From the IMG/VR virus record IMGVR_UViG_3300042350_002797, positions 124,001-188,000 of that record: 64,000 bases of DNA; one strand, 5' to 3'. A program made the translations under genes and the position numbers. How positions within the stretch are numbered: the first letter of the stretch is position 1; each line of letters starts with the position of its first letter. Shown here one piece after another: positions 1 through 64,000 of this stretch. A model generated the notes under the pieces. The model ran no database searches. It was not told where the DNA came from and worked only from the letters and a program-made list of their open reading frames with translations.

Positions 1-1475
1 GATTTGTTGGATCTGCTACTAATAGTGAAAAATTAGGCGGCATTGATGCAAGTAATTTTGTTAGAAACGATATTAATAGTACTACGAACGGTAGTTTTAG
101 CATTAGAAATAATGCTGGATTAATTTTAGGTTCAGATTTATCTGTAAGTCTGTCAAATACTTCAACCGGCGCCACTGTTTTATACAATAAAACTGAGGGA
201 TCCAGCATCTTTATAAGAACTAATCAAGATGGTGCAGCTCAAGATGTTATCACAGTTAGCGGAACTAATGTAGGTATTAATAAAACAAATCCAGTGTATG
301 AATTAGATATCAATGGCACATTACGTACTAGTGATAATCTGTTTGTTAATGGTACAAATAATGCAGTAGATTTAAATACTGGATCAATCAGAACTGCTGG
401 CGGATTAAGCGTACAAAAAAGTATTCATGTTGGTCAAGGAATTAAAGTTACTGGTAATATTGTTAGCAATAATATTATTCCAGAAACAACTGCTGTATAT
501 GATTTAGGCACAGAAGATACTACTTTTAGAAATATATATGCAACAAAAGTTGTTTCATCTAACTTTGAAGGTTCTTTTTCAGGACAATTAATCGGTTCAG
601 TAACAGGTAGTGCCAGTCGATTAGCAAGCGCCACTAATTTTAGACTAGTAGGTGAAGTAACTAGTAATACTGTAAGTTTTAATGGATTACAACCTAGTGG
701 ATTAGCAGAATTTACAGCCACAGTTAGTGCAGATTTTATTGGAAATAAAACACTTGTAAGTTCAGTCAATGACGATGATTTATTATTAATACAACGACCA
801 GCAACAGGTTTACAAAAAGTAACTACTGCGGCATTCTTTTCAAGAGCAGGCGTATTACCAATTGGATCGTTAATGCCGTTTGCTGGTACAGTTGCTCCGA
901 ATGGATTCGTATTGTGTGACGGAAGCGAATACTTAATCAGTGAATATACAGAGTTATGGCAAATTATTGGATATACTTATAAACCACTAGGAGCATTACA
1001 AGGATTGAATACATTCGCTGTGCCTGATTTAAGGGGAAGATTTCCTTTAGGTTTAGATAATATGTTTAGTAATGTTAAAGTTCCTAAGAATGATGGGTCA
1101 GGAGATCTAATTTATACAATTGGAACAAGTGCATCGAGAGTTAATGCTTCTGCTGCAAATAACATAGGTTCAGGAAGCGGAACTCAAGATACTCAGTTGC
1201 AAATTAGTCAGTTACCAGAACATACACACGATATGAGGGGACTAACATCTACAGGAGAAAAAGGCCAGCAGTACTATGCAATTAGAAATAGCTCTGATCC
1301 TGCAGGAGATGTTAATACTGTAAGCCATACTACAAAAGGTCCGTCGCTGCCAAATGAAGGGCAATTTTTGCCTAACAGCGGTGGTGTCAATAACGCACTT
1401 TTAGGTGAAGCAGTTTCATTAATGAATCCTTATATAAGTTTAAATTATATAATCTATACCGGAAAGTTTATCTAA
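1..1475 (+). CDS. Tail fibre protein with C-terminal phage tail collar domain (5'-truncated by window)
   Basis: Frame is open from position 3 (FVGSATNSEKLGGIDAS...), so the real start is upstream of the window. Collar motif GSLMPFAG..APNGFVLCDG...VPDLRGRFPLG; ends in the typical NPYISLNYII. Confidence 0.85.
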   Translation, partial: FVGSATNSEKLGGIDASNFVRNDINSTTNGSFSIRNNAGLILGSDLSVSLSNTSTGATVLYNKTEGSSIFIRTNQDGAAQDVITVSGTNVGINKTNPVYELDINGTLRTSDNLFVNGTNNAVDLNTGSIRTAGGLSVQKSIHVGQGIKVTGNIVSNNIIPETTAVYDLGTEDTTFRNIYATKVVSSNFEGSFSGQLIGSVTGSASRLASATNFRLVGEVTSNTVSFNGLQPSGLAEFTATVSADFIGNKTLVSSVNDDDLLLIQRPATGLQKVTTAAFFSRAGVLPIGSLMPFAGTVAPNGFVLCDGSEYLISEYTELWQIIGYTYKPLGALQGLNTFAVPDLRGRFPLGLDNMFSNVKVPKNDGSGDLIYTIGTSASRVNASAANNIGSGSGTQDTQLQISQLPEHTHDMRGLTSTGEKGQQYYAIRNSSDPAGDVNTVSHTTKGPSLPNEGQFLPNSGGVNNALLGEAVSLMNPYISLNYIIYTGKFI

Positions 1476-1485
1476 GGAAATATGA

Positions 1486-3342
1486 ATGACTTATCAGATT
1501 AATTTAACTAACGGATCTTTATTAACAGAAATTGTTGATAGTTCTATTGACCAGCAAGCCACAGATTTAACCTTAATAGGTAAGAACGTTTCTGGGTATG
1601 GCGAATATATTAATGAAAATTTTATAAAAATATTAGAAAATTTTGCGGCAGAAACTGAACCAAACAATCCATTAATTGGACAAATATGGTTTGATACTGC
1701 TGAAAATCGATTAAAAGTATACGACGGTAACGGATTTAAAATAGGATCAGGGCCAATAGTAAGTGGAACTCGACCTCTTAGTTTCAGTCAAGGGGATTTG
1801 TGGATCGACAGTACTCAAAATCAACTGTATTTTTATGACGGAATAGATCTTCAATTAGCAGGTCCTATTTACAAAGAGTCTCAAGGACGTTGTGGGTTTG
1901 TTGTAGAGGATATTGTTGATACAAACGGCTCAGCAAAAACTATTGTTAAACTTTTAGTTAATGATGTTTTATTAGGAATTTTTAGTACTTCGTCCTTATC
2001 TTATACACCATCGGCACCTATATCAGGATATACTGGTGATATATACCCAGGGTTTAACGAAGGAACATTACCAGGATCTAAATGGAGATTAACTGCAACT
2101 AAAGCAGATGCATTATTAGACGTTACAGGACAACTAAAAACTCCGTCTAACTTTATGAAAACGGATGAAAACACTGCTACAACAGGCACTTTAAGTGTTG
2201 TTAATCCAACTCCGTTAATCTTAGGAACAGACAGTAATATAGAAGTAACCACAGATCCATTTTTAACTCTTTATCAGCATAACGCATTAAATGCAAACGT
2301 TAGATTTAAAATACGAAACAATGCTGGTTATCAAGAACCGTTAACATTTATTGCTTCAACTAAAAAAGTTGGAATATTTACACCTAATCCGGCCTATACA
2401 TTAGATGTCACAGGCGATGCTAGAATTACCGGAAGTCTTATTGTAAACGGCAGTACTACTTCTATTAGCACATCAAATTTATCAATTCAAGATCATCAAA
2501 TAGAATTAGCAGTCAACGATGATAGTAGCGTTAGTGATACGTATGCTGATCAAGGTGGACTAGTACTTAGAGGCACGACAAATCATACTATTATTTGGGA
2601 TCAAGGATCTACTTCTTGGAGAATGAGTGAAAATCTTGATATAAGAGAAGCTAGTTCAGGTGCTAGGGCATATAAAATTAATGGTGTAAACGTATTAGAA
2701 TATACAGGTTCAATATTTCAATTATCTGCTTCGGTTACTTCTGCACCTGGGATCACTAGTTTTGGACCTCAAACTAGTCTAACAGTTGATAACATTTTTA
2801 TAGATAATAATCGCATTTCTAGCACAAATGCAAACGGCGATGTGGAAATTGAACCTAACGGATCAGGAAATGTAGTACTGATAGGAAGTCCAAAAATAAC
2901 AGGATTATCAGATCCTATCGCAGCCACAGATGCAGTTACAAAACAATATGTTGATAACAGTATTTCCAGTAGAAATATTTGTTTTAGTATGGATATTACT
3001 GGTTTAAATGATACTCAAATTGCAGATCAGTTAGAACAAATAGCGCCTTCGAATTACTACGAGATCGGCACAGAAGCTAGAATTCACTGCACTATACAGA
3101 ATGTATCTTACACAAATATTCAATTTACTGCATCGCCTACAGGAGATTTTGTTAAGAGTTATGTAAGTGTTGATAAATCAGATAATGTAGGCACCCAACC
3201 AAGCGAGCCAGTGCTACAAGATTTTAGCATAAACCCCATTAATTTAGGTCCTGCGACTATTACAGTAACAAGAGTAAACAAATTATTTGAATTAGTATCC
3301 GATAGTACCACTTCGGTATGGCAATGGCAAATGAATTTTTAA
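1486..3342 (+). CDS. Tail fibre / baseplate-attached structural protein
   Basis: N-terminal module LIGKN..GYGE..NENF+..LENF....P..P+.GQ+W+D shared with the next gene; DAVTKQYVD fibre motif; S/T/G-rich. Confidence 0.75.
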   Translation: MTYQINLTNGSLLTEIVDSSIDQQATDLTLIGKNVSGYGEYINENFIKILENFAAETEPNNPLIGQIWFDTAENRLKVYDGNGFKIGSGPIVSGTRPLSFSQGDLWIDSTQNQLYFYDGIDLQLAGPIYKESQGRCGFVVEDIVDTNGSAKTIVKLLVNDVLLGIFSTSSLSYTPSAPISGYTGDIYPGFNEGTLPGSKWRLTATKADALLDVTGQLKTPSNFMKTDENTATTGTLSVVNPTPLILGTDSNIEVTTDPFLTLYQHNALNANVRFKIRNNAGYQEPLTFIASTKKVGIFTPNPAYTLDVTGDARITGSLIVNGSTTSISTSNLSIQDHQIELAVNDDSSVSDTYADQGGLVLRGTTNHTIIWDQGSTSWRMSENLDIREASSGARAYKINGVNVLEYTGSIFQLSASVTSAPGITSFGPQTSLTVDNIFIDNNRISSTNANGDVEIEPNGSGNVVLIGSPKITGLSDPIAATDAVTKQYVDNSISSRNICFSMDITGLNDTQIADQLEQIAPSNYYEIGTEARIHCTIQNVSYTNIQFTASPTGDFVKSYVSVDKSDNVGTQPSEPVLQDFSINPINLGPATITVTRVNKLFELVSDSTTSVWQWQMNF

Positions 3343-3348
3343 TAAATA
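3342..3348 (+). promoter_or_regulatory. T4-late-like promoter motif ATAAATA
   Basis: ATAAATA about 20 nt upstream of AAGGAG-ATG(3369); the same motif precedes several other genes. The AT-rich background limits certainty. Confidence 0.5.
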
Positions 3349-3368
3349 TAAAGTAAGGAGTATAGTAA

Positions 3369-4859
3369 ATGGCATATGTAATAGATAGATATAATGGTAC
3401 AACTTTAGCTACAGTGGAAGATGGCACCATTGATGCTACTCTTGATATAAAACTTATTGGGAAAAATTACGCTGGCTATGGCGAAATACAAAATGAAAAT
3501 GCATTACATATGTTGGAAAATTTTTCCGGAGAAACAGCACCTCCTCGTCCAATAAGTGGGCAATTATGGTATGATAGTCTTGCAAAAAAAGTCAAATTTT
3601 ACAATAATTCAGCTTGGAAAACTATTGGAGCAGAACCTGCAGGTACAAAACCTGCCGGTGGTACCGTAGGAGACCTTTGGTGGGACAGTGCTAATAAGCA
3701 ATTATACACCCATGACGGAACAGATTTTTATTTAGTAGGCCCGCAGGCCGCTGAAGGTCTAGGCACAACACAAATGAGGTCTCGATCAGTACTTGATGAC
3801 ACAGATGTTGCCCATGCTATTATTGAAGCTATTGTAGATGAAGAAGTAGTTTATATAATTGCCACAGAAGAATTTACGTTAAATGGAGCAGTGAATCCAA
3901 TTCTAGGATTTACAGTTATTAAAGCTGGTTTAACTTTAATTAACACAGGTGCTACTGGCATAACTAGTAGCACTCATAGATATTGGGGCACAGCCGCTAA
4001 TGCAGAAAAATTAGGCGGGCAAACTTCTGCTAATTATGTAACAAAAACCAGCGCAAGTTTCTTAGATGCTGCAACATTTGTTGATGCAGGATTTACGGTA
4101 GGCGACAGTAACGATTTAGCTGTATATATTACTGGTAGCGATGCATATGTAAGAAATCAAATTGGTGATAGGATTGTTTTTCAAACAACGTCTGCAGGAA
4201 CACAAACGCCTTTAATACTTTTAGGCAGTTCTATTTTACCAGGAACTACACTTTATTCAAATATTGGCAGTAGCTCTTTTCAGTACAACAACATTTATGC
4301 CAGTTATTTGTATGGAACTTCTCAGCAATCAGATGCATTATCAGTAAGTGGTGTGTATAGAATTGCAGCAGTTAGTCAACCAGATATTGGAGATCCTGAC
4401 ACTATTGCATGTAGAGACGGCAGCGGAAATCTAAGAGCAACAGAATTTCAAGGAACAGCAACAGCAGCATACTTTGCTGACTTAGCAGAAAAATATCTAG
4501 CCGATCAAGAATATGAAGTAGGCACCGTAGTTGCAGTAGGAGGCTCAGCAGAAGTCAGAGCTTGTCAAATTGGTGACAGAGCATTTGGAGCAGTAAGTGC
4601 AAATCCAGCATTTAAGATGAATGACGGATTATTGGGCGGTACATATATTGCATTAAAAGGCAGAGTTCCTGTAAAAGTTTCTGGACCTGTTGAAAAAGGT
4701 GATAAGTTAATGGCAGCAAGTAACGGAACGGCTGCACCAGCACATTTAATTTTGAGAGGCCAGCAAGTAACTTCAAGAAGTTTCCCTGATACATTCGCTA
4801 TCGCATTAGAAACTAATCTTGACGAAGGTGTAAAGTTAGTTGAGTGCGTCGTATTGTAA
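3369..4859 (+). CDS. Tail fibre protein with C-terminal intramolecular-chaperone/autoproteolytic domain
   Basis: N-terminus paralogous to 1486..3342; C-terminal ADLAEKY...GTVV..GG..EV...GAVS.NPAF.MN...IALKGRVPVKV.G.V.KGD.L pattern. Confidence 0.75.
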   Translation: MAYVIDRYNGTTLATVEDGTIDATLDIKLIGKNYAGYGEIQNENALHMLENFSGETAPPRPISGQLWYDSLAKKVKFYNNSAWKTIGAEPAGTKPAGGTVGDLWWDSANKQLYTHDGTDFYLVGPQAAEGLGTTQMRSRSVLDDTDVAHAIIEAIVDEEVVYIIATEEFTLNGAVNPILGFTVIKAGLTLINTGATGITSSTHRYWGTAANAEKLGGQTSANYVTKTSASFLDAATFVDAGFTVGDSNDLAVYITGSDAYVRNQIGDRIVFQTTSAGTQTPLILLGSSILPGTTLYSNIGSSSFQYNNIYASYLYGTSQQSDALSVSGVYRIAAVSQPDIGDPDTIACRDGSGNLRATEFQGTATAAYFADLAEKYLADQEYEVGTVVAVGGSAEVRACQIGDRAFGAVSANPAFKMNDGLLGGTYIALKGRVPVKVSGPVEKGDKLMAASNGTAAPAHLILRGQQVTSRSFPDTFAIALETNLDEGVKLVECVVL

Positions 4860-4871
4860 GGATAAAATATT

Positions 4872-5855
4872 ATGGCAATTACAGCAGCAGATTATAATAA
4901 CATAAGAAATAAAGTAATTACAGTGTTAGGCACTGGATCAACTGGTTACGGTCAAACTCCAGTTAGTTCGTCCGCTACCCAATCAACAGCAATTAGTGCT
5001 ACACTGTGGAATAACTTAAGAACAGATATGCTTAAAGCAAGACAGCATCAAACTGGGAGAGATGAAACACCTTTCGCTCCTGCTGTTCTAAATCGAACTA
5101 CTACAATTACTGAAGCTATTCGAGTAGCATTTGATAATTATGCGAATCAAATTGTAACCGATCAGAGATTGCTAGGATTGGATCCTATTTCTCAAGCACA
5201 GTCCGAATTGTTTTTTACTAGTACGCAATACGTAGCTAATTGGAACCAAACTTTATATTATCGTGCAAGAGTAAAGTTTGCTGATAATTTACAAGCAAGA
5301 TATTTTTTCAATGCTGGCGGTCAAATTAGATTTTATGCTGCAAAAATAGATAGAACTTCTAGTCTAACAAAAGATATAGAATGGGATAACATACTTGGAA
5401 CCTCTACTACTAAAAATGGTACTAGCCCAGGTTCAGGTTTTGGAAAGGTAGTTTATAAGTATAATTCTGTAGAACAATTGGCTGGATCATTTGCTACAGC
5501 AGGCACTTTAACTCCGCAGTATAGTTTTTATACAGCAGCATCTAGCTATGTGACTAGTAACTTACCTACAACCGCTACTACAATTTTTACTAAATCTGCC
5601 AGTGCATACAGTTCTAATATCTATGATATTAGAATGTATTCGGACAGTGCTGCTAGTCCAACACAATTAACATTTTTAATTAGATTTCAGGATCTAGCAG
5701 GTGGTAATGTAGATGAACAAAATACTGGAAAATTAACACAATATGTTGAAATTTTAAGACCAGTAGTAGCTGGAGGCGTCACAGTTAGCGGACCAAGCCT
5801 AGCACTATCTGCACAAGCTGGCATTACTAACGATATTTCTGTAGCTGGATCGTAA
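4872..5855 (+). CDS. Putative virion structural (tail-associated) protein
   Basis: S/T/A-rich; ITAADYN / ISATLWNNL repeats; RYFFNAGGQI motif; contiguous with the fibre genes. Confidence 0.55.
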   Translation: MAITAADYNNIRNKVITVLGTGSTGYGQTPVSSSATQSTAISATLWNNLRTDMLKARQHQTGRDETPFAPAVLNRTTTITEAIRVAFDNYANQIVTDQRLLGLDPISQAQSELFFTSTQYVANWNQTLYYRARVKFADNLQARYFFNAGGQIRFYAAKIDRTSSLTKDIEWDNILGTSTTKNGTSPGSGFGKVVYKYNSVEQLAGSFATAGTLTPQYSFYTAASSYVTSNLPTTATTIFTKSASAYSSNIYDIRMYSDSAASPTQLTFLIRFQDLAGGNVDEQNTGKLTQYVEILRPVVAGGVTVSGPSLALSAQAGITNDISVAGS

Positions 5856-5877
5856 TCAGAAATATCTTTAAAAAACT

Positions 5878-5912
5878 AACCTCTGCATAATTAATAAGTG
5901 CGGAGGTTTTTT
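5878..5912 (+). terminator. Hairpin + U-tract that also sequesters the SD of the next gene
   Basis: AACCTCTGCA-(TAATTAATAAG)-TGCGGAGGTT-TTTT, 10-bp stem with one G-U; GGAGG lies in the 3' arm, ATG at 5914. Confidence 0.65.
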
Positions 5913-5913
5913 A

Positions 5914-6261
5914 ATGACTAATAATTTTGAAGCTGCATTTGATTTGGCTAATCTTATGTCAGCAATATCGACTCAAAAAAAAATACTAAAAGAAGAATTT
6001 GAATTATCTACATTATATTTTTGTAATGGTGGAACTTTTAAAATTGATCAACAGCTAATCTCTTTTGTTACATCGTTAAAAATATTGCATCAAACAACCG
6101 CAGTAATTATTGATCAAAATAATTTACCAATTTTTATTGATAACGTTTCTATATTTTTAGAAAATATTTTACATCAATATACATTTGCTTCTAATAAATT
6201 TTTAACAGATTATAAACTGCTTCAAAATACTAGAAAAACAGAAAGTATTTTAGATTTATGA
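5914..6261 (+). CDS. Hypothetical protein (possible tail-fibre assembly chaperone)
   Basis: 115 aa with GGAGG SD, directly after the fibre genes; NGGTFKID and IIDQNNLPI segments. Confidence 0.45.
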   Translation: MTNNFEAAFDLANLMSAISTQKKILKEEFELSTLYFCNGGTFKIDQQLISFVTSLKILHQTTAVIIDQNNLPIFIDNVSIFLENILHQYTFASNKFLTDYKLLQNTRKTESILDL

Positions 6262-7085
6262 ACAGAGGGGTAATTCTATTTGCTTTTCAGTCAACAGTTG
6301 ATTATGTCTCGTTGGCAATTTTTTCTGCTGAACGTATAAAAAAACATTTAAAATTACCTGTTTCTTTAGTAACAGATTCTAAAAGTTATTTAGAAAATTT
6401 AGATAAAACTGAAATATTCGATGAAATTATAGAGATAGAAGATTCCACAATTCAAAAGAAAGTATTTAATAACGGCACTGCTGAATTTCAGAATATCATT
6501 TGGAAAAATTCCAATAGATCATTAGCGTATGATTTAACACCATATGAACATACTATTGTATTAGATGTAGATTACATAATTAATTCAGATTTTTTATTAA
6601 AATGCCTAGATATAAACAAAGATTTTCTAATTTTTAAAGATTCATGCGATTTATCATTTTGGAGAAATTCAAAAGAATTTACTTATGTATCAGAGTTTTC
6701 TATTCCTTTTTATTGGGCTACTGTTTTAATTTTTAAGAAATCTGAAAAAAATAAAACTTTTTTTCAACTAGTTAAAGAAATTAAAAATAATTGGAATTAT
6801 TATAGATCTTTATATCAAATTCCAGATTCAAAATTTAGAAATGACTTTGCATTTAGTATAGCTATACATATTACTTCTGGATTTGTTTCTAATAATTTTA
6901 ATAATATAATTCCTTCAAAAATTTATTATACTCTTGATAAAGATTATTTGTATAATATAACAGATAATTCTTGTTCGTTTTTAATTGAAAAACAAAATTC
7001 AGGAGGTCAGTATATACCTACTAAGGTCAATAATGTTGATGTTCATGTAATGAATAAATTCAGTCTTATTGAAAGTATTATATGA
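6258..7085 (+). CDS. GT-A fold nucleotide-diphospho-sugar transferase (GT8-like)
   Basis: YDLTPYEHTIVLDVDY (DxD motif), FYWATV, FRND.AF, HVMNK. Confidence 0.7.
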   Translation: MNRGVILFAFQSTVDYVSLAIFSAERIKKHLKLPVSLVTDSKSYLENLDKTEIFDEIIEIEDSTIQKKVFNNGTAEFQNIIWKNSNRSLAYDLTPYEHTIVLDVDYIINSDFLLKCLDINKDFLIFKDSCDLSFWRNSKEFTYVSEFSIPFYWATVLIFKKSEKNKTFFQLVKEIKNNWNYYRSLYQIPDSKFRNDFAFSIAIHITSGFVSNNFNNIIPSKIYYTLDKDYLYNITDNSCSFLIEKQNSGGQYIPTKVNNVDVHVMNKFSLIESII

Positions 7086-7903
7086 AAGGTCATTTAATTT
7101 TTGCACAAAATTCAGATGTTGATTATGTTAAACAAGCATATGCTCTTGCTTTGACTATTAAAAAAAATAATTCTATTAATAATGTAGCCATAGTAACAAA
7201 TAATTTGATACCAAAAAAATATAAACATGTATTTGATTACATTATAGAAATACCATGGGACGATGATGCTAAAGATTCTCATTGGAAAATTGAAAATCGT
7301 TGGAAACTAATACATACTTCTCCTTTTGATGAAACAATGGTTTATGATTCAGATATGTTGTTATTAACTTCTAATGATGACTGGTGGGATATTTTAGAAA
7401 AACACGATGTATTTTTAACTTCAGAAGTTTTAGATTATCGTAATAATATAATCAAAGATACTAAACTTCGAAAGGTGTTTACAGAAAATAGTTTACCAAA
7501 TGTTTATTTTGGATTTCATTATTTTAAAAAAACTAAGAGAGCATATGAATTTTACAAATGGTTAGAAGTAATTGTAAAAAATTATAAAGTTTTTTATAAA
7601 AAATTTACACCAATTTCTAATCAAAATTTTTGTAGCATGGATGTTAATGTTGCAATAGCTACTAAAATATTAGATGCAGTCGAAGAATTTACCTTGCCAA
7701 ATAGTCCTATAAAATTTGTACATATGAAAAAAGAACTACAAAACTGGCAAGAAATACCTGCTTCATGGTCTTCGTGTCTATTGATAAATTTTACTAAAAA
7801 TTTTAAATTTTATCTATCTAATAATTTACAAAATGGATTGTTTCATTACACAGAAGATGAATTTTTAACAGAAGAAATAATAGGAATAATTGAGAATGAA
7901 TAA
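7082..7903 (+). CDS. GT-A fold glycosyltransferase-like, paralog of the upstream gene
   Basis: SPFDETMVYDSDML (DxD motif), LPNVY.GFHYFKK, FVHMK. Confidence 0.7.
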   Translation: MKGHLIFAQNSDVDYVKQAYALALTIKKNNSINNVAIVTNNLIPKKYKHVFDYIIEIPWDDDAKDSHWKIENRWKLIHTSPFDETMVYDSDMLLLTSNDDWWDILEKHDVFLTSEVLDYRNNIIKDTKLRKVFTENSLPNVYFGFHYFKKTKRAYEFYKWLEVIVKNYKVFYKKFTPISNQNFCSMDVNVAIATKILDAVEEFTLPNSPIKFVHMKKELQNWQEIPASWSSCLLINFTKNFKFYLSNNLQNGLFHYTEDEFLTEEIIGIIENE

Positions 7904-8435
7904 TCTAGTTTATGTAATATACGATGATGAAATGAATCTTTTACAAATTACTTCTATATTACCAGAAACAAACAATTATTTTCAAATTGAACAATCGAAA
8001 GTAAAAGATTTTTATCTTGGATTTAAAAGTTATCCAGGGCATTATGTAAAAAATCATGGATTTAATAAATTTACAATAGAAGAAAAAGTTAACACCGCTG
8101 GCATATATAGATATAATGATTTAATTGATCTAACTGTACAAAAAGATAGTGCAGATTTAATGATAAAATACAATATTGAAACGTTTACTTGGAAGTTTAT
8201 GTTAGATACAGATGTGGCAAATTTAATAGAAACGAATCATTATGATAAGCTATTAGAATTTTATTTGGTAAAACGTGATCAACATAATTTTCTAGTTAGA
8301 ACTTTTGTAATTAAACTTGCAGATTTGATAAATGACACACTTGAATTCCGGTTCGAAACTGAATATGAACACTTTTTTGAAAATTTATTAATAAAAAGCA
8401 AACAACATTTTGATAAAATTGGAATATATGTATGA
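7896..8435 (+). CDS. Hypothetical protein
   Basis: ORF overlapping both neighbours; ATG at 7896 preferred over TTG 7890. Confidence 0.55.
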   Translation: MNNLVYVIYDDEMNLLQITSILPETNNYFQIEQSKVKDFYLGFKSYPGHYVKNHGFNKFTIEEKVNTAGIYRYNDLIDLTVQKDSADLMIKYNIETFTWKFMLDTDVANLIETNHYDKLLEFYLVKRDQHNFLVRTFVIKLADLINDTLEFRFETEYEHFFENLLIKSKQHFDKIGIYV

Positions 8436-9355
8436 CTAAACAATTTAAAATATTAGAGCACGACGTTGTTTTTTTAAGTTATGATGAACCTAATGCTGAA
8501 AAAAATTATGCGGATTTGTTAACTAAGTGTCCTTGGGCAAAAAGAGTTCATGGTGTCGAAGGGTCTGATTCTGCTCATAAAGCTTGTGCAGAATTAGCTC
8601 AAACAGAAAGAGTAATAATTATTGATGCTGATAATATTGTAGACTTAAAGTTTTTTGAACAAATAATAGAAGTCGAATCAGAAGAATTATACAACAAAAG
8701 TGTAATTTCTTGGTGTGGGTTAAATGTTATTAATGGTTTAAAATATGGTAACGGAGGTATTAAATGTTGGCCCAGAGAGTTCATATTGAATATGAAAACT
8801 CATGAAAATGCAGATAGTCCTCAAAGCCAAGTTGATTTTTGTTGGGATATAAATTACATAACATTAGACGAATGTATGAGTTTAGTATATAACAATGCTA
8901 CTCCGTGGCAAGCTTGGCGAGCAGGATTTCGAGAAGGTGTTAAAATGAGTTTATATGATGGTATAAAGCCTTCTTTTGATAAATTGTTTTCTAAGAGAAT
9001 ACATAAAAAGAATTATCATAGATTGTTAACATGGTTAAATGTAGGAGCAGATGTAGATAACGGTCGTTGGGCGATTCTAGGAGCGAGACAAGGTTGCTAC
9101 ATGACTAATTGTACAGATTGGGATTATGTCAATGTGAGAGATTTTAGCTGGTTAAATGAATTTTGGAGAACAGATGTAAGTTTAATTAATGAAACTATAC
9201 TCGATGAAGAGATAAGTAAATTTGGTGAAAAGTTGGCTCAAGATTTACATATACCTATTGATGAGCCATTAACTGCTATGCAATCTAAATTTTTTAAAGA
9301 AGTATTTACTAACCCTTCTAGGGTTCCTAACGGTGCAAGGATTATTAAAAAGTAA
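8432..9355 (+). CDS. GT2-like glycosyltransferase-fold protein
   Basis: DVVFLSYDEP, RVHGVEG, IIDADN (DxD), NGLKYGNGGIK, AWRAGFREGVK. Confidence 0.65.
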   Translation: MTKQFKILEHDVVFLSYDEPNAEKNYADLLTKCPWAKRVHGVEGSDSAHKACAELAQTERVIIIDADNIVDLKFFEQIIEVESEELYNKSVISWCGLNVINGLKYGNGGIKCWPREFILNMKTHENADSPQSQVDFCWDINYITLDECMSLVYNNATPWQAWRAGFREGVKMSLYDGIKPSFDKLFSKRIHKKNYHRLLTWLNVGADVDNGRWAILGARQGCYMTNCTDWDYVNVRDFSWLNEFWRTDVSLINETILDEEISKFGEKLAQDLHIPIDEPLTAMQSKFFKEVFTNPSRVPNGARIIKK

Positions 9356-10032
9356 TGTATGATATTGTTTTTATAAGCTATCAAGAACCTCATGCTGATA
9401 TAAATTATCAAAATTTATTGGAAAGATTTTCAACAGCAAAACGTGTTCACGGAGTCACCGGAATTCATCAAGCACATATTGAAGCTGCTAAACTTGCGTT
9501 AACAAAGATGTTCTGGGTAGTAGATGGTGATTCACAAGTGTTAGATGATTTTTGTTTTGATTATAAAGTAGAAGAAAAATTTTTAGAACATGTGCATGTG
9601 TGGAGAAGCATTAATCCAATAAACGGTCTTACATACGGATATGGCGGAATTAAATTATTACCTCGTAATTTAACATTATATATGGATATATCTAAACCAG
9701 ATATGACTACTAGCATAAGTAGACATTTCATACCTGTTCAGAAAGTTAGTAATATTACTGCATTTAATACAGATCCTTTTAATACATGGAAAAGTGCGTT
9801 TAGAGAATGTGTTAAATTAAGTAGTAAAGTGATTGATAGGCAGAAATCTAATGAAACAGAAGAAAGATTGCACACTTGGTGCACAGTGGGTAAAGATAAA
9901 TTGTTCGGAAAATATGCAATTCAAGGAGCACATGAAGGTGTAGAATATGGAATAATGAATAAAGGCAATATTGATGCGTTAAAAAAGATAAACGATTTCG
10001 AATGGTTAAAGGAACGATTTAATGGAAATTAA
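9355..10032 (+). CDS. GT2-like glycosyltransferase-fold protein, paralog of the upstream gene
   Basis: DIVFISYQEP, RVHGVTG, WVVDGD, NGLTYGYGGIK, TWKSAFRECVK. Confidence 0.65.
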   Translation: MYDIVFISYQEPHADINYQNLLERFSTAKRVHGVTGIHQAHIEAAKLALTKMFWVVDGDSQVLDDFCFDYKVEEKFLEHVHVWRSINPINGLTYGYGGIKLLPRNLTLYMDISKPDMTTSISRHFIPVQKVSNITAFNTDPFNTWKSAFRECVKLSSKVIDRQKSNETEERLHTWCTVGKDKLFGKYAIQGAHEGVEYGIMNKGNIDALKKINDFEWLKERFNGN

Positions 10033-11125
10033 GGATTTGTTAGACAGGTTTGAATTATTATTTCCCGACAACACAAAAATATCGAACTTACGCAGGTCTT
10101 ACACTGATAAAGATTTCTCCAGCATTTTTAGATTAGTCGAGAACGAAGATTTAAGAAAAGCTGTTATTGAAAAAAATCTACACAGTATTTTTAGATTAAT
10201 TGGAGATAATGAAACAGTTGATGAATTAAGAAAAGCTGTTATCGAAAAAAATTTGCATAGTATTTTTAGATCGATGAATAATTTTAATGATATCGAAGAT
10301 TTAAGAAAAGCAGTCACTGAAGAAAATTTAAATAGCATTTTTAGACTGATCGAGAACGAAGATTTAAGAAAGTCAGTTGTTGAGGAAAATCTACACAGTA
10401 TTTTTAGATTAGTGAATAATGAAGATTTAAGAAAACTATTATTAGAGAATAATTACTGGAGTCTTTGGAAATTGTTATCGAAAGAATTAGATACGCAATT
10501 CGTTGCTGCTTTTAAGTATTTTTATTCAGAGAACATTGATTATGATACTGACTGTTTTTCTCAAGGGCAGTTATTAAGTAAAAGATGGTTGATTTCTGAG
10601 TTAAAAAAACTTGATTTAGATTTAGGAACTGTATTTTTATGTGCTGGCTGGTACGCTACTTTAGCTGTTATGATATTTGAAAATAATTTAAAAGTTAATA
10701 AAATTAGAAGTTTTGACATTGATCCTAGCTGTGTTAATATAGCAGAAAGATTTAATAAACCATGGGAAATAGATCAATGGAAATTTAAAGCTGCTACTGC
10801 TGATATTTTAAATTTAAACTATAATAAAACAACATACGAAGTTAACAAACTCGATGGGTCAGAGTTAACATTAACTGATGTTCCTGACACAATAATTAAT
10901 ACTAGTTGTGAACATATAGAAAATTTTAATCAATGGTATGACAGTATACCAAACGGAAAATTACTTGTGCTTCAAACTAATGATTATTTTGGCATTGAAG
11001 ATCACGTAAATTGTGTTAACTCTTTAGACGAATTTTCTGATATGACACCGATGAAAGAATGTTTGTATCGAGGAGAATTAGAATTACCCAAGTATAGGAG
11101 ATTTTTGAGAATTGGATATAAATGA
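10022..11125 (+). CDS. Class I SAM-dependent methyltransferase-like protein with N-terminal tandem helical repeats
   Basis: VFLCAGWY (motif I-like), RSFDIDP, TADI, IINTSCEH; N-terminal repeats DLRKAV.E.NLHSIFRL. Confidence 0.65.
   Translation: MEIKDLLDRFELLFPDNTKISNLRRSYTDKDFSSIFRLVENEDLRKAVIEKNLHSIFRLIGDNETVDELRKAVIEKNLHSIFRSMNNFNDIEDLRKAVTEENLNSIFRLIENEDLRKSVVEENLHSIFRLVNNEDLRKLLLENNYWSLWKLLSKELDTQFVAAFKYFYSENIDYDTDCFSQGQLLSKRWLISELKKLDLDLGTVFLCAGWYATLAVMIFENNLKVNKIRSFDIDPSCVNIAERFNKPWEIDQWKFKAATADILNLNYNKTTYEVNKLDGSELTLTDVPDTIINTSCEHIENFNQWYDSIPNGKLLVLQTNDYFGIEDHVNCVNSLDEFSDMTPMKECLYRGELELPKYRRFLRIGYK
10120..10445 (+). repeat. Imperfect in-frame tandem repeat, about 5 units of 60-75 bp
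   Basis: Recurrent (c/t)agyatttttaga...gaagatttaagaaaa, encoding SIFRL..NEDLRKAV.E.NL. Confidence 0.9.
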
Positions 11126-11336
11126 TTTCGATTTAAGAACTCTTCAGAAAGAATCTGCAAGGGCGTTATCTGCCATGGAGGCTACAAATAACAACATCTT
11201 TAAATTTAATCAACAAGCTCATCACGACAGTCAGAACTGGTACAAAGCAGTTATTAAATGGTATATTGATGAGTACGGAGGATTACCCAGTCAAGTAGGT
11301 CCAGGTAAAAATGTAAATTTGGTGTATGATAATTGA
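11112..11336 (+). CDS. Small hypothetical protein (74 aa)
   Basis: Overlaps both neighbours in the operon; TTG start. Confidence 0.55.
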   Translation: MDINDFDLRTLQKESARALSAMEATNNNIFKFNQQAHHDSQNWYKAVIKWYIDEYGGLPSQVGPGKNVNLVYDN

Positions 11337-11704
11337 TGTTAGAATTTGTTAAACCTTTAAAGATTTATTTGTTTAAAGAAACTAATGAAGTTAGTTTCAG
11401 TATACTTGTGAGCCCTAATAGCGTCAATACGTATATTTTAAAAGTAACAGAATTTGAAAAAATTTTAGAATTATGGGATAAAAAAGGCGGAGCAGAAATA
11501 CGCACAGATACTGCATCATGGCATATACAATATAAAACAAGAGGCCCAAGACCTGAATCTAAAATTGTATCTTATGTTAGAATAGCTATATATTATAAAG
11601 ATCAATCATTTCATTATAGAGTTGATTATAATGAAATGATTGAAATATCTAAAGATTATTTTTATCAAAAAAATAATAAAATGTATTGGGATAAAGATCA
11701 ATGA
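11336..11704 (+). CDS. Hypothetical protein
   Basis: TGATG coupling with the upstream ORF and ATGA coupling with the downstream radical SAM gene. Confidence 0.6.
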   Translation: MLEFVKPLKIYLFKETNEVSFSILVSPNSVNTYILKVTEFEKILELWDKKGGAEIRTDTASWHIQYKTRGPRPESKIVSYVRIAIYYKDQSFHYRVDYNEMIEISKDYFYQKNNKMYWDKDQ

Positions 11705-12963
11705 CAGACCGAGACGAATTTATAGAAAGATTTTCTCCTGCTAAACACCCGACAATGTGTCTTTTGCCCTTTATGCATTTTAGTACAGAAACTAGTGGTG
11801 AAATTAAACTGTGTTGTGAAGCAAGACCTAATATAGATATTAATTTAGTAGATGGAAGATCTAAAAAAATAATAGAAATTTTTAACAACGAATACTATAA
11901 CACTGCTAGAAAAAAGTTAATTAACGGAGAAAAAATACCAGAATGTAATTCTTGTTGGTTCAAAGAAAAACAAGGATTTAAATCTAAAAGATTAGAGGAG
12001 TGGGAAGTATTTTACAAACATAACAAAAGTACTTTACCTACAGATTTTTTTCAGTGGGAAAAACGTGGAACTGATTTAATACCAACTTATTATAATTTAC
12101 AAGTTGCAAGAACTTGTAATTATGCTTGTATTATGTGTTCTACTGATTGGAGCTCTCTTATAACTTCTATAGGACAAAAAATGGGAGTAGAAAAAAGAAC
12201 CATGTTGATGAATCAACGTTGGTGGACACTTACTCCAGCGCAATCTCAGTTAGATAAGAGCGAAATATTTTGGCAAGGATTAAAAGAAATAGTTAGTAAA
12301 CTTGAATATCTTTATGTAACAGGAGGGGAACCATTTATAATAAAACCTTTGTGGGAATTTATAAATTATCTCGTAGAAAAAGATTATGCGAAAAATATAG
12401 TATTTTGGTGTAACACTAATACTTCTCAGTTTACTGAACATCAACTTTTTCTATTAAAACAGTTTAAACGTGTAGAATTAAATCTAAGTATAGATGCATA
12501 CGGAGAACTTAATGAATATCTTCGAACAAGTTCAAATTGGAATGACATTGAGAACAATATCAATTTAGCTATTAAAAATGTTAGCAGTAATTTTTATTTA
12601 ACATTGGTGCCAGTAGTAAGCGGATTAAATATAAGATATTTGCATGAACTAATTTATTGGTGGAGAAACAAAGTAGGACAAAATAATCGTTGCGCGATAA
12701 ACCCTATTCTATTAGTAGCCCCAAGATCAATGTCAACAAATGTACTACCGAAGAAGTACATTGATGAAATAAAAAAATCTTTAACAACCGCGATTCAGGA
12801 TTGTAAATTAGATTCTGAATCAAATTTTGAAAATGTCTTCAATTTATTAGATAATCATGAATTTAGTTATAGAGCTAGCACCAAGTTAAAAGAAGAATTT
12901 GAATATTTTAAAGAAGCTGTAAATAAAGATTATTTTACAAAGTTTAATTATTTGTTTGAATGA
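11701..12963 (+). CDS. Radical SAM protein with N-terminal Twitch/SPASM-like Cys cluster
   Basis: CNYACIMC (CxxxCxxC), TGGEP, NTN, SIDA; N-terminal CLLPF...CC...CNSC. Confidence 0.9.
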   Translation: MTDRDEFIERFSPAKHPTMCLLPFMHFSTETSGEIKLCCEARPNIDINLVDGRSKKIIEIFNNEYYNTARKKLINGEKIPECNSCWFKEKQGFKSKRLEEWEVFYKHNKSTLPTDFFQWEKRGTDLIPTYYNLQVARTCNYACIMCSTDWSSLITSIGQKMGVEKRTMLMNQRWWTLTPAQSQLDKSEIFWQGLKEIVSKLEYLYVTGGEPFIIKPLWEFINYLVEKDYAKNIVFWCNTNTSQFTEHQLFLLKQFKRVELNLSIDAYGELNEYLRTSSNWNDIENNINLAIKNVSSNFYLTLVPVVSGLNIRYLHELIYWWRNKVGQNNRCAINPILLVAPRSMSTNVLPKKYIDEIKKSLTTAIQDCKLDSESNFENVFNLLDNHEFSYRASTKLKEEFEYFKEAVNKDYFTKFNYLFE

Positions 12964-12964
12964 A

Positions 12965-14137
12965 ATGATATATCAATATAACGAAATAAAAACAGTGCAT
13001 TTAGAAGTTACAGATAGTTGTAACGCTGCTTGTCCAATGTGTGCAAGAAATATCAATGGAGGAGAGGATAATCCTCAATTGCCTAATACAGAATTATTTT
13101 TAGAAGATATAAAAAAAATATTTTCTGTTGATTTTATTAATCAACTAGATAGGATCTACATGTGCGGCAATTATGGGGATCCTATTGCTGCTCGTGATAC
13201 ATTAGAGATTTTTCAATATTTTCGAAATATTAGTTCTAAAATAAATTTAAGTATGCACACGAATGGCAGTGCTAAAAAACCTGACTGGTGGAAAAAACTA
13301 GCAGAAATTATAGGAAATAATGGATATGTTGTGTTTAGTATTGACGGGCTCGAGGATACTAATCATCTTTATAGACAAAATACTATATGGTCAAAAATTA
13401 TGGAAAATGCTCAGGCGTTTATATCTGCTGGTGGGCAAGCAAGATGGGATTACATTGTATTTGAACATAATCAACATCAAGTCGATGATGCTAAAATTTT
13501 AAGTGAGCAAATGGGTTTTAAAAAATTTCAGTTTAAAAAATCGGCAAGATTTTTTAGTAATGTTTCTGGCGCTACTAAAGATGCACATCAGGCTGCTAAT
13601 AGGAAAGGTCAAACAACATTATTAAAGCCTCCTACTGAAGAAAAATACAAAAATAGTTCTTTAGTCGAGTTAAGTAAGATTGATAAAATAGAAGATGCGA
13701 TTGATTTTGTTCCTAATACTGCAAAGGAAGTTGTTCTTGTACAGACAGTACAGAAATTTAATAGCGACCCTGATAAGAAAAAACCAATGGAAAAATATTG
13801 GGACGAAGTGCCTATACGTTGTAAAGTTTCAGAAGAAAAAAGTCTTTACATATCTGCTGAAGGCATAGTTCAGCCTTGCTGCTGGACAGCTGGCCAAATG
13901 TATGTTTGGTATTGGTTACCAGGAGGTTCTCAAATTTGGAAAGCAATAAATCAAATAGGCAAAGAAAAGCTAAATGCAAAAAAATACGATTTAGAATCTA
14001 TTGTAAATGGATTATATTTTCAAGATATAATTCCCAATAGTTGGAAAAAGTCTAGTTGTGCAGAAGGTAAGCTACAAGTTTGTGCTAAGACTTGCGGTGT
14101 TAAAAATGACATGTTTAATGATCAGTTCTCTAAATAA
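12965..14137 (+). CDS. Radical SAM protein with C-terminal Cys cluster
   Basis: CNAACPMC, CGNYGDP, HTNG, FSIDG; C-terminal C...PCC...C..C...C. ATG at 12965 (ORF track starts at TTG 12956). Confidence 0.9.
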   Translation: MIYQYNEIKTVHLEVTDSCNAACPMCARNINGGEDNPQLPNTELFLEDIKKIFSVDFINQLDRIYMCGNYGDPIAARDTLEIFQYFRNISSKINLSMHTNGSAKKPDWWKKLAEIIGNNGYVVFSIDGLEDTNHLYRQNTIWSKIMENAQAFISAGGQARWDYIVFEHNQHQVDDAKILSEQMGFKKFQFKKSARFFSNVSGATKDAHQAANRKGQTTLLKPPTEEKYKNSSLVELSKIDKIEDAIDFVPNTAKEVVLVQTVQKFNSDPDKKKPMEKYWDEVPIRCKVSEEKSLYISAEGIVQPCCWTAGQMYVWYWLPGGSQIWKAINQIGKEKLNAKKYDLESIVNGLYFQDIIPNSWKKSSCAEGKLQVCAKTCGVKNDMFNDQFSK

Positions 14138-14153
14138 CGTTAAATAATCTACC

Positions 14154-15557
14154 ATGAAAAAATATCCATCAGACACATTCTGTATTCTACCTTGGATACA
14201 TTTAAGTACAAGACCCGACGGTAGTATGCGAGTTTGCTGCACTGCTAATGCTAGTGGTGTTGGCTCAACTAATGACGAAACCGGTGGCCATGTCGGAATT
14301 TTAAAAACTGAAGAAGGAAAGCCTGCTAATTTAAATGTAAGCGATTTACAATCAGGTTGGAATAGCACTTACATGAAAAATGTAAGAAAAATTATGTTGG
14401 CAAATGGCAAACCTGAAAGTTGTTCAAAGTGTTATAAAGAAGAAGATTCCGGACATTTAAGTAAGCGTCAATGGGAAACTAATTATTGGGCACAGCGAGT
14501 GAATATTGATCAGTTAGTTGCACAAACTACAGACGACGGACAGGTTCCTCCAAACTTGAAATATATTGATTTAAGATTTGGATCTAAATGTCAATTAGCT
14601 TGTGTCATGTGCTCTCCTCATGATAGTAGTGGTTGGATTCCTGAATGGAATAAAATTTATCCTATAGTACAAAATAAAGAATTAAGTAAAACAATGGCTT
14701 GGGAAAATAAAGGCAGTGTTAATGGATCTAGTTTTAACTGGCATAAAAACAATCCTGTATTTTGGCAGCAGTTTAATGAACAAATACCTAACATGCAGCA
14801 ATTATACTTTGCCGGAGGTGAGCCATTAATTATTGACGAACATTACGACATTTTAGAAGAATGTATAAGACAAGGCCATGCTAAAAATTTAGAAGTAAGA
14901 TATAATAGTAACGGAATAGAGTGGAGAGAAGATTTATTCGATTTATGGAAAGAATTTAAGCTTGTAAGATTTCATTATAGTGTAGATGCCATAGGTAAGA
15001 AAAATGATTACATAAGATATCCCAGTGACTGGAAAAGAACAGAAGAAGTGTTTAGAATTCTGGATAATGAAACATCAAATAATGTAGAAGTGACTGTTGC
15101 TTGTGCAGTACAAGCGTTAAACATTTATTATATTCCTGAATTTATAAAATGGAAACTAGAACAAAATTATAAAAAAATTAATATGTGGCCTTTTGGAGCA
15201 GGAGGAATAAACCATCATTTTGTATATTGGCCTGCACATTTAAATGTAAAAATATTGCCTCGGTGGTTCAAAGATAAGTGCGAACAACATTACGAAGAAT
15301 TTATTCCTTGGTGGACAGAAAATTGGGAATTAGGAATTCCTTCGTGGTACAAAGGAAAAATTACTAAAGAACAGTGGATTAATGCAGAATACGGAATTAA
15401 AAGATTACGTGGTATGATTAAATTTATGAAGTCAGAAGATTGGAGTAATAGACTTCCTGAAACTGCTGAATACTTAAAACTACTAGATCAACAAAGAAAT
15501 TTAAAATTTGAAGATATTTTTACAGAAATGAAAGGAGTATTCGATGGAATACATTAA
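14154..15557 (+). CDS. Radical SAM protein with N-terminal Twitch/SPASM-like Cys cluster
   Basis: CQLACVMC, FAGGEP, YNSNG, SVDA; N-terminal CILPW...CC...CSKC; paralog of 11701..12963. TAAATA occurs twice just upstream (14131, 14141). Confidence 0.9.
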   Translation: MKKYPSDTFCILPWIHLSTRPDGSMRVCCTANASGVGSTNDETGGHVGILKTEEGKPANLNVSDLQSGWNSTYMKNVRKIMLANGKPESCSKCYKEEDSGHLSKRQWETNYWAQRVNIDQLVAQTTDDGQVPPNLKYIDLRFGSKCQLACVMCSPHDSSGWIPEWNKIYPIVQNKELSKTMAWENKGSVNGSSFNWHKNNPVFWQQFNEQIPNMQQLYFAGGEPLIIDEHYDILEECIRQGHAKNLEVRYNSNGIEWREDLFDLWKEFKLVRFHYSVDAIGKKNDYIRYPSDWKRTEEVFRILDNETSNNVEVTVACAVQALNIYYIPEFIKWKLEQNYKKINMWPFGAGGINHHFVYWPAHLNVKILPRWFKDKCEQHYEEFIPWWTENWELGIPSWYKGKITKEQWINAEYGIKRLRGMIKFMKSEDWSNRLPETAEYLKLLDQQRNLKFEDIFTEMKGVFDGIH

Positions 15558-16446
15558 TGATTTTAGAAGAGAGCATTATATGCTGCCCATGGATCATCCT
15601 ATTGCTATTGAAAACATGCGTAGGCATATTAGTCGTGCAGATAAATCCAGTGATCCTATGTTTTCTAAAGAGGAACTAGATTGGATTTGGAAATTTGCCT
15701 TTGCCGGCGGCAAAGAAGTAAGAATGAATAAAAATGGAACAGTATTAGTTGCCGGACAACTGCACGAAGTGTATTTAAAATTTAAAGACAGGATTGATAG
15801 TTGTTTAGGCATCGACGCAGGAAAGAGTCCTCAAGTAGGCGGAAATTATTTTATTACTCCTCAGCAATACGGATTGCATAATGATAGTATACGTCCAGAA
15901 GATTTTACTACTACATTTAATAAAATACCTTTAAATCACGAACAAAGAAAATACACTTGTTGGAAAAATTGGCTTCTTCCTTTATGGATAGGCACACATT
16001 TAGAAGAAGAAGATGGCGGGCAAATCGTGTTTTTTGATCAAAGACATATCGATTGGGCGCATGTATATAATGGTGGCGGGCTTGTACCTAATATTGCCAG
16101 TGTTTACAAAATCACAACTGATTATACAGAATTACAATTTCATGATGGTCAAGGAAATGTAATTTCTAAAGAGAACAATGCAGTTCCTTTTGACAAAGCA
16201 GTTTTTAATCAAGTAATGAATACACCTTATGAACGCCTGCGAGGATTAAGTGCAGAAACTATTTTAGATTGGGAACCAGGAAAACCAATGTGGTTCGATG
16301 CTGTGCAATTACATAATACCAATGAAGGCACTAAAACTAAAGGAAAAAAGTTATGGAATGCTAAAATGGGATTACTATTAACTTTTTTAATCGAGTTAGA
16401 CGACGATTTGCTTTTAGAATGGCGCAGAGAACAATCCAAAATGTAA
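15544..16446 (+). CDS. Putative 2OG-Fe(II) dioxygenase
   Basis: HxD (LHNDS) and distal H (FDAVQLHNT) in a double-stranded beta-helix-like arrangement. Confidence 0.55.
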   Translation: MEYINDFRREHYMLPMDHPIAIENMRRHISRADKSSDPMFSKEELDWIWKFAFAGGKEVRMNKNGTVLVAGQLHEVYLKFKDRIDSCLGIDAGKSPQVGGNYFITPQQYGLHNDSIRPEDFTTTFNKIPLNHEQRKYTCWKNWLLPLWIGTHLEEEDGGQIVFFDQRHIDWAHVYNGGGLVPNIASVYKITTDYTELQFHDGQGNVISKENNAVPFDKAVFNQVMNTPYERLRGLSAETILDWEPGKPMWFDAVQLHNTNEGTKTKGKKLWNAKMGLLLTFLIELDDDLLLEWRREQSKM

Positions 16447-17166
16447 TTACAAGTAGGGGAGAATTTTAGGAACGATTAAATTCTCCGCTACTACTCTGTT
16501 ACCTTCATTGTCAAAATGATGTCCGTTGTCGTAAATAAACTTATTAAAATTTTCTTTTAATTCTGTTTGAACATCAAAATCTACAATAGAATTTATAAAT
16601 TCATTAAACAAAACATGGTGAACTTCCCAATGAGGAGTGCAGTGAGTGTATATTAAATGCGGTATAGAGCACTGTTCTAATATTTTTTTAATCGCACACA
16701 TATATGAAAAATAAATACTTTGATCATCACAGTCATACAAATAACTGTTTTTGGCTATTTCTTTATATCTTGATGCACGTTGCGGCCAAAAAGCATTAAT
16801 GATTTGTTCATAGTTTGGATTCCAAAATACAAAATTATCTCTTACCGACATATCACATTTGTAAATATTTTGATATGTTTCGCTAAAGGTCCACTTTAAT
16901 TGTTTAGAATTTATTCTAATATGTTTTCTTCTATCGTTGGTAATTTGAAATATGATAAAATCGTAATTATTTTTTATTTCAGATTTAAGTATTTCAAATT
17001 GAGTACCAATATCGCACCCTCCGTGCGCTGCACTGTAGTATCTAACATTAATCGAATTTTCTTTTAAGACGTCCACTACATTTTCAGGAATACCATGTTT
17101 TCCTTCGTGATTGTATTGACTAAAACTACAACCTAGATGTAATATTTTCTTTATATGTTTTTTCAT
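16447..17166 (-). CDS. SGNH/GDSL-like hydrolase or acyltransferase
   Basis: LGCSFS (block I-like) and C-terminal DNGHHFDNEGN (DxxH). Confidence 0.6.
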   Translation of the reverse strand: MKKHIKKILHLGCSFSQYNHEGKHGIPENVVDVLKENSINVRYYSAAHGGCDIGTQFEILKSEIKNNYDFIIFQITNDRRKHIRINSKQLKWTFSETYQNIYKCDMSVRDNFVFWNPNYEQIINAFWPQRASRYKEIAKNSYLYDCDDQSIYFSYMCAIKKILEQCSIPHLIYTHCTPHWEVHHVLFNEFINSIVDFDVQTELKENFNKFIYDNGHHFDNEGNRVVAENLIVPKILPYL

Positions 17167-17866
17167 AGCTTTCTATAATTAAATTTCTGTAGTTTCTATA
17201 TTGTTGAATAGGCCACCCATGAATAATCATGTGTATTCTAGGAGTGAAACTATTATTCCAAACTGCATGAACTGTACTAATATCAATTAACCTAACATCT
17301 CCAGGACTCCATGGAATAAGACCATAATTTTCCATTCCAAAATTACAGTCTTCTGGATTATTTAACGCAATATTAATTGCTTGTAATTTTCTTTTATCAT
17401 TATCTTTATGAGGCATAATATAACCTCCAGGTTCCAATAACATAAAACGAACTCTGAGAAATTTATCTAAAAATGAGTTTTGTTTTAGCCAAGAAGTTGT
17501 AATCGGACATTTATCTGCAATTTCAGTCCAATGATAATCAGGAAGATCTTTTAAATTTTCGTATTGATCGTCGCCTTGTGTTATATGTTTTCCTCGACCA
17601 TGAATTACCAGACTTTTCCAACCTTTATGAGACTCGCCTTCTTCCCTGTGGGAATAAAATTCTTCTAATAATTTAAGAGATTCTTGATACATCTCTTGAT
17701 ACGGTATAGATATGTTTAATTTTAGACTTCGTAGGTTAGACTCTTCGATTATCCATTTATACTGATCGTCGGCACTAAAATTTAGAGGTATCGATTCTAG
17801 GTTGTAATAATGTTTCTCTAACTTCCTTTTTTCGAAGAACTTTGAGATATTCTGTATAGTACTCAT
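17126..17866 (-). CDS. Aspartyl/asparaginyl beta-hydroxylase-family 2OG oxygenase
   Basis: RVRFMLLEPGGYIMPHKD...HAVWNNS.TPRIHMI; likely start ATG 17866 (track gives 17929). Confidence 0.8.
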   Translation of the reverse strand: MSTIQNISKFFEKRKLEKHYYNLESIPLNFSADDQYKWIIEESNLRSLKLNISIPYQEMYQESLKLLEEFYSHREEGESHKGWKSLVIHGRGKHITQGDDQYENLKDLPDYHWTEIADKCPITTSWLKQNSFLDKFLRVRFMLLEPGGYIMPHKDNDKRKLQAINIALNNPEDCNFGMENYGLIPWSPGDVRLIDISTVHAVWNNSFTPRIHMIIHGWPIQQYRNYRNLIIESYEKTYKENITSRL

Positions 17867-19154
17867 ATAATTGTTGTCTCCAAGGAAAATTAAATTCTTC
17901 ATCGGGATATAAGTTGATGTCTTTAACACTTAATAATCCATACCCTCTCATATTACCTTCACTAGTAGGTAAAATTCCTAAAAAATAGCTATCATTTTTA
18001 TTAATTCTTTCGGCACTAGCCAATGTTTTTATCATTAAATTAAAATGTATTTGACTATACAAATAGGCAGTTTTTCTATATGATAAGATATTACTAAATG
18101 CGTAGAGAGTATTATCTTTTATTCTATGAATGGTATCTTCTATTTCGAAAAAACTTTCCTTATAAAAATTTAATTTAACATCTGAAAGACGAAACTGCAT
18201 TTCAGAGAAAGGTTCAATTAGTCCTCCAAGAAAATCTTTTTCTGATTTTTTTATTTCATCTATATCTGAAACCTGTAAGTTGTATCCGCTAGCAAAACAC
18301 AATTGATCATAATCTTTTCCATTATAATCGTAGATTACTTTTTTAGTAAAATCAATAGCAGGCTGACTAATATCTCTAAAATCTACAGCATGAGCATTAG
18401 GACATTTGTCTAAAATTTGTAGAGCTTGTAATCCATTAGCAGGTGTTACTAGTCGTTTTATACTAGGCAATTCAAATCTAATAATTGGCTCGTTAGTGCA
18501 ATTAAAGATAGTATCATCAAATGTACATTCGATACGTAGATATGATCCATATTTTAATACTAAATCGTTGTAAAGATAGAATTTATGTTTTCTCTCTTCG
18601 TCGGTCCAGGGTCTTATTTTAAAACCATGTTCTAACAATTTACTAATTATTAGTCCTCCAGGTTTAATTTTTTTAAAGGTCTGCGACTCTTGACCTTTTT
18701 CTATAAACATTGGTGTGTAATCGTCGTGAAAATTATCAGTACTTCTATGTATGTTTACACAGACTTGATTAGTTAGAGCATCGTAAGCAGGAGACCCACA
18801 TCTTTTCCAATCTTCTACATTTAGGATAAAACATTGATTATGTAATTCGTAATATTCAGATTTTCTGTCTAAGATATGTCCTATTAAAGAATAATCGGAA
18901 TCTTTAGACACAAGTTGAGTTAGCCATAAAGGGTCAAATGTATTTCCGGGTCTTGTGAATATAACTTTAGGTGCTTGTTCAGATTTTAAGCTTTCGAAAG
19001 CATCTTGATACGATAAAAAGTACTTATACATTATATCGTGTCTTACAGATGCTTCTAAAAGATTGTAACCAATTTCGCGACCTAGTGTATCTTTATATGA
19101 TTCGTTATCGTCTACAATATAAATTATATAAGTTTTTCTGATTAATTTTCTCAT
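17775..19154 (-). CDS. Hypothetical protein (possible GT-A-like N-terminal half)
   Basis: 459-aa ORF; GHILDR...YELHNQCFILN..W segment; no certain family. Confidence 0.55.
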   Translation of the reverse strand: MRKLIRKTYIIYIVDDNESYKDTLGREIGYNLLEASVRHDIMYKYFLSYQDAFESLKSEQAPKVIFTRPGNTFDPLWLTQLVSKDSDYSLIGHILDRKSEYYELHNQCFILNVEDWKRCGSPAYDALTNQVCVNIHRSTDNFHDDYTPMFIEKGQESQTFKKIKPGGLIISKLLEHGFKIRPWTDEERKHKFYLYNDLVLKYGSYLRIECTFDDTIFNCTNEPIIRFELPSIKRLVTPANGLQALQILDKCPNAHAVDFRDISQPAIDFTKKVIYDYNGKDYDQLCFASGYNLQVSDIDEIKKSEKDFLGGLIEPFSEMQFRLSDVKLNFYKESFFEIEDTIHRIKDNTLYAFSNILSYRKTAYLYSQIHFNLMIKTLASAERINKNDSYFLGILPTSEGNMRGYGLLSVKDINLYPDEEFNFPWRQQLYEYYTEYLKVLRKKEVRETLLQPRIDTSKF

Positions 19155-19179
19155 TTTATTTTGACACTTTGATTGTTTA

Positions 19180-19191
19180 ATAAATATTTAT
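19180..19191. promoter_or_regulatory. Palindromic, bidirectional late-promoter-like motif ATAAATATTTAT
   Basis: Perfect 12-bp palindrome giving ATAAATA on both strands, between divergent genes 19154(-) and 19217(+). Confidence 0.5.
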
Positions 19192-19216
19192 GTGATACTA
19201 TTATAGTACAAAAAAA

Positions 19217-20404
19217 ATGGAAAAATCCGAATACGATTTTAAAAAGATACCGTTCGACGACATTGTTCGAGTTGGGCAACGAAACATGTTATACAGAGAC
19301 CTGTTTACAGTTAGTTGGCTACTAGGAAGATATTGTAATTACAGATGTAGTTATTGTTGGCCTTATGCTAGAAGCGACAAGAAAGATCATAGACCAACCG
19401 AACTATGTATTAAAACTATTGACGAAATAAAACGTCAAGCACGTGAACGAGGATTCAATAGTTTTCATTTTAGTCTCAGCGGCGGCGAGCCTACGTTTCA
19501 TCCAGGATATATTGATATTCTAAATCATTTGAATGATGATGCATCGAATACCAATTATACCAGTGTTCATATGACCACTAACATGAGTCGAACATTAAAA
19601 TGGTTTGAGCAAGAATACTGTTCCGCTGTAAGTAAATTTCATAGAGCCAGTATTACTGCTAGTCTACATACTGAACATGTAAACACTCCGGAAAAAATGA
19701 AAGAGTTTGGAGATAAATTGGAACTATGTCAGGAATATGATGTTCAAGTAACTATAAACATGGTAATGGTTCCTGAATGGTTTGATCGTGATTATGAAAA
19801 TGCATTGTATTTTCACAATAGAGGTATCAATGTTACATTAAAACCTCAAAGCGATCCTACTGCCAGCAGAGTAGTAGATGGTTATACATCGGAGATGTTA
19901 GAAAAACTACACAATGGAATGCCTCAACGAGCTTTTACAGAACACAAGGCCACTAAAGCTAAGTTAGTATCAAGGCCTGCTCCGACTTTTGTAAAAATGC
20001 CAGATCCATTATATAAGAATGAAAACAAAGACATACCTCAACACTTTCAAGTAGAGTTTATAGATAAGAATAAAAAAGTTTGGTATATGGATCAAGCAGA
20101 ACGATTCAACGCATTTAACTTTAACAAATTCCAAGGATGGGAGTGCTCTAGTGGTTTTAGAGGCGTTATTATTAGAGAACCAGACGGAAGTATAAAAAGA
20201 AGTTACAGTTGCTATGATAAACCTCTAGGAAATATAGAAACAGGATTTAAACTATTTGACACACCGGAGATGTGTATTACACCAAGTTGTGTAAGCAGTG
20301 CTGATAGTAAAATTCCCAAAAGAGCTCCAGGAACACAGTTGCCATTGTATCCTGGAGATACAAGTTATTCTGAAATAAAATCAGATGTCATAGGAAATAC
20401 TTGA
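19217..20404 (+). CDS. Radical SAM protein with C-terminal Twitch/SPASM domain
   Basis: CNYRCSYC, LSGGEP, TTN, ASLH; C-terminal C..G...C...LGNI...C...C. Confidence 0.9.
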   Translation: MEKSEYDFKKIPFDDIVRVGQRNMLYRDLFTVSWLLGRYCNYRCSYCWPYARSDKKDHRPTELCIKTIDEIKRQARERGFNSFHFSLSGGEPTFHPGYIDILNHLNDDASNTNYTSVHMTTNMSRTLKWFEQEYCSAVSKFHRASITASLHTEHVNTPEKMKEFGDKLELCQEYDVQVTINMVMVPEWFDRDYENALYFHNRGINVTLKPQSDPTASRVVDGYTSEMLEKLHNGMPQRAFTEHKATKAKLVSRPAPTFVKMPDPLYKNENKDIPQHFQVEFIDKNKKVWYMDQAERFNAFNFNKFQGWECSSGFRGVIIREPDGSIKRSYSCYDKPLGNIETGFKLFDTPEMCITPSCVSSADSKIPKRAPGTQLPLYPGDTSYSEIKSDVIGNT

Positions 20405-21033
20405 GCAATTACTGCCGCACAAGCTTTAGCAACTTCTTGATGTTCTTTTTGTGTACCGTTAGCACTACGCAATTCGATAAAGTGAACCCAACTACGTAGT
20501 GTGCCATTCATATAGATTTTGCTTTCAATTAAGCCTTCGGGTAACACAACACGAGCTTGCTCTTTAGCAATGCCGTTTTCGATAGCCCAGTTATAGGCCA
20601 TACGTGCTTCTGTGATAACATTATTTTGCCATCTGTCCCAACGTTTTTGTAAATCTTCGTCGTCAGTTTCTATACTATTTTGTCTATTAGTGGTGTCTTG
20701 AAGTCTTGCTTCTCGTCTAACGAAGTTAAGATCTTTTGTAGGGTCTGCATATCTCTGACTGAACTCCTGGAAACTGAAACTTCTGTGACGAAGGATTTGC
20801 CTTGCAATATCTCGTGTCGTCGTAATTTCCAAGCAAGCTGAAACCATTTCGAGTGGACTCCAGTGTTTGTGTCGTACGAGGTACCTGATGAGCTTGCTAC
20901 TGGTGTCGTTGTTGAGCTGGTTACTCGGGTTTGAGACTCTGGCACAGAACGCGATGAGTTCCTGTGCATCGGTGATTCCCAAGGAGGCAAACTCGCTAGT
21001 TGGCTGACTGTATGATAAAAGTCTGACATGCAT
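20365..21033 (-). CDS. thyX: Flavin-dependent thymidylate synthase
   Basis: HWSPLE, ThyX motif RHRSFSFQEFSQRY, KEQAR..LP. Confidence 0.97.
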   Translation of the reverse strand: MHVRLLSYSQPTSEFASLGITDAQELIAFCARVSNPSNQLNNDTSSKLIRYLVRHKHWSPLEMVSACLEITTTRDIARQILRHRSFSFQEFSQRYADPTKDLNFVRREARLQDTTNRQNSIETDDEDLQKRWDRWQNNVITEARMAYNWAIENGIAKEQARVVLPEGLIESKIYMNGTLRSWVHFIELRSANGTQKEHQEVAKACAAVIAQVFPMTSDFISE

Positions 21034-21342
21034 TTATTTAATCTTTCTTTGTTTTAAAAATTGGTTAGTTTTTTTAATAATATCTTTTTTAATTCTTTCT
21101 GTATCTAGTTTAAAGTCTACGTTGTCTATTTCGTTTTCATAAGAGGTAAACCATTCTTTGATTTCTGATTCAAATATTTCTTTACTTTTCCCATTAAGAC
21201 TTACCTCCCAAGTTTTACCATTTTTAAAAGTGACTATTATTGAATGTAAATAATCAATTGGTATTGCATTAAATGAAATATCTTCAAATATTTCGGGCCA
21301 ATGTTTTACAATATCTTCGGGAAATTTTTTCCCTTTAGTCAC
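21034..21342 (-). CDS. Hypothetical protein
   Basis: 102-aa ORF in a coupled operon. Confidence 0.6.
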   Translation of the reverse strand: MTKGKKFPEDIVKHWPEIFEDISFNAIPIDYLHSIIVTFKNGKTWEVSLNGKSKEIFESEIKEWFTSYENEIDNVDFKLDTERIKKDIIKKTNQFLKQRKIK

Positions 21343-21971
21343 TCTTTTACAGCTACCTTTTTCTTAGTAGGAACTAGCTCTTCGGCTAGTCTGCGTAGTT
21401 GAGCAGCTTCTTTGCTTAATCTATCAGCGTCGCTTCTGTATTTTTTAGCCATTTCTTCATCAGTTAGAACTTGTGGTCCAGTTACATCAGTAGATGTAGT
21501 TTTAGCTTGATCGATTACTGGTTCTGTATTGTCTTGTACAGGGCTAATATCCTTAGCTGTTGCAACTTGTTGAACTTCTACAGGGCTTCTTAGTGCTAAA
21601 TCTTGTACACTAACACCTTTTTGTTCAGCTATCATTTGATTTAATTCGGCTAACACTACACTAATGTTTGAATTAGGCGTCATTTCTATTTGATCAGTTG
21701 GAACTTTTTGTAAAAGCCCTTGTCTATGCAGCGAAGGAAGGACTGTAGTACCATCAGGAAAAAATGCTCTAGCAAATACTTCTGAAAGTTCTGACGATGT
21801 TTGACTAGCATTACTTTCCACTAGACTAATTAATGAATCGTGATAGCTAGGAGTCAAAGATTCTGTTAATACTGCTAGGCAATTAAATGCATCACCAGGC
21901 AAAGTTCTAAATACTACAATACACTTCTTTCCGTTATTCTTAATTCTTCCTACATGTTTAATGTCACTCAT
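21339..21971 (-). CDS. Hypothetical protein with C-terminal coiled coil
   Basis: 210 aa; C-terminal AKKYRSDADRLSKEAAQLRRLAE. Confidence 0.65.
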   Translation of the reverse strand: MSDIKHVGRIKNNGKKCIVVFRTLPGDAFNCLAVLTESLTPSYHDSLISLVESNASQTSSELSEVFARAFFPDGTTVLPSLHRQGLLQKVPTDQIEMTPNSNISVVLAELNQMIAEQKGVSVQDLALRSPVEVQQVATAKDISPVQDNTEPVIDQAKTTSTDVTGPQVLTDEEMAKKYRSDADRLSKEAAQLRRLAEELVPTKKKVAVKE

Positions 21972-21973
21972 AA

Positions 21974-22195
21974 TTAGTTTCCTTGTTGTTTTGTAACACT
22001 AGACAAAAATTTAGTAAGTTTTGTGTATACCTGCCCTACAGCTATCATTTCGTTAGGTTTAAATGCACCTCTTGAACTAGCGATGTCAATAATGGTTTTC
22101 ATTGCATTAAGATCATTTACATTGAGATCTGAAGACTCTGCTTCAGCAGCTTCGGGTGTTGCGGGCATTTCTTGTTGTTTGATTTCTTCTGTCAT
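21974..22195 (-). CDS. Small hypothetical protein
   Basis: 73 aa, AGGAG SD; IIDIASSRGAFKPNE..AVG..Y motif. Confidence 0.65.
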   Translation of the reverse strand: MTEEIKQQEMPATPEAAEAESSDLNVNDLNAMKTIIDIASSRGAFKPNEMIAVGQVYTKLTKFLSSVTKQQGN

Positions 22196-22234
22196 AAGAA
22201 CTCCTATAGTAAGTAATATTACTAGTTATCTATT

Positions 22235-22519
22235 TTAGATATACGGGCAGGCAATATTGAAAAAGCTTACTTCTTTTTCTACTTCGAATCCGATCTCAGT
22301 TACGTATTGGATACTGTTGTTAATAAGGGAAAGATTGGATCCTATATAGTATCTTCCATTAAGATTTTCGTATATCCATTTATCTAAAGATAGTAGTAAC
22401 CCAGGAGTAGCTTTGTTTATAATGATAAATTTAAAATGTTTTGCAGGAAAACTTACTTTACGCACATTAAGTGCGTTAAGTAAGTTTATTTTTCCTTTAC
22501 TTAAATTCGTAGTATGCAT
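22235..22519 (-). CDS. Hypothetical protein
   Basis: Probable start ATG 22519, overlapping the end of the vWA gene; W+..N..GRYY...IGFE..KE pattern. Confidence 0.55.
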   Translation of the reverse strand: MHTTNLSKGKINLLNALNVRKVSFPAKHFKFIIINKATPGLLLSLDKWIYENLNGRYYIGSNLSLINNSIQYVTEIGFEVEKEVSFFNIACPYI

Positions 22520-23663
22520 GAGTACCAAAAGGAGGAACGATTGTATCGTTGCCATGAATAATGAATACAGTATCGCAGTAATCTGGATCACCCCAGCTAT
22601 CCCAAGGATAACCGTCAGTGAACATAATCAATTTTTTAGGATTGATATCGTGTTCCTTCATGTAACTCCAATTACACATAAAATCAGTGCCGCCACCGCC
22701 CATTAGTTCATAGCCCATGATATCATCATTGTAGCCATCGAAGTCTGCTTCGTTATAGACTTTAGTATCAAAGCACCACAATTTAATTTTATAGTCTTTG
22801 TATTCTTCCATGATGCCCTTGATTTCACTGATGAAGTCTTTGCCCATTTCATCAGTGATAGATCCTGACATGTCGATGGAGCAACAGATGTCGATAGTTT
22901 CATCAAATTGGGTGCCCGGAAGAATAGCACTCATATGCCAAGCTTTGCGACTAGGACGTATGAAAGTGTAATCGTTTTTGATCACACTTTGAATTTGCTG
23001 ACGTAAAATTTCTCGCCAGTTCATCTTAGGTTCGGTCAGCTCTTTAATCATCCGTTGAACAGATGCTGGAGTATTACCTGCACCAGCAGCTTGAGCTGCC
23101 TGAATAGTAGCTTCTTTTATCTCGTCACGAATTTGTTTGAGCTCTTCTTTAGTGTAAGAAGGCCGACCGTCTTTACCTTCTTTCTCCCAATCGATGTGTT
23201 CATCTAACAATTGACCTAGAGCTGCTAATTGTTCTTCATCATATTTGTCAAAAATTTCATCATAGATTTGCTCAGTGCCTTTACCGTAGTGCTGAGGATC
23301 GTGAAAGATTTTAATGTCTGGAGGTACTTCTCCAATTCGATCACGAATTAATTGACCATTAACACTGTAATCAGCAGCCGCATTCCAGATAAAACGATCT
23401 CGACCTTCCACACGCATCATATGATCGAATACGTTATGAAGGATTTCGTGTGCTACAACGAACTCTACTTGTTTATTAGTCAGTTTATCAAAAAATTCTC
23501 GATTGTAATAAAGATTACGTCCGTCGGTTGCTGCTGTTGGGCACCAATCGCTACCATCTATAATCTTAAGACGAGTAGCCATATTGCCAAAAAATGGATG
23601 ACGCAGTAGCAGTCCGACTCGTGCTACCACAATTTTATCAATTACAGGGTCCAAATAACTCAT
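22497..23663 (-). CDS. Metallopeptidase-like (HExxH) + vWA domain protein (DUF2201-type)
   Basis: TAATDG, AHEILH, MIDAS IDMSGSI, GGGGTDF, FTDG. Confidence 0.9.
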   Translation of the reverse strand: MSYLDPVIDKIVVARVGLLLRHPFFGNMATRLKIIDGSDWCPTAATDGRNLYYNREFFDKLTNKQVEFVVAHEILHNVFDHMMRVEGRDRFIWNAAADYSVNGQLIRDRIGEVPPDIKIFHDPQHYGKGTEQIYDEIFDKYDEEQLAALGQLLDEHIDWEKEGKDGRPSYTKEELKQIRDEIKEATIQAAQAAGAGNTPASVQRMIKELTEPKMNWREILRQQIQSVIKNDYTFIRPSRKAWHMSAILPGTQFDETIDICCSIDMSGSITDEMGKDFISEIKGIMEEYKDYKIKLWCFDTKVYNEADFDGYNDDIMGYELMGGGGTDFMCNWSYMKEHDINPKKLIMFTDGYPWDSWGDPDYCDTVFIIHGNDTIVPPFGTHAYYEFK

Positions 23664-23693
23664 ATTTGCTCCGTTTAATTACTGTACTTATAC

Positions 23694-23722
23694 ATTATAA
23701 CAGGGCCCGCAGGCCCTGTCAA
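23694..23722 (-). promoter_or_regulatory. Consensus sigma70 promoter with a perfect inverted repeat in its spacer
   Basis: TTGACA-17 nt-TATAAT with TG extension; ACAGGGCC-TGCG-GGCCCTGT spans the spacer and half of the -35 box. Confidence 0.85.
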
Positions 23723-23733
23723 TGGATTTTGGA

Positions 23734-24825
23734 TTAGTTTCGATCTGTAGCCGCTGCAATATACTTACCATATTTTGCATGGAACTGATCAAAGCACTCA
23801 ATTTCGTCCGGATCCAACGGCAATTGATACTGAGTAAGTGCCAACTTAGTACCCATAACAACTAATTCAGTTTCAAAATTGTTCATAATGAAATTAAAGA
23901 AATTGTTAACTTTCTTATTCCAATCTTTTTCTTGCTTGTCGCAAGAATCTTTGAGTTCGTAGCACAGACTAACAGTTAAAGAGTACATAGCTGAAATCTC
24001 TTTAGACTCCATTTTAGTAACCTTGCCGCTCAAGATATCTTCCGGCTTAGGCATTTTGCTAGCAATTTTACGATGCGCCATAAATTTAACAGCAAGACCT
24101 TCACCTACAGCACCAGACACTAGATCGGTAAGTGTGCCTTCATCTTCTTCATCATCGAATAACAGTTCAGAAACGAATGCCCATGAACGGGGAGTAGCAA
24201 ATGCACGACTACCGCTCTTTGGATCGAAGTCGTATAGATCCTTCTTGCTGAAAGAAAGGAAACCAAGTACGTCTTTATGAATACGATTATCAGTGGCCCA
24301 ACCAAAATAATCATCCCAGTCTACACGCATTTCTAAGTGTACAAAACGATTAGCCAGCGGAGCAGGCATACGATAAGTAACACCCTTGTCGCTTTCACGG
24401 TTGCCCGCCGCAACAATTAATACATTGTCTGGCAAGTAGTAAGTGCCAACACGTCGATTGAGAACTAGCTGATAAGCAGCAGCCTGTACAGCGGGAGCCG
24501 CAGAGTTCATTTCATCCATGAACAAGATAATTTGTTTATGTTTTTTTGCCATAACAGCATCAGGCAATTCGATTGGAGGTGCCCAAGACATTTTTCCATT
24601 GTCACTGTCAAAATATGGAATACCTTTAATATCGGTAGGTTCCCACAAGCTCAGTCGAATATCGATAACATGAGCATCTAGTTCTTCGCCCATTTGTTTA
24701 ATAATGTCGGACTTACCAATACCGGGGGGACCCCAAAGAAAGATAGGGCGTTTAGCTTTAAAAGCACGACGCAGAGATTTTTTAGCGGCCTTAGGACCAA
24801 CTTGACGCGATGAAATTTCGCTCAT
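23734..24825 (-). CDS. MoxR-like AAA+ ATPase
   Basis: Walker A GPPGIGKS, Walker B LFMDE, AAGN, LANRF, TPRSW; adjacent vWA partner. Confidence 0.9.
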   Translation of the reverse strand: MSEISSRQVGPKAAKKSLRRAFKAKRPIFLWGPPGIGKSDIIKQMGEELDAHVIDIRLSLWEPTDIKGIPYFDSDNGKMSWAPPIELPDAVMAKKHKQIILFMDEMNSAAPAVQAAAYQLVLNRRVGTYYLPDNVLIVAAGNRESDKGVTYRMPAPLANRFVHLEMRVDWDDYFGWATDNRIHKDVLGFLSFSKKDLYDFDPKSGSRAFATPRSWAFVSELLFDDEEDEGTLTDLVSGAVGEGLAVKFMAHRKIASKMPKPEDILSGKVTKMESKEISAMYSLTVSLCYELKDSCDKQEKDWNKKVNNFFNFIMNNFETELVVMGTKLALTQYQLPLDPDEIECFDQFHAKYGKYIAAATDRN

Positions 24826-24879
24826 TTATTTGCCTTTCGTTGTAAAAAATGTTGTGTGTTTTTGTATTGCAGTGTCGTT

Positions 24880-24908
24880 ATTGTATGATAAATTGCTTGA
24901 AATGTCAA
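24880..24908 (-). promoter_or_regulatory. sigma70 promoter
   Basis: TTGACA-17 nt-TACAAT upstream of the AAA gene. Confidence 0.8.
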
Positions 24909-24921
24909 CGACTTTTTGAAT

Positions 24922-25323
24922 TTATTCTTCAGTTTGATTAGATTGATTTTGGCGATTTATAGCCTTTACTAGACCAAATTTTCTTATATCATCGGAAAAC
25001 ATATATAATTCAAAACTTTTTCTTTCCGAAAAAACAATTATTGCTGAATTAGTAAGAAAATATGGACAATCCATATGCCTATCAAAAAAAATTATTACTT
25101 GTGGACTTAAATCTATTTCTTCAGTAAATGGTACAGTATAACTTTTTATTTGTAATTCGTTTGATAAAAAATTCAAACCTTCCTCGGTTAACCTAAGACC
25201 ACCCGAATTCTTATTACGGTGACTTTGCCACCATTTGTGTAGATGTAATTTAATATTGGCTGTATCTATACTTTTGTTAGCTTCTTTAAGAAAAATTTTT
25301 GTAAATGTTTCTTTATTGATCAT
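24922..25323 (-). CDS. Hypothetical protein
   Basis: 133 aa, GGLRLTEEG motif; ATGA overlap with the upstream gene. Confidence 0.65.
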   Translation of the reverse strand: MINKETFTKIFLKEANKSIDTANIKLHLHKWWQSHRNKNSGGLRLTEEGLNFLSNELQIKSYTVPFTEEIDLSPQVIIFFDRHMDCPYFLTNSAIIVFSERKSFELYMFSDDIRKFGLVKAINRQNQSNQTEE

Positions 25324-25604
25324 TTAATGATTTCGCCAGAAGTTAGTTTAACAACTTCAAAGTCTTCGGTGCTAAATGTTTGATTTAATTTTTTAGCCAG
25401 ATTGTGAGCATGTCCAGGATTAGAGAAACTTACTTTTTTATACTTCGGTCCAGGATAGTTTGTAAGACTGTTTGAGGATTTTAAATTAAAAGGTTCACCT
25501 TTATAAAAAACTGCCCAAATGGCCTCGGCTTCTAGAATCTGTTCACTCTTATAGTTTTTTTTATTAATATATTCTAACAATATAGTTGGTTTAGGACGAC
25601 TCAT
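25320..25604 (-). CDS. Conserved-looking hypothetical protein
   Basis: MSRPKP...IWAVFY.G.P.NL...GPKYKKVSFSNPGHA.NLA.KLN. Confidence 0.7.
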   Translation of the reverse strand: MSRPKPTILLEYINKKNYKSEQILEAEAIWAVFYKGEPFNLKSSNSLTNYPGPKYKKVSFSNPGHAHNLAKKLNQTFSTEDFEVVKLTSGEIIK

Positions 25605-25635
25605 ATACGACTCCGATAAGTACGTATATATTTAT
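25603..25635 (-). promoter_or_regulatory. Late-promoter motif overlapping an SD-sequestering hairpin
   Basis: Minus strand ATAAATA overlaps the 5' arm of ATATACG-T-ACT-(TATCGG)-AGT-CGTATAT; the 3' side holds GGAG and the AT of the start codon. Confidence 0.55.
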
Positions 25636-25642
25636 GTAAAAT

Positions 25643-25879
25643 CTATTTAAATCCGCCACCATCCATTTGAACGGTAACAGCCTGTCCTGAGCTTTGTAAC
25701 AGTTTGTTTAATAAAGAGTCATAGTCTTCTAGTAGTTTTGCATTTACTTCTCCTAAACAATAAGCAAGATTTTTAGCTGTTTTAATATCCAATCTGATTT
25801 CTTTTTGTTGTGACAAGTCTGCTGCTTTTACTTGTTGTAAAAATTGTTGTATTGGAAAAGTATTAATCGGATTTGACAT
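25643..25879 (-). CDS. Small hypothetical protein
   Basis: 78 aa ending VQMDGGGFK. Confidence 0.65.
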   Translation of the reverse strand: MSNPINTFPIQQFLQQVKAADLSQQKEIRLDIKTAKNLAYCLGEVNAKLLEDYDSLLNKLLQSSGQAVTVQMDGGGFK

Positions 25880-26339
25880 TGTTTAATGCTTGCCTCATTT
25901 CTAATTCTGTTTTAAAAGGACCACGGTACTCGTAACGTTCTATTGTTATTAATTTTGGACAAAAACTTTTTACCCACCCTTTTTCAAATTTGATTGTATA
26001 GTATCCTGCACAATACAAACTTTTACTAGATTTGCTTTTTGTGAACAATGGAAGTTTTTTTTGAATATTAAACAACACATTATACGGAGTTGAACTAGAA
26101 GGAAATCCGTAAACTTCCTTTATAGAAGTAGTACTGACTGTAGACTTAATTTTAGTTTCAAAAAACTCCTTACCAAACAATTTTGTTAATTCGTCTTTTT
26201 TAGAAAAATATTTTTCTGTTCCTTTTGAGCTCAACATAAATTTATTATTTTCTTTTTTATGAAGAACACCAATTTTTTCTCCATTTTCTTCTACAATCCA
26301 AAATTTTCCATCTACTATAGGTTTTGCTTTTATATTCAT
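25863..26339 (-). CDS. Hypothetical protein
   Basis: 158 aa; LPLFTKS.KSKS.YCAGYY...W..SFCPKL.T+..Y...GPFKT. Confidence 0.65.
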   Translation of the reverse strand: MNIKAKPIVDGKFWIVEENGEKIGVLHKKENNKFMLSSKGTEKYFSKKDELTKLFGKEFFETKIKSTVSTTSIKEVYGFPSSSTPYNVLFNIQKKLPLFTKSKSSKSLYCAGYYTIKFEKGWVKSFCPKLITIERYEYRGPFKTELEMRQALNNVKSD

Positions 26340-27334
26340 TGTGTCCTTTCTAATGCATACTTTGCTTGGAATGGTTCTGCGTAGCTCTGAATCGAATCTA
26401 TAATTTTATTCATTTCATACAATTGGCAAAATTTCATCAATCGTATTCCTACTTGGCTTATGTTTTTTGACTCTTTAATTTGGGAATCGATTGTTTCTTG
26501 AATAATACTTTTAATATTTTCAGGTTGATAATTCAAATCAATGAGTCTGCGATTTCTTTCGTAATCGTCAATTACTCGATGCTCGTTACCAGTATGATCA
26601 GTCCAACGTTGCAACATGAGATTGTTCCAGGCATATCCTTTTTTATTTTTGTCTTCGAATGCTTCTTGTAGTCCTACTTTGTTTTTAGTTCCTTTAGTTC
26701 TAACTCCAGGATATGCACTAAACACATTATCGCTAGTATCGCCTCGCATACATTTTTCAAAAAGAATCCATTCTGGGTTAGGCGCAGCTACCTCAGTTTT
26801 AGTCTTTTTATCAATTATTCTTTTACCTTTTTTGTCAAAAATACCTTCGTGTGTAGTCAATGTGTCTGCAACACCGTTATATTGCTTAACATTTGGTGCA
26901 ATGAGTTGATGAAAATCGCTGTCGGTGCTAATAATAACATGATTCTCGTTAGGATGATTTTGAATAAATCCTGCAATTAAATCGTCTGCTTCTAATTGAG
27001 GGTGATGTAACACAGTACAATTTGTTTTTTCTGTAACGAATTCTTTAAATTTATCAAATGTTTCCCAGAACAATTTATCTTCTTCTTGCTCTTTAGCAGT
27101 CATTGCGGCTCTAGTTTCTGCTCGATTAGCCTTATAAGGCGCATAAAAGTCTTTACGCCAGCTACGACCTTCGAGACAGAATACGACATGGCTACCGTTA
27201 AAATCTTGCCAAGCTTTTTTAATGCTATTAAAGGTAATATGTAACGCCATACCAAGTTTAATATCAGCATCACCTCGTACTACATGACGAGCACGAAAAA
27301 ATGTATTAGCAGTATCAACTAGAATATAAGTCAT
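26336..27334 (-). CDS. rnh: T4 RNase H-like 5'-3' exonuclease / flap endonuclease
   Basis: LVDTAN, SWRK...YKANR, EADD, STDSDF.QL, GD.SDN. Confidence 0.9.
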   Translation of the reverse strand: MTYILVDTANTFFRARHVVRGDADIKLGMALHITFNSIKKAWQDFNGSHVVFCLEGRSWRKDFYAPYKANRAETRAAMTAKEQEEDKLFWETFDKFKEFVTEKTNCTVLHHPQLEADDLIAGFIQNHPNENHVIISTDSDFHQLIAPNVKQYNGVADTLTTHEGIFDKKGKRIIDKKTKTEVAAPNPEWILFEKCMRGDTSDNVFSAYPGVRTKGTKNKVGLQEAFEDKNKKGYAWNNLMLQRWTDHTGNEHRVIDDYERNRRLIDLNYQPENIKSIIQETIDSQIKESKNISQVGIRLMKFCQLYEMNKIIDSIQSYAEPFQAKYALERTQ

Positions 27335-27780
27335 GAAACTTCTGAACGACCTTTCTCGATAGGAATGACATTAATGTAACCGGCACCGCGGGTAATATCT
27401 TGCCCTTCCTCTGCCAAAATATTACGTGCTAAGTCGCGAAACCAACGATCAACAATTTCTTCTTCTGGATCTCCATCGAATCCATATCCAGCTTGCTTCA
27501 ATTGTACAATAAAATGCTCATTCCAGTCAAGTTCAAAAAAGCCATTTCTAATATTATCTGGATTTACTTTAGTATCTAAAACTGCTACCCAAGGTTCGTT
27601 ATTAGCAGTAGCTCTTTCTTTCGGAGTCATTTTAGCTAATTCTTCTTGCCGCCGAGCTTCCTCTTCTTTGGCTAAAGCTTCGGCTGCACGAACTAGTGCT
27701 TCAGAAGTTTCTTTTTTTGCTCGTTCTCGTTCTTCCTCGAGTTTTTTAATACCTGTTATTTTTTTAATAAAATCTTTCAT
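27331..27780 (-). CDS. Hypothetical protein
   Basis: Likely start ATG 27780 (TAATG coupling to queE); EPWV.V...GFFELDWN..F motif. Confidence 0.65.
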   Translation of the reverse strand: MKDFIKKITGIKKLEEERERAKKETSEALVRAAEALAKEEEARRQEELAKMTPKERATANNEPWVAVLDTKVNPDNIRNGFFELDWNEHFIVQLKQAGYGFDGDPEEEIVDRWFRDLARNILAEEGQDITRGAGYINVIPIEKGRSEVS

Positions 27781-28628
27781 TAGGTTCCCCATGCATTTTT
27801 GAATAATGGAACTTGTAGTCTGTCACTGTATCTTAGTCCGTGTTTCATTGCTAATTCTGCAACACGGCGATTATTAAGAGCGTATACATTTTCGATACCC
27901 CCAACAGGCATTAAATAAATGTGCCCGCCAAAATCTTCCTGTTTATAAATTTCGATAACTTCTAATGCTTCGTTGACATCGTCTTCGCTAGCAACTACAA
28001 ATTTTAGATATGTATGTCCTAGCTCTTCATAACTTTTTACAATATCTGGTCGTATAGCATCTTCTCTTCTCTCTCCACTAACACTTAACTTTGGGCTCAC
28101 ACTAAATGTAAGATTATGATAGCCGTGTTTATGTGTCCATTTTTCTAGATATTTTCTAAAATCTTTTGATATTTCTTGAGTACCATTAGTTTCAAATGTG
28201 ATATCTTTCAATTTTTTTAATTTATCGTTATCTAATAAATCAGGATAGCTACGTTGCCACCCTAACAAAGGTTCTCCACCTGTTATAACTAAATGTATTC
28301 CTCTCCATTTATTATCAGGTAATAGATCTATCATTCTATTTGCTATGGCATCCACAGTGAGAACAGGACTTAGATCTTTAAATCTTGGATCCCAACTTGC
28401 ATAACTGTCGCATCCAGTTTCTACAATAGGAAGTTCCTCATATTTGTTGTACAAATGTACTACTTCTGCAATATCATCGTTGGCAGTGCTACGTTCTCCA
28501 GGAGGCATGCCGAACCCAGCACAGGTAAAGTTGCAACCAAATGTGCGTAAGAAAATAGAAGGAACACCCATGAAGCGTCCTTCTCCTTGTATACTATAAA
28601 ATAGTTCTGCTATTTTAATTTTACTCAT
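27780..28628 (-). CDS. queE: 7-carboxy-7-deazaguanine synthase (radical SAM)
   Basis: ELFYSIQGEG, FLRTFGCNFTC...CDS (third Cys after an insertion), ITGGEP, ETNGT, SVSPKL, LKFVV, YLMP, RLQ. Confidence 0.92.
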   Translation of the reverse strand: MSKIKIAELFYSIQGEGRFMGVPSIFLRTFGCNFTCAGFGMPPGERSTANDDIAEVVHLYNKYEELPIVETGCDSYASWDPRFKDLSPVLTVDAIANRMIDLLPDNKWRGIHLVITGGEPLLGWQRSYPDLLDNDKLKKLKDITFETNGTQEISKDFRKYLEKWTHKHGYHNLTFSVSPKLSVSGERREDAIRPDIVKSYEELGHTYLKFVVASEDDVNEALEVIEIYKQEDFGGHIYLMPVGGIENVYALNNRRVAELAMKHGLRYSDRLQVPLFKNAWGT

Positions 28629-28912
28629 TGTTTTAGTACCTCCAATGTAGCTATTTTGGCAATTCGCTCTCCAAAGTCATCATCTTTACCAATGATGTAC
28701 ATTTGTGTGTGAGTACGATCTTTCAGTCTATCATGATATCTAAATTCTACAATTTTGCCACCAATAGCATTGTAAATTGTAAAATTAAGAACGGGCTCAC
28801 TACGCATTGAATTACTTTCAACAACAATATCTTGTCCTACAATTTCTCTTCCACTTTCCCATGCTTCTTTAGACCATTCTTTGAATTTTTTCTTAAACCA
28901 TTTTTTAATCAT
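28625..28912 (-). CDS. Hypothetical protein
   Basis: 95 aa, coupled ORF. Confidence 0.6.
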   Translation of the reverse strand: MIKKWFKKKFKEWSKEAWESGREIVGQDIVVESNSMRSEPVLNFTIYNAIGGKIVEFRYHDRLKDRTHTQMYIIGKDDDFGERIAKIATLEVLKQ

Positions 28913-29126
28913 CTTTCATTCCTTCTAGAAATTCGTCAACTCGACGTTCCGCTTCAACTCTGTCCACAGCCATTAATGTTACAGTTAACATATTATCTTT
29001 GTCAAGTTTAATATCGTAAGGCATTTTTCCATTGAGAACAAACTCGTCAGCCAGAGGCCGAACTACTTTATATTCTTTGAGATTCTTCATTCTGAAAATT
29101 ACATCGTCGACATTATGCTTATTCAT
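28905..29126 (-). CDS. Hypothetical protein
   Basis: 73 aa, coupled ORF. Confidence 0.55.
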   Translation of the reverse strand: MNKHNVDDVIFRMKNLKEYKVVRPLADEFVLNGKMPYDIKLDKDNMLTVTLMAVDRVEAERRVDEFLEGMKDD

Positions 29127-29317
29127 TAACTATCTCTTTCCATGGAAGTAATTTCTGTTACTAGAGCAATAACTTGCTCTAAGTTTTGGCAGAGAATTCT
29201 AGCACTTTTATATTCGCCATCTGGATCTCGTCCACTTACGTCTACCATAAATCCGTTATCGTACATGTTAACAGTAAAACTATCCGAAACTTTTTCTAAT
29301 TTATCACTTACATTCAT
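29126..29317 (-). CDS. Hypothetical protein
   Basis: 63 aa, coupled ORF. Confidence 0.55.
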   Translation of the reverse strand: MNVSDKLEKVSDSFTVNMYDNGFMVDVSGRDPDGEYKSARILCQNLEQVIALVTEITSMERDS

Positions 29318-29318
29318 T

Positions 29319-29816
29319 TTAATTTTCCTCTTTAAAATCTATTACATCACCATTCTCGTCAGCACAAATAATTTTAACTTTGTTACCGTTTTCATCCTCG
29401 ATAAGAATTGGTCCCCAAATCCACGCCTCACATTCGTTTTGGCTCCATCCTTCTTCGTCTTCCAGTACTTCATATACACTGGATTCTTCAAAACGTTCTT
29501 TTAGTGCTTCTTGTAGTTCCTCGTCCATATCTTCTGGAAACTCTATATCTTCCCAACAGCCGTCCCACATAGTATCAAGTTCGACATTTTCGATATTATT
29601 ATAACAGCAATCGTACATATTGATGCTGTCTTTATTCTTGTCGCCTCCTGGAACATATGTGAATTCGAATTCAGGAGGATTATCATTATTTGTTTCTACA
29701 AAAAAACTACAACCACGGAATCCTGTTTTACGAATAATTGTTTTTCCATCTTTAACATAATGCTCGTGTTCTTCGCATGATTTTTTGTAGTAAGTCGATA
29801 CTTTCCAATTAGCCAT
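29319..29816 (-). CDS. Acidic hypothetical protein
   Basis: 165 aa, E/D-rich, AGGA SD. Confidence 0.65.
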   Translation of the reverse strand: MANWKVSTYYKKSCEEHEHYVKDGKTIIRKTGFRGCSFFVETNNDNPPEFEFTYVPGGDKNKDSINMYDCCYNNIENVELDTMWDGCWEDIEFPEDMDEELQEALKERFEESSVYEVLEDEEGWSQNECEAWIWGPILIEDENGNKVKIICADENGDVIDFKEEN

Positions 29817-29824
29817 GATTTTCC

Positions 29825-30601
29825 TTATCTAGGAGCAAAGTCCTGTTGTAGTTTAATGTTGTCAAAGAATTCTTTTTTAGTTCCTTGATCATCTTTAAAA
29901 GCACCTTTTAATACTGTAGTCTGTGTAAGACTGCTATGTGCCATAATTCCGCGATTTTCACAGCAGCCATGTGTGGCTTGTATGTAAACACCTACATCTT
30001 TGGCATCGGTCGCCTTCATAATCTCTCTAGCAATGTCATTAGCTAATTCTTCTTGTAAAGTGCCACGGCGAGCACACCACTGAGCAATACGAGTATACTT
30101 ACTGAGACCGATAAGTTTATTAGCGGCGATAATACCGATATAAGCAACACCAGATACAGGTTGGTGATGGTGACTACACATACTACGAAGTTCACTGCGA
30201 ACAACAAGCATGCCTTCGTACCGATCTGTGCTGTCATTAGGAAATGCTGTGCAATCTGGTGCCAGTTCGTATCTACCCGCCATAATTTCATTGTAATACA
30301 TCTTAGCTAGTCGTCTTGCTGTTCCTTGACTGTTAGGATCGGTTTCTCGATCAATTAATAGTGCATCCAATACATGTTCGAATGCCACAGTAGCTTCGTC
30401 AATTAACTGTTGTCGAGTTGAGTCTGCGTAGATGTATTCACTAATATTGTCGCCTGCCCAGAATCTTTTACCATCTCGCTTCATTTTAAAACGAAGTTGA
30501 TCGCTTACTTTGCCTTCTGAGTAGCCACCATTTCCAGCCATTGCGTCTACTCCTGATTCGTGAATATCATCGTTACTTACATACATTTTGTTATAAACCA
30601 T
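29825..30601 (-). CDS. folE: GTP cyclohydrolase I
   Basis: T..R.AKMY, SMCSHH, IGLSKY.R, QE.L, HGCCENRG. Confidence 0.95.
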   Translation of the reverse strand: MVYNKMYVSNDDIHESGVDAMAGNGGYSEGKVSDQLRFKMKRDGKRFWAGDNISEYIYADSTRQQLIDEATVAFEHVLDALLIDRETDPNSQGTARRLAKMYYNEIMAGRYELAPDCTAFPNDSTDRYEGMLVVRSELRSMCSHHHQPVSGVAYIGIIAANKLIGLSKYTRIAQWCARRGTLQEELANDIAREIMKATDAKDVGVYIQATHGCCENRGIMAHSSLTQTTVLKGAFKDDQGTKKEFFDNIKLQQDFAPR

Positions 30602-30619
30602 AAGTTGTCCTTTCTTGCT

Positions 30620-30648
30620 ATTTTATTATATTATTTAGGTTTTGTCAA
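30620..30648 (-). promoter_or_regulatory. sigma70 promoter for folE, with an embedded TAAATA
   Basis: TTGACA-17 nt-TAAAAT; CCTAAATAA inside the spacer. Confidence 0.7.
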
Positions 30649-31428
30649 TCGCAAAAGAGTATTTTTCTTTACTGCGGCACCTAATGTATTTAGGTTTATG
30701 CCACGGTCTTCAGAATATTTTAGTAGTGCTTCTGTATCTTTAGGAAAACAGGCACCGCCAAAACCATAGTATCCATCTGGACCAGGCACTTGAGTATGAC
30801 TATCGCCTATACGTCGATCCATTCTTATTAGGTAGGCAAGGTGTTTCCAATCATAATTATGAGTGTTTGCTAGTTGATTTAATTCATTCATAAAAACAAC
30901 TTTAGTTGCTAGGAATGTATTAATAGAATATTTTACAAATGCCGCTTCGCCTATACCACAATATTCTACGTGTTTAATACCTGGTTGTATTTCTTTTAAA
31001 ATACGTGCTGTGTCACGTTGATAGGCTACCACAGAACCACCTATAATAACCCATTCTGTATTACCAAAATCTGTAACACTAGATTCTGCCCGTAAGAATT
31101 CAGGAACATATACTAAATTAGGTAATTTTTTATTCCATAATTCGTAAAAATCCGGAGGAGCAGTGACTTTGCTAATAATAGTGCCGTTATATCCTTCTAG
31201 ATTTTTTAAAACTTCTTCTACTATACTGGTATCGCAATATCCATTGGTGCCTTGCGGACTAGGAACACAAACAAATACACTAGAACATTCTTTTTTAATT
31301 TGATTGTAAGTAGCTGTATAACCTTTAGCAGGATCTAAAATTATAGGTTCGAAAGATGTTATCAAGTTTTGAGTTATAGCTTCGCCTACGTACCCGTGCC
31401 CAATAATGCCAATTTTTTCATAAATCAT
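30631..31428 (-). CDS. UDP-glucose/GDP-mannose dehydrogenase-family protein (short form lacking the C-terminal domain)
   Basis: GIIGHGYVG, FVCVPSP, PEFLR, KY..N.FLA.KV.F.NE, GFGGACFPKD (catalytic Cys). Confidence 0.9.
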   Translation of the reverse strand: MIYEKIGIIGHGYVGEAITQNLITSFEPIILDPAKGYTATYNQIKKECSSVFVCVPSPQGTNGYCDTSIVEEVLKNLEGYNGTIISKVTAPPDFYELWNKKLPNLVYVPEFLRAESSVTDFGNTEWVIIGGSVVAYQRDTARILKEIQPGIKHVEYCGIGEAAFVKYSINTFLATKVVFMNELNQLANTHNYDWKHLAYLIRMDRRIGDSHTQVPGPDGYYGFGGACFPKDTEALLKYSEDRGINLNTLGAAVKKNTLLRLTKPK

Positions 31429-31640
31429 AAGTATTCACTTAATAATATTGTACATAAGCGATAATCGTTTTCTGTTTTAAATCTAAAAATTAAATGCATG
31501 GTAGACGACGCAGTAATGTAACGGTGTCCTGGCAATCCAAACACTTCCAACACCTTAACACAGATCTCATTCCACGGCATATCATCTTTTTTCCAATCGA
31601 TCCAAATATTGAACGAAGTATCTGACATGTCTTTAGACAT
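31425..31640 (-). CDS. Small hypothetical protein
   Basis: Start ATG 31640 coupled (TAATG) to an upstream 57-aa ORF; WNEIC..V.EVFGLPG.RY. Confidence 0.6.
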   Translation of the reverse strand: MSKDMSDTSFNIWIDWKKDDMPWNEICVKVLEVFGLPGHRYITASSTMHLIFRFKTENDYRLCTILLSEYL

Positions 31641-31813
31641 TATTCGACAAGTTCCATTTCCTCTATCATAGGATAATAGATCCAATTCATTTTTTCTTTT
31701 AATTCTTCGCACATAGCCTGAGCAGCTTCTTCTGCACGTTCTTTAGTATAATAGAGTCTTTCCATAGCTCTGTCGCCCTCAGTATTTGTAGCCGATGCAA
31801 GGTAAACTATCAT
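31640..31813 (-). CDS. Small hypothetical protein (57 aa, not in ORF track)
   Basis: MIVYLASATNTEGDRAMERLYYTKERAEEAAQAMCEELKEKMNWIYYPMIEEMELVE*; ATGA overlap with the HIT stop and TAATG overlap with the next gene. Confidence 0.65.
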   Translation of the reverse strand: MIVYLASATNTEGDRAMERLYYTKERAEEAAQAMCEELKEKMNWIYYPMIEEMELVE

Positions 31814-32181
31814 TTTCTATAATTCCCTTTATCCGGAATGACATGTCTAACTCCTCCTCTTGGATCTTCCATATCGCCTTTGCGTCGAGGTATCATATGC
31901 ACATGCGGATACATTACTGTTTGGCCAGCTGCTTCTCCAACATTTTGGCCGATGTTAAAAGCATCCCACCTTTCAGCTTCAACACCTTCGTGTCCGAACT
32001 TGTAGGCTGCTTTGTAGCATTCCCAGAGATTGTTCCAGTTTTCTTCGGTAGGCACAAATAACAAATGCCCTGGGGTAACTGCGTAAGCGTCTCTAAAGAC
32101 CCAGAAGTCTTTAGTTCTGTATTCAATTTCTGTCCACGGTGCTCTTTTTTCATTTAAGGCCTTTTCAATATCTGTCAGCAT
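31810..32181 (-). CDS. HIT-family nucleotide hydrolase
   Basis: D.Y.VTPGHLLFVP, N.G..AGQTV..PHVHMIPR. Confidence 0.92.
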   Translation of the reverse strand: MLTDIEKALNEKRAPWTEIEYRTKDFWVFRDAYAVTPGHLLFVPTEENWNNLWECYKAAYKFGHEGVEAERWDAFNIGQNVGEAAGQTVMYPHVHMIPRRKGDMEDPRGGVRHVIPDKGNYRK

Positions 32182-32545
32182 ACTCGTTCCAAACCATATT
32201 CATTAATGTAGAATAATTATCCCAGGCCTTTTTAACAGCAGGATTATTATTTCTTGCTTTAATCTCAATCATTTCTTTACGCTTCATATGATTGATGTAA
32301 TCTTGATCTCCACGAGATTTAACAATTACGTCATTCATTCTTTGATCAATTTCGGCTAAGGCATGAAAGTTATCTTTAGGTATTAGAATATCATAACACT
32401 CTAACTCTTCTGTAGCAAAATAAAAATCATGTGCATCCTGATAAGTGCTAACCTGTGGTGGTTTAGCCTTTCTAATAGTGCGTGAACTATGACGTAATTG
32501 AATATCCCAATTACAGCAGAAACGATCTAGTTCTTTATTATCCAC
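32165..32545 (-). CDS. Hypothetical protein
   Basis: Probable GTG start at 32545; C-terminal NPAVKKAWDNY helix. Confidence 0.55.
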   Translation of the reverse strand: MDNKELDRFCCNWDIQLRHSSRTIRKAKPPQVSTYQDAHDFYFATEELECYDILIPKDNFHALAEIDQRMNDVIVKSRGDQDYINHMKRKEMIEIKARNNNPAVKKAWDNYSTLMNMVWNEYADRY

Positions 32546-33113
32546 GCCAAAATTCCTCCCAGGGATAGACAATCCAACAGTCTTCTTCGGCTTTGTTAAT
32601 TTCTATAGTTGAATAATCTACTTCTTCTTTGCTAGCAAGATTATTATGAATCACGGCAAATCTTACGTTGTTATGAAAGATATTTTTCCAAGCATGATTA
32701 TTTGGAAGGCATCCACTGGGCCAGTCTTTTTTAATCCAGGCAATAGTAGCACCGGTATCGTTAATGTCATCTACTATCAAAATCTTTTTACGTAGATCTC
32801 GATTAGTAGGATCGTGACGTACAGGCAATCCAGTAATCTCAAAATGCTCATACCCTCGATCATTCATAGGAACATATCCAAAAGCATCTTCGGCCATGCC
32901 TAAGTCGCTCACACACTCGCCACCGTCACGTAAACTGACCTGTAATGGTCGCATAGGAATATCGAGGTATTGACTAAGCATTACAGCAGGAACAGCACCA
33001 CCGCGTGTGATTCCTACAATGTAATCTGGACGCCAGTTATCTTTTTGTAATTGCCTAGCAATTTCGATAACACTGCCTTGAATATCCGACCAAGTTACAT
33101 GTATTTTTTTCAT
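32538..33113 (-). CDS. Type I phosphoribosyltransferase (Gpt/xanthine-guanine-like)
   Basis: IVGITRGG.VPA, PRPP loop ILIVDDINDTGAT, WIVYPWE; likely start ATG 33113. Confidence 0.9.
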   Translation of the reverse strand: MKKIHVTWSDIQGSVIEIARQLQKDNWRPDYIVGITRGGAVPAVMLSQYLDIPMRPLQVSLRDGGECVSDLGMAEDAFGYVPMNDRGYEHFEITGLPVRHDPTNRDLRKKILIVDDINDTGATIAWIKKDWPSGCLPNNHAWKNIFHNNVRFAVIHNNLASKEEVDYSTIEINKAEEDCWIVYPWEEFWRG

Positions 33114-33322
33114 CTTACACCATTTGCTAAGGTTGTCCAAAGTTTAGAGACTTCTTCTTGATTTAGAAAGAAATCGTATGTACTAGAATTGGTTAATTCG
33201 CCTTTGTCGTTATACTGTTCCCCAGTAAACATAAGATGTTTAAGTCCGTCTGGTTTCATACAGTCATTAACTTTTAAACGAAGCTTCCAAGCCGGTTGAT
33301 CTGTTATTAGTTGTTCAATCAT
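33110..33322 (-). CDS. Small hypothetical protein
   Basis: Likely start ATG 33322 (ATGA overlap). Confidence 0.55.
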   Translation of the reverse strand: MIEQLITDQPAWKLRLKVNDCMKPDGLKHLMFTGEQYNDKGELTNSSTYDFFLNQEEVSKLWTTLANGVR

Positions 33323-33681
33323 TTTGAGTCCTTTAAAGTTTCCCAAGTTTTATATTCTGCTAACGCTTTGTTGTATTCATCATTAATTTTCTTAAGCTTT
33401 GAATACTTCTCCTCCATTATAGCATCTCTTGTAGGAATGTTCAACATAGTTTCTATTCGTTTTAATCTTTCGTGCAGATCGTCACCATTCCATTCTATCT
33501 TGCCGTTAATTTTAATACTGGGATTACTACTATTCGGAATTTCCATAACAGGTTTTCCGTTATTGTTTCCAAATTGAGTAGTTGGATGAATTGTATTGGA
33601 CCATACTGCACTGCCACCAGACCCACTAGGGCTTACATAAATTTGACCAGTAGTTGTAGCAGGTATAGTAAACGTTGTCAT
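33319..33681 (-). CDS. Hypothetical protein
   Basis: Likely start ATG 33681; T/S/G-rich N-terminus, helical C-terminus. Confidence 0.6.
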   Translation of the reverse strand: MTTFTIPATTTGQIYVSPSGSGGSAVWSNTIHPTTQFGNNNGKPVMEIPNSSNPSIKINGKIEWNGDDLHERLKRIETMLNIPTRDAIMEEKYSKLKKINDEYNKALAEYKTWETLKDSK

Positions 33682-33682
33682 A

Positions 33683-34078
33683 CTACTTGTATCCTTTACG
33701 TTCTCTTTCTTTTCCGTCAAAATCTTCTTTAACCATTTTATAAACTTCTTTAAATTTTCTGTATGCGATTTCCAGTCCAGGATATTCTTTACACATTTCT
33801 TGAACACGTTCGTAATCTGGAAATCTACCATCAAACTCGTCTTTATAAAAATTAGTAAAAGTAGTAAAAGAATCGATACCAGTTAAATCTACTGTTTCTA
33901 TATTGCCTATTGTATAAGATCCTGAATTATAAGGTGTACCTGTTAATGTTATAATGTCCGATGTGTTCAAACTTGGGAGGCTATTCACATCCCAAGTTAC
34001 AGTGATATCATCAGATTTTAAAGATTCTGTTTCATCTAAGGTTACTGTATAAATTGGTTCCTGAGAAGAATTGTTCAC
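33683..34078 (-). CDS. Hypothetical protein
   Basis: T/S-rich N-terminus; C-terminal MCKEYPGLEIAYRKFKEVY. Confidence 0.6.
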   Translation of the reverse strand: MNNSSQEPIYTVTLDETESLKSDDITVTWDVNSLPSLNTSDIITLTGTPYNSGSYTIGNIETVDLTGIDSFTTFTNFYKDEFDGRFPDYERVQEMCKEYPGLEIAYRKFKEVYKMVKEDFDGKERERKGYK

Positions 34079-35126
34079 GTAAAGCCTCCGTTTGTTTGTA
34101 CAACATTGGCAATCTTGTTTCGTAAAAATTCATGTGATCTATTATTGTTTTTACTAACATCTGCCTATGATCCATATAATGGTCCCACGTATCCGTCCAG
34201 TTGCTAGGATATTTGAAATTGTTAAAGTACATTTCTGTATATGAAAGTCTGTCTGGCACCATAGGAATAGCATTAAGAACACAACCTTCGTAACAACTAA
34301 TTCCTAGTGTTTCTTGTAGATTAGCACTAAACACAATTTTTGCTTCACCCAATAAGTTATGATATTCATTTTTCGTCAAGTCTTGTTCTTGGCAAATTAT
34401 AAATTCATACTGAGGTAGTAATTCTTTTAAATCTCTAAAAATATTCACCTGCTTTTCTGGAGCAAGTCTGTGTGGGAAAAGAATCAGATCTCTTTTTTTC
34501 ATTCCTTGATATTGTGTAAAAATATCTTGGAAATACTCCATAGGCCAGCCAGAACGAATTATTTTTTGACTGTTTAATAAGTCTTCGAAATCCTCTTGAT
34601 ACCAAGGATTTTCACTCTTTAAACCATTCATTAATAAATTGTCTACAAACATCTTAATATGAAAATCTGTAGCAAAATAATTATGATCGATAGCATCAAA
34701 GAATGACTTTTCAGCATATCGAACCCACGGCTTATTGCCAATAAGTCTGCCTAAAAAGTCTTGGGGATCATAACTACCGGCGTGCCACAGTGCGTGTATT
34801 TTAACAGGTATACTAAGTAAGCTACTCATGTATTTTAAATTAATAATACCTGGATGCCAAGCATCTGTAAATAAAAAATGATCGTGAGCTTTTATTTTGC
34901 CAGTAGTAAATAATCGGCTAATCTCTTCAATTTGACAAGACTTGTAGATATTAGTGCCACCAAAATTAAGGAAGGCGCCAGGAGTAGTGGCACGAGGAAT
35001 ATCCTCAGGGCCAGAGATAACTTCAACATTTTTATGAACCTTTCGTAATGTTCGGGGTAAATGTTCTTTCCATTGAGCAGTATAACGTGTTTCTACTGCT
35101 TCTAAGTCTACAATATAGATAGTCAT
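34032..35126 (-). CDS. GT-B fold glycosyltransferase (GT4-like)
   Basis: WHAGSYD, FPHRLAPEKQ, FSANLQETLGISCYEG (ExxGxxxxE donor-binding motif), P+VP.RLSY.EM. Confidence 0.85.
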   Translation of the reverse strand: MTIYIVDLEAVETRYTAQWKEHLPRTLRKVHKNVEVISGPEDIPRATTPGAFLNFGGTNIYKSCQIEEISRLFTTGKIKAHDHFLFTDAWHPGIINLKYMSSLLSIPVKIHALWHAGSYDPQDFLGRLIGNKPWVRYAEKSFFDAIDHNYFATDFHIKMFVDNLLMNGLKSENPWYQEDFEDLLNSQKIIRSGWPMEYFQDIFTQYQGMKKRDLILFPHRLAPEKQVNIFRDLKELLPQYEFIICQEQDLTKNEYHNLLGEAKIVFSANLQETLGISCYEGCVLNAIPMVPDRLSYTEMYFNNFKYPSNWTDTWDHYMDHRQMLVKTIIDHMNFYETRLPMLYKQTEALREQFFSGTNLYSNLR

Positions 35127-35350
35127 TAGCGATCTTTTTGTTTACGATAGTTATTGTTACGACCTTTGAAATTCCTGTTAGCTTGTAGAAATCTCTTCCA
35201 TACATCGCTTTCTTTATTATAAAGATCTGCCTGATTAAAAGGCAGTAACTCGAAACGACAAAAGTCGAGCAATGCTTCTAAGTCGTCAAAGATTTTAACG
35301 ATGTTAGGATTGTTATCGAAGTATGCATAGCCTTTGTAATTTTTAGCCAT
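35126..35350 (-). CDS. Small hypothetical protein
   Basis: Start ATG 35350 with AAGGA SD; IFDDLE..LDFCR....FN.ADLY. Confidence 0.65.
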   Translation of the reverse strand: MAKNYKGYAYFDNNPNIVKIFDDLEALLDFCRFELLPFNQADLYNKESDVWKRFLQANRNFKGRNNNYRKQKDR

Positions 35351-35372
35351 TTTTGTTTCCTTGTTTATTAAA

Positions 35373-35768
35373 TTAATATTTGATAAAACTACCATTTTCT
35401 CCATCTTCGGAGACCTCGATCCAAACTTCTCTATTTGGATACTTTTTTGAAATCATGTCATACAAATCATCTGACATCATTTCGCAACTTTTATAATCTA
35501 ATTGCAATACAGCTTGGTCGCCATTATACAATTCTTCAAGCCATCTTTTAAACTGGATGAACTCAATGTCTCTGTCATTGTGATTAACGCCAATCCAGAC
35601 ACGAAAATGAAAGATATGGCGATGAGGATGGCCGAGGAACGAAACGTCATATTTGTCTCCTGTTGCTAGGTTAGGATCAGTTAATGCTGCTGGATATTTA
35701 TGAATACCTTCTTTACGAAAGGTAACCCAAATCATTTTATTTGGTCTTATGTCTTGTTTGATTATCAT
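35373..35768 (-). CDS. QueD-like T-fold protein of the DpdL (CDG decarboxylase) type
   Basis: LGHPHRHIF (LxxxHRHxF) instead of the QueD CxxxHGH motif; DRDIEF, SCE, VSEDGENG. Confidence 0.7.
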   Translation of the reverse strand: MIIKQDIRPNKMIWVTFRKEGIHKYPAALTDPNLATGDKYDVSFLGHPHRHIFHFRVWIGVNHNDRDIEFIQFKRWLEELYNGDQAVLQLDYKSCEMMSDDLYDMISKKYPNREVWIEVSEDGENGSFIKY

Positions 35769-36307
35769 TTGTATTCAAAAAAATCGTTAAAGGTTGATTT
35801 ACTCATTGATTCAATTTTCTTCATAGATCCTACAGGTATTCGAAATACATAAGAATTTTCTGTTCTTTGTTCAAAATGACCGTATTCTGATCCTCTTATG
35901 TATGAAGACCTATCTCCATTAATTATTTTCTGTCTTCCAATTTCGTAAGCTTCTTCTATTTTTTCTTGTATGTATGGATCTGTAAAATCGAATAAATCTT
36001 GGTTCGTGACTATTCCATCGGCAGTAGTTATTCTAAATTGCTTTTGTAGTTTTTCAAAAATATGAGTTTGTTTATAAGATAAAGAACAAATATCTTGAAC
36101 AGTTATAGTTCCTACACTATTGGCAGAACCAGAATTTACATCTTTAGTTTTAACTTCTATACCAATCTGTTGTAAATCTGCGCCAGGGCCTTGGTTAATG
36201 TTCCACCCATCTCTAGACATAACTTGTTCAAATTGTTTTCCTCGAATACTATGATCTTTAGATAATACAGTACCAGTATAATCTTTTTTGATTCGTTTAA
36301 TTTTCAT
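35765..36307 (-). CDS. MutH/Sau3AI-like PD-(D/E)xK endonuclease
   Basis: RGKQFE...N.GPGADL..IGIEVKT; downstream EKI..AYE..RQKIING and YVFRI resemble the Sau3AI/MutH layout. Start ATG 36307 (ATGA overlap). Confidence 0.65.
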   Translation of the reverse strand: MKIKRIKKDYTGTVLSKDHSIRGKQFEQVMSRDGWNINQGPGADLQQIGIEVKTKDVNSGSANSVGTITVQDICSLSYKQTHIFEKLQKQFRITTADGIVTNQDLFDFTDPYIQEKIEEAYEIGRQKIINGDRSSYIRGSEYGHFEQRTENSYVFRIPVGSMKKIESMSKSTFNDFFEYK

Positions 36308-36837
36308 ACTGGGCTGTCCTGTGTATATTGATCCCAATGTGTATACTTAGTTTTACGCATTAGATCGTGTAGTTGATGGGTCCATACTCCAGGATTAGTA
36401 GCACCCCAAGTACGGTCGTCAATTTTAAGTGTTGCGTTGTAGTTGTAAAGTTTAATGTAAGGTAATTTTACACTAATCATAGGAATAAATCTATCTTGTT
36501 CGCACCACCCTTCTTCGTGTATTTCTTCAGCATATTTGACATCGAAGTCTAAGCAGACCCAATATCCTGCCTCCAAGCATCCCATAATCCTGTTATCCCA
36601 AATTTTCCAGTTATCATATGTTGCCGGATTAAAACTTTGACTAGTACCAAAGTAAATTTGTTTAATACGTTTATCTTTATCTTCGAAGCTTTGAGAATCT
36701 TCTGCTATTGCAAGAATGTCTTTTAGACTCGGTGTTCCTACAACGAACAATGTGTACATACCGTGAGCTACAGTATGTTCTACTTCATAGCCTGTGAAAT
36801 AAGTTACATCTTGCCTTTGTTCTGTGTTTAATCCCAT
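36304..36837 (-). CDS. Conserved-looking hypothetical protein within the deazaguanine cluster
   Basis: FTGYEVEHT..GM.TLFVVG, IYFG..QSF, LKIDD..W.ATNPGVW. Confidence 0.65.
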   Translation of the reverse strand: MGLNTEQRQDVTYFTGYEVEHTVAHGMYTLFVVGTPSLKDILAIAEDSQSFEDKDKRIKQIYFGTSQSFNPATYDNWKIWDNRIMGCLEAGYWVCLDFDVKYAEEIHEEGWCEQDRFIPMISVKLPYIKLYNYNATLKIDDRTWGATNPGVWTHQLHDLMRKTKYTHWDQYTQDSPV

Positions 36838-37739
36838 TTAATATATCCTCTACTGTAGCCTTGTGGTCTGTTTAATCCATCTTCGAATGCTTGTTGCCAT
36901 TCAGTGTTGCGATTATAGCACTTAGTCCAGAATGTGTCAACTTTTAAATTATTTGTTTTTACCCAAAGCTCTGCTTCGTACATTGCATTATAAAATCCGT
37001 TATGTCTTGGACTAGGCATAGCAATAGTATTGGCATTCCAAAGTAGTTCGCTAAATGTAGTTGTGAATGATTCTTTTTCCGCAGCTATAATCCAAACGCC
37101 TTGCGGAGCCAACAGTTTACGTTTCAGCACTTCTGTGTGTTCTCTAATGTCAATAATCACATCATATTTTTCGTAACTTGGCTCTTGTACTAATACATTC
37201 TCATTTGCCCACAGTTCGTGATTGCTATTCCCCCAAACTTCAATAGTACCAAATTTGTAATAATCTAGTTTTAGTGTGTTGTAAGCAACCCAGGCAAGAA
37301 AGCCACTACCAATTATCAAACATTTAGATAGTTGTAGTATTTTGCTTTGAAGTAATGTGCTGTTTTGTTTGACAATGTTAATACCACAAGCTACTGGTTC
37401 TAAAATATATTTAGGCTCGGCGCTAGGAACTACTATAAATTCTCTAGCTCTAACATTGTAATAGTCGGCATATGCAGGCTCTCCTCGAGTCGCTACATAA
37501 TCGCCTTCTTTAACATTGAGTATTTGTCCACCAACTTTGGTAACAATACCTAATCCTTCGTGACCACTCATATGAGCAGGCAATGTAGGAAATTTGCCTG
37601 TCATCATATCTATATCACTACGGCAAACACCAGTCATAACAGCTTTAACTTCAATTTCAGTATCAGCAGGTTCTGGTTTAGTCCATTCTTCTTCTACAAA
37701 CTTACCATCACTGTATGTTCTAAGTAAACGTACTTTCAA
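36828..37739 (-). CDS. Zn-dependent (MDR) alcohol/sugar dehydrogenase
   Basis: GVCRSD, GHEG.G.V..VG, EPVAC, IIGSGF; likely TTG start at 37739 with GGAGA SD. Confidence 0.88.
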   Translation of the reverse strand: MKVRLLRTYSDGKFVEEEWTKPEPADTEIEVKAVMTGVCRSDIDMMTGKFPTLPAHMSGHEGLGIVTKVGGQILNVKEGDYVATRGEPAYADYYNVRAREFIVVPSAEPKYILEPVACGINIVKQNSTLLQSKILQLSKCLIIGSGFLAWVAYNTLKLDYYKFGTIEVWGNSNHELWANENVLVQEPSYEKYDVIIDIREHTEVLKRKLLAPQGVWIIAAEKESFTTTFSELLWNANTIAMPSPRHNGFYNAMYEAELWVKTNNLKVDTFWTKCYNRNTEWQQAFEDGLNRPQGYSRGYIKWD

Positions 37740-38611
37740 AAGTTCTCCATTCTTTCGTGAATCCAATAATCTATTGTATTTTGTTTACTCCAGAATTTGT
37801 CATTATCGAGATTACGTATTGCATCGTCGATCATACGTTCGTAAGCATCTTCTGGGCATAATCCTAATTCATATGTAAATGTGCTATTGCCGAAATCCAT
37901 TTCAATGTTACGTTTGTCTTTATCTAATGTGCGCCAGTCTGCGGTCAATTTCCATTTGTTACTAAATCGTATTTGAGCAAAGTCGTCTACATCGTATGTA
38001 CCATCTGAATTAACTGTGCCGTATTCTGTGTTTAATAAATCTTTTAAATGGTATCTCATCAAACTAGAACGATTATTCATAGCAGTAGTTAACCAGTCAG
38101 GGTTTAACGCTATATACAAGCTCAGTAAGTGAGGCATTAGATCTCTACTAACTCCACCATAAGCAAGTTTTTTTGTAGTAAACCAGCTTCCAGGACTAGG
38201 CACACGATCTTGATTTAACCAATTAAGTCTGACCCTGTCCGCCGATTGAGCAGATTCTTGTAATTCTTTGATGTTACTACGCCACATATTATTCTTCACC
38301 ATCATAAAACGTGTATCAGGAAAGGAGTGAACAAGAGTCATCCAATTACTAGCCGTGGCCACACCAGGCTTTTCGATAAACACAATTTTACATTCGTGGG
38401 AAATTTTTACAGCTAATTGAAAATGTGTAAAATTTGGTGTACAGATGTGAGCAGTATCAAAAGGGCCTCTAGCTAGTATAGCTGATACAGCATCAGGAAA
38501 GTCTGCTTTTTTACTAATATCAGAATCTACTGTTACAATCTCGGCTCCTAGATTGGTCAGTACATTTTTGTATAATTGACCGATACCCATGCCTATAATA
38601 AGACTTTTCAT
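37736..38611 (-). CDS. Gfo/Idh/MocA-family oxidoreductase
   Basis: IIGMGIG, ICTPNFTH, IEKPG, GG..RDLMPH, DVDD. Confidence 0.88.
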   Translation of the reverse strand: MKSLIIGMGIGQLYKNVLTNLGAEIVTVDSDISKKADFPDAVSAILARGPFDTAHICTPNFTHFQLAVKISHECKIVFIEKPGVATASNWMTLVHSFPDTRFMMVKNNMWRSNIKELQESAQSADRVRLNWLNQDRVPSPGSWFTTKKLAYGGVSRDLMPHLLSLYIALNPDWLTTAMNNRSSLMRYHLKDLLNTEYGTVNSDGTYDVDDFAQIRFSNKWKLTADWRTLDKDKRNIEMDFGNSTFTYELGLCPEDAYERMIDDAIRNLDNDKFWSKQNTIDYWIHERMENF

Positions 38612-39111
38612 TGAATTTTAAGTTCTTCTCTAAGAATGTTTTCTACTAATTCGTTTAGAGTAATATCTTGTTCGTGCGCAATTCTGAAAAGTTTATTTAA
38701 TAAATTGTCTGGAAGGTCTAATGGTACTTGCACACGTTCATCATAATCGATACCCATAACAATATGTGTAGCTTTTTCTATGATGTCATCAGCTAAATCA
38801 ATATCTACAAAGTTAACATGATCATATGCTTCTTTAACATCTACACCTCTGGTTTTAGATTCGTTATTATGTGCTTCTCTAAATTCAGGATGTATCCACC
38901 GATAACTGTTTTCTTTATCATAATCGTGTGCTTCGAATTTATATACAGTAGTAGTTTTAGTATCAAATACAATACCGATACTAAAACCGTCGTGATCTCC
39001 ATTCCAGCAATCTAATGCATGAGCGTTCGGACCAAAACAGTTCCATAGATAGTCGCTTCCTTCAGTGATACGATAATCTACACATTCCATAAAATCTTTA
39101 ATTGTAATCAT
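38608..39111 (-). CDS. Hypothetical protein with C-terminal ribbon-helix-helix-like segment
   Basis: VPLDLPDNLLNKLFRIAHEQDITLNELVENILRE. Confidence 0.6.
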   Translation of the reverse strand: MITIKDFMECVDYRITEGSDYLWNCFGPNAHALDCWNGDHDGFSIGIVFDTKTTTVYKFEAHDYDKENSYRWIHPEFREAHNNESKTRGVDVKEAYDHVNFVDIDLADDIIEKATHIVMGIDYDERVQVPLDLPDNLLNKLFRIAHEQDITLNELVENILREELKIQ

Positions 39112-39353
39112 TTTACATTTTCCTCATACTGTTTAAAAAGTCTAGTTACTGGTTCCATTCTTTCTTGAAAAATATCAGGACTTGTTTGAGATGTTTTATT
39201 CATATCATAATAATCAGGATAGTGTCGTAGACACCATCTTGCTTCATCTCTGATAATTTTAGGAACTCGGGGAGTATGCTGTGGGTTACACAAGTTTACT
39301 AACAGCTCTCTTGTTCTAAGCACAGCTCGAAATCTTTCATCTGGCAAAGTCAT
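39108..39353 (-). CDS. Small conserved phage protein
   Basis: MTLPDER.RAV...TPRVPK.IR..A...LRHYP motif. Confidence 0.65.
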   Translation of the reverse strand: MTLPDERFRAVLRTRELLVNLCNPQHTPRVPKIIRDEARWCLRHYPDYYDMNKTSQTSPDIFQERMEPVTRLFKQYEENVK

Positions 39354-40894
39354 TTTATACTTTCTTCAAGTTCATCAAGTTTATCTTCGGAAAAGTCTTC
39401 AACGACGTCAGATTGTACATTATCATTATCATTATCGTCAAAGAATTTGGCAAAATTGGTATTTGCGTTTATAGTGCGTTTTCCTGTGTAACCTCTAGTG
39501 CCAGGAATTGCCATCCAAAACTTACTAAATTCTTCTACGATTTGATCAGCAACTCCTCTATCACTAGTTGCAAAAATTGCATCTATTACGTCTTTAAAAA
39601 AGATTCTATCAAATTTTTCTTGAACTAGCATACCAGGACATAAACCCGCATCATATTGTCGATTGGCTTCTTGAACAGAACTAAGATGCATCCAAACATT
39701 ATGCCCCATGAGAATAGCATAAGTGAAACTATCCCAACTAGTTTTATTTTCTTTACCCATCCTATTTAGGTTACCAGGAGCGTAAACACAAACTTCGTTA
39801 GTTTTAACACCATCTAATACAGGGCTATTTTCTACATACTTGAATATCCCATCTTGAATTAATGTATCTCTAAATAATCTTGTATCTGTTGCGTATTGTT
39901 TATTATCTAAAGTAGGTAACATTCTATATAACCACTTCTTACGATCTTCAATTTCTGTCTGTATGTACATTTGGCCATTAGCAGTGGCCAAAAATGGACT
40001 TGCACAATCAAAACTAATAGTAAAGTTTTCATTATGATATTTTCTTACAGCACGTTGAATATCGGTAAGTAATAATGCCCATTCCAATTTACTTGTTCCT
40101 AAGAAGTGCATCCAGTCTTGTTTACCTTTTTCTAATAAACCGTCAAATCTTAAAGATACAAGTCTTTTCAAAGTGAGATGCAAATCGCACATATTTTGTC
40201 CACCCATAGCCCAACCGTTAAAATGTGCATCTGGAAATACCTTCGGATCGCAATAGTGTTTCATACGTTGATACCAATCTTCAGCATCTGAATGATTTTC
40301 ACCTTGTAACACGTTTAAAAATTTACAATTACCATTTCGATTTTTAATAAAGTAGTCATTATTTAGATATGTGCCTTGAACTGCTTCCATATAGGAATTA
40401 ATTTTACTAGCAGCAGCGCCTTCAGGACTACGAGCTACCCAAGCAGGAATATCTAAACACATTCCATAATCCATTAGACTGTCCATCCAAGTCAATACTT
40501 GACTACGTTTTTTCTGTGCAGCCGGACAATTAGGATCTTTCCAGTCGGCTTCCCACTTTCCTTTACCTATCTGGAATCCTCCAGAGTCCCCAAGAACCCA
40601 ACTGTCTCCATTTCTTGGACGATTCCTGAACATAGATTCTCTATCATCATTTTTAGCTAAATCTAAATTTGCGTGACCAGCAGAATATAAACACCACTTA
40701 TAATAGAATAATCCTTTTTGAGGATCTAGATAATTAAGTCCTTCGACATCGTTAATAAAGTTTTGTGGTATTCTGCTAGGTTGTACATAAGGATATCTAT
40801 GTCTCTGATATCCAATGAACGATGCATAAAAGCCGCTAGTAGCAGGTAAAAATAATGCATAATCGTTTTGTGTGGCAGTTAAATCTGTATTCAT
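39350..40894 (-). CDS. dpdA: tRNA-guanine transglycosylase-like DNA base-exchange enzyme (DpdA family)
   Basis: GDSGGFQ, LDIP, NVLQG, GWAMGG, HFLG, FDCASP, late HN; context of queE/folE and of clamp/polymerase. Confidence 0.82.
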   Translation of the reverse strand: MNTDLTATQNDYALFLPATSGFYASFIGYQRHRYPYVQPSRIPQNFINDVEGLNYLDPQKGLFYYKWCLYSAGHANLDLAKNDDRESMFRNRPRNGDSWVLGDSGGFQIGKGKWEADWKDPNCPAAQKKRSQVLTWMDSLMDYGMCLDIPAWVARSPEGAAASKINSYMEAVQGTYLNNDYFIKNRNGNCKFLNVLQGENHSDAEDWYQRMKHYCDPKVFPDAHFNGWAMGGQNMCDLHLTLKRLVSLRFDGLLEKGKQDWMHFLGTSKLEWALLLTDIQRAVRKYHNENFTISFDCASPFLATANGQMYIQTEIEDRKKWLYRMLPTLDNKQYATDTRLFRDTLIQDGIFKYVENSPVLDGVKTNEVCVYAPGNLNRMGKENKTSWDSFTYAILMGHNVWMHLSSVQEANRQYDAGLCPGMLVQEKFDRIFFKDVIDAIFATSDRGVADQIVEEFSKFWMAIPGTRGYTGKRTINANTNFAKFFDDNDNDNVQSDVVEDFSEDKLDELEESIK

Positions 40895-41379
40895 TTTGCC
40901 TCTAATTTTTCTAACAATGATCCTACTTGTACATCTATCTGATTCATAGCTTGTGCTTTAAATGTATCTGAAGTGCTAGATCCGCTTATGATAGTTCCAG
41001 GAGGTATAGTACCAGGCAATGTAGTAGGCCAATGAGTTTGCCCAGGATGTACAGGAGGATTAGTACCGGTCCATGGTCCAGAAGGCACAGCAGTTCCTGG
41101 AGATGTTATTGTTGTAGGTGCATAAGTTGATCTATATGCTCCTGCATTTTCTAAATTACTTAATCGTCTAGTAATATTATTAATATCATCTACTATTCTA
41201 CGTAATGGACCTTTACGTAGTCCTTCAGGATTTTGTTGTGCATTAACCATAGCACTAATTAACACTAAATTTTTTAGTGCTCGTTGTACTGCCGGATTAT
41301 CTGAACTCATTGCTGTATCAAATAAATCCACAAATGTTTCTAAATCAAAATCTGCTTGATCTTTTTCTCTCATTCCCAT
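40891..41379 (-). CDS. Hypothetical protein with P/T/G-rich C-terminal half
   Basis: Likely start ATG 41379 (TAATG); NPAVQRAL helix. Confidence 0.6.
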   Translation of the reverse strand: MGMREKDQADFDLETFVDLFDTAMSSDNPAVQRALKNLVLISAMVNAQQNPEGLRKGPLRRIVDDINNITRRLSNLENAGAYRSTYAPTTITSPGTAVPSGPWTGTNPPVHPGQTHWPTTLPGTIPPGTIISGSSTSDTFKAQAMNQIDVQVGSLLEKLEAK

Positions 41380-41582
41380 TATTGCCTTCCCCATTTAATT
41401 TTTAACCATATACGTTCGTGTATGTAATAATCGATACTCAAAAGTATATGCAGTGCTGTAGCAAACCCTGTACTTTTTGCTACATCACCTATAAATAACC
41501 AAGTCCAAAAGATAGTGAATAACCAAGCAGTGATTCTATATGTTATCATTCGCACTATAGTTCGTGTTTTTGTTTCAATCAT
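41379..41582 (-). CDS. Small membrane protein (DUF2061-like)
   Basis: RT+.R..TYR...two hydrophobic segments...YYIHERIW..+.WG. Confidence 0.7.
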   Translation of the reverse strand: MIETKTRTIVRMITYRITAWLFTIFWTWLFIGDVAKSTGFATALHILLSIDYYIHERIWLKIKWGRQ

Positions 41583-42322
41583 TTTGTATGTGCTGGCAAA
41601 ATGTAATCATAACTGGCTAAACCGCTGTTTACTGTGATCATCATTGCACCTGCATCTGCAATTTTCATTACTTTATCTCCGTCTAGACTAAGAATGTTTA
41701 GCACTTGAGAAATCGGCCAACTCCATACTTGTTTCAATTTTCCAGTTACACCTGCTTCAAAAATAAAACTTCCTGCATGAGTACTTGCATCTCCAAAGAA
41801 GAATACTAAGTTTCCATTTTCAGTTTTTACTTGAAATACAGGTTCTTCACTATGCACTTGAGACTGTAATTTTAATCTTGTAATAGCAGCTAAACTAGGT
41901 TCTAATTCTATATCCCAACTTGCTCCTTTAAATTTCACAGTTTTTAATTTTTCATTAATAATTTGTTGATTCATAAATCTGTAATCATTAACAAAGTCTC
42001 CTGTACTATTTTCAAAGTGTAAACTTACAGGAATTTCTTCACCATTTCTTTCTGCTATAATTACTTCGATTTTAGCATTTTCTTTATATTCAGGATTTCT
42101 TAAATGCAAACTTAGCTTATCTAAGTTAGGCATACCGAATGTTCCAGTAAATTCAGTCACAGGGCTATTAGTTTTAGCATTGATAATTACGCTACGATCT
42201 TCTGCCATAGACTCAATAATAGTTTCTGCTTCGTTTCCAGTAATTTTAACTAAAGGAATATTTCCTAAAGTATGTGTATGACTTACAATGTCTGTTAAAA
42301 TATCTTTCATTTTATTCTCCAT
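41579..42322 (-). CDS. DNA polymerase sliding clamp (gp45-like)
   Basis: About 245 aa directly downstream of the polymerase; FGMPNL, YRFM, terminal YILPA. Confidence 0.7.
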   Translation of the reverse strand: MENKMKDILTDIVSHTHTLGNIPLVKITGNEAETIIESMAEDRSVIINAKTNSPVTEFTGTFGMPNLDKLSLHLRNPEYKENAKIEVIIAERNGEEIPVSLHFENSTGDFVNDYRFMNQQIINEKLKTVKFKGASWDIELEPSLAAITRLKLQSQVHSEEPVFQVKTENGNLVFFFGDASTHAGSFIFEAGVTGKLKQVWSWPISQVLNILSLDGDKVMKIADAGAMMITVNSGLASYDYILPAHTK

Positions 42323-42336
42323 AAGGTTATTTAGGT

Positions 42337-45000
42337 TTACATTTCGAAAAGACTATTAAATGTATTCTTTTCTTCGGTACTTCTGATGTTCCAATTTAAA
42401 ACACCAATAAGATTTTCTAATTTTTTATCGATGATAGTTGCCTCCATTTCTCCATGATCGAATGGCAAATCTTTAAACCATTGCGGCAAACGTAATTCAT
42501 CAACCGGGTATGCTACACTAGAATACTCTAAAGGGTTATCTTTTAATTTACACACAATAACTTTAGCTCCGTCTGTAATATTCATACTGTATTTGTCATC
42601 GAACATACGTTTTAATGTGTTCCAATTAATGCTAGCACGAACATGTCCTGGCATATTGGCCTTTCCTTGCCTTTCTTCTTTATTTTGATATTCCGTGATA
42701 TTATTTGCACGTTTGGGAGAACCTTTCTCCCAGCCAGGGCGAGCCTTAAATGCGATTCTAAATTCACTAATAAAATCTAAAACTTCTCTTTCAGAAGATC
42801 CAGTTAATACCATTTCTAACACATCACTTAAGAAGTCTTGAATAAATTCTGGAGTATCGCTGCGTTTTAGATCTAACCCCATGGCCTTAATTTTACCAGG
42901 CTTACCGTCTACGTCTACTCGTTTGCCTTCTTTATCATAATAAAGAACAGCATAACGTTTTTTTGTAATAAACAATGCTTTAGATCCGACAATTTCTCTT
43001 CCTGCCTTTATAACTTCTCCTCTACTAGTAGGACAATGAAATACATCTTGCATAAATTTAGGAAAAGTTTTATTAACTTCTTCTCCAATTTGATCATACA
43101 ATGACGTTATGGTTTCTTTTGACCACGGAATTTTTCCAGCGTCGATATCCTTTTTAAGCGTCTTATAAGCAGAAAAATAACAACTATCAGTATCGCCGTA
43201 GATAATAGCTTTTCCAACATGATTATATTCTCCTGTTATAATTTCATTTACTTTACTGGCCATGTGTTTGGCAATTTGTCTACCAACTAGTGTAGTACTT
43301 TGTCCAATTCGTTTATCAAAGAATCTGCAACCAGGATTAAGAATAGCACCATACAAACTGTTCAAGTTAATTTTTTTAACTAGTTGTCGTTTATCCCAAT
43401 ACTCTTCTTCGATCTTATTTCCGTTAGAAATACATTCTTTTAGTTTTGCCTGCATTTCTTTACGTTCCGCATACCATCGTTTTAATAATCCAGGTATAAT
43501 ACCTTCTTTTTCATATGTAAAGATTGTACCATTACTGCTTAACATAAATGGCTGATTACTTTCGAATATTAATTTATAAACTTCAGCAGCACTTAAAATG
43601 TCATGAGTATCATCTTCCCAGTCAATAACAACCTCTGTTCCTATTTCTTTATTCATTACAGCTTCATATTCGAGAGAACCAAATTTTCCCTCCCAACTAG
43701 CTGCGAAGCTTTTTCCTTTGGCCATTAAATTTTGTATGTATTCTTCGGTCATAGTTTGACGTAATTGTCCAACAATAGTTTCTGGCCCCATATTAAGCGC
43801 ACGAATAGCACTCGGGTATAGACTGTTAATATCCAGACTTCCTACCCAATCTTGTAATCCTTCTTTAGGATAAGCAACATATGCACCGGCAGCAGCAGTG
43901 TCTTCACGTTCACTCATCTTTGTTCTATTAGGAACTTGAAATCCTCTTCGATGTGCTTCATTGATAATAGCTTGCTCTGTAACAGCTACCGCACCCATAG
44001 TTGTTTGTAGAAGTACAGTATTTTCATGAGCCAGTTTGTTACTTAAATCTAAGAATTTTAATTTTTTATCTAACTTATCAAGCAGCGCACAGTCTTGTCT
44101 ATTGTATCGTATAAATTCTTTGAAGTCATTGTTATACAATTGATCTAACGTACCTTCGTACGGGACTTTTCTTTCACCAAGTTCATATTCCGCGATGGCA
44201 TCCAATCTATAGGAATGTCTTTCTTCGTAAGTATATTTGCGGTATAGTTCGAGGTAGTCAAGGTGTACCCGTCCAACCAAGTCATAGGTTTGTGCTGTTT
44301 TTCCGTAACGTTCATATTCTCTCTTTCTAGGATGTAGATTCCATAGACAAAATCTTCGTGTGTCGTCTTTGCTTAGGGTTTTAGTTACTCGATTCACGGT
44401 ATATGGAATATCGAATCCTTCACTATTCCAGCCACTTAATATATCTGCATCTTGTATTAAATTAAGAAAAGTATCTAACATATCTGCTTCGTTATCAAAC
44501 AAATGAGTGTTAGGAAATTCTTCAACAAGCTTTTTAGCATCTTCCATACTGACACCCTTTGGAGGAATAGCCAAACAAACCATAGTTTCTAGCCATTGAA
44601 GATATACTGCTATAGCAGTAATCGGCATAAAAGCATCGTCGGGGCTTGCATAACCTCTTTCAGGATCGAAGTCTACTTCAATATCGAAAAATGCTGCATT
44701 TAGCTTAGGAGCGTCTTGTCCTAAGTAATGCTCGCTTAGAGATACAAATATAGGGTTAATATCTGCTTCGTACAGAGTTTGATTACTATGTATTTTTAGT
44801 TCTTTGTGAAAATCTTTGCTAGTTTTGCAAACGATTCTACTTAGGGGATCCCCATAGATGCTGGTAAATTTACCTCGAGCATCCGGGTAATAAAAAGTGT
44901 ATTTTACTGGATATTCTTTGAAAACTCTTTTACCATGTTCATTGCGTTCAACAATATGTATGATATCAGAGTCGCGGTTAAAGTATGCGTCTACGTACAT
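42337..45000 (-). CDS. Family B DNA polymerase (T4 gp43-like)
   Basis: Exonuclease motifs FFDIE, GWNS..FD, YN..D; polymerase motifs DINSLYPS, K..LNSLYG, YGDTDS, KKRY. No intein seen. Confidence 0.97.
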   Translation of the reverse strand: MYVDAYFNRDSDIIHIVERNEHGKRVFKEYPVKYTFYYPDARGKFTSIYGDPLSRIVCKTSKDFHKELKIHSNQTLYEADINPIFVSLSEHYLGQDAPKLNAAFFDIEVDFDPERGYASPDDAFMPITAIAVYLQWLETMVCLAIPPKGVSMEDAKKLVEEFPNTHLFDNEADMLDTFLNLIQDADILSGWNSEGFDIPYTVNRVTKTLSKDDTRRFCLWNLHPRKREYERYGKTAQTYDLVGRVHLDYLELYRKYTYEERHSYRLDAIAEYELGERKVPYEGTLDQLYNNDFKEFIRYNRQDCALLDKLDKKLKFLDLSNKLAHENTVLLQTTMGAVAVTEQAIINEAHRRGFQVPNRTKMSEREDTAAAGAYVAYPKEGLQDWVGSLDINSLYPSAIRALNMGPETIVGQLRQTMTEEYIQNLMAKGKSFAASWEGKFGSLEYEAVMNKEIGTEVVIDWEDDTHDILSAAEVYKLIFESNQPFMLSSNGTIFTYEKEGIIPGLLKRWYAERKEMQAKLKECISNGNKIEEEYWDKRQLVKKINLNSLYGAILNPGCRFFDKRIGQSTTLVGRQIAKHMASKVNEIITGEYNHVGKAIIYGDTDSCYFSAYKTLKKDIDAGKIPWSKETITSLYDQIGEEVNKTFPKFMQDVFHCPTSRGEVIKAGREIVGSKALFITKKRYAVLYYDKEGKRVDVDGKPGKIKAMGLDLKRSDTPEFIQDFLSDVLEMVLTGSSEREVLDFISEFRIAFKARPGWEKGSPKRANNITEYQNKEERQGKANMPGHVRASINWNTLKRMFDDKYSMNITDGAKVIVCKLKDNPLEYSSVAYPVDELRLPQWFKDLPFDHGEMEATIIDKKLENLIGVLNWNIRSTEEKNTFNSLFEM

Positions 45001-45011
45001 TAATTCTCCTA

Positions 45012-45059
45012 TACCATTTGTGGCTGGTAAATACCAAAATAATCATTTATGGCTGATTA
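45012..45059 (-). promoter_or_regulatory. Twin stem-loops upstream of the polymerase SD (candidate translational operator)
   Basis: TAATCA-GCCATAAA-TGATTA and TACCA-GCCACAAA-TGGTA, then T-AGGAGA-ATTA-ATG. Confidence 0.65.
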
Positions 45060-45214
45060 GACCTTGCTCTGAGATATTTAGCAAAATTACTTATAAGGTC
45101 AGAAATTTTTTCACATAAAATAGCAATGTTAAGACCAATATCTAAAAGTATAAACATTACTAGACCCATGCCAATCCAACTTAAGAGTATTTCGAATAGT
45201 ATCTGAGCTATCAT
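45047..45214 (-). CDS. Small membrane protein (55 aa, not in ORF track)
   Basis: MIAQILFEILLSWIGMGLVMFILLDIGLNIAILCEKISDLISNFAKYLRARSNQP*; ATGA overlap with the upstream gene. Confidence 0.5.
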   Translation of the reverse strand: MIAQILFEILLSWIGMGLVMFILLDIGLNIAILCEKISDLISNFAKYLRARSNQP

Positions 45215-45495
45215 AACATTCTTACTAGACCTACAATATCAATGGTAACTAACAACATATAATTTGCTAACATCCCAAACGACCTGCGAGTCCAAGCTGC
45301 CCAAGCGTACATAGAACAACCGCTAATCCAAATAGGATAAAGAATAAGCAACGGCGGATTAGGGACGGTTGCTGCCATAGCGATACTACAACCAATACTA
45401 AGGACCCAAGCAAACAACTCGACAGTAAAACGTATACGATTAGATCGCCAATCATCTTTTATCCATTGAAATATGTTATAAACAATATCGTTCAT
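45211..45495 (-). CDS. Small multi-pass membrane protein
   Basis: Three hydrophobic segments in 94 aa. Confidence 0.7.
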   Translation of the reverse strand: MNDIVYNIFQWIKDDWRSNRIRFTVELFAWVLSIGCSIAMAATVPNPPLLILYPIWISGCSMYAWAAWTRRSFGMLANYMLLVTIDIVGLVRML

Positions 45496-45758
45496 TAGTC
45501 TTGAGGCAAGTTTTTAGTAACTCCTAGGATAGTTTCGATCTCATCCCATTCTTCTTCGTGTACCTTCCAGTTATCTTTATGAGCAATTTTGATTGCTTTG
45601 TTGATAATACTAGGTTTAACATTTAATTCTTCTGCAACTGCTTTAACGGTTTCTTTAAGACCTTCTTGTAAATCTTCGATTTCCCTTAAAACGGTTGATC
45701 CTTCATTAATCAATCGTTCTAGTTTAGATTTTTCTTCGGGTCCATACATTCTACTCAT
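45495..45758 (-). CDS. Small dsDNA-binding protein (T4 DsbA/GapR-like)
   Basis: Helical L.E+EDL.EGLKE.VK..AEEL..KP..+NKAIK+AHK; first gene after a consensus promoter. Confidence 0.6.
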   Translation of the reverse strand: MSRMYGPEEKSKLERLINEGSTVLREIEDLQEGLKETVKAVAEELNVKPSIINKAIKIAHKDNWKVHEEEWDEIETILGVTKNLPQD

Positions 45759-45780
45759 AGCATACTCCTATAAAAGCTTT

Positions 45781-45809
45781 ATTATAAGTTAGTAAATTTA
45801 TAATGTCAA
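45781..45809 (-). promoter_or_regulatory. Consensus sigma70 promoter for the replication operon
   Basis: TTGACA-17 nt-TATAAT. Confidence 0.85.
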
Positions 45810-45826
45810 TGTTTATTATATTTTTG

Positions 45827-45850
45827 TTAACCAAAAATTTAACCAAAAAT
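45827..45850. repeat. Tandem 12-bp direct repeat between divergent promoters
   Basis: TTAACCAAAAAT x2, abutting the -35 box of the + strand promoter. Confidence 0.75.
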
Positions 45851-45851
45851 C

Positions 45852-45880
45852 TTGATTTATTTTGTATTCGAACTTATAAT
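45852..45880 (+). promoter_or_regulatory. sigma70 promoter
   Basis: TTGATT-17 nt-TATAAT upstream of ATG 45913. Confidence 0.7.
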
Positions 45881-45912
45881 ACTTGGACTGTGTTAACTTT
45901 CTTACTTACATT

Positions 45913-46236
45913 ATGAAGACTAAAACTATTGCTTTTTCTTTAATTTTTGCTGTTAACAGTGTGTGGGCCAATGCTTGGGATAATCCAAATACGCCATTTG
46001 ACACCAAAAGAAACTTTACTGAATCGTCTACTATTCGTTGGGTGACAGTGGATAATGTACAAGAAGCCTGTGAAAAAGAATCACGTAGCAGAGGCTATAA
46101 TGGTTTTGGTATGAGTGTGTTGGCTTGCTCTTTTTTCAAAGGAGATCAGTGTACAATCATTACTGGTAAGAAAACAACCATGCACACTTTAGGACATGAA
46201 GTTAGACACTGTTTTCAAGCAGATTGGCACAAATAA
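45913..46236 (+). CDS. Secreted small HExxH protein (minimal zincin-like)
   Basis: Signal peptide MKTKTIAFSLIFAVNSVWA; four Cys; TLGHEVRHCF. Confidence 0.7.
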   Translation: MKTKTIAFSLIFAVNSVWANAWDNPNTPFDTKRNFTESSTIRWVTVDNVQEACEKESRSRGYNGFGMSVLACSFFKGDQCTIITGKKTTMHTLGHEVRHCFQADWHK

Positions 46237-46260
46237 AAAAGCCCCTTGCGGGGCTTTTTT
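46235..46260. terminator. Bidirectional intrinsic terminator
   Basis: AAAAAAGCCCC-TTGC-GGGGCTTTTTT between convergent genes. Confidence 0.92.
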
Positions 46261-47098
46261 ATTGAATAGATTTTATATCTACCCCTTTTTGTTTAAGAAG
46301 TATAAGAGCTTGAGCCATTTCTCCACCTGAAAGATCTCCCTTCAGGCCTTGCATTAATGTTTCGCCTGTGTATTCTTGATATTGTTTAGATACACTTTGA
46401 TACTGTTTAGCATCTTTGATTGATTGTAAGACTTTAAATACTGCTTTATTATCTGTTCCGATTCCTTCTATGGCATTTTTTAATTGCCATGCGAGGGACT
46501 TATCTGTTTTCCAAAGTGCAGGTTCTGTCTTAGTTGCATTTGGATCTGTCTTGGTTGCATTTGGATCTGCCATAGGTGCTTGTCCGGATACAGGAAATCC
46601 GTGTTTTTTAGCAATATCTGGATATTTCTTCATAGCTTGTCTAGTTTTGCTATTTGGACCTCCAAGATTTCCGTCAATGCCGTCTTTGTTGGAACCATAA
46701 GTGCCTAAGTCTGCACCTGCTGCTTTTAGATCTTTCTGCATTTTCATAACTGCAAATTGATTTCCAGCGAGAGGTTTATCTCCACCTGTTTTGGTTTTTT
46801 CTCCAGGCATAGGCTGTCTTGGTACTTCCGGCATGCCTGGTTTATCAGATCCGGGAGTAACTGTTGAAGTAGAGTATTTGCTAATTTCATTACTAACACT
46901 GTTGTAACGATCTATTTCTCTATTTAGATCTTGAATGTTTGGGTAATTTGTATATCTTGAATCTTTGCCGAGGTCTTTAAGTTTCAAATATAATGTATTA
47001 AGTTCTGTTTGCTCAGCTGATGAAATTACTTCATATACTGGAGCGTCTATTCGATTTTCAATTTCTGACAATTTTGTCATTAAGTCTTTAATATTCAT
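46259..47098 (-). CDS. Putative internal virion protein: peptidoglycan-binding domain + annexin-like repeat
   Basis: VMKMQKDL..AG.DLG..G...DGIDG.LG...T..AM (PG_binding_1-like); LAWQLKNAIEGIGTD..AVF.VL...Q...+...Y...TG..L...LKGDLSG (annexin-like). Confidence 0.7.
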   Translation of the reverse strand: MNIKDLMTKLSEIENRIDAPVYEVISSAEQTELNTLYLKLKDLGKDSRYTNYPNIQDLNREIDRYNSVSNEISKYSTSTVTPGSDKPGMPEVPRQPMPGEKTKTGGDKPLAGNQFAVMKMQKDLKAAGADLGTYGSNKDGIDGNLGGPNSKTRQAMKKYPDIAKKHGFPVSGQAPMADPNATKTDPNATKTEPALWKTDKSLAWQLKNAIEGIGTDNKAVFKVLQSIKDAKQYQSVSKQYQEYTGETLMQGLKGDLSGGEMAQALILLKQKGVDIKSIQ

Positions 47099-47113
47099 TT
47101 TAGTCCTCTGATC

Positions 47114-48193
47114 TTATTTTCTTGCTGTTCCAGCATATTTCATAATCATAGCTGCATCGTCTGTGCCATAAGGATCAGTATATTCTGGTTCAGGCTCAGA
47201 CTTCTTAGGGTCTGGAACTATTTTTTGATCAGGCACTATTCGTTTTTTAGGATCAGGCTGAGGATTTTGACCACTTGGTTCCTTCATTAATGACTTATCT
47301 AACAGCTCTTTAAATCTAGCCACTGCTGTTTTAAGTTCCTCGGGAGTCATTAACGGATCCTCGCCTGCTGGCTGCTCTGCTTGCCCAGTTGGCTTTTCTG
47401 GCTCTGCTGGTTTTTCAGGAGTAGGTGCTGGAGTTGCTTCTGCACCTTTTTGTAATGCCATATAACGATCTACTAGAGTTTTGACATCAGGGCGTTGATC
47501 TTTCATCGGTCCTAGCTTGCTCATTACATCTGTAAGTTGCTTTTGTTCTTCAGGGCTTAAATCTTTTAATGCTTCAAAAACATAACCAAAAGATTCTACT
47601 AGTTTTCTAGAAATACTTTCGATAGTTACTGGTGCTGCATTTTTACCTTCTGCTTTGTCTAATAGTTTTATTGCAGTAGCAATGTCTTTAGCTAATTCGT
47701 CTTGCTCTTTCTTTCCTGGAGGAAGGTTTATACCTATATCTGTATTTTGACCTTGTGTAGGTTCAGGTTCTGGACTCTTTTGATCGACACCAGTGTAATT
47801 ACTGGTTTTCTTCTGGTCATCAGTTGGTAATGTATCCATTGTACCAGGTTCTTGTTTTTCTTGATTAAAAGTTTTCCATGTGACACCTTCTGGATAATCA
47901 ACAGGCTTGCCATTAACAAACTCTCCGTCGATACTAGTAGGATTAACAGCAGATCTGTCTTCAGGATCAAATTTAGCAAAGTTCCATTTAGCAATTTCTT
48001 GTCTACCTTGATTAGGATACTGCCCTTGTTTCATATGATAGAAATTTCCATCGCTGTGTAACATTAAGGATGTTCTTCCACCGAAGTTATTTTTATGAAA
48101 ATGTGTAGGTTTAAATTCTGTAGGTGCTGCTTCAGATAGTGTCGCACCACTTTCAATTTCTTGTAATTTTGTAATTAAGGATTGTAAGTCCAT
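47114..48193 (-). CDS. Putative internal virion protein, modular and P/E/K-rich
   Basis: N-terminus MDLQSLITKLQEIE parallels the neighbour's MNIKDLMTKLSEIE; LSE|A and VFE|A candidate cleavage sites. Confidence 0.6.
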   Translation of the reverse strand: MDLQSLITKLQEIESGATLSEAAPTEFKPTHFHKNNFGGRTSLMLHSDGNFYHMKQGQYPNQGRQEIAKWNFAKFDPEDRSAVNPTSIDGEFVNGKPVDYPEGVTWKTFNQEKQEPGTMDTLPTDDQKKTSNYTGVDQKSPEPEPTQGQNTDIGINLPPGKKEQDELAKDIATAIKLLDKAEGKNAAPVTIESISRKLVESFGYVFEALKDLSPEEQKQLTDVMSKLGPMKDQRPDVKTLVDRYMALQKGAEATPAPTPEKPAEPEKPTGQAEQPAGEDPLMTPEELKTAVARFKELLDKSLMKEPSGQNPQPDPKKRIVPDQKIVPDPKKSEPEPEYTDPYGTDDAAMIMKYAGTARK

Positions 48194-48215
48194 ATTTCTT
48201 TCCTATTATTATTCT

Positions 48216-48296
48216 TGCTCACTTTTAAGTTACACGGTAGCGAATCGTTTCACTAAGGCAGCAGCCGCCTACGCACCATAGCGGTCCTAAGGTGTG
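48216..48296 (-). ncRNA. Candidate structured RNA (unknown class)
   Basis: 42/81 GC in an AT-rich intergenic gap; three stem-loops, a GAA/GUA E-loop-type internal loop, and a possible pseudoknot. Confidence 0.55.
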
Positions 48297-49061
48297 TTAT
48301 TTTGGAACACAGTTTGGAACTGTGCGTCCGTTCTTTTGTTTTGTTCCTACAGGCTTGTAACCTTTCCAACATGGATTATCTTTCGGATCTCTAAGACCTT
48401 CTTCAACTTCTTTACATCTACAGCCTTTTACATGGTCTCCAGGAATAGGACTTTTACTATCATTTGGAGGCGCTGTGTAATATTCTTCTAATTGTGATAT
48501 CTGTTCGTCTAGTTGATTTTTTAGTTGTCTAATATTGTCTAAAATATCTTCTACTTGTACAACAGGTTTACCTTGAGTATTTGAAGCTCTGCCTGTGCGG
48601 CTAGCTTTCATTTTATCTCCACTACCGCCAATGTGTTTACTAGCTAAACTTAGTCCTGCCTTACGAGGGCCTTTACTTGCTTTGCCCTGTTTAACTTCGC
48701 CACCTTTGGATAGATAATCTTTTACTGCGGAATCTACGTCAGCAGTTTTTTCGTTAATTTTTCTAGAGATTCTTTCTGCTAGTTGTTTGGCACGGTCTTT
48801 ATATCTTTCTTCTGATTCGGATATTTCGTCTTCTATTTTTTTAAAGTATTTTCCGATCATGCTTGGTTTAGCGTCTTTTTCTTTATTAAGAACCGGATTA
48901 GTAATATCTTTTTGATAGTGTTGAACAGCCATTAATTCTGCTGTACTTAGTCTGTTGTTTGATTCATTAACAATAGACAAAAACTTCTCCATATCTTTAG
49001 AAGAAGTTTTGTTAGGTGCCGACGCTCCATCTACAGCAGCTAAGAATTTTTTCATATCCAT
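48297..49061 (-). CDS. Putative internal virion polyprotein
   Basis: Modules separated by VNE|S, INE|K, VEE|G; C-terminal PCWKGYK.VG.K.K.G+.VPNCVP module. Confidence 0.6.
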   Translation of the reverse strand: MDMKKFLAAVDGASAPNKTSSKDMEKFLSIVNESNNRLSTAELMAVQHYQKDITNPVLNKEKDAKPSMIGKYFKKIEDEISESEERYKDRAKQLAERISRKINEKTADVDSAVKDYLSKGGEVKQGKASKGPRKAGLSLASKHIGGSGDKMKASRTGRASNTQGKPVVQVEDILDNIRQLKNQLDEQISQLEEYYTAPPNDSKSPIPGDHVKGCRCKEVEEGLRDPKDNPCWKGYKPVGTKQKNGRTVPNCVPK

Positions 49062-49064
49062 AAT

Positions 49065-50090
49065 TTATTTCTTAGCCGTTTTAGCTGCATCCTTCCAATC
49101 TTTAGCATTAGGTGCTTTAGGATGATTTTTGTCTCTACTAGTTCCTGCTGCTTTACGTTTGTTTACATTATAGTAAAGGCCTTTCTTAACTGCTTCTTCC
49201 ATAGGACACTCTTTTAAACCATGTACTGGACAGCTCTTGCCCTCCATAGTTTGATTACACCCTTTTGACATTTCGTTTGTTTTCTTACGATAAACATCTA
49301 CAGGGCCATGCTTACTACCTTTTTTAGGTAGATGTACTTCGTCGGGAGGTGATGGTAATTTGTCACCACCTTCTTTTATTTTCTTGTCTTTAAGAGCCTT
49401 TTTCATTGGCTCTTTTTTGTTACCATCTTTGTCGAAGTCAAGATAATCTGGCTTAGACGATTCTTTAACTTTTTTATCCTTCTTCGGCTTTTCATCTTCC
49501 TCGTCCTCTTTATCTGCTGCTTGTTTACTACCGCCATAGCGGGATCCTTTTTTAATTCCACTACCGCCACTAGGTTGAGGGCCTCGTTTTTTCTCAAGAT
49601 ACTTTTGCATCTCTTCAAAGCCTTCTTTGACATCCTTTTCTTTGTCATCGTCTTTCTGTTTGCTGCCACCGTATGCCTTGCCTTGCTTTTTTCCAGCACC
49701 GCCGCTTGGCTTCGGTTTATCTTTTTCTTTCATATACTTTTCTAAGTCGTCAAATCCTTCTTCGACTTTGTCAGTTTGTTTTTTAACTTTTTCAGCTTGA
49801 CGCTTTGCTTCCATTAATTTTTGTTGAAATGCAAGACGTACACTTTCACTGTAGACATCGCTGTTTTCTAATTTATCGCCATATTCGCTAGCTTTCATTT
49901 CATATTCCATAAAATGGTATACACTAGCAATATAATCAGCTGCTTTAGTAATCTTAGCCTGCACCCAACCTTCTAGTTCTTGACCTTCTCGGATCATTTT
50001 AAATAATTTCATAGAATAGTTGGCTAATTTGTATAGATCAGCACGGGCCATTGCAGCTTCGTGATTATCTGGACGTCTATCTAAATTCAT
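49065..50090 (-). CDS. Putative internal virion polyprotein, K/E-rich
   Basis: LEGWVQAKITKAADY domain; duplicated GF..+.KY.....P.PSGG.G.K.G..YGGSKQ modules after VEE|G and VKE|G; PDYLDFDKDG; CPVHG; GLYYNVNKR modules. Confidence 0.65.
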   Translation of the reverse strand: MNLDRRPDNHEAAMARADLYKLANYSMKLFKMIREGQELEGWVQAKITKAADYIASVYHFMEYEMKASEYGDKLENSDVYSESVRLAFQQKLMEAKRQAEKVKKQTDKVEEGFDDLEKYMKEKDKPKPSGGAGKKQGKAYGGSKQKDDDKEKDVKEGFEEMQKYLEKKRGPQPSGGSGIKKGSRYGGSKQAADKEDEEDEKPKKDKKVKESSKPDYLDFDKDGNKKEPMKKALKDKKIKEGGDKLPSPPDEVHLPKKGSKHGPVDVYRKKTNEMSKGCNQTMEGKSCPVHGLKECPMEEAVKKGLYYNVNKRKAAGTSRDKNHPKAPNAKDWKDAAKTAKK

Positions 50091-50111
50091 GAGTTTTTCT
50101 CCAATACGTTA

Positions 50112-50118
50112 TATTTAT
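50112..50118 (-). promoter_or_regulatory. Late-promoter-like ATAAATA
   Basis: CGATAAATAT about 22 nt before GGAG-ATG(50090); identical CGATAAATAT at 56943-56952. Confidence 0.55.
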
Positions 50119-50372
50119 CGTTTGACGGCACCACCGCCGAATATGTTATTTTTTATATCTAATGCATTCTTAGCAGTACCGTCTGGGTTCTTAACTTGAA
50201 CAGTTTTGGGAACACTAGGTGCCTTAGTTCCAGATTTACCCGGAGTTCCTGTGTAGCTTTTTTTGCCTCGGTCTTTACCTATAGCAACATGGGGACTGAC
50301 CACTGAAGCAATATTACCGGCACTAGTAGCACCAGCAGTGGCAGTTTCTCCTAATAGTTCCCTTAAACGCAT
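50115..50372 (-). CDS. Small putative internal virion protein
   Basis: Leader MRLRELLGE followed by a basic G/K/T-rich peptide. Confidence 0.6.
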   Translation of the reverse strand: MRLRELLGETATAGATSAGNIASVVSPHVAIGKDRGKKSYTGTPGKSGTKAPSVPKTVQVKNPDGTAKNALDIKNNIFGGGAVKR

Positions 50373-50374
50373 GA

Positions 50375-51010
50375 TTAGCCCTCAAATGCATCTAATGCAT
50401 CATTCCAATGTTTAATACGATCTTCCATGCCAATCGTGCCACCGTTGATTCTTTTACTTAATAAGACAATGTCACCTTTGTCGCAAATTGCATTTAGTTG
50501 ATTCTTATACCAGAACCAGCAAGCACTAAGGGTCGCATATTCTGGAGTTCTTAGTAAGTCCGGATCATTTGCTAATGTATCGTCGCCGAATAAATCTCGA
50601 CTGCATTTAGTATAATTGTCACGTCCAGTTAATTGTAGAATACCTCTACCGCGGAATTTCCAACCATCTCCGCTAGATTCAGGCCCATTGCCCATACGAC
50701 TACTATAGATTTTGTTAGCGATCTTTTCAGGTTTACGCTCATAGGCTTTTGCTGTAGCATCGTCCGGAAAGTATTTTCCAAATAATCCACGAAGCCCTTT
50801 AGCTCCGTAGTTTAAATTTTCTTGTAGTGCAGTAAAATCGGCACTTTCGTGTTGACATTGTGCAATAAATCCTGCTACTCTAGCAGGTGTAGTAATCATA
50901 AATTTTGGTAAGTACATATTAAACGCATTATACCAAAGCTCTAATTCTTTGTTTTTATGTACTACTTTTTTAAGATTGTTTAATGTAAAATCAAATTCAA
51001 ATCCACTCAT
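50375..51010 (-). CDS. Glycoside hydrolase family 19 endolysin
   Basis: R.A.F+AQC.HES, ENLNY, GDGWKFRGRG..QLTGR.NY, SACWFW, RINGG..G..DR. Confidence 0.93.
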   Translation of the reverse strand: MSGFEFDFTLNNLKKVVHKNKELELWYNAFNMYLPKFMITTPARVAGFIAQCQHESADFTALQENLNYGAKGLRGLFGKYFPDDATAKAYERKPEKIANKIYSSRMGNGPESSGDGWKFRGRGILQLTGRDNYTKCSRDLFGDDTLANDPDLLRTPEYATLSACWFWYKNQLNAICDKGDIVLLSKRINGGTIGMEDRIKHWNDALDAFEG

Positions 51011-52830
51011 TTGCTACTCCTTTTTTTACCTTGCCTCATATTTATTTGCCAATGGGCTAATTGTTTTTTACGAGGACTTGCTGTGTCACTGCTTCTAATT
51101 TTTTTTAGTGTTGAGATACTGGATTTTTTTGGAATCCCGTGTCTTGCACTATCGCCTTTATCTTGAGGATTTTTACCATCTGCAAAATTTTCATCAATAT
51201 CGTGTGTATCTAATCCTAGTTGTTTAAGATATTTGATATATTCGTGTTCCAGAGGTTCACTGCCAAATGATAATACAGTTTGAGGAGGTCCTTGACCGAA
51301 ATCGTGTTTACCTAACCCTTTTAAATTACTAATATGCTGACCTAATTTATACCAGTCATATGTGTCACTAACATCTACTTTTACAGTGCCTTTAGGCCAT
51401 GGAATTAAATCTCCTTCTTTAATAGGAGTATTCATAGTTTTTAGGTAATTTTGAAATATTCCGTGACGTTTTTGTAAACCAGCTAGTCCAGGATTAATAT
51501 ACCTAGTTACAGTTCTTGTATCAGTAAAGTTTTTAACATTAGGCTGGACTCTATTTTTCCAGAACCACACACTGGCTTTGGCAGCGATTTCTGGTTTTTC
51601 TAATAATTCGGGTTTGTTATCCAAAGGAAGACCTAGTGCTTGACCGGCTTGAGTATAATTCCATCGACCTGTTAATTGAATAAACCCGCGACCTTTAAAT
51701 CTTTGTCCGTCTCCAGACATAGTATTACCTAACTCTTTGGCCTTATCAGGACTAAATTGTTTATCGTATTTTTTTAAAAATTCGTCAGATGTACCAAATT
51801 CTACAAGTGTTGCATAATTTGCTGTTTCGTGTGCGCACTGTGCTAAAAATTGTGCAAGCTCTTTGCCTTTGATGCCTGCCTTTAAAGCAAAATTTCTTAG
51901 CGTAGATTCTAAAGGATTGCCAGTTATTGGAGCAGGTTGAGCTGCCTGACCTGATATTTTTTTGTCTACAGAAGTAGGTTGTTTTTTCTTTTGTATATTA
52001 GAAATTAAATCACCAATTGGGTCGCCTTTAACATTACCATATGAATCTAATTTTTCTTTAATAGATTCAGCTTCTCCGCCACCATCTCCGCTGTATCCAC
52101 TGTCGTATCCATAACCACCGTAAGGTCCAGGACCCCATGCTCCATAACCGCCATAAGTATTTCTACTAAAAAGTGAATTTTGTTTTCGTTGACGAGATTT
52201 TTTCTTTCTACGGCTTTCGCTTACTACAGCAACACTACCAGAAGATTTTACAAAATATGCATCAAAATCTACATTAGGGTATTCTTGTTCTAAACTTTTG
52301 AATACTTTTAAATTTGTCATCGAATCATCAATAAGATTCACTCTGTTATACTTGCCGGTATTTAGATACTTTCTTACCCATACGGCTTTTTTATAAGCCG
52401 GCGGTTCGTCACCAGGTAAATTGCCTGCACGATGAACATGTATACGACTCATATCAATACCATACTTTTCAAACGTACTTAAAAATTTATCTTTATCATC
52501 AAAGTCGGCACGAGCAGTTAACATAATTACTTTGGTATTAGCTGCCCGGTCTAGGATACGTTTTAATGTGTTGATCATTGGTTTAATTGGTTCGCTTTCT
52601 TTAGCAAACTTTTCAGCACTACGAAACTCGCCGAAGTCAAATTCTTCACCAGGTTGTAATTCGTAATTATTAAATTCTTGATTAGTTAAACTACGTACTA
52701 CTTTACCGTCTTTGATTACTTTAATCTGAGCAGTAGTATGAAATAATGTATCATCAATGTCGAAGATTGTTAAGCCCATATTACCCTTAGGCATTTCTTG
52801 TCGTTCGGTAATAATATCTAATATTTTCAT
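51007..52830 (-). CDS. Multidomain protein: HAD-family phosphatase + GH19 lysozyme + small modules
   Basis: FDIDDTL, LTAR, IDD (HAD); AQFLAQCAHET, GDG.RFKGRG.IQLTGR.NY (GH19); domain borders at VSE|S, IKE|K, IKE|G, IDE|N. Confidence 0.85.
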   Translation of the reverse strand: MKILDIITERQEMPKGNMGLTIFDIDDTLFHTTAQIKVIKDGKVVRSLTNQEFNNYELQPGEEFDFGEFRSAEKFAKESEPIKPMINTLKRILDRAANTKVIMLTARADFDDKDKFLSTFEKYGIDMSRIHVHRAGNLPGDEPPAYKKAVWVRKYLNTGKYNRVNLIDDSMTNLKVFKSLEQEYPNVDFDAYFVKSSGSVAVVSESRRKKKSRQRKQNSLFSRNTYGGYGAWGPGPYGGYGYDSGYSGDGGGEAESIKEKLDSYGNVKGDPIGDLISNIQKKKQPTSVDKKISGQAAQPAPITGNPLESTLRNFALKAGIKGKELAQFLAQCAHETANYATLVEFGTSDEFLKKYDKQFSPDKAKELGNTMSGDGQRFKGRGFIQLTGRWNYTQAGQALGLPLDNKPELLEKPEIAAKASVWFWKNRVQPNVKNFTDTRTVTRYINPGLAGLQKRHGIFQNYLKTMNTPIKEGDLIPWPKGTVKVDVSDTYDWYKLGQHISNLKGLGKHDFGQGPPQTVLSFGSEPLEHEYIKYLKQLGLDTHDIDENFADGKNPQDKGDSARHGIPKKSSISTLKKIRSSDTASPRKKQLAHWQINMRQGKKRSSK

Positions 52831-53468
52831 TTCACCAGTCCAGCTAATTGTTTTATTCTATGTAAATCTTTTACAGTCTCGGCTACTCGAGGTTTTATAG
52901 TAGGTGCCGCTGCTACCGGTGGTTTAGTTGTAGATGCCACGGGTGCCGGCACAGCAGCGGGTGCCTGTGCTACTGCCTGAGGTGCAGCAGGTGTGCCTTT
53001 AAATTTTGCCATTGCTATATCAACTTCTTGTTTTATAGTATTGGTAATATTACCTACCAAAGTATTAAGTCTTTGTTTAGTGCCTTGCGGATCAGCAACT
53101 AAATCTTGTTCTAAGGTTACTAGTTCTCCTTTAGGACCTGCAAATGCTTCTGCATATAGTTCTCGAGCCATGGCATACGCTGTGGCAGGAATAGTAGTAA
53201 CAAACGAGCCAAATGTACTAGCTACATCTAATCCTGCTCCTACAATATCGCCACCAGTAATACTTTGCCCACTGTTCCATATGGCTTTTAATTTATCATA
53301 GGCACCTTTTAATGCAACTACAGTGCCTACAACTGGAATACTTTTAGCAACTATACTAGCTATTTTTGAACCTATTTTTTGTTTGACTATACCGGCTAGA
53401 GCTGTGCTTGCGAGTTTAGGCACTCGCTGTACAGCAGTATTTTCATGAATAATTTGGTAATCAGTCAT
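52827..53468 (-). CDS. Putative virion protein with hydrophobic helical hairpin
   Basis: Likely start ATG 53468; KSIPVVGTVVAL...GDIVGAGLDVAS; C-terminal LHRIKQLAGL. Confidence 0.6.
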   Translation of the reverse strand: MTDYQIIHENTAVQRVPKLASTALAGIVKQKIGSKIASIVAKSIPVVGTVVALKGAYDKLKAIWNSGQSITGGDIVGAGLDVASTFGSFVTTIPATAYAMARELYAEAFAGPKGELVTLEQDLVADPQGTKQRLNTLVGNITNTIKQEVDIAMAKFKGTPAAPQAVAQAPAAVPAPVASTTKPPVAAAPTIKPRVAETVKDLHRIKQLAGLVK

Positions 53469-53685
53469 TTTTCCTAATACCTGATCCAATAGGTTTTTCA
53501 CCGGTAAGTTTGGGCAAGCTAAACCACAGTTGAAACCATTCAGGAGTTCCTGGTTTAATATTATGCTTCTTCATAAGACGACCTTTTTCGTCGCCAGTAA
53601 TACTGATATTGCTCCCCTCCCAGACATGCCATCCTTTATATTCATTTATACCAGCAAGTTTTTTAATTTGATCTAATTCATCCAT
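53461..53685 (-). CDS. Small putative virion protein
   Basis: MDELDQIKKLAGINE leader; IKPGTPEWFQLWFS. Confidence 0.65.
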   Translation of the reverse strand: MDELDQIKKLAGINEYKGWHVWEGSNISITGDEKGRLMKKHNIKPGTPEWFQLWFSLPKLTGEKPIGSGIRKND

Positions 53686-54118
53686 TTTTTAAACTTGCCC
53701 TTAACATCCACCCATGTTTACGATGTGCATCTATTCTGCCTGCTACAAAATCACTAAATCCATATTCTCCATTTTTTTCAGATTCTTGAAATACTAATTT
53801 GAGAACTTTAATAATTTTTTCGTTGTCTTCTAATAATTCTTGTAACATTGATTCGGGCGGAAGAATATTAGTTTCGTCGTCGATTTGTGTTAGCATACTA
53901 AATCGTTGAAAACTACCTGGAACATATGTGCCTTGACTACGAATTTGTTCTGCAAATACGTCTATACTACCATATACTTCTTCATAGATAGCACCAAAAA
54001 GATCATGTAATTCTTTAAAATGAATGCCTTCGACGTTCCAATGAAAGTTGTGTGCTTTTAAATAGAAACTAAAAGTACTGGCAAATGCTACTTTACTGGC
54101 TTTTTGTAATTCTTCCAT
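53678..54118 (-). CDS. dps: Dps / DNA-binding ferritin-like protein
   Basis: KAHNFHWNVEG..F..LH.LF..IYE.....D..AE.IR, H.K..WML. Confidence 0.93.
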   Translation of the reverse strand: MEELQKASKVAFASTFSFYLKAHNFHWNVEGIHFKELHDLFGAIYEEVYGSIDVFAEQIRSQGTYVPGSFQRFSMLTQIDDETNILPPESMLQELLEDNEKIIKVLKLVFQESEKNGEYGFSDFVAGRIDAHRKHGWMLRASLKNG

Positions 54119-54127
54119 TGTTGATCC

Positions 54128-54832
54128 TTAGACTAATTTAAATGCTTTTAAATTTTTTCTTGGTGTATTCTTGTTGACATCTACTGTGGTATTTTGTTTT
54201 GTAATTATACCCACTCCAGCGGCTTCTTCTTTTTTAACTTTGGCTTTTTTCTTTGCTTCCTTTTCTCTTTCTTTTTCTACTTGTGGAAACAAATAATGTG
54301 CAACTAAATCAAAATATGGTTGGCCAGCTATTTCTGTATTCGCATCAACACCAGCAGCTTTTGTAAAAGCATCTCGATCTCCTGCTACTACGGCATTTCT
54401 TAAATCTGTAGCACTGCTTAATCTTGGTGTGGCTTGGGGCTGTATGTTTGAAAATTTATAAAAACCATGAGGACCTTCTTTTCCGTTATACTGAACCAGT
54501 GTTTTAATTACCCACTCTTCATCTGTGTATACATTAAGAAGAATATCTCCATACTCTTTATAAACTTTGCTGGCTAGGGTAAGCCAACTTGTTTCTGCAA
54601 CAATATTTCCTTTGATAGGAGGAAAGATTTTTTTCATTACTTCTACTTTTACTTTAAAAGGTAATGGATCCTTAGGACCTTCTGTACTTTGATTAGTACC
54701 CACAAACCAATAATTATTTTCAGAAGCCATTTTCCAAGCCGCTCTATGACCTTGGTGCGGAGGATTAAATCTTCCAAAAATAATACCTACGGATTCAGAT
54801 TGGGCATTTTCAAACAATTCTCTTAGTAGCAT
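54128..54832 (-). CDS. Cytidylyltransferase-like (HxGH) nucleotidyltransferase
   Basis: FGRFNPPHQGH, DPL....K, SSATDLR; leader MLLRELFE. Confidence 0.85.
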   Translation of the reverse strand: MLLRELFENAQSESVGIIFGRFNPPHQGHRAAWKMASENNYWFVGTNQSTEGPKDPLPFKVKVEVMKKIFPPIKGNIVAETSWLTLASKVYKEYGDILLNVYTDEEWVIKTLVQYNGKEGPHGFYKFSNIQPQATPRLSSATDLRNAVVAGDRDAFTKAAGVDANTEIAGQPYFDLVAHYLFPQVEKEREKEAKKKAKVKKEEAAGVGIITKQNTTVDVNKNTPRKNLKAFKLV

Positions 54833-54833
54833 T

Positions 54834-55172
54834 TTATTTCTCGTCGTATTGTTTTGTTTTAAAATTTTCCATCTCTGTTTCTAAAATTTTTGAACATATG
54901 TCATCTATAGCAGATTTTTCTAGATCTTTGTCTAAATTTTTAACAGGAAATTTTTCTTTATATGCACTATAAGCATGTTTAACTATAGGACTGAGACTAG
55001 AAGAGTCTAATTCTTGACCTCTGTCATGATGCAATTTCATTTTTATAATAGAAGGATAATAATGTCTTCTATAGAAATCTGGATCGTTGTTCATAAAAAA
55101 GATTAGATCATCTTGAAGATCATATTCTTCTACATTAAATTTTTCAGGATTAACTAATTCGTCTATTCTCAT
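54834..55172 (-). CDS. Hypothetical protein
   Basis: Likely start ATG 55172 (MRIDEL); DDL.FFM.ND..FYR. Confidence 0.65.
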   Translation of the reverse strand: MRIDELVNPEKFNVEEYDLQDDLIFFMNNDPDFYRRHYYPSIIKMKLHHDRGQELDSSSLSPIVKHAYSAYKEKFPVKNLDKDLEKSAIDDICSKILETEMENFKTKQYDEK

Positions 55173-55176
55173 AATT

Positions 55177-56925
55177 TTACCATGCTCTGCAAGACCAGTA
55201 CCGTGCTTTCCACCGTGGACCAGGATTAGCACAATTGTGTCTAGCTCTAAAACTTTTACGACGTTTTGGATTAGACTTTTTAATAGTCATTTTTTTGTCA
55301 CCAAAATTCACTTTAACTACTTTGCCGTTAGGTTTTTTAACATATACTTTAGATTTTTTAACATCTCCAGCCATACGTTTGCCTAGAGGAACTTTACGTC
55401 CTTGATATTCTGCTTCTGTTAAATCATCATGGAATGTACAACCATGAGCTTCTAATAATTTAAGTGTAGTTGCATCTGCTTCGATCAATACTGATTCTGT
55501 CCATTCAGCTATGACCCAAGTTTCAATGCCTTCATCCTCTGCTAATTCGATATGAAAATAATCTCCAGAACTCAACGGTCCTTCATTTTCAATCGCTTCA
55601 ATATGTTCTAAAAGACTTTTATTAGAAAGTCTTGATTCTTTAAATGAACTAGGACCTCCTGTTTGAGGATCAGGTAATTCTCTTTTGTATTGTAGTAGAG
55701 CAGCCATTTCTGGAGTATTAGGCTGTGCTTTAAATACCCAAGGGTTTAATTTGTGCATAAGTTTAAAGGCAACATCGCCATTTAACCACATAGCTTGACC
55801 TTGAGGAAGTGCTATGGCTTGGGCTATAGATTCCCAACCACTCATAGGACTATCATCCTTAGGTACTCCATCGCCTTTATAGGCTGCACCAGATTGTCCT
55901 CTTACATCGCTTACTAATTTAGCAAAAGGATGCGTCTGTGTATCCAAAGTTCCAATATTGTCAGGATCGTACCAACTTCCGCCTTGCTCGCCACTGGCTG
56001 CTTGTTTAAGAAAACCTTGCATTCTATCTAATTGTTTTTGATAAATCTGTGCAGCCTGTGTCTTACCTTGTTTGGTAAGGTTATCAATAGTAGCTTTATA
56101 TTTTGCAATTCCTGCCTCATAAGATTTTATATCTTGTTGAACCTCTTCAGGGCTACTGCCTTGAGCACCTATACCTGAAGATACTTGACTTACATCCTTA
56201 TATTCAGCTTTAAGCTGTGCGGCTGTGGGTAGCAAAAGTTTAAATTTGGTTTGAGCTGCTGGTGCTGCTGGTGCTGCTGGTGCTGCTGGTGCTGCTGGTG
56301 TCGGAGCAGCGTTAGGTCCTACTCCTGGAGTAGGACCTTCATTTAGTATATCTAAATATTTTCTTAATGACATTTTATTAGATTCCTTCATTAACACACC
56401 TAGCTCTTGTTGCGATGGTTTTCTACCAACGAAACTTTGTTTATCTGGTTCTTGTCTTTTATCTTCTGGATCGGGACCAGTTACGCTATAAATTTTGTTA
56501 CCACCTTGTTCAACATCCTTGCCTGCACCGCCAAATCCTATACCTTGATCCATCGAAACAGTATTAGCACCAACAGAAGTACTAGCACTAGTAACTGTGC
56601 TCTGATCTGGACGCTGTTTAGTAGACATTTTAATGTCGCCTACCTGCACATCTGTATTAACAAGGCCGGTTTGAAGATCAATCTCTTTTCCAAATCCGCC
56701 TAGATTAGGAGTGGCATATTTTATTGCCTTGCCGGATTTATCATATGTAAATTTGCCAAATGCTCCAGCATATGATCTTGTACCATCGGGATTAGAATAG
56801 ACTTTTGCGCCTTCATCTTCTCCGTCTGTTGGAGGAAGAGCAGGAATTGGAGGTACTTTGACTTGATTAGATTGTTGTTCGTTTAAAATATCTAGATAAT
56901 TTCTAAGTATAGACCCTGAAGTCAT
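55177..56925 (-). CDS. Putative internal virion polyprotein
   Basis: LR.YLDILNE| occurs twice; LTE|AEYQG then a basic C-terminal VNFGD...RRKSFRARHNC...ARYWSC module. Confidence 0.65.
   Translation of the reverse strand: MTSGSILRNYLDILNEQQSNQVKVPPIPALPPTDGEDEGAKVYSNPDGTRSYAGAFGKFTYDKSGKAIKYATPNLGGFGKEIDLQTGLVNTDVQVGDIKMSTKQRPDQSTVTSASTSVGANTVSMDQGIGFGGAGKDVEQGGNKIYSVTGPDPEDKRQEPDKQSFVGRKPSQQELGVLMKESNKMSLRKYLDILNEGPTPGVGPNAAPTPAAPAAPAAPAAPAAQTKFKLLLPTAAQLKAEYKDVSQVSSGIGAQGSSPEEVQQDIKSYEAGIAKYKATIDNLTKQGKTQAAQIYQKQLDRMQGFLKQAASGEQGGSWYDPDNIGTLDTQTHPFAKLVSDVRGQSGAAYKGDGVPKDDSPMSGWESIAQAIALPQGQAMWLNGDVAFKLMHKLNPWVFKAQPNTPEMAALLQYKRELPDPQTGGPSSFKESRLSNKSLLEHIEAIENEGPLSSGDYFHIELAEDEGIETWVIAEWTESVLIEADATTLKLLEAHGCTFHDDLTEAEYQGRKVPLGKRMAGDVKKSKVYVKKPNGKVVKVNFGDKKMTIKKSNPKRRKSFRARHNCANPGPRWKARYWSCRAW
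56255..56299. repeat. 9-bp tandem repeat x5 (Pro-Ala-Ala linker)
   Basis: (GCTGCTGGT)5 on the + strand. Confidence 0.95.
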
Positions 56926-56965
56926 AAAAAAGCCCCTTTATGATATTTATCGTATTGGGGTCTTT
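56926..56965 (-). promoter_or_regulatory. Hairpin/terminator with a late-promoter motif in the loop and the SD in the 3' arm
   Basis: AAAGACCCC-(AATACGATAAATATCATAAA)-GGGGCTTTTTT-ATG. Confidence 0.65.
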
Positions 56966-56977
56966 AATCTACAGATT

Positions 56978-57610
56978 TTAAGCTCTAACTACATTCTCTA
57001 CTTTTGTAATTGTACGCCCTAAAAACATCTTAACCATAGTGAGATTTTTGTCATCTTTGACGTAAAAATACCCCCCGCCAGGGCTATAATCCTTACATAA
57101 ATCCTTAGCAGCACGTTTTGGTAGTCTGATTTTGTTATTGTTTTTACACCATTCTACAAAGCTTATGTAATTTTGAGTAGTTGCTCCTAATGTAACTTTA
57201 AAAGCATAATCTAAGTTTTTAACCAGCACAGTGCCTTCTGTTAATTTGCTTTCGGTTTTAGGATCAGGTATTTCTACATATTTTATTTTATTCTTACAGT
57301 TTTTGACTACTATTTCTAGATCTGTTTCTGTATCAACATAGATAGTAACGAACGGAGTTTCTACTCTTGCTTGCCAGTTTTCAATTGATTCAAGAACTTT
57401 ACTTAATTTGTTGGCATGATTTTTCTCTCCTGCTGTGGCTTGCCTTGAATAGTAATATTGATCGCTGTTTTCATACATATGTTGGATCTTAATTGCGTCA
57501 GATCCGCGAAACCAGCCAGCTACTCCAGAAGTAAACACTACTTTAAATTTGTATTTGTTCTGGAATAGCTTAGTACTATACTTTACATTATGCGATTTCA
57601 AGAATTTCAT
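56978..57610 (-). CDS. Hypothetical protein
   Basis: 210 aa, last gene of the dnaJ-def-clpA unit. Confidence 0.65.
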   Translation of the reverse strand: MKFLKSHNVKYSTKLFQNKYKFKVVFTSGVAGWFRGSDAIKIQHMYENSDQYYYSRQATAGEKNHANKLSKVLESIENWQARVETPFVTIYVDTETDLEIVVKNCKNKIKYVEIPDPKTESKLTEGTVLVKNLDYAFKVTLGATTQNYISFVEWCKNNNKIRLPKRAAKDLCKDYSPGGGYFYVKDDKNLTMVKMFLGRTITKVENVVRA

Positions 57611-59840
57611 GTTCTAATACTGATTGTTTAGCTTTAGATTTAAATGTAAGTTGATCATTTTCTACAGCTATAGTGAGCACTCCACTGTTTTTTAAGTCTC
57701 CGAATAATAGCATTTTAGACAATGGTCGTTTAATTTCTTTATCAATAACACGTTGTAGAGGTCTTGCACCCATCTTCTTATCAAATCCTCGTTCGATTAA
57801 CCAATTTATAGCATCTTTATTAATCTTAAGTTTAACACCTTTTTCTCTGACTTTTTCACGTACCTCATCGATAAATTTAGTTACAATTTTACCCATAACT
57901 TCTTTTGAAAGTTTGTTAAATGTAACGATCCCGTCTAATCTATTACGGAATTCTGGAGCAAAGAATTTTTTAAGTTCTTTATCTTCGTAAGTCTTTTCTT
58001 GACTGCCGAATCCAATAACATTTTTTTCTGCTTCTTGAGCTCCGGCATTAGTGGTAAGAATCAGCACTAAATTTCTACAATCTGCACGTTTACCATTACT
58101 ACCTGTGACGAATCCATTGTCCATGATTTGTAATAAAATTGTACTTACATCTGGATGACTCTTTTCAATTTCATCCAATAATAAAACACAATTAGGATTT
58201 TCTTGAATCTGAGTAATTAGCAATCCAGCATTTTCTTCAAATCCAACATAGCCTGGAGGACTGCCGATAAGTTTACTAATACTGTGTTTTTCTTGATATT
58301 CACTCATATCAAATCGAACAAGTTTTACACCTAAGTGTTTAGATAATGCTTTGGCTGTTTCAGTTTTTCCACAACCAGTCGGCCCCATAAACACAAAGCT
58401 ACCTATTGGCTTGTCATCGGATTTCAGTCCAGCTCGGCTTACAAGAATTTTATCTACAATATCTGTAATAGCAGTATCTTGTCCGTATACATCTTCTTTA
58501 ATTTTACTTTCTAAGTTAGCAAGATTATTAGTTTCGCTTTCTGCAATTGTTTCTGTAGGTATGTTAATCATCTTGCTAAGTTCAAACTCGATCTCAGTAG
58601 CAGTAATAGTTCTACTATCAGCTAATTTTAAATTAAACCGACTAGCCGCACAATCAATAAGATCGATAGCTTTATCAGGCAATTTTTTATCTGCTTGATA
58701 TTTTACACTTAGTTTGATTGCTGCTTGTATGGCGTCGTCTTTAATTTTAACATTATGATGTTGTTCATAATATTTTTTAATACCTTTAAGTATCTGTACA
58801 GTCATTTCTGATGTAGGTTCATCTACACTAATTCTTTGGAATCTACGCATCAATGCACGATCTTTTTCAAAATACTTACGATATTCTTCCCATGTTGTAC
58901 TGGCCACTACCTTTATATTGCCTTTACTCAATGCCGGCTTCATCATGTTACTCAAATCGTTAGCATTGTTATTTGCAGATCCTGCACCACTTACCATGTG
59001 TGCTTCGTCAATAAACAGAATAGTTTTGCCTTTCTTTTCTAAACTTTTCAGTACTGCCTTGAACCTTTCTTCAAAATCGCCTCGGTATTTACTGCCTGCT
59101 AACATAGCACTAATATCGAGATTGTATACAGTATATTTTTTTAGAAATTCTGGTACAGCACCTTTTACTATATTATAGGCAAGGCCTTCTGCTATAGCAG
59201 TTTTGCCTACTCCAGGATCTCCTACCAATAATACATTACTTTTTGTTCTGCGACCCAAACAAAGTGCTACATTTTCAAGTTCTTCTATTCTACCAATTAC
59301 TGGATCTATTTTATTCTTTTTAACTTCGTCGTTTAAATTAACAGTAAATGCTCTAAGAGCACGATCATTGTGATGTGACTCCACACCGGCTTCCTCTTCA
59401 ATTTCAACTACTTCATTATTCAAATAATCACTAAATTTATCTTTATCAATACCTGCTTGCTGTATATAATAAAAGGCATAACTTCTTTTTTCAGACATCA
59501 TGGCTAAAAACACATCTGCAGATTCAATTTTTTGTCTGCCGTTAAACAACACCTGTGTGAAAGATTTATTTAGAATACGTTCAACTGCTTGTGTTTTTCT
59601 AGGTTTTACATCCTGCTGCTCGGATACTATGTTTTGACATTTATTTTTTAAATAGTGCTCGAGATTTTTCTTTAGAAATTCAGGATCTGCTCCGTAGCCA
59701 GTTAAACAATTTGAAAAATTTTCCTCGCATAGCATAGCGAATAGCAAATGCTCTATGGTCAAATAATCGTGTTTTAATTGTGTAGCTACTTTGATTGATT
59801 TTTCAAATACTAGTTGAAGTTCGTTGCTTGGTTCTACCAT
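57588..59840 (-). CDS. clpA: ATP-dependent Clp protease ATP-binding subunit ClpA
   Basis: Clp-N EHLL; GDPGVGKT / FIDEAH; GPTGCGKT / LLDEIEK; IGF ClpP-docking loop; GARPL; no ClpB middle domain. Confidence 0.95.
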   Translation of the reverse strand: MVEPSNELQLVFEKSIKVATQLKHDYLTIEHLLFAMLCEENFSNCLTGYGADPEFLKKNLEHYLKNKCQNIVSEQQDVKPRKTQAVERILNKSFTQVLFNGRQKIESADVFLAMMSEKRSYAFYYIQQAGIDKDKFSDYLNNEVVEIEEEAGVESHHNDRALRAFTVNLNDEVKKNKIDPVIGRIEELENVALCLGRRTKSNVLLVGDPGVGKTAIAEGLAYNIVKGAVPEFLKKYTVYNLDISAMLAGSKYRGDFEERFKAVLKSLEKKGKTILFIDEAHMVSGAGSANNNANDLSNMMKPALSKGNIKVVASTTWEEYRKYFEKDRALMRRFQRISVDEPTSEMTVQILKGIKKYYEQHHNVKIKDDAIQAAIKLSVKYQADKKLPDKAIDLIDCAASRFNLKLADSRTITATEIEFELSKMINIPTETIAESETNNLANLESKIKEDVYGQDTAITDIVDKILVSRAGLKSDDKPIGSFVFMGPTGCGKTETAKALSKHLGVKLVRFDMSEYQEKHSISKLIGSPPGYVGFEENAGLLITQIQENPNCVLLLDEIEKSHPDVSTILLQIMDNGFVTGSNGKRADCRNLVLILTTNAGAQEAEKNVIGFGSQEKTYEDKELKKFFAPEFRNRLDGIVTFNKLSKEVMGKIVTKFIDEVREKVREKGVKLKINKDAINWLIERGFDKKMGARPLQRVIDKEIKRPLSKMLLFGDLKNSGVLTIAVENDQLTFKSKAKQSVLEHEILEIA

Positions 59841-60336
59841 TATATTTCCTTTGTTTTTTTAAAGCTAAATCTAATTTTAACCTACTAATGCGATCAATAA
59901 AGCAAATACCATCTAAATGATCTAATTCGTGCATGAAGCATCTAGCGTCAATGCCTGTTAGTTCTATTATATGCTGATTATTATCTCTGTCAAGAAACTC
60001 GACTAGAATAATTTTAGGTCGAGAAACTTTAAAAAATAATCCAGGAAAACTTAAACATCCTTCCTCTTCCAATTCAACTTCTTGGCTGACTTTTATTATT
60101 TTAGGATTAAAAACAGCAAAAGGCGTGTTCACATCTTTTATATTATGAGGATACATTACAAATACTCTGGCATTTACACCTACCTGATTAGCACTTAACC
60201 CTATGCCATTTTCTTCAGCCATAAGTGTAACCATAGATTCTTCTAGTATTAAGGGATCTATAATAGGATTAGAAAAATCAAAATCGTCTAATCTTTTATC
60301 TAAAATTTCATTAGGATAGTGAATTAAGTTGAGCAT
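59803..60336 (-). CDS. def: Peptide deformylase
   Basis: GIGLSANQ, EGCLS, HELDH. Confidence 0.95.
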   Translation of the reverse strand: MLNLIHYPNEILDKRLDDFDFSNPIIDPLILEESMVTLMAEENGIGLSANQVGVNARVFVMYPHNIKDVNTPFAVFNPKIIKVSQEVELEEEGCLSFPGLFFKVSRPKIILVEFLDRDNNQHIIELTGIDARCFMHELDHLDGICFIDRISRLKLDLALKKQRKYNGRTKQRTSTSI

Positions 60337-61141
60337 TTATATTTTCAATTTGTTTCAAGATTGTTTGATCATTTATTGTAGGAGTTATTACTTCTACAAC
60401 TACAATTAAATTGCCTGACCTGCCAGAAGAAAGATTAGTGAAGCCTCTTCCTTTACTGCTAAATTCAGTTCCAGAATTTACACCAGCTCGTATTTTTATT
60501 GGCATAACAGTTCCATCCAAACATTTGATTTCTTTAGTACATCCTAAAATTGCTTCGAATGAGTTTATTTGTATAATTTTACACAAGTCATCATTCCGAC
60601 GCATCCATTCTGGATCATTTTCTACCATGATCTGTACATTTAGATCGCCAGGAGGAAAATTACTGTAACTATCGTCACCCAGGCTAGGATGTCTGATAGT
60701 TTGTCCGGATTGTATACCAGCAGGTATATCTATAGTAACTTCTTTATTTTTTCCTGAAGGAGTTCTGTATTTTGCTATCATTTGAGCTCCTAGATAACTT
60801 TGTTTGAATGTAACATTCATTCTTATAGTTAGATCTCTATTTCTAGGAGCTCGTTGTTGAGCAAAGCCGTGTCCGAAATGAAATCCAAAAATATCTTCGA
60901 AGTTTGGAAAACCAGACCCTGATCTAATGTTTATAAAAGGATTCGTACCGTTTAATTCGGCATCATATTGTGATCGTTTATTAGGATCACTAAGTGTATC
61001 ATATGCTTGAGATATTTCTTGGAATTTTTTATTATCGCCACCACGGTCAGGATGATGTTTCATGGCCAATTTTTTATAGGCCTTTTTTATATCATCCTGA
61101 CTGGCTTTTTCATTTACTCCGAGTATTTCATAATAGTTCAT
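60311..61141 (-). CDS. DnaJ-class chaperone (CbpA-like, no Zn finger)
   Basis: YYEILGV...HPD J-domain; C-terminal DnaJ domains (IPAG, GDL, GRG). Confidence 0.93.
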   Translation of the reverse strand: MNYYEILGVNEKASQDDIKKAYKKLAMKHHPDRGGDNKKFQEISQAYDTLSDPNKRSQYDAELNGTNPFINIRSGSGFPNFEDIFGFHFGHGFAQQRAPRNRDLTIRMNVTFKQSYLGAQMIAKYRTPSGKNKEVTIDIPAGIQSGQTIRHPSLGDDSYSNFPPGDLNVQIMVENDPEWMRRNDDLCKIIQINSFEAILGCTKEIKCLDGTVMPIKIRAGVNSGTEFSSKGRGFTNLSSGRSGNLIVVVEVITPTINDQTILKQIENINAQLNSLS

Positions 61142-61148
61142 ACTACTA

Positions 61149-61177
61149 ATTATACAAGGACTTAAATCCTATGTCAA
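61149..61177 (-). promoter_or_regulatory. Consensus sigma70 promoter placing +1 at or near the dnaJ ATG
   Basis: TTGACA-17 nt-TATAAT-TAGTAGT-ATG. Confidence 0.85.
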
Positions 61178-61662
61178 TCTAATGGAGGAAAATCTTCGTC
61201 CAATGGCGGTCTGCTTGGTTGTGGTTTAGACATAGTTGGCATATCGCTGGCCATTGCTACAGGTGCTGCTGCCATCGGTGCCGCTGCCATGGTCATTGGA
61301 GCAGGACTAAATGGCTTCGGTGCCGACATAGGCGTTGGTGCAGGACTTACTGGCGGGGGTTTATTAGCAGCATCTAATGCTTTGGCTCTTAATTCTTTAT
61401 CGTCACCTGCTAACATGATTCCGCTTAAGGTTCCTGTTAAGAAAGTGGCGATCGGAATAATAAGTTCAAAAAACTTTTGATCCATTGGACTAATAGCGTT
61501 CATTGGTTGTGTAACAAAAATCAATGAATATAATACAACAAATACGATTCCAACTAATGTTAATGCTAAACAAATTCCAATAAAAAATTTTAGTCTAGCC
61601 ATTAACTCTTGTTCTGTGTAAATTGACATTTCTGTACCTTTATCGTCTACGTACTTTTCCAT
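61174..61662 (-). CDS. Two-TM membrane protein with Pro/Ala-rich tail (holin-like candidate)
   Basis: Two hydrophobic helices; next to the spanins; likely start ATG 61662 (TAATG). Confidence 0.55.
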   Translation of the reverse strand: MEKYVDDKGTEMSIYTEQELMARLKFFIGICLALTLVGIVFVVLYSLIFVTQPMNAISPMDQKFFELIIPIATFLTGTLSGIMLAGDDKELRAKALDAANKPPPVSPAPTPMSAPKPFSPAPMTMAAAPMAAAPVAMASDMPTMSKPQPSRPPLDEDFPPLD

Positions 61663-61907
61663 TATTTGCATCCTTTATCAATTGGTTTGGATTGAGTGAT
61701 CTGAGCCGGCGGATTTTCCGAACCTTTAAAAATGTGCTCAGGACATGTTCCTGTGACTTCACAATAAGGTTTTTGACACTGTTTCTCACCCCAATTTTCG
61801 GGATCTTGACACGGATATCTAAACCTATCCCCGCCACAGACTGCTAATATAATGGGCAATATTAAAAGCAGTCCTAACCATCTAAACATTTTTCTATCGT
61901 GGTTCAT
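61662..61907 (-). CDS. Small Cys-rich exported protein / lipoprotein
   Basis: Hydrophobic leader ending LAVC; RYPCQDP.NW....C..P.C...G.CP. Confidence 0.65.
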   Translation of the reverse strand: MNHDRKMFRWLGLLLILPIILAVCGGDRFRYPCQDPENWGEKQCQKPYCEVTGTCPEHIFKGSENPPAQITQSKPIDKGCK

Positions 61908-61952
61908 AACGCTCCTTTACTACTGTAATATGCTATTATTTATTTATTTTGG

Positions 61953-62222
61953 TTATTTTAACTGATCTGCTATACTTTTTTGTTCTTTATACCATTCTTG
62001 CCATGCTTCGTATTTAATTTTAAGTTCGTAATACAGTTTCGAATTAGCATTAGTAGTTTGAATAATATCGCTCATTTCTATTTTTTTATCTGCGGGCAAT
62101 TTGTTAAGATCCGCAGCAGGAGTCATCAAACTTGGCGGTGCATCGGGGAATTTCATCACAATAGGAACCGCAGTGCTAGAGCATCCTGATAAGAATATAC
62201 ATAATAATAAAATTAATCTCAT
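61953..62222 (-). CDS. o-spanin (Rz1-like lipoprotein)
   Basis: Lipobox LSGC, Pro-rich FPDAPPSLM.P, AWQEWY; overlaps the end of the i-spanin gene. Confidence 0.75.
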   Translation of the reverse strand: MRLILLLCIFLSGCSSTAVPIVMKFPDAPPSLMTPAADLNKLPADKKIEMSDIIQTTNANSKLYYELKIKYEAWQEWYKEQKSIADQLK

Positions 62223-62701
62223 TTTGTTTCTCCTGCAGGAGTTTGAAGTAATTCTGGGTTAGTCACTGATTTGTTAAACATTTCGATAGCATCAGGACTT
62301 ACATCGCAGTTAGCATTTATGAGTTTTTCTTTTTCTATTATTTCTTGTTTTATAACTTCTTTAACAACTTCTACAGTTTTAATTTTAGTTATAACTTTTG
62401 TTTCTATAACTTTTACAACTTCAGCCTGCCGTCCTTCTAATTCTTTAACTTTAGCCTGCACTTCTTGTACACGTTCTCTCCACATACGTTCTACGCCATA
62501 CCCGCCTGCATAAAAAGCTCCGACACCATATAATATTACACCAACTAATTCCATTGGTAATTTGTAACCTTTAATAAAGGGTATCCAAGCTACAACTTTA
62601 CTTAATATATAAAGTGTAATACCTGTAGCCAATATAGCGTATGTAGCTAATTCAATCCAGCTATCTGGTATTAAACTATACATGAATTGTAAATACCACA
62701 T
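62219..62701 (-). CDS. i-spanin (Rz-like)
   Basis: N-terminal TM helices, coiled coil, late Cys (NCDVSP), followed by a lipoprotein gene. Confidence 0.7.
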   Translation of the reverse strand: MWYLQFMYSLIPDSWIELATYAILATGITLYILSKVVAWIPFIKGYKLPMELVGVILYGVGAFYAGGYGVERMWRERVQEVQAKVKELEGRQAEVVKVIETKVITKIKTVEVVKEVIKQEIIEKEKLINANCDVSPDAIEMFNKSVTNPELLQTPAGETK

Positions 62702-63438
62702 TATACTCTCTCTAGTGTTAGTGCATAGTTTTCATTTTCAAATACAAAATAATCACTTATTTTATTAATATTATAATTACCTATATATTTTGTAAAAAAT
62801 AAAACTTCTGCTATATCTTTTGATTCTATCATTAACTTTCCAGTTAAATTTTTATATACAGATTCTTTTAATCCAAAATCTTTAATTCTCATACGCAAAG
62901 GTTCTGCATATTTCTTTTGAAAAAGTAGTGTATCGTTATCAACATCTATACTTTCTAAATAACTTTTATTAAAAAAATTAGAAAAGTTGTTTAATTTATT
63001 TTCTTGAATTTTTAATTGATATTCGTCTTTATTTGTAGGAACAGTTTCTTGTAAACTATCTTCTGTTACTTCTACACTATGGAAACTTTTATAATATCTG
63101 AATTTAAAATCATTGATATCGCAAAGTTTTCCAACTCCGTATAAAATTTCCATAATTTGTTCAGGAACACGTTGAGTTCTTTCCATTTCTACAAAAACTT
63201 TATATTTTCCGTTCTGTAGTTCGCCAGGAGTCGAATCTGCATCTAGTACAAATTCATAACCTCTTTCGATAAAATTGACAAGATCTTGTGCTGGTTCTTT
63301 TTGTTCTACAGTGAAAGATATTACTACTATGTCTTCGTCAGATCCCATCTTGCTGGCATAACTATCGATTTCAAAGATATTATCTACCAGCATACGCAAG
63401 TCGCCTGCTAGCAATTCTTCATTAAGCTGCTGGTGCAT
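62701..63438 (-). CDS. Conserved-looking phage hypothetical protein
   Basis: ID.Y.SKMG.D.D+.V+SF...PA.DL..F+E.GY.FVLDAD. Confidence 0.65.
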   Translation of the reverse strand: MHQQLNEELLAGDLRMLVDNIFEIDSYASKMGSDEDIVVISFTVEQKEPAQDLVNFIERGYEFVLDADSTPGELQNGKYKVFVEMERTQRVPEQIMEILYGVGKLCDINDFKFRYYKSFHSVEVTEDSLQETVPTNKDEYQLKIQENKLNNFSNFFNKSYLESIDVDNDTLLFQKKYAEPLRMRIKDFGLKESVYKNLTGKLMIESKDIAEVLFFTKYIGNYNINKISDYFVFENENYALTLERV

Positions 63439-63991
63439 TAGGAGCTCCTATAGGTGCCGCTGCCGGAGCTGCTGCCGGAGCTGATGCTGATTGTAATGCG
63501 GCTTGATCTGCTGCTTGTGCTGGTGCTGCTTCCGCTTTACTAGTTTTGCCTATACCCATACTTTCTCTCATTTTAGTCATATAACCGTTAGTTGTGTCTT
63601 CTACTAGTTTTTTAGGCATAGTAAGTTTTACAACCCAAACTGGTTTTCTGTCCAATTTACCTTTTTTAGTACCAGGTCTAAAATCATCAGGGTCCTTGAC
63701 TTTTCTGGGAGACAGTAAATGTGTTTCTTCGTACACTACTTTACATCCATAATCTAGTAGTCGTTTAGCTGCCATAGGATCGGGCATTTTGGATTTCGGC
63801 CACATAAAACTGGCAGTTACCCAGTGACGCTCGACCACAGGGCCTTCTACTAATTCTCCGTCAATCCAATTTTTATACACATACATATCCATCTCATCTA
63901 GTACACGTTCGATGTCTTTTAAGGTGCTTAGGCTTGAATTACTGTTGTAAATTGTTTGAATATTTTCAATGACGTCTAGGATATCTCTCAT
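63422..63991 (-). CDS. Conserved-looking phage hypothetical protein
   Basis: ERVLDE.D.YVY.NW..GEL..GP...RHWV...MPDP; Ala-rich tail. Confidence 0.65.
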   Translation of the reverse strand: MRDILDVIENIQTIYNSNSSLSTLKDIERVLDEMDMYVYKNWIDGELVEGPVVERHWVTASFMWPKSKMPDPMAAKRLLDYGCKVVYEETHLLSPRKVKDPDDFRPGTKKGKLDRKPVWVVKLTMPKKLVEDTTNGYMTKMRESMGIGKTSKAEAAPAQAADQAALQSASAPAAAPAAAPIGAPNAPAA

Positions 63992-64000
63992 AACAGGTTC

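What the first reader, a model, noticed from the sequence alone, without database searches (positions are those of the whole stretch)
5914..20404. 14.5-kb tailoring island beside the tail fibres: four GT-like genes, four radical SAM, two 2OG oxygenases, SGNH, methyltransferase
Seen: immediately after the fibre genes come two GT8-like and two GT2-like paralogs, a methyltransferase, four CxxxCxxC enzymes with auxiliary Cys clusters, a 2OG oxygenase, an Asp/Asn beta-hydroxylase-like enzyme and an SGNH protein, with late-promoter-like motifs at 5887, 14131/14141 and 19180. Established: Twitch-domain radical SAM enzymes such as BtrN oxidise sugars, SPASM enzymes modify peptides, and hydroxylases create glycosylation acceptors. 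Inference: a biosynthetic-cluster-like system that builds and chemically elaborates a glycan on virion proteins (S/T-rich fibres) or on the host surface; product unknown.
Basis: partly seen in the sequence, partly recalled or inferred. Interest (0 to 1): 0.72.

Follow-up and report, generated by a model that had tools for sequence, protein, structure and literature searches.

The report
Phage glycan-tailoring island with radical SAM array
Next to the tail-fibre genes of an uncultivated 365-kb T4-like phage lies a real block of four sugar-transferase-like genes, a methyltransferase, four radical SAM enzymes and two oxygenases; relatives expand it to as many as 13 radical SAM genes, and its core also occurs in the chromosomes of predatory bacteria, but its product is still unknown.

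Summary
Four radical SAM genes pass Pfam, and two of them are N-terminal-twitch (NF033640) members. Two pairs of GT-A-fold paralogs carry an invariant DxD. There is also a class I methyltransferase fold, an AspH-family oxygenase and a probable second 2OG oxygenase. The SGNH call rests on motifs only.

The block has the lowest GC of any stretch of its length in the genome. It consists of two separable modules:
- **GT module:** o115 to GT2b. It stays next to, or 10-25 kb from, fibD and the fibre genes in every phage checked, including cultured Ralstonia phage RsoM2USA.
- **Radical SAM module:** a conserved frame GT2b-MT-o74-rSAM2...rSAM3...rSAM4. It was seen in 63-73 of 80 related viral loci, with 4 to 13 radical SAM genes. 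This window has the minimal form.

The core genes (rSAM2/3/4, GT2a/b, MT) also sit in Bdellovibrionota chromosomes among bona fide GT2 and GT-C genes.

All island proteins look soluble. ATAAATA late-type motifs precede rSAM4 and the o459 operon. The "promoter" at 5887 lies inside a terminator-like hairpin.

Best reading: a cytoplasmic system, at least partly late-expressed, that builds a glycan and edits it by radical chemistry. The acceptor is unproven; fibre proteins are plausible. No description was found in the papers searched.

The parts
294..1475 (+). fibA, tail collar/fibre-like protein (context)
   Evidence: 15 PHROG tail/tail-fibre families, best 4.5e-17
1486..3342 (+). fibB, fibre/virion structural protein; shares its N-terminal domain with fibC
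   Evidence: PHROG 6002, 15511 and 14394. The same N-terminal PHROGs hit RsoM2USA ORF355.
3342..3348 (+). ATAAATA late-type promoter core, 27 nt before fibC
3369..4859 (+). fibC, fibre protein
   Evidence: PHROG 22593, 6427 and 19602 (tail fiber)
4872..5855 (+). fibD, S/T-rich (22%) protein of unknown fold, always just upstream of o115 and the GT module; candidate acceptor
   Evidence: No PHROG or Pfam hit. Composition. Synteny.
5878..5913 (+). Terminator-like hairpin (11-bp stem, then a U6 run) between fibD and o115.
   Evidence: dG -15.4 kcal/mol, z -5.0. RNA-library contigs cover the fibre genes only (weak).
5914..6261 (+). o115, small conserved protein that opens the GT module
   Evidence: Found in 20 related loci, always followed by GT8a
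6258..7085 (+). GT8a, GT-A / GT8-like transferase
   Evidence: Paralog of GT8b; invariant D103xD105
7082..7903 (+). GT8b, GT-A / GT8-like transferase
   Evidence: Atlas clusters are named nucleotide-diphospho-sugar transferase, and structural neighbours carry PF01501/PF03407. phrog_1903.
7890..8435 (+). o181, unknown protein; the slot is conserved (185 aa in RsoM2USA)
8432..9355 (+). GT2a, GT-A-fold transferase
   Evidence: 34% identical to GT2b; invariant DxD; Atlas cluster named GT2-like
9355..10032 (+). GT2b, GT-A-fold transferase; junction of the two modules
   Evidence: AF2 model pLDDT 90.5. Residues 1-137 match B4GALNT1, WrtF, SunS/ThuS and PBCV-1 A64R with Z 9-11.6. Present in 72 of 80 loci.
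10022..11125 (+). MT367: N-terminal helical repeats of variable number, plus a C-terminal class I SAM methyltransferase fold
   Evidence: AF2 model pLDDT 87. More than 500 Foldseek PDB hits to methyltransferases. Repeats seen. Fused to GT2a/b in some loci.
11112..11336 (+). o74, 74-aa Cys-free protein with a TTG start, evenly conserved (mean 77% column identity)
   Evidence: Lies between MT and rSAM2 in 63-70 loci. Not found in the bacterial cassettes.
11333..11704 (+). o123, unknown accessory protein
   Evidence: 13 loci
11701..12963 (+). rSAM1, N-terminal-twitch radical SAM; accessory paralog
   Evidence: NF033640 270 bits; PF04055; CNYACIMC motif. Orthologs occur only in close relatives.
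12956..14137 (+). rSAM2, radical SAM with a C-terminal auxiliary Cys cluster; core gene
   Evidence: PF04055. Invariant C289, C308, C309, C376 and C380. 78 of 80 loci. 41-48% identical to Bdellovibrionota copies.
14154..15557 (+). rSAM3, N-terminal-twitch radical SAM; the most conserved core gene
   Evidence: NF033640 427 bits. 262 viral relatives were confirmed; the 80 loci kept are at least 70% identical. 56-59% identical to Bdellovibrionota copies.
15544..16446 (+). ox300, probable Fe(II)/2OG oxygenase
   Evidence: Invariant H112, D114 and H257. Atlas neighbours are DUF6445, 2OG-FeII_Oxy_3, PhyH and WelO5.
16447..17166 (-). Possible SGNH/GDSL-like esterase (motif level only)
   Evidence: Invariant G12, S14, N100, D213, G215 and H217. 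No family or PDB hit.
17126..17929 (-). Asp/Asn beta-hydroxylase-family Fe(II)/2OG oxygenase
   Evidence: PF05118 at 6.6e-17, 62 bits. Weak PDB hits to AspH and proline cis-4-hydroxylase.
17775..19154 (-). o459, unknown protein; travels with the AspH-like gene
   Evidence: 14 loci. An o459-like segment is fused to radical SAM domains in the 1413-aa protein P0158.
19180..19191 (.). Divergent pair of ATAAATA late-type promoter cores: plus strand toward rSAM4, minus strand toward the o459 operon
19217..20404 (+). rSAM4, radical SAM with a C-terminal Cys-rich region; core gene that closes the array
   Evidence: PF04055 at 7.3e-15. 64 of 80 loci at about 73% identity. 58-62% identical to Bdellovibrionota copies.
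20365..21033 (-). thyX, right-hand boundary of the island (not part of it)
   Evidence: PF02511 at 6.9e-46. In L087 and L091 thyX directly follows GT2b.

Best explanation
The island is a soluble, cytoplasmic glycoconjugate-building and radical-editing cassette carried in the hypervariable region downstream of the phage's fibre genes.

**Shown**
- There are two modules. The GT module has four GT-A/DxD transferases plus o115 and o181. The radical SAM module has MT367, o74, three conserved radical SAM enzymes (rSAM2, rSAM3, rSAM4), and accessory rSAM1, two Fe/2OG oxygenases, an esterase-like protein and o459.
- The core is conserved across more than 60 viral loci, one cultured phage and Bdellovibrionota chromosomes.

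**Inferred mechanism**
- The GT-A enzymes use nucleotide sugars to assemble a short glycan on an acceptor.
- MT367 methylates it.
- The radical SAM/twitch enzymes abstract hydrogen from unactivated sugar carbons. This could give epimerisation, oxidation/dehydration, C-methylation or C-C/C-O links.
- The 2OG oxygenases hydroxylate the glycan or prepare acceptor residues.
- Relatives vary the chemistry by swapping in up to 13 radical SAM paralogs.

**Most likely acceptor (not shown):** a late-made phage protein from the adjacent fibre set, such as the S/T-rich fibD or fibB/fibC. The product would then be a chemically unusual coat on the receptor-binding apparatus.
For: - **Gene identities:**
- **Functional coupling:** GT2a+GT2b+MT367 are fused into single ORFs in several loci. 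The frame GT2b-MT-o74-rSAM2...rSAM3...rSAM4 occurs in 63-78 of 80 loci.
- **Cellular context:** in a 2.9-Mb Bacteriovoracaceae chromosome, GT2b-GT2a-MT are flanked by four Pfam GT2 genes, a PMT_2 (GT-C) gene and an amine oxidase. They adjoin an array holding the rSAM3 (58%), rSAM4 (58%) and rSAM2 (48%) orthologs.
- **Linkage to fibres:**
  - The same order is found in RsoM2USA, downstream of tail sheath and structural genes.
  - It is also found in L087 and L092.
  - In five large relatives, fibD and GT8a/b lie 10-25 kb upstream on the same strand.
- **Cytoplasmic action:** no island protein has a hydrophobic segment typical of a membrane helix.
- **Late expression of part of the island:** ATAAATA cores lie 37 nt upstream of rSAM4 and of o459. 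The same motif precedes the large structural genes.
- **Precedent (established knowledge, not tested here):** the radical SAM enzymes BtrN, AviX12 and HygY edit sugars, and 2OG oxygenases tailor orthosomycin oligosaccharides.
Against: - No acceptor or product has been observed.
- The GT-like proteins fail every sequence-family test, and the GT-A fold is shared with nucleotidyltransferases such as IspD and MobA.
- The radical SAM enzymes resemble solved enzymes only in the core. The matches are SkfB, viperin, a cytosylglucuronate decarboxylase, GDGT-MAS, MoaA and NifB, so their substrate class is open.
- A terminator-like hairpin separates fibD from the island. No ATAAATA motif precedes the long plus-strand block from 5914 to 16446.
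- The one RNA library holding this phage shows contigs only over the fibre genes (weak).
- Relatives add an AMP-binding enzyme, a fatty-acid desaturase and a nitroreductase. These fit lipid or small-molecule chemistry as well as glycan chemistry.
Confidence: 0.45

Rival explanations
1. Protein- or peptide-directed (RiPP-like) maturation. The radical SAM/SPASM-twitch enzymes, the AspH-like hydroxylase and the methyltransferase would act directly on a ribosomal product. That product could be o74 or the fibre proteins. The chemistry could be crosslinks, epimerisation or beta-hydroxylation, with the GT-A enzymes adding sugars to the peptide as SunS/ThuS do.
For: - o74 is a conserved 74-aa ORF directly upstream of rSAM2 in 63-70 loci.
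- rSAM2 has a C-terminal auxiliary Cys cluster.
- Weak NCBIfam similarities point to peptide maturases.
- The best PDB match of the N_Twi profile is SkfB.
- The GT2b fold matches SunS/ThuS S-glycosyltransferases.
- The AspH family hydroxylates protein Asp/Asn.
Against: - o74 is evenly conserved along its whole length, has no Cys and shows no leader/core pattern.
- o74 is absent from the bacterial cassettes and from RsoM2USA.
- No RRE, protease or exporter was found.
- The complex prediction for rSAM2+o74 gave no answer, which is not evidence either way.
- The cellular cassette lies in a glycosyltransferase cluster.
Confidence: 0.2
2. Remodelling of host envelope lipid or lipid-linked glycan precursors at the cytoplasmic face. 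Targets could be Und-P-linked sugars, lipid A or glycolipids. The effect would be to alter receptors, block superinfection or keep progeny from sticking to debris.
For: - The cellular homolog cluster contains PMT_2/ArnT-like GT-C and processive-type GT2 genes.
- PF05118 also contains the lipid A hydroxylase LpxO (from knowledge, not tested here).
- Relatives carry a fatty-acid desaturase and an AMP-binding enzyme.
- Weak hits point to the tetraether-lipid radical SAM enzymes Tes and GDGT-MAS.
Against: - No island protein in this window has a membrane segment.
- The phage cassette has no flippase or GT-C.
- Late-type motifs at rSAM4 and o459 suit virion maturation better than early host takeover.
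- The GT module stays tied to the fibre genes in phages.
Confidence: 0.15
3. Synthesis of a free small molecule, such as an oligosaccharide or aminoglycoside-like compound, or a cofactor-like compound in the manner of glycosylated and methylated mycofactocin. The phage-infected cell would use or release it.
For: - The gene mix (GT, MT, radical SAM, 2OG oxygenase, and in relatives B12-rSAM, AMP-binding enzyme and nitroreductase) resembles a natural-product cluster.
- A GT2b homolog lies in Streptomyces accessory operons.
- A Bdellovibrionales MAG cassette sits next to KAS III, KR and AMP-binding genes.
Against: - No scaffold-forming enzyme, exporter or resistance gene is present in the window.
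- The GT module keeps a strong positional tie to structural genes.
Confidence: 0.12
4. Hypermodification of phage DNA or nucleotides, by glycosylation, methylation or radical chemistry, next to thyX.
For: - The island abuts thyX.
- Phage GT genes often glucosylate DNA.
- rSAM4 weakly matches a QueE-like PHROG.
Against: - The genome has no ThyA-family hydroxymethylase (PF00303), although the search rang in 10 of the 14 control genomes.
- No DNA-binding, kinase or transglycosylase partner was seen.
- The cellular homologs lie in envelope-glycan-type clusters.
- thyX adjacency is only a boundary: in L087 and L091 thyX follows GT2b with no radical SAM genes between them.
Confidence: 0.05

Closest known systems
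Radical-SAM and 2OG-oxygenase tailoring of oligosaccharide and aminoglycoside natural products (BtrN, AviX12, HygY; orthosomycin EvdO/AviO oxygenases). This comparison comes from established knowledge, not from a test here.
   Same: It combines several glycosyltransferases, a SAM methyltransferase, twitch-type radical SAM enzymes and Fe/2OG oxygenases in one co-oriented cluster. The proteins are soluble.
   Different: - No detectable sequence relationship beyond the radical SAM core.
- The twitch domain here is N-terminal (NF033640).
- The cluster is carried by a lytic-type jumbo phage next to its fibre genes.
- There is no aglycone or scaffold pathway.
Virion protein glycosylation by virus-encoded GT-A enzymes: PBCV-1 A64R and mycobacteriophage capsid/tail-tube glycosylation (Freeman et al. 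2023, as cited in PMC12619734)
   Same: The GT-A fold of GT2b matches PBCV-1 A64R structures 2p72/2p73 with Z 9.3-9.4. The enzymes are soluble and virus-encoded, and at least part of the island has late-type promoter motifs.
   Different: - Those systems have no radical SAM, oxygenase or methyltransferase array.
- Glycosylated virion proteins have not been shown here.
Mycofactocin pathway (MftC radical SAM-SPASM, MftF GT2, MftM methyltransferase acting on the peptide MftA); comparison from knowledge
   Same: A small ORF sits next to a radical SAM enzyme with an auxiliary cluster, together with a GT2-like enzyme and a methyltransferase.
   Different: - The NCBIfam mycofactocin model scores only 18-21 bits against a cut-off of 265.
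- o74 is 74 aa with no conserved C-terminal Val-Tyr.
- No MftB, MftD or MftE equivalents are present.
Glycocin S-glycosyltransferases SunS/ThuS
   Same: GT2b shares their GT-A fold, Z 9.4-10.2.
   Different: About 10-13% identity, no glycocin precursor, and the C-terminal helical part differs.
T4-type DNA glucosylation
   Same: A T4-like phage (Gp23 capsid) carrying several GT genes.
   Different: There is no hydroxymethylase in the genome, and the GT families are unrelated by sequence.

Membership tests
Radical SAM superfamily (PF04055) | CxxxCxxC cluster motif and a Pfam score above the gathering cut-off | tested here: met
   All four proteins score 37.6-56 bits against a cut-off of 29.5. 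Their motifs are CNYACIMC, CNAACPMC, CQLACVMC and CNYRCSYC.
N_Twi_rSAM (NCBIfam NF033640) | Full-length score above 170 bits; twitch-type Cys motif N-terminal to the radical SAM core | tested here: met
   rSAM1 scores 269.7 bits and rSAM3 426.7 bits. Invariant C10, C28, C90 and C93 lie before the CxxxCxxC motif. rSAM2 (44 bits) and rSAM4 (43 bits) are NOT members.
SPASM/twitch auxiliary-cluster domain (PF13186) | Pfam score above the cut-off; conserved Cys ligands | tested here: inconclusive
   rSAM1 scores 20.0 bits and rSAM3 21.1 bits, just under the 21.5 cut-off. rSAM2 has five invariant C-terminal Cys but no Pfam hit.
GT-A glycosyltransferases, GT2-like (GT2a, GT2b) | Rossmann-like GT-A fold with a DxD metal/nucleotide-sugar motif | tested here: met
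   In the GT2b model, residues 1-137 match GT-A structures with Z 10-11.6. D57 and D59 are invariant.
Pfam Glycos_transf_2 (PF00535) / CAZy GT2 by sequence | Sequence-profile match | tested here: not met
   No Pfam, NCBIfam or PDB-profile hit even at E 10. File these proteins as GT-A-fold, not as GT2 members.
GT8 (PF01501) for GT8a/GT8b | Sequence-profile match; GT-A fold with DxD | tested here: inconclusive
   No Pfam hit. D103xD105 is invariant. The Atlas structural neighbours of a near relative carry PF01501/PF03407 at TM 0.63-0.67. No model of the protein itself was made.
Class I SAM-dependent methyltransferase (MT367 C-terminal domain) | Seven-strand Rossmann-like fold; glycine-rich SAM motif I; acidic residue after strand 2 | tested here: met
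   More than 500 Foldseek PDB hits at E <= 1e-3, all methyltransferase or SAM-utilising folds. FDIDP after strand 2 is near-invariant. Motif I is non-canonical (LCAGWY). SAM binding itself was not tested.
Fe(II)/2OG oxygenase, Asp/Asn beta-hydroxylase family (PF05118) | Pfam score above the cut-off | tested here: met
   AspH267 scores 62.2 bits against a cut-off of 22.6. The substrate (protein, lipid or free amino acid) was not tested.
Fe(II)/2OG oxygenase (ox300) | HxD...H facial triad on a double-stranded beta-helix | tested here: inconclusive
   The triad H112/D114/H257 is invariant in 12 homologs. Atlas neighbours are 2OG families at TM 0.43-0.51 by the near relative's model. No Pfam or PDB hit.
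SGNH/GDSL hydrolase | Blocks I (GDS), II (G), III (GxND) and V (DxxH) | tested here: inconclusive
   GxS is invariant at residues 12-14 and N100 is invariant. The C-terminal motif is D213-x-G-x-H217, not DxxH. No Pfam or PDB hit.
RiPP biosynthetic cluster | Precursor peptide with leader and core; RRE or equivalent; protease and/or exporter | tested here: not met
   o74 shows no leader/core pattern and has no Cys. No RRE, protease or transporter family was found in the island.
T4-type DNA glycosylation system | Hydroxymethyl-pyrimidine synthase (ThyA family) plus DNA glucosyltransferases | tested here: not met
   PF00303 is absent from the 364.5-kb genome, while the same search rang in 10 of 14 control genomes.
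Virion-glycosylation system | Glycan demonstrated on virion proteins and dependent on the phage GT genes | not testable with these tools
   Needs glycoproteomics. The RsoM2USA proteome paper identified only ten abundant bands and did not look for modifications.

The most novel reading that the evidence does not exclude
A lineage of aquatic jumbo T4-like phages uses large, rapidly reshuffled arrays of radical SAM enzymes (4 to 13 per genome) together with GT-A transferases. With these it would install a chemically exotic, lineage-specific modification on its receptor-binding fibres. That would be a combinatorial 'chemical diversification' of the adsorption apparatus, with enzymes exchanged with predatory Bdellovibrionota. 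Such a mode of virion maturation would be previously unrecognised. It would also be the largest known reservoir of uncharacterised N-terminal-twitch radical SAM chemistry.
Probability: 0.2. Interest if true: 0.9.

Novelty: new variant of a known kind. Interest (0 to 1): 0.74.

Why it matters
**Scale.** In the roughly 20-kb loci around the conserved rSAM3 gene, 715 of 1,589 ORFs (45%) fall into radical SAM families. The N-terminal-twitch family has 8,592 50%-identity clusters at E <= 0.001 in public data. No solved relative matches beyond the radical SAM core, and no functional study turned up in the papers searched.

**Handles for experiment.** The window holds a compact four-enzyme version. 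Cultured Ralstonia phage RsoM2USA has a one-enzyme version. Both are tractable entry points into this chemistry.

**If the acceptor is a fibre protein,** this would extend virion glycosylation to radical editing of the receptor-binding apparatus. That bears on host range, immune or defence evasion and phage engineering.

**If the acceptor is not a fibre protein,** the island is a phage-borne biosynthetic cluster shared with predatory bacteria. Either outcome is new biology.

Tried and rejected
- **Nucleotide search of the island against 50,697 phage records:** no match. tblastn of rSAM4 also found nothing.
- **Profile searches against PDB sequences:** nothing useful for GT2a/b, ox300, MT367, the SGNH-like protein or o459.
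- **Pfam at E 10 for the ten unassigned proteins:** only noise.
- **Canonical T4 late promoter TATAAATA:** 1 site in the window against 12.9 expected, so it was dropped in favour of ATAAATA.
- **Sigma-70 and terminator scan:** no more sites than in shuffles. It missed the fibD hairpin because the loop exceeds 8 nt.
- **Complex prediction for rSAM2 + o74:** no answer; not used as evidence.
- **'Relatives' genome search:** not available for virus records.
- **Moraphage paper (PMC12619734) and cyanophage S-SCSM2R paper (PMC12801897):** unrelated lineages or genes.
- **Six literature searches:** no description of phage radical SAM arrays or of N-terminal-twitch enzymes in Bdellovibrionota.
- **DNA-modification idea:** rejected as the lead hypothesis after finding no ThyA-family gene.
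- **fibD and o115 as part of a cellular cassette:** considered because they occur in a contig binned as Bdellovibrionales (L092). Rejected because that contig's neighbours have full-length PHROG matches, so it is phage-like.

Full report
**Setting.** The window is bases 124,001-188,000 of a 364,554-bp IMG/VR virus record. The record has a T4-type major capsid gene (Gp23, E 8e-100). That capsid is 70-78% identical to those of the jumbo Phosso, Vibrio 2.275.O, PA5oct and GAP32 group. No cultured phage matches the island at the DNA level. The genome has seven radical SAM genes, four of them in the island.

**Checking the observation.**
- Pfam confirms four radical SAM proteins and an Asp/Asn beta-hydroxylase-family protein.
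- NCBIfam places rSAM1 and rSAM3 firmly in N_Twi_rSAM (NF033640), in which the twitch-type Cys domain precedes the radical SAM core. rSAM2 and rSAM4 are not members.
- The three claimed paralog pairs are real.
- The four "GT-like" proteins match no sequence family. However, an AlphaFold model of GT2b (pLDDT 90.5) has a GT-A fold over residues 1-137. It matches B4GALNT1, WrtF, SunS/ThuS, PBCV-1 A64R and also nucleotidyltransferases, with Z 9-11.6.
- The DxD motif is invariant in both GT families. Atlas neighbours of GT8b carry GT8 and Nucleotid_trans domains.
- MT367 is an N-terminal array of about 19-aa helical repeats, of variable number, plus a class I methyltransferase fold.
- ox300 has an invariant HxD...H triad and 2OG-family Atlas neighbours.
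- The SGNH call rests on motifs only, and the C-terminal motif is DxGxH rather than DxxH.
- The island has the lowest GC of any 14.5-kb stretch of the genome, 0.303 against 0.363.

**Promoter claims.**
- The canonical TATAAATA is depleted: 1 site against 12.9 expected.
- ATAAATA is 17-fold enriched upstream of genes. Of 69 genomic sites, 51 lie within 70 nt upstream of a start in the right orientation, many before large structural genes.
- In the region there are three such sites. One is at 3342, before fibC. The other two form a divergent pair at 19180 (+) and 19191 (-), in front of rSAM4 and the o459/AspH/SGNH-like operon.
- The 5887 "motif" lies in the loop of an 11-bp hairpin followed by U6 (dG -15.4 kcal/mol, z -5). 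This is a terminator-like element between fibD and o115.
- 14131 and 14141 are only TAAATAA variants.
- One metatranscriptomic library holds near-identical contigs over fibB, fibC and fibD (3095-5565) and none over 5814-9000. This fits attenuation at the hairpin, but it is weak: only four contigs, and contigs do not show absence.

**Relatives change the picture.**
- rSAM3 has 262 confirmed relatives in IMG/VR; the 80 loci kept are all at least 70% identical.
- Those 80 loci share a frame: GT2b (72 loci), MT367 (73), o74 (70), rSAM2 (78), rSAM3 (80) and rSAM4 (64).
- Between and around these genes lie variable runs of further radical SAM paralogs. 614 of 1,589 ORFs carry CxxxCxxC, and 715 fall into radical SAM clusters.
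- Where both ends are visible, there are 4-13 radical SAM genes from GT2b to rSAM4, with a median of 10. The window has 4, the minimum.
- Relatives also add B12-binding radical SAM, nitroreductase, AMP-binding, fatty-acid-desaturase and DUF6071 genes.
- GT2a, GT2b and MT367 are fused into single ORFs in several loci. This argues that they act together.

**Two modules.**
- In L087 the order is fibA-D, o115, GT8a, GT8b, o181, GT2a, GT2b and then directly thyX. The GT module therefore exists without the radical SAM module.
- Cultured Ralstonia phage RsoM2USA has a fibre-N-terminal-domain protein (ORF355), a 123-aa ORF, GT8a, GT8b, a 185-aa ORF, GT2a, one N_Twi radical SAM, GT2b and the MT domain. 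These lie downstream of the tail sheath (ORF359) and structural genes.
- In many viral loci the 10-kb flank shows other genes (family f481) rather than fibres. In five large contigs, however, fibD and GT8a/b lie 10-25 kb upstream of the array on the same strand.
- Linkage to the fibre region therefore holds. In those relatives the island is simply much larger, more than 30 kb.

**Cellular counterparts.**
- A search of one genome per species with the GT2a/b profile found the family in three settings. Some hits are phage-like contigs binned into MAGs. Others are in Streptomyces and Kitasatospora, where GT2b stands alone beside a GT4-like gene. The rest are repeated hits in Bdellovibrionota.
- In a 2.9-Mb Bacteriovoracaceae chromosome, GT2b-GT2a-MT lie between cbb3 oxidase genes and four Pfam GT2 genes, a PMT_2 (GT-C) gene and an amine oxidase. 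Next to them is an array with orthologs of rSAM3 (58%), rSAM4 (58%) and rSAM2 (48%), about eight more radical SAM genes, and families f184 and f281, which are also seen in phage arrays.
- Five such genomes have no Gp23 gene and 11-27 N_Twi hits each.
- 31 of 151 sampled Bdellovibrionota genomes have N_Twi genes above the cut-off, against 0 of 14 model genomes.
- In a quick tree the Bdellovibrionota rSAM3 orthologs form one clade (SH-aLRT 99). The root and the direction of transfer are unresolved.
- One Bdellovibrionales-binned contig (L092) is phage-like by PHROG matches.

**Mechanism.**
- All island proteins lack membrane-helix-like segments, so the chemistry is cytoplasmic.
- The genome has no ThyA-family hydroxymethylase, which removes the T4-style route to DNA glycosylation.
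- The gene mix, the fusions and the cellular context favour a glycoconjugate pathway. GT-A enzymes would build a glycan. MT367 would methylate it. Radical SAM/twitch enzymes and Fe/2OG oxygenases would edit it. The conserved trio would make an invariant feature and the variable paralogs would add lineage-specific decoration.
- The acceptor is inferred, not shown. The persistent position downstream of the fibre genes, the late-type motifs and the S/T-rich fibD (22% S+T) and fibres (16-21%) make a virion protein the leading candidate.
- The radical SAM enzymes resemble solved enzymes only in the core: SkfB, viperin, cytosylglucuronate decarboxylase, GDGT-MAS, MoaA and NifB. Peptide, lipid and small-molecule substrates therefore remain open, and these are the rival explanations.
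- o74 is evenly conserved, Cys-free and phage-specific. It does not look like a RiPP precursor. A complex prediction with rSAM2 gave no answer.

**Novelty.** The N_Twi family is very large: 8,592 50%-identity clusters at E <= 0.001. Six full-text searches found no description of phage radical SAM arrays, of this cassette, or of N_Twi expansions in Bdellovibrionota. I file it as a new variant of known kinds, namely virus-encoded glycosylation and radical-SAM glycan tailoring. A categorically new role in virion maturation is not excluded.

Noticed in passing
G000:C1 ~261969-264403 (outside the window) and ~27857-28360: Three further radical SAM genes lie elsewhere in the genome. The pair at 262-264 kb carries B12-binding domains (one over the Pfam cut-off, one weak). 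In 13 related loci a B12-radical SAM gene sits inside or beside the array.
   Followed up: partly
G001 (Bacteriovoracaceae chromosome) 1,394,000-1,428,000; loci L097, L166, L168: Bdellovibrionota carry clustered expansions of N-terminal-twitch radical SAM genes: 11-27 hits per genome in five genomes, and 31 of 151 sampled genomes over the cut-off. These include orthologs of the phage rSAM2/3/4 trio at 48-58% identity. The direction of transfer is unresolved.
   Followed up: partly
L092 (140-kb contig binned in a Bdellovibrionales MAG): This contig carries fibD, o115, GT8a/b and GT2a/b homologs plus rSAM3/rSAM4 orthologs. Its neighbours have full-length PHROG matches, so it is phage-like. That could be misbinning or a hint that phages of this kind infect Bdellovibrionota.
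   Followed up: partly
whole genome; window sites 3342, 19180, 19191, 25635, 50118, 51045, 56950, 61943: The genome's late-type promoter core appears to be ATAAATA with a variable first base. 51 of 69 sites lie within 70 nt upstream of a start. The canonical TATAAATA is strongly depleted in the window. GTTGACA is also enriched upstream of genes and may mark early promoters.
   Followed up: partly
window 10022-10540 (MT367 N-terminal half): A tandem helical repeat of about 19 aa (EDLRKAV.E.NLHSIFRL) varies in copy number between relatives. Its role (scaffold or substrate-binding arm) is unknown.
   Followed up: no
L083:4391-8632 (protein P0158, 1413 aa): A single ORF joins an o459-like segment to two radical SAM domains. 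This links the unknown o459 family functionally to the N_Twi enzymes.
   Followed up: no
window 17775-17929: The AspH-like ORF, as listed from its GTG start, overlaps the 3' end of o459 by up to 155 nt. A similar overlap of about 65 nt is seen in a relative (L008), so the true start is probably later.
   Followed up: no
L165 (Streptomyces sp. CA-146814 chromosome 1,699,772-1,720,476): A lone GT2b homolog (33-35% identity) is conserved in many Streptomyces and Kitasatospora genomes. It sits in an operon with a GT4-like gene, two unknown genes and a zeta-toxin/AAA-like kinase, beside HD-CE/HSP90-like and DUF6119 genes. This may be a mobile or defence-associated region.
   Followed up: no
window 3000-9000, RNA library X1: An aquatic metatranscriptome holds contigs at least 99% identical to this phage over fibB, fibC and fibD only. 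The phage, or a near-identical one, was present and probably active in that sample.
   Followed up: partly

Follow-up and report, generated by a model that had tools for sequence, protein, structure and literature searches.

A predicted 7-deazaguanine DNA modification cluster of an uncultured jumbo phage holds a conserved glycosyltransferase-like gene

Some phages replace guanine in their DNA with 7-deazaguanine derivatives. [quoted passage not shown] 2023, PMC10516641). Its cluster combines FolE, QueE, QueD, a DpdL with LxxxHRH in place of the CxxxHGH of QueD and a divergent TGT-like DpdA of 259 aa, without QueC, and lies next to the polymerase genes. The decarboxylase activity proposed for DpdL has itself never been shown. 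Acidovorax phage ACP17 carries a tightly packed cluster with the order QueD-FolE-(177-aa protein homologue)-DpdA-glycosyltransferase-DpdL-QueE; DpdL plus DpdA alone gave no dDG in E. coli. DNA of the Pseudomonas jumbo phage PA5oct (Wroclawvirus) resists enzymes whose sites contain G, and its authors infer a modified G of unknown identity (PMC12191111). That paper names QueE and a PTPS but no transferase, and the DpdA-like and transferase genes are annotated in the PA5oct record only as hypothetical.

Sugars are added to nucleic acid bases in other systems. In T-even phages and other viruses with 5hmC glycan transferases, a GT-B enzyme encoded beside the base modification genes adds a sugar to the hydroxymethyl group of a pyrimidine as a second protective layer, with mosaic tailoring that varies between relatives. 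The only known sugar-decorated 7-deazaguanine in a nucleic acid is the mannosyl- or galactosyl-queuosine of eukaryotic tRNA, which is installed after a TGT-type base exchange; the named enzymes are QTMAN/GTDC1, of which GTDC1 is GT4-like, and QTGAL. There the sugar goes on the cyclopentenediol of queuosine. In bacterial secondary metabolism, the toyocamycin and tubercidin clusters combine GTP cyclohydrolase I, QueD and QueE with a PRTase that acts on a 7-deazapurine base, without a TGT.

Gene content of the cluster

We examined a window of 64,000 nucleotides (positions 124,001 to 188,000 of IMG/VR record IMGVR_UViG_3300042350_002797) from an uncultured aquatic jumbo phage. The initial annotation described a co-oriented region at 27780-40894 in which a 7-deazaguanine pathway is interleaved with a sugar-tailoring module and a nuclease. 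This observation was confirmed, with the nuclease as its weak point. The region runs exactly from the stop of queE to the start of the 514-aa gene, all genes lie on the minus strand between RNase H and clamp/PolB, and neighbouring genes mostly overlap or abut (Table 1). The absence of queC and queF stated in the initial annotation also held, as Pfam scans of nearly all ORFs of 110 aa or more in the window found neither. Likewise, a motif scan of the window found no CxxxHG[HY] QueD.

Table 1. Features of the cluster and its flanks, with occurrence in 22 full-length related loci.
Positions (strand)	Assignment	Database and motif evidence	Loci
26336-27334 (-)	RNase H / 5'-3' exonuclease, flanking	PF02739 at 2e-20
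27780-28628 (-)	QueE, radical-SAM 7-carboxy-7-deazaguanine (CDG) synthase	PHROG 2076 at 6e-55; Cys ligands C32, C36 and C73 invariant, insert between second and third	22 of 22
29825-30601 (-)	FolE, GTP cyclohydrolase I	PF01227 at 2e-39	21 of 22
30631-31428 (-)	Short (265 aa) UDPG/GDP-mannose dehydrogenase family protein (UGDH-like); accessory	PF00984 (central domain) at 3.5e-20; PF03721 (N-terminal domain) at 9e-10; GxGYVG and GGACFPKD motifs	14 of 22
31810-32181 (-)	HIT-family nucleotide hydrolase or transferase; accessory	PF01230 at 7e-9	14 of 22
32538-33140 (-)	Purine PRTase, Gpt-like; nearly core	PF00156 at 2e-12; closest to xanthine PRTase NF006613 at 2e-14, below its cut-off	19 of 22
34032-35126 (-)	Predicted retaining GT-B (GT4-like) glycosyltransferase, 364 aa; core	E272-x7-E280 (EX7E) invariant
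35126-35404 (-)	Conserved 92-aa protein between DpdL and the glycosyltransferase, function unknown	No family hit	18 of 22
35373-35768 (-)	DpdL-type T-fold protein, proposed CDG decarboxylase	LGHPHRH motif	22 of 22
35765-36337 (-)	Sporadic insert, possible PD-(D/E)xK (MutH/Sau3AI-like) endonuclease	D54...(E/D)61-x-K63 conserved in 6 homologues; MutH Pfam hit at E 0.12 (sub-threshold); no PDB hit
36304-36837 (-)	Conserved 177-aa protein, function unknown	6334 database homologues, none named	21 of 22
36828-37766 (-)	Zn-dependent medium-chain dehydrogenase (Zn-ADH); accessory	ADH_N at 1e-10; GVCRSD and GHEG zinc motifs	12 of 22
37736-38611 (-)	Gfo/Idh/MocA oxidoreductase; accessory	PF01408 at 2e-6	12 of 22
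39350-40894 (-)	Divergent DpdA-like guanine transglycosylase, 514 aa (predicted TGT fold)	DSGGFQ motif; no Pfam, PHROG, NCBIfam or PDB sequence hit	22 of 22
41579-42322 (-)	Sliding-clamp homologue, flanking	Annotated in Phosso
42337-45000 (-)	Family-B DNA polymerase (PolB), flanking	PF00136 and PF03104

For the 514-aa protein, which has no Pfam, PHROG, NCBIfam or PDB sequence hit, we examined the predicted structure. Its AlphaFold model has pLDDT 89.7, and the top 49 PDB fold matches are all tRNA-guanine transglycosylases. Residues D103, S104, G106, D148, G227, H263 and D296 are invariant in 50 diverse homologues. Profile alignment (hhalign) to the ACP17 DpdA (424 aa) gives 96% probability at E 3e-9, whereas phiST DpdA3 is only weakly similar (72%). 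A homologue in Vibrio phage 2.275.O sits beside QueF, QueC and FolE. The T-fold protein is 35-67% identical to the DpdL of phiST, ACP17, PA5oct and Phosso, and alignment separates it from the CxxxHGY QueDs and groups it with phiST DpdL.

The 364-aa protein is predicted to adopt a GT-B fold, although its model is only moderate (pLDDT 74). PDB fold matches are BshA, MshA, glycogen synthase, PglA and SenB at probability 1.0, and the best viral match is the ACP17 'Glycosyl transferase family 1' protein at TM 0.8. The homologue in phage X1 hits PF00534 at 8e-12. The T4 DNA glucosyltransferases are not among the top 50 matches.

The UGDH-like protein ends where the UDP-binding domain of real UGDHs begins. 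TIGR03026 matches profile positions 67-294 of 413, and PDB UGDH alignments end near residue 300 of chains 390-480 residues long, indicating that it is not an ordinary UDP-sugar dehydrogenase.

Conservation of the transferase beside DpdA and DpdL

We examined whether the glycosyltransferase co-occurs with DpdA and DpdL across phage genomes, a test that had been set beforehand. The transferase directly abuts DpdA and/or DpdL, often with overlapping stop and start codons, in PA5oct-like Pseudomonas phages, Acidovorax ACP17, Xanthomonas X1/BUDD, Burkholderia BCSR5, Sinorhizobium Phosso and many aquatic contigs, thus in at least five divergent phage lineages whose other genes differ. In a collection of 50,697 phage records, 17 of the 22 records with the transferase also hold DpdL, out of only 28 DpdL-positive records. 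The remaining five are Xanthomonas/Erwinia phage records with a distant transferase homologue (about 24% identity) and no DpdL hit. In the 22 full-length related loci, DpdA, DpdL and QueE are always present with the transferase. Conversely, DpdL systems occur without this transferase in phiST, in RHph_I1_18 and in one of the contigs compared, L092.

The order PolB-clamp-cluster-RNase H is shared with PA5oct and Phosso. PA5oct carries PolB-clamp-DpdA-like-glycosyltransferase-DpdL...QueE...RNase H, with identities of 34% (DpdA), 41% (transferase) and 55% (DpdL) and a distant homologue of the PRTase, but lacks the Gfo, Zn-ADH, UGDH-like, HIT and 177-aa genes. ACP17 has no oxidoreductases. phiST has no homologue of the glycosyltransferase, of the 177-aa protein or of the oxidoreductases. 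The 177-aa protein travels with DpdA and DpdL, as its homologues occur next to DpdA in ACP17 and in the transferase-less contig L092.

In contrast, the proposed sugar-tailoring module is accessory. The Gfo and Zn-ADH genes always occur together, but they, the UGDH-like gene and HIT are each present in only about half of close relatives and are absent from the cultured phages. The UGDH-like gene is sometimes relocated between PolB and the clamp. The nuclease-like ORF is a sporadic insert and not part of the system: it was found in 7 of about 70 loci, always in the same slot, is absent from loci L004-L006, and its assignment rests on the motif alone. The PRTase resembles a guanine/xanthine salvage enzyme rather than a sugar enzyme.

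A possible glycosylated 7-deazaguanine

The initial annotation proposed that the phage installs 7-deazaguanine in its DNA and decorates it with an oxidised or epimerised sugar. Our data support this interpretation only in part: the DpdL-type 7-deazaguanine pathway with a DpdA-like transglycosylase, and the tie of the transferase to it, are supported, whereas a fixed tailoring module with a nuclease is not. We suggest that this is a cluster of the dDG type extended by a glycosylation step. In this view, FolE and QueE, with a QueD supplied from elsewhere in the genome or by the host, would make CDG, which the DpdL-type protein would convert, probably by decarboxylation, to 7-deazaguanine. The DpdA-like enzyme would swap that base for guanine in phage DNA, and the GT4-like transferase would add a sugar to it, most likely after it is in DNA. 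In this phage the UGDH-like enzyme, Gfo/Idh/MocA and Zn-ADH would oxidise or epimerise the attached sugar, while the PRTase probably recycles the guanine released by base exchange. Mosaic presence of the oxidoreductases fits variable tailoring, and loss of the UDP-binding domain fits a substrate that is not a UDP-sugar. Gene identities, folds, motifs and the conserved neighbourhood are what the analysis shows, whereas every chemical step, the acceptor atom, the sugar and the order of insertion and glycosylation are inferred, and the placement of the sugar on deazaguanine in DNA rests on gene neighbourhood alone. We are confident that 7-deazaguanine enters the DNA, but its glycosylation, and with it the scheme as a whole, remains tentative. 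7-Deazaguanine offers no obvious hydroxyl acceptor, and a C-glycoside, an N-glycoside or an ester on the carboxyl of CDG would each be unusual. Queuosine with its cyclopentenediol cannot be made by this pathway, which has no QueC, QueF, QueA or QueG. Moreover, the donor sugar pathway is incomplete, as no nucleotidyltransferase was recognised and the UGDH-like enzyme is truncated.

Other readings appear less likely. The sugar could be added before insertion, with the transferase acting on the free deazapurine base or on a pterin/CPH4-stage intermediate and DpdA inserting an already decorated base, or the PRTase could make a deazaguanine nucleotide that is processed and polymerised; either way the product would still be a decorated deazaguanine in DNA. 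The closest solved relatives of the transferase mostly use small-molecule acceptors (BshA/malate, MshA/inositol phosphate, SenB and, at rank 44, the pterin glucosyltransferase BGluT), the PRTase is nearly core, PRTases act on CDG or preQ0 in tubercidin and toyocamycin biosynthesis, and eukaryotic TGT accepts the bulky base queuine. However, known DNA glycosylations (T4 hmC, 5hmC glycans) and that of queuosine in tRNA occur on the polymer, the PRTase fits recycling of guanine equally well, and no kinase or reductase set for a nucleotide route was recognised in the cluster; we consider this reading unlikely. Equally unlikely is that the DNA carries only plain dDG or dCDG, with the transferase and oxidoreductases acting on another base, a phage or host protein, a cell-envelope glycan or a soluble metabolite and merely sharing an early/middle operon with the replication genes. 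phiST reaches full dDG replacement without this transferase, the accessory genes come and go between close relatives, five records hold distant transferase homologues without DpdL, and phage replication regions often hold unrelated auxiliary genes. Against this stand the direct abutment in divergent lineages and the complete linkage in the 22 loci; furthermore, no hydroxymethylase or other base modification pathway was found in the window, where the thymidylate synthase is an ordinary ThyX.

It is very unlikely that the TGT-like enzyme modifies tRNA instead of phage DNA, or that the cluster makes a soluble deazapurine or pterin glycoside. The fold matches are all tRNA enzymes, and FolE, a T-fold enzyme, reductases and a glycosyltransferase recall pterin-glycoside synthesis, with BGluT among the fold matches. 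Yet QueE commits the pathway to deazapurines, the gene sits between PolB/clamp and RNase H in all relatives, the window has no tRNA genes, and PA5oct, which has the same core, has restriction-resistant DNA with an inferred modified G. Unlike in the toyocamycin and tubercidin clusters, a TGT-fold enzyme and the replication-gene context here point to DNA. In addition, the family is homologous to the ACP17 protein that sits where Cui et al. place dpdA of that phage.

We found no paper describing such a system. Host glycosylases that attack phages with modified guanines (10.1101/2025.10.29.685425) give a selective reason for further decoration. Together, the position of a predicted sugar-adding enzyme inside the same cluster in divergent phages suggests, but does not prove, a sugar-decorated purine not yet described in DNA.

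Gene content of the cluster and predicted identity of its enzymes

The window comes from an uncultured jumbo phage (IMG/VR contig UViG_3300042350_002797, 364,554 bp), whose nearest cultured relatives by PolB are Sinorhizobium phage Phosso (49%), Agrobacterium phage Atu_ph07 and the Rak2/121Q-like and PA5oct-like jumbo phages. All genes from 26336 to 45000 lie on the minus strand, and neighbouring genes mostly overlap or abut. Every gene that the initial annotation listed in this region is present, and its observation holds. A megablast of the region against 50,697 phage records found no match.

Coordinates of the features examined in the window
Position	Strand	Feature	Sequence evidence
27780-28628	-	QueE	PHROG 2076 at 6e-55; three cluster Cys invariant across six phage QueEs
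29825-30601	-	FolE	2e-39
30631-31428	-	Nucleotide-sugar-dehydrogenase family protein (UGDH-like), 265 aa	PF03721 at 9e-10; PF00984 at 3.5e-20
31810-32181	-	HIT	
32538-33140	-	PRTase	best against xanthine PRTase (NF006613) at 2e-14, below that model's cut-off
34032-35126	-	Predicted retaining GT-B glycosyltransferase, 364 aa	
35373-35768	-	DpdL-type protein with an assigned T-fold	LGHPHRH
35765-36337	-	Nuclease-like ORF, 190 aa	MutH Pfam hit at E 0.12
36828-37766	-	Zn-dependent medium-chain dehydrogenase (Zn-ADH)	
36940-36912	-	Perfect sigma-70 consensus	TTGACA, 17-nt spacer, TG, TATAAT
37736-38611	-	Gfo/Idh/MocA oxidoreductase	
38608-39111	-	167-aa protein	C-terminal ribbon-helix-helix (Arc/CopG-like) domain
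39350-40894	-	DpdA-like protein with a predicted TGT fold, 514 aa	DSGGFQ at residues 103-108
6001-8000	+	Low-GC segment (23.7% against about 35% elsewhere)	ORFs at 6258-8435 without a Pfam hit
11701-15557 (+), 19217-20404 (+) and 17126-17929 (-)		Four radical-SAM proteins, with an Asp/Asn beta-hydroxylase-like protein alongside	
20365-21033	-	ThyX, flavin-dependent thymidylate synthase	7e-46
22497-24825	-	MoxR-like AAA ATPase beside a DUF2201 metallopeptidase/VWA protein	ATPase 52% identical to a PA5oct virion-associated ATPase
46259-47098 and 50375-52830	-	Annexin-repeat protein and two proteins with glycoside hydrolase family 19 (lysozyme/chitinase-like) domains	
53678-61141	-	Run of host-like proteostasis genes	
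53678-54118	-	Ferritin-like	
57588-59840	-	ClpB/ClpA-like two-ring AAA+ chaperone	
59803-60336	-	Peptide deformylase	
60311-61141	-	DnaJ	

The 514-aa protein and the glycosyltransferase could not be identified from sequence alone, as Pfam, PHROG, NCBIfam and PDB sequence or profile searches returned nothing for either. For the 514-aa protein there was likewise no Pfam (including PF01702), PHROG or NCBIfam hit for 50 members of its family. Its relationship to guanine transglycosylases is visible only by fold and by profile-profile comparison. With an alignment of 50 diverse homologues (25-89% identity) its AlphaFold model reached pLDDT 89.7, and the top 49 PDB fold matches are all tRNA-guanine transglycosylases, at probability 1.0, E about 3e-7 and target TM about 0.5. 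D103 and S104 of the DSGGFQ motif, together with D148, G227, H263 and D296, are invariant in these homologues; D296 is assigned as the nucleophile by analogy only. Comparison with hhalign gave 96% probability (E 3e-9) to the 424-aa DpdA of Acidovorax phage ACP17, and 72% (E 3.5e-5, over 82 columns) to the DpdA3 of Cellulophaga phage phiST, CGPG_00065. The protein is twice as long as phiST DpdA3, so it may be a separate subfamily.

The 364-aa protein gave a model of only moderate quality (pLDDT 74) with a clear retaining GT-B fold. It has 79 PDB matches with E at or below 0.001, of which the listed top matches are nearly all glycosyltransferases or GT-B fold enzymes with TM 0.5-0.6, including BshA, MshA, glycogen synthase, PglA and SenB. 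In a viral structure library the top match is the ACP17 GT family 1 protein, at TM 0.8. The C-terminal domain carries an EX7E motif, E272-TLGISCY-E280, and both Glu residues are invariant in 24 sequences that include PA5oct, Phosso and ACP17. The window protein has no PF00534 (Glycos_transf_1) hit even at E 10, whereas its homologue in Xanthomonas phage X1 (phmmer 1.9e-28 to the window protein) hits PF00534 at 8e-12, above the cut-off. We considered whether the enzyme could be a T4-like DNA glucosyltransferase or a pterin glucosyltransferase. Neither idea is supported, as the T4 enzymes are absent from the top 50 fold matches and BGluT is only at rank 44.

The T-fold protein groups with the DpdL proteins of phiST, ACP17, PA5oct and Phosso, which are QueD paralogues. 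Homology to phiST DpdL (CGPG_00067) was found by tblastn (1e-9, 37% identity) and by phmmer (1.8e-14). An alignment with 7 DpdL and 2 phage QueD sequences shows FLGxPHRH against the CxxxHGY of the ACP17 and phiST QueDs. DpdA-like, FolE and QueE genes accompany it, and searches of the window found no QueC and no QueF, as the initial annotation had stated. No QueD was found in the 64-kb window either, and it must come from elsewhere; it may lie elsewhere in the roughly 364-kb genome, as in PA5oct.

The nucleotide-sugar-dehydrogenase family protein keeps the NAD motif (GIIGHGYVG) and the catalytic cysteine (GGACFPKD). However, it stops where the UDP-binding domain (PF03720) of true UGDHs begins, matches only profile positions 67-294 of 413 and scores below every equivalog cut-off. 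Relatives keep the same short length (265-267 aa), so it is not a pseudogene, and it is not a normal UDP-glucose dehydrogenase. The weak item is the 190-aa ORF, which the initial annotation called a PD-(D/E)xK nuclease. A D...(E/D)xK motif is conserved in 6 homologues, but apart from the MutH hit at E 0.12 neither the single sequence nor a 6-sequence profile found a PDB hit.

Scans for promoters and terminators were no better than shuffled sequence, although the perfect sigma-70 consensus lies inside the 3' end of the Zn-ADH gene, just upstream of the gene for a conserved 177-aa protein. The 167-aa protein could be a local regulator and is present only in the closest relatives (3 of 22 loci). 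We also looked for a link between the transferase and a hydroxymethyl-pyrimidine pathway. Nothing was found: the window encodes an ordinary ThyX, and no ThyA-like hydroxymethylase was seen, so there is no sign of a hydroxymethyl-pyrimidine modification in the window. Elsewhere in the window, three of the four radical-SAM proteins are consecutive and two of those have SPASM-like iron-sulfur domains. This is an unusual concentration for a phage, reminiscent of peptide (RiPP-like) or cofactor maturation, and is unrelated to QueE. The segment of low GC content falls in the tail-fibre region and may hold recently acquired or fast-evolving host-recognition genes. The annexin-repeat and family 19 genes also occur in the marine relatives.

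Conservation of the glycosyltransferase beside dpdA and dpdL

We next examined how these genes are distributed among phages. The 514-aa protein belongs to a large family with 953 clusters at 50% identity and more than 8000 close homologues, many from marine samples. In cultured phages the family occurs in three places: the PA5oct-like Pseudomonas phages, Phosso, and Vibrio phage 2.275.O. In the latter it sits beside QueF, a YhhQ-like transporter, QueC, an amidotransferase and FolE, a preQ1-type pathway. The homologous ACP17 protein sits where Cui et al. place the ACP17 dpdA (PMC10516641). These contexts identify the family as a predicted DpdA. The 370-aa gene that follows the DpdA of Vibrio phage 2.275.O was examined as a possible distant transferase; it is not one, and has a weak amidoligase hit.

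Gene order around the glycosyltransferase (GT) in cultured phages
Phage	Gene order
PA5oct	DpdA-GT-DpdL ... QueE ... RNase H
ACP17	QueD-FolE-(177-aa homologue)-DpdA-GT-DpdL-QueE, with overlapping stops and starts
Xanthomonas X1	FolE ... GT-TGT-DpdL-QueE
Burkholderia BCSR5	DpdL ... GT-DpdA ... QueE ... FolE
Phosso	clamp-x-DpdL-GT-x-FolE ... QueE

Among 50,697 phage records, 22 hold a homologue of the transferase and 28 hold a DpdL, and 17 hold both. Of 80 IMG/VR loci retrieved with the transferase, we counted gene content in the 22 that have full 10-kb flanks.

Genes found in the 22 transferase loci with full flanks
Gene	Loci (of 22)
DpdA-like	22
DpdL	22
QueE	22
FolE	21
177-aa protein	21
PRTase	19
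HIT	14
UGDH-like	14
Gfo/Idh/MocA	12
Zn-ADH	12
190-aa ORF	2

Gfo and Zn-ADH always occur together, and the closest non-identical relative (locus L012, transferase 84% identical) already lacks both. The UGDH-like gene sometimes sits between PolB and the clamp. More distant homologues of the 190-aa ORF occupy the same slot in five further loci. When present (7 of about 70 loci, 26-37% identity) it always lies between the 177-aa gene and dpdL, a pattern that suggests a homing-type or selfish endonuclease. We tested whether the 177-aa protein has homologues next to the transferase in phiST, X1 and Phosso; hhalign was negative or marginal (E 0.085 for X1), and jackhmmer found it only in ACP17 and in aquatic contigs. 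PolB is intact in the window (887 aa), is called as two genes (531 + 339 aa; 6204-7799 and 7848-8867 in that contig's coordinates) in one marine relative, and is interrupted in PA5oct by a Hef-like homing endonuclease (locus L001, 5605-10831).

The transferase is not obligatory for DpdL systems. DpdL occurs without it in phiST, which has proven dDG at about 302,000 per 10^6 nucleotides, in Rhizobium phage RHph_I1_18, and in L092, a metagenomic contig from a distant relative. L092 has the DpdA-like gene, the 177-aa protein and DpdL, and a methyltransferase-like gene follows dpdA directly (L092 6395-7147), which may be a different decoration of the same base. Together, these comparisons show a stable core (FolE, QueE, DpdL, DpdA), a decoration slot that holds the transferase in many lineages, and a fast-changing set of redox enzymes around it.

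Proposed pathway and alternative explanations

It is established that FolE, QueD and QueE make CDG, that DpdA enzymes exchange guanine in DNA for 7-deazaguanines, and that the DpdL-encoding phage phiST contains dDG, although the decarboxylase activity of DpdL is itself only proposed (PMC10516641). Our analysis demonstrates the gene identities, predicted folds, motifs and linkage, whereas the chemistry, including base exchange in DNA and sugar transfer with its donor and acceptor, is inferred from them. In this view CDG is converted by DpdL, the product is inserted by the DpdA-like enzyme, and the GT4-like enzyme then adds a sugar. The UDP-domain-less dehydrogenase, Gfo/Idh/MocA and Zn-ADH would modify that sugar in this lineage; loss of the UDP-binding domain is what one would expect if the substrate is a sugar already attached to a base or to DNA. 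The Gpt-like PRTase most simply would recycle the guanine released by base exchange into GMP and GTP, which feeds FolE, although action on the deazapurine base, as in tubercidin or toyocamycin biosynthesis, is an alternative.

Three outside observations fit this picture. PA5oct DNA resists several enzymes whose sites contain G, and its authors infer a modified G of unknown structure (PMC12191111). ACP17 DpdL plus DpdA alone gave no dDG in E. coli, and the authors suggested missing enzymes (PMC10516641). Hosts carry glycosylases and END nucleases that target modified guanines, which gives a reason to add a second layer.

We consider it likely that 7-deazaguanine enters the DNA of this phage, whereas the proposal that it carries a sugar is only tentative. 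7-Deazaguanine has no hydroxyl, so the linkage would have to be a C- or N-glycoside, or an ester if CDG is the acceptor. The nearest solved relatives of the transferase, whose model is only moderate, act mostly on small molecules, and no complete NDP-sugar pathway is in the window. Other explanations remain. The sugar could be added before insertion, or the base could enter by a nucleotide route, which we regard as unlikely. It is similarly unlikely that the DNA holds plain dDG while the transferase works elsewhere, and a tRNA or soluble metabolite target is very unlikely.

The interpretation given in the initial annotation, a 7-deazaguanine in DNA decorated with an oxidised or epimerised sugar, is supported only in part. 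The oxidoreductases that it read as a sugar-tailoring module are accessory and mosaic, the UGDH-like enzyme is truncated, the nuclease-like ORF is a sporadic insert and not part of the system, and the PRTase looks like purine salvage.

Implications of a proposed glycosylated 7-deazaguanine

The core is a member of the known DpdL-type 7-deazaguanine systems, with a divergent DpdA branch clearly related to the ACP17 enzyme and only weakly to phiST DpdA3. The conserved glycosyltransferase and the variable redox genes are not described in the papers searched. Literature searches for a glycosylated 7-deazaguanine in DNA found nothing, which does not prove that no report exists, and the word 'glycosyl' does not occur in the main text of Cui et al. 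2023. The proposal can be tested directly in cultured phages.

In its boldest form, which is possible but less likely than not, a large and globally abundant group of aquatic jumbo phages, together with the cultured phages PA5oct, ACP17, X1, BCSR5 and Phosso, would replace guanine in their DNA with a glycosylated 7-deazaguanine. The sugar would be attached by a dedicated GT4-like enzyme, possibly as a C-glycoside on the electron-rich C7, and in some lineages would be further oxidised, to a uronate or keto-sugar, by dehydrogenases that have lost their UDP-binding domain because they work on the DNA-bound sugar. All known glycosylated DNA bases are pyrimidines (glucosyl-hmC, arabinosyl-hmC, base J), and all eight known DNA 7-deazaguanines carry only small groups at position 7. 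A sugar-decorated 7-deazaguanine would add a new class of DNA base, and would be the first sugar-bearing purine analogue found in any DNA.

Such a base could explain the unidentified modified G of the therapeutic-candidate phage PA5oct, and also why DpdL plus DpdA of ACP17 failed to make dDG in E. coli. It would show a second, independent case of the logic seen in T4, in which the base is modified and then covered with sugar, probably in response to host nucleases and glycosylases that recognise modified guanines. The gene families are very abundant, with more than 8000 homologues each of the DpdA-like and transferase proteins found in metagenomes, so the modification would be ecologically common and would also matter for sequencing bias and for restriction-based methods. 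Even if no sugar is found, the work defines a large, previously unannotated putative DpdA subfamily.

What the first reader, a model, noticed from the sequence alone, without database searches (positions are those of the whole stretch)
35373..35768. QueD paralog with LxxxHRHxF and no QueC points to decarboxylated 7-deazaguanine
Seen: LGHPHRHIF replaces the CxxxHGH motif of true QueD, and neither canonical queD nor queC is in the window. Recalled from published work on phage dDG, not re-checked: this motif marks DpdL, the proposed CDG decarboxylase. Inference: the inserted base is 7-deazaguanine with a free C7, a possible acceptor for the GT two genes downstream (speculative). QueD activity would have to come from the host or elsewhere in the genome.
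Basis: partly seen in the sequence, partly recalled or inferred. Interest (0 to 1): 0.6.

Follow-up and report, generated by a model that had tools for sequence, protein, structure and literature searches.

The report
DpdL-type deazaguanine gene beside a glycosyltransferase
This phage gene belongs to the known but biochemically unproven DpdL family, a QueD look-alike thought to strip the carboxyl group from a 7-deazaguanine precursor for DNA modification; here, and in hundreds of related phage contigs, it sits next to a glycosyltransferase that nobody has described, which hints that the final DNA base carries a sugar.

Summary
Window 35373-35768 (-) encodes a 131-aa protein with LGHPHRHIF at residues 45-53.

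**Identity:** It is a DpdL-family member. It is 37% identical to Cellulophaga phiST CGPG_00067, the founding DpdL, and 55% identical to ACP17 DpdL. A confident model (pLDDT 95.5) is a T-fold closest to PTPS/QueD (Z 12.5-13.2). L45, H49 and H51 align with QueD C27, H31 and H33.

**Pathway:** The 364.5-kb phage genome encodes FolE, QueE and a DpdA-like transglycosylase in the window. A QueD lies outside it, so QueD need not come from the host. There is no QueC, PAPS-reductase-like or UbiD gene. This matches the published gene signature for 2'-deoxy-7-deazaguanine. DpdL's decarboxylase activity is still unproven.

**New here:**
- A GT4-type glycosyltransferase lies a median 232 bp from DpdL.
- It is present in 196 of 209 unique IMG/VR DpdL loci that have large DpdA types.
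- It is present in 0 of 15 phiST-type (DpdA3) loci, the only type with proven plain dDG.
- An XGPRT-like phosphoribosyltransferase and an unknown 177-aa partner, fused to DpdL in one metagenomic protein, also recur.

The ORF is a new member of a known family. The GT-linked module looks like an undescribed variant.

The parts
35373..35768 (-). DpdL-family T-fold protein (131 aa), a QueD paralogue and proposed 7-carboxy-7-deazaguanine decarboxylase. It carries the LxxxHRHxF motif at residues 45-53. Near-invariant residues are H23, H49, R50, H51, R66, E69, S94-C95-E96 and E121-D122.
39350..40894 (-). DpdA-like DNA-guanine transglycosylase (514 aa, 'group A'). Invariant motifs are D103-SGGFQ, QG, GWAMGG, HxLG and SFD296C, matching the TGT hallmarks.
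34032..35126 (-). GT4/GT-B-type glycosyltransferase (364 aa) with an EX7E motif at E272-E280. It is the only member of this family in the genome, and it is linked to DpdL across lineages.
36304..36837 (-). Conserved 177-aa protein of unknown family. It is present in 75 of 80 related loci, has a homologue in ACP17 beside DpdA, and is fused N-terminally to DpdL in metagenomic protein P0172.
35126..35404 (-). Conserved 92-aa ORF between DpdL and the GT (72 of 80 related loci). Function unknown.
32538..33140 (-). Xanthine/guanine-type phosphoribosyltransferase (200 aa; PF00156). It recurs in DpdL phages: phiST, PA5oct, BUCT-ZZ01 and 39 of 54 related loci.
29825..30601 (-). GTP cyclohydrolase I (FolE), the first step of the 7-deazaguanine pathway.
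27780..28628 (-). QueE (7-carboxy-7-deazaguanine synthase, radical SAM).
30631..31428 (-). Short NDP-sugar dehydrogenase-like protein (265 aa). Variable accessory gene (21 of 80 related loci), possibly for tailoring the sugar donor.
36828..38611 (-). Zn-ADH-like (312 aa) and Gfo/Idh/MocA-like (291 aa) oxidoreductases. Variable accessory genes (19 of 80 related loci each), possibly for tailoring the sugar donor.
31810..32181 (-). HIT-family protein (123 aa). Accessory gene (31 of 80 related loci). Role inferred only.

Best explanation
The ORF encodes a DpdL-family enzyme: a T-fold paralogue of QueD that keeps the three zinc-binding histidines (H23, H49, H51) and the Glu that anchors the 2-amino-4-oxo-pyrimidine ring (E96). 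It has lost the catalytic Cys of QueD (L45) and gained conserved R50, R66 and E69. It belongs to a 13-kb island on the minus strand that encodes FolE, QueE, a DpdA-like transglycosylase, an XGPRT-like phosphoribosyltransferase and a GT4-type glycosyltransferase. QueD lies elsewhere in the genome and there is no QueC. The most likely course is as follows. GTP is converted by FolE, QueD and QueE to 7-carboxy-7-deazaguanine (CDG). DpdL binds CDG and removes the C7 carboxylate by metal-assisted decarboxylation, giving 7-deazaguanine (DG). DpdA then exchanges DG for guanine in phage DNA. Shown here: family membership, fold, motifs, gene complement and gene linkage. Inferred: the substrate, the decarboxylation and the order of steps. 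Because a glycosyltransferase is almost always adjacent to DpdL in this architecture, DG is probably an intermediate that is modified further, not the end product.
For: Sequence: 37% identity (E 1e-9 against 2.3 Gb) to phiST CGPG_00067, which the paper names DpdL, and 55% to ACP17 ASD50405.1. Fold: AF2 model with pLDDT 95.5. Foldseek's best PDB hits are E. coli QueD 4ntm/4ntk (prob 1.0, TM 0.69/0.75). VIA-align gives Z 13.2 (rmsd 1.8 A, 96 aa) to P. horikoshii PTPS and Z 12.5-12.6 (rmsd 2.0 A, 108-109 aa) to E. coli QueD, above other T-fold families at Z about 10. hhalign maps H23=H16, L45=C27, H49=H31, H51=H33 and E96=the Glu of TSE. Gene complement: FolE, QueE, DpdA and a PRTase are in the window, and QueD is at G000:217545-218138. 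There is no QueC by PF06508 or by E. coli QueC, no PAPS-reductase-like gene and no UbiD. QueC is absent from 10 of 12 other DpdL phage genomes and from all 312 IMG/VR DpdL loci. phiST DNA has all G replaced by dDG (PMC10516641). One DpdL is fused to a YhhQ/Vut_1 domain of the preQ0-transporter family. GT linkage.
Against: No DpdL has been shown to decarboxylate CDG. phiST and ACP17 dpdL plus dpdA expressed in E. coli gave no dDG. Pfam PTPS and the NCBIfam QueD models do not match this protein even at E 10, and the profile-to-sequence hhalign probabilities are low (32-49%). The QueD relationship therefore rests on structure and on transitive homology. The only DNA chemistry known for a DpdL phage comes from DpdA3-type phages without a GT. 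This genome has a different DpdA group and a GT, so its end product may differ. The genome is a metagenomic IMG/VR record, so nothing can be measured.
Confidence: 0.6

Rival explanations
1. DpdL acts after insertion. DpdA inserts CDG into DNA, and DpdL, alone or with the 177-aa partner, decarboxylates dCDG in DNA.
For: The authors consider that DpdA3 may insert CDG. dCDG exists in a virus DNA. Co-expression of DpdL with DpdA in E. coli failed.
Against: T-fold active sites are buried at subunit interfaces and bind free pterins or purines (established knowledge of the fold). The authors' model suggested action on the free base. One DpdL is fused to a base-transporter-type domain. No DNA-binding domain is detectable in a 131-aa single-domain protein.
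Confidence: 0.12
2. DpdL is not a decarboxylase. It is a base-binding or otherwise catalytic T-fold protein that makes or presents a different 7-substituted deazaguanine. The real tailoring steps are done by the GT, the 177-aa protein or host enzymes.
For: Decarboxylase activity has never been seen. The 177-aa partner is conserved and fused to DpdL in one protein. The GT is tightly linked. X1, BCSR5 and one fusion protein add a PAPS-reductase-like ATP-PPase.
Against: DpdL is the only extra gene shared by all DpdL lineages, including phiST where the product is plain dDG. The conserved metal triad and acidic/basic residues indicate catalysis. Catalytic-site residues are the same in GT-linked and GT-free lineages.
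Confidence: 0.15
3. A nucleotide-level route, as in tubercidin biosynthesis. The XGPRT-like PRTase converts DG or CDG with PRPP into a 7-deaza-GMP-type nucleotide, which reaches DNA through the polymerase. DpdL may act on the base or on the nucleotide.
For: The PRTase recurs in 4 of 13 DpdL lineages and lies inside the cluster in three of them. At E<=1e-5 its only phage homologues are the five phiST-type genome records, a lineage with proven full G replacement. The best NCBIfam match is xanthine PRTase. The tubercidin pathway uses CDG, a PRTase and a decarboxylase without QueC. phiST has a MazG/dUTPase-like gene next to DpdL.
Against: Every DpdL lineage where the locus is complete keeps a DpdA-type transglycosylase. 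The PRTase is missing from most lineages. A simpler role is salvage of the guanine released by DpdA back to GMP and GTP, the pathway's own precursor (inference).
Confidence: 0.1
4. It is simply a second, divergent QueD (CPH4 synthase).
For: The closest solved structures are QueD and PTPS, and the zinc triad is retained.
Against: The catalytic Cys of QueD is Leu in 90% or more of family members, and QueD without this Cys is inactive (PMC10516641). A separate QueD gene exists in the same genome. The QueD and PTPS family models do not match.
Confidence: 0.03

Closest known systems
DpdL of Cellulophaga phage phiST (CGPG_00067) and Acidovorax phage ACP17 (ASD50405.1), proposed CDG decarboxylase (Cui, Hutinet et al., NAR 2023, PMC10516641)
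   Same: Same family: 37% and 55% identity, the same LxxxHRHxF motif, the same conserved His, Glu, Arg and Cys residues, and the same context of FolE, QueD, QueE and DpdA without QueC.
   Different: phiST pairs DpdL with a small DpdA3 and has no glycosyltransferase. Here DpdL is paired with a 514-aa DpdA of another group, a GT4-type GT, a conserved 177-aa protein and, in this genome, sugar-nucleotide-type oxidoreductases. The ACP17 locus shares the GT and the 177-aa homologue, but the paper's main text does not mention them.
QueD (6-carboxy-5,6,7,8-tetrahydropterin synthase), E. coli, PDB 4ntk/4ntm
   Same: Same T-fold (Z 12.5, rmsd 2.0 A). The zinc-binding His triad and the substrate-anchoring Glu align.
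   Different: The catalytic Cys27 is Leu and Gly32 is Arg. Identity is 17-19%. The PTPS and QueD family models do not match. A separate QueD is present in the genome.
TubF (UbiD-family decarboxylase) and TubC (PRTase) of the tubercidin pathway
   Same: Same pathway logic: CDG is made without QueC, then decarboxylated to an unsubstituted 7-deazapurine, and a PF00156 PRTase is present.
   Different: The decarboxylase fold is unrelated (prFMN-dependent UbiD versus T-fold). No UbiD gene is in this genome. The product goes to a nucleoside antibiotic, not to DNA.
T4 alpha/beta-glucosyltransferases and HuiG (the huimycin GT acting on a 7-deazapurine base)
   Same: GT-B-type enzymes that add a sugar to a modified base, either in phage DNA (T4) or on a free 7-deazapurine (HuiG).
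   Different: The acceptor here is unknown. No hydroxymethyl-pyrimidine pathway is present (no ThyA-family gene). The GT here is GT4-like with an EX7E motif and is not detectably related in sequence to the T4 enzymes; that comparison was not run.

Membership tests
DpdL (proposed CDG decarboxylase) | Significant sequence similarity to the founding members (phiST CGPG_00067, ACP17 DpdL) | tested here: met
   37% identity at E 1e-9 and 55% at E 1e-34 by tblastn against 50,697 phage records. The hits fall exactly on those genes.
DpdL (proposed CDG decarboxylase) | LxxxHRHxF in place of the QueD motif CxxxHGH | tested here: met
   L45-GHP-H49-R50-H51-I-F53. These positions are 90% or more conserved in 40 diverse relatives and align to QueD C27, H31, G32, H33 and F35.
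DpdL (proposed CDG decarboxylase) | T-fold, QueD-like structure | tested here: met
   AF2 pLDDT 95.5 with beta-beta-alpha-alpha-beta-beta topology. Top PDB matches are QueD and PTPS.
DpdL (proposed CDG decarboxylase) | Genome encodes FolE, QueD, QueE and a DpdA but no QueC | tested here: met
   The genome is rated 100% complete.
DpdL (proposed CDG decarboxylase) | Converts CDG to 7-deazaguanine, with dDG in virion DNA | not testable with these tools
   Needs an enzyme assay and LC-MS of DNA. This has not been shown for any DpdL so far.
QueD / PTPS (PF01242, TIGR03367) | Match to the family models | tested here: not met
   No Pfam or NCBIfam match even at E 10 or E 1. The genome's real QueD scores E 4e-15.
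QueD / PTPS (PF01242, TIGR03367) | Catalytic Cys of CxxxHGH | tested here: not met
   Leu at the aligned position.
DpdA / TGT superfamily (for the 514-aa neighbour) | TGT catalytic motifs (DSGGFQ Asp, the nucleophile Asp of FDC, GxxxGG) and profile similarity to TGT-like proteins | tested here: met
   Invariant D103-SGGFQ, GWAMGG and SFD296C. hhalign gives 92% probability and E 6e-7 to the X1/ACP17/BUCT DpdA group. The motif register matches E. coli Tgt. Atlas features score 0.94 to PF01702 clusters. Pfam TGT itself does not match.
GT4-type (GT-B, retaining) glycosyltransferase (for the 364-aa neighbour) | Glycos_transf_1 domain with an EX7E motif | tested here: inconclusive
   The protein itself has no Pfam hit. 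Homologues in X1 and BCSR5 pass PF00534 (8e-12 and 9e-11), and ACP17 and PA5oct are sub-threshold for the same region. EX7E at 272-280 is aligned in all close homologues. Atlas neighbours are named GT family 1.

The most novel reading that the evidence does not exclude
In this architecture 7-deazaguanine is not the end product. Decarboxylation by DpdL would produce a base that the adjacent GT4-type glycosyltransferase then glycosylates, either as a free base before DpdA inserts it or in DNA afterwards. The sugar donor may be tailored in this genome by the NDP-sugar dehydrogenase, Gfo/Idh/MocA, ADH and HIT genes. That would be the first glycosylated purine analogue in a phage genome. It would also explain why ACP17 dpdL plus dpdA alone gave no dDG, and what the undefined modified G of PA5oct is. 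The conserved 177-aa protein would be a further required component.
Probability: 0.35. Interest if true: 0.85.

Novelty: new variant of a known kind. Interest (0 to 1): 0.6.

Why it matters
DpdL is the only proposed enzyme for making the unsubstituted 7-deazaguanine found in phage DNA, and its activity has never been reconstituted. This analysis shows that the family is very large (over 2000 50%-identity clusters). It also splits into two gene architectures. One is the phiST type (DpdA3, no GT), the only type with known chemistry (plain dDG). The other is far more common and has a large DpdA, a tightly linked GT4-type glycosyltransferase and a conserved unknown 177-aa partner; this window, PA5oct, ACP17, Phosso and X1 belong to it. 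That gives concrete candidates for the 'other unknown enzymes' invoked after the failed reconstitution. It also predicts that cultured phages such as PA5oct, already known to carry an undefined modified G, hold a new sugar-bearing deazaguanine. If confirmed, this would extend DNA glycosylation from hydroxymethyl-pyrimidines to purine analogues, with consequences for restriction evasion and for defence systems that sense modified G.

Tried and rejected
**Searches that led nowhere**
- Direct family scans of the ORF (Pfam at E 10, NCBIfam at E 1) gave nothing. PHROGs gave only an unnamed family.
- Megablast of the 8-kb neighbourhood against phage records found no match.
- Single-sequence AF2 was useless (pLDDT 42). 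The alignment-based model was used instead.
- The HMM of the family against PDB sequences gave only marginal hits: PH0634 PTPS at E 0.057 and spurious bacterioferritin matches.
- hhalign of the family profile against single QueD sequences gave the expected residue register but low probability.
- The word-index protein search returned only relatives of 88% identity or more. The exhaustive representative search was therefore used once to obtain diverse relatives.
- The paper's supplementary tables are not held, so its list of DpdL phages could not be compared.
- The DpdA-like profile against PDB sequences found nothing, and Pfam TGT does not match any of these phage DpdAs.
- The 177-aa partner could not be assigned to any Pfam or PDB family.
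- A complex prediction of DpdL with the 177-aa protein returned no verdict. It counts neither for nor against binding.

**Readings considered and rejected**
- A hidden QueC-like ATP-PPase, PAPS-reductase-like gene or UbiD decarboxylase in this genome: none found.
- A hydroxymethyl-pyrimidine acceptor for the GT: there is no ThyA-family gene.
- A GT tied to DpdA rather than to DpdL. In Phosso the GT stays with DpdL while DpdA lies about 170 kb away. The DpdL-less Vibrio phage 2.275.O has a group-A DpdA with no GT beside it.

Full report
**1. The observation**

The ORF at window 35373..35768 on the minus strand encodes 131 aa. Residues 45-53 read LGHPHRHIF. Gene callers at JGI and NCBI give the same 131-aa product on other contigs that carry the identical protein. 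The window is positions 124001-188000 of a 364,554-b IMG/VR virus record rated 100% complete.

**2. Is it a QueD paralogue?**

Family models say nothing. There is no Pfam hit even at E 10 and no NCBIfam hit, and PHROGs returns only an unnamed family (phrog_17812, E 5e-33).

The protein family is very large. The exhaustive search of 50%-identity representatives found 2018 clusters at E<=1e-3 and 463 at E<=1e-10.

In an alignment of 40 diverse members (A1), these residues are 90% or more conserved: H23, A28, V42, L45, H49, R50, H51, F53, V61, R66, E69, F70, S94, C95, E96, Y110, E121, D122 and G126.

With that alignment AlphaFold2 gives a confident model (pLDDT 95.5, pTM 0.84) with beta-beta-alpha-alpha-beta-beta topology.
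- Foldseek's best PDB matches are E. coli QueD 4ntm/4ntk (E 2e-5, prob 1.0, TM 0.69/0.75, 17-18% identity), followed by other PTPS proteins.
- VIA-align gives Z 13.2 (rmsd 1.8 A, 96 aa) to P. horikoshii PTPS and Z 12.5-12.6 (rmsd 2.0 A, 108-109 aa) to E. coli QueD. Other T-fold families score lower: dihydroneopterin aldolase about 10, QueF-like 9.6 and urate oxidase 9.5.
- hhalign of A1 against E. coli QueD has low probability (32%) but puts H23 on H16, L45 on C27, H49 on H31, R50 on G32, H51 on H33, F53 on F35, and E96 on the Glu of the TSE motif.

So the zinc triad and the ring-anchoring Glu are kept, and the catalytic Cys is lost.

**3. Is it DpdL?**

tblastn against 50,697 phage records finds 28 records. 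The Cellulophaga phiST hit (37% identity, E 1e-9) is exactly CGPG_00067. The Acidovorax ACP17 hit (55%) is ASD50405.1, next to QueE.

PMC10516641 names CGPG_00067 DpdL and states that CxxxHGH is changed to LxxxHRHxF in DpdL. It reports that phiST DNA has all dG replaced by dDG (302,000 per 10^6 nt). It also reports that expressing phiST and ACP17 dpdL with their dpdA in E. coli gave no dDG. Family membership is therefore firm, and the enzymatic function remains a proposal. A later preprint reports another phage, Vibrio VP1, with full 7-deazaguanine substitution.

**4. The rest of the pathway in this genome**

All of the following window genes are on the minus strand.
- FolE is at 29825..30601 (PF01227, E 2e-39).
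- QueE is at 27780..28628. It matches five NCBIfam QueE models at E 1e-15 to 2e-8 and is 31-33% identical to the X1 and Ahp1 QueE.
- The 514-aa ORF at 39350..40894 has no Pfam hit. Its family keeps an invariant D103-SGGFQ, QG, GWAMGG, HxLG and SFD296C, which are the TGT hallmark motifs.
- The 514-aa family's profile matches the DpdA group of X1 (annotated as queuine tRNA-ribosyltransferase), ACP17 and BUCT-ZZ01 at 92% probability and E 6e-7. It aligns in register with E. coli Tgt around GYAVGG, LMGVG and MFDCVMP.
- The Atlas feature search lists TGT clusters at 0.94. A homologue in Vibrio phage 2.275.O lies beside QueF, a YhhQ-type transporter and a Que gene.
- QueD is outside the window at G000:217545-218138 (197 aa). 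It matches PF01242 at E 4e-15 and TIGR03367 at 3.5e-8, and is 52.5% identical to ACP17 QueD over 158 aligned aa.
- QueC is absent by PF06508 and by E. coli QueC as query. No PAPS-reductase-like or UbiD gene is present either.

Each pathway family has a single hit in the whole genome. All except QueD lie between window 27.8 and 40.9 kb.

**5. Does the 'DpdL without QueC' pattern hold more widely?**

Among 12 other DpdL phage lineages searched as whole genomes, QueC is absent from 10. D479 has a partial match 100 kb from its DpdL, and X1 has a sub-threshold match. In 312 IMG/VR loci carrying DpdL, with flanks of up to 8-10 kb, an HMM of E. coli QueC found none. The same HMM did find QueC in the DpdL-less phage 2.275.O.

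**6.

The 364-aa ORF at 34032..35126 has homologues adjacent to or near DpdL in several phages:
- Phosso (47%)
- the PA5oct group (41%)
- ACP17 (34%)
- Xanthomonas X1 and BUDD (25%)
- Burkholderia BCSR5 (23%)

The X1 and BCSR5 homologues pass Pfam Glycos_transf_1 (8e-12 and 9e-11). ACP17 and PA5oct are sub-threshold for the same region. An EX7E motif (E272-E280) is aligned in all close homologues. Synechococcus phage BUCT-ZZ01 has two Glycos_transf_1 genes flanking its DpdA-DpdL pair.

In IMG/VR, 241 unique DpdL loci were sorted by the DpdA type found in the flank, and the presence of a GT was counted:

| DpdA type in the flank | Loci with a GT |
|---|---|
| Group A (this window's type) | 186 of 199 |
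| Group B (ACP17/X1 type) | 9 of 9 |
| Group D | 1 of 1 |
| DpdA3 (phiST type) | 0 of 15 |

The gap between the GT and DpdL has a median of 232 bp and is 500 bp or less in 209 of 272 loci.

The GT follows DpdL, not DpdA. In Phosso, DpdA lies about 170 kb away and the GT stays beside DpdL. Phage 2.275.O has a group-A DpdA with QueC and QueF, no DpdL, and no GT beside the DpdA.

This genome has no ThyA-family hydroxymethylase that could supply a pyrimidine acceptor, and no second GT of this family. The main text of the 2023 paper mentions neither a glycosyltransferase nor a phosphoribosyltransferase, and my literature searches found no report of a glycosylated deazaguanine in phage DNA. PA5oct DNA resists G-containing restriction sites and is thought to carry a modified G of unknown structure (PMC12191111).

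**7. Other recurrent partners**

*The 177-aa protein.* The ORF at 36304..36837 is present in 75 of 80 loci of this lineage. It has a homologue next to DpdA in ACP17, and it is fused to the N-terminus of DpdL in metagenomic protein P0172. No family could be assigned to it.

*The phosphoribosyltransferase.* The PF00156 PRTase at 32538..33140 best matches xanthine PRTase models.
- At E<=1e-5 its only phage homologues are the five phiST-type records.
- PRTases of the same type sit inside the clusters of PA5oct (between DpdL and QueE) and BUCT-ZZ01 (between QueE and QueD).
- It is present in 39 of 54 related loci with enough flank.
- Two roles fit. One is salvage of the guanine released by base exchange back into GTP, the pathway's own precursor. 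The other is a tubercidin-like nucleotide route.

*Variable accessory genes.* The NDP-sugar dehydrogenase-like, Gfo/Idh/MocA-like, ADH-like and HIT genes of this window are found in only 19-31 of 80 related loci. They may tailor a sugar donor; this is inference.

**8. Mechanism**

Shown: family, fold, conserved residues, gene complement and gene linkage.

Inferred: DpdL binds CDG through E96 and the metal site, R50 and R66 may hold the carboxylate, and loss of CO2 gives DG. DpdA then exchanges DG for G. The catalytic residues are the same in GT-free and GT-linked lineages, so the same reaction is expected in both, and the GT would act on its product.

My confidence in DpdL family membership is about 0.95. 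My confidence in the full statement, including decarboxylation, is about 0.6. My estimate that the end product carries a sugar is about 0.35.

**9. Verdict**

The ORF itself is a new member of a known family. The GT-linked module around it is, as far as the literature held here shows, an undescribed variant with clear, cheap experimental tests in cultured relatives.

Noticed in passing
G000:217545-218138 (outside the window); L010:4778-5254; L011:3487-3981: The QueD genes of DpdL phages carry CxxxHGY, not the canonical CxxxHGH. This holds for this genome, ACP17, phiST and 53 of 57 unique QueD ORFs in IMG/VR DpdL loci. The aligned third zinc ligand would be Tyr.
   Followed up: partly
window 12103-15071 and 19322-19804 (+): Four radical-SAM ORFs of about 400-470 aa lie close together on the plus strand (PF04055, E 3e-16 to 2e-9). 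Their function was not examined.
   Followed up: no
window 35765-36337 (-): A 190-aa ORF immediately upstream of DpdL has only weak MutH and 5'-nucleotidase-C hints (E 0.02-0.12). It is present in only 8 of 80 related loci.
   Followed up: partly
proteins P0193, P0208, P0172 (metagenomic): Three natural DpdL fusions were seen: YhhQ/Vut_1-type transporter domain plus DpdL; DpdL plus a PAPS-reductase-like ATP-PPase domain; and the 177-aa partner plus DpdL.
   Followed up: partly
L099:2843-3376 (Xanthomonas phage X1); L100:8024-8911 (Burkholderia phage BCSR5): Two GT-linked DpdL clusters also encode a PAPS-reductase-like ATP-PPase (PF01507, E 1e-13). This is the same superfamily as QueC, so these lineages may activate the CDG carboxylate differently. 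This genome has no such gene.
   Followed up: partly
window 22497-24825 (-): A MoxR-type AAA ATPase lies next to a DUF2201 metallopeptidase/VWA protein. The pair is unrelated to the finding.
   Followed up: no
L001:647-1465 (G000 about 216730-217548): The gene next to QueD looks like a 3-deoxy-8-phosphooctulonate (KDO-8-P) synthase, judged from its sequence alone. No family scan was run.
   Followed up: no
L102:6230-7381 (Vibrio phage Bakedbeans gp176); L105:6464-7345 (Chryseobacterium phage MA9V-3): In these phages DpdL is the C-terminal domain of a longer protein (383 and 293 aa). The N-terminal parts were not identified.
   Followed up: no
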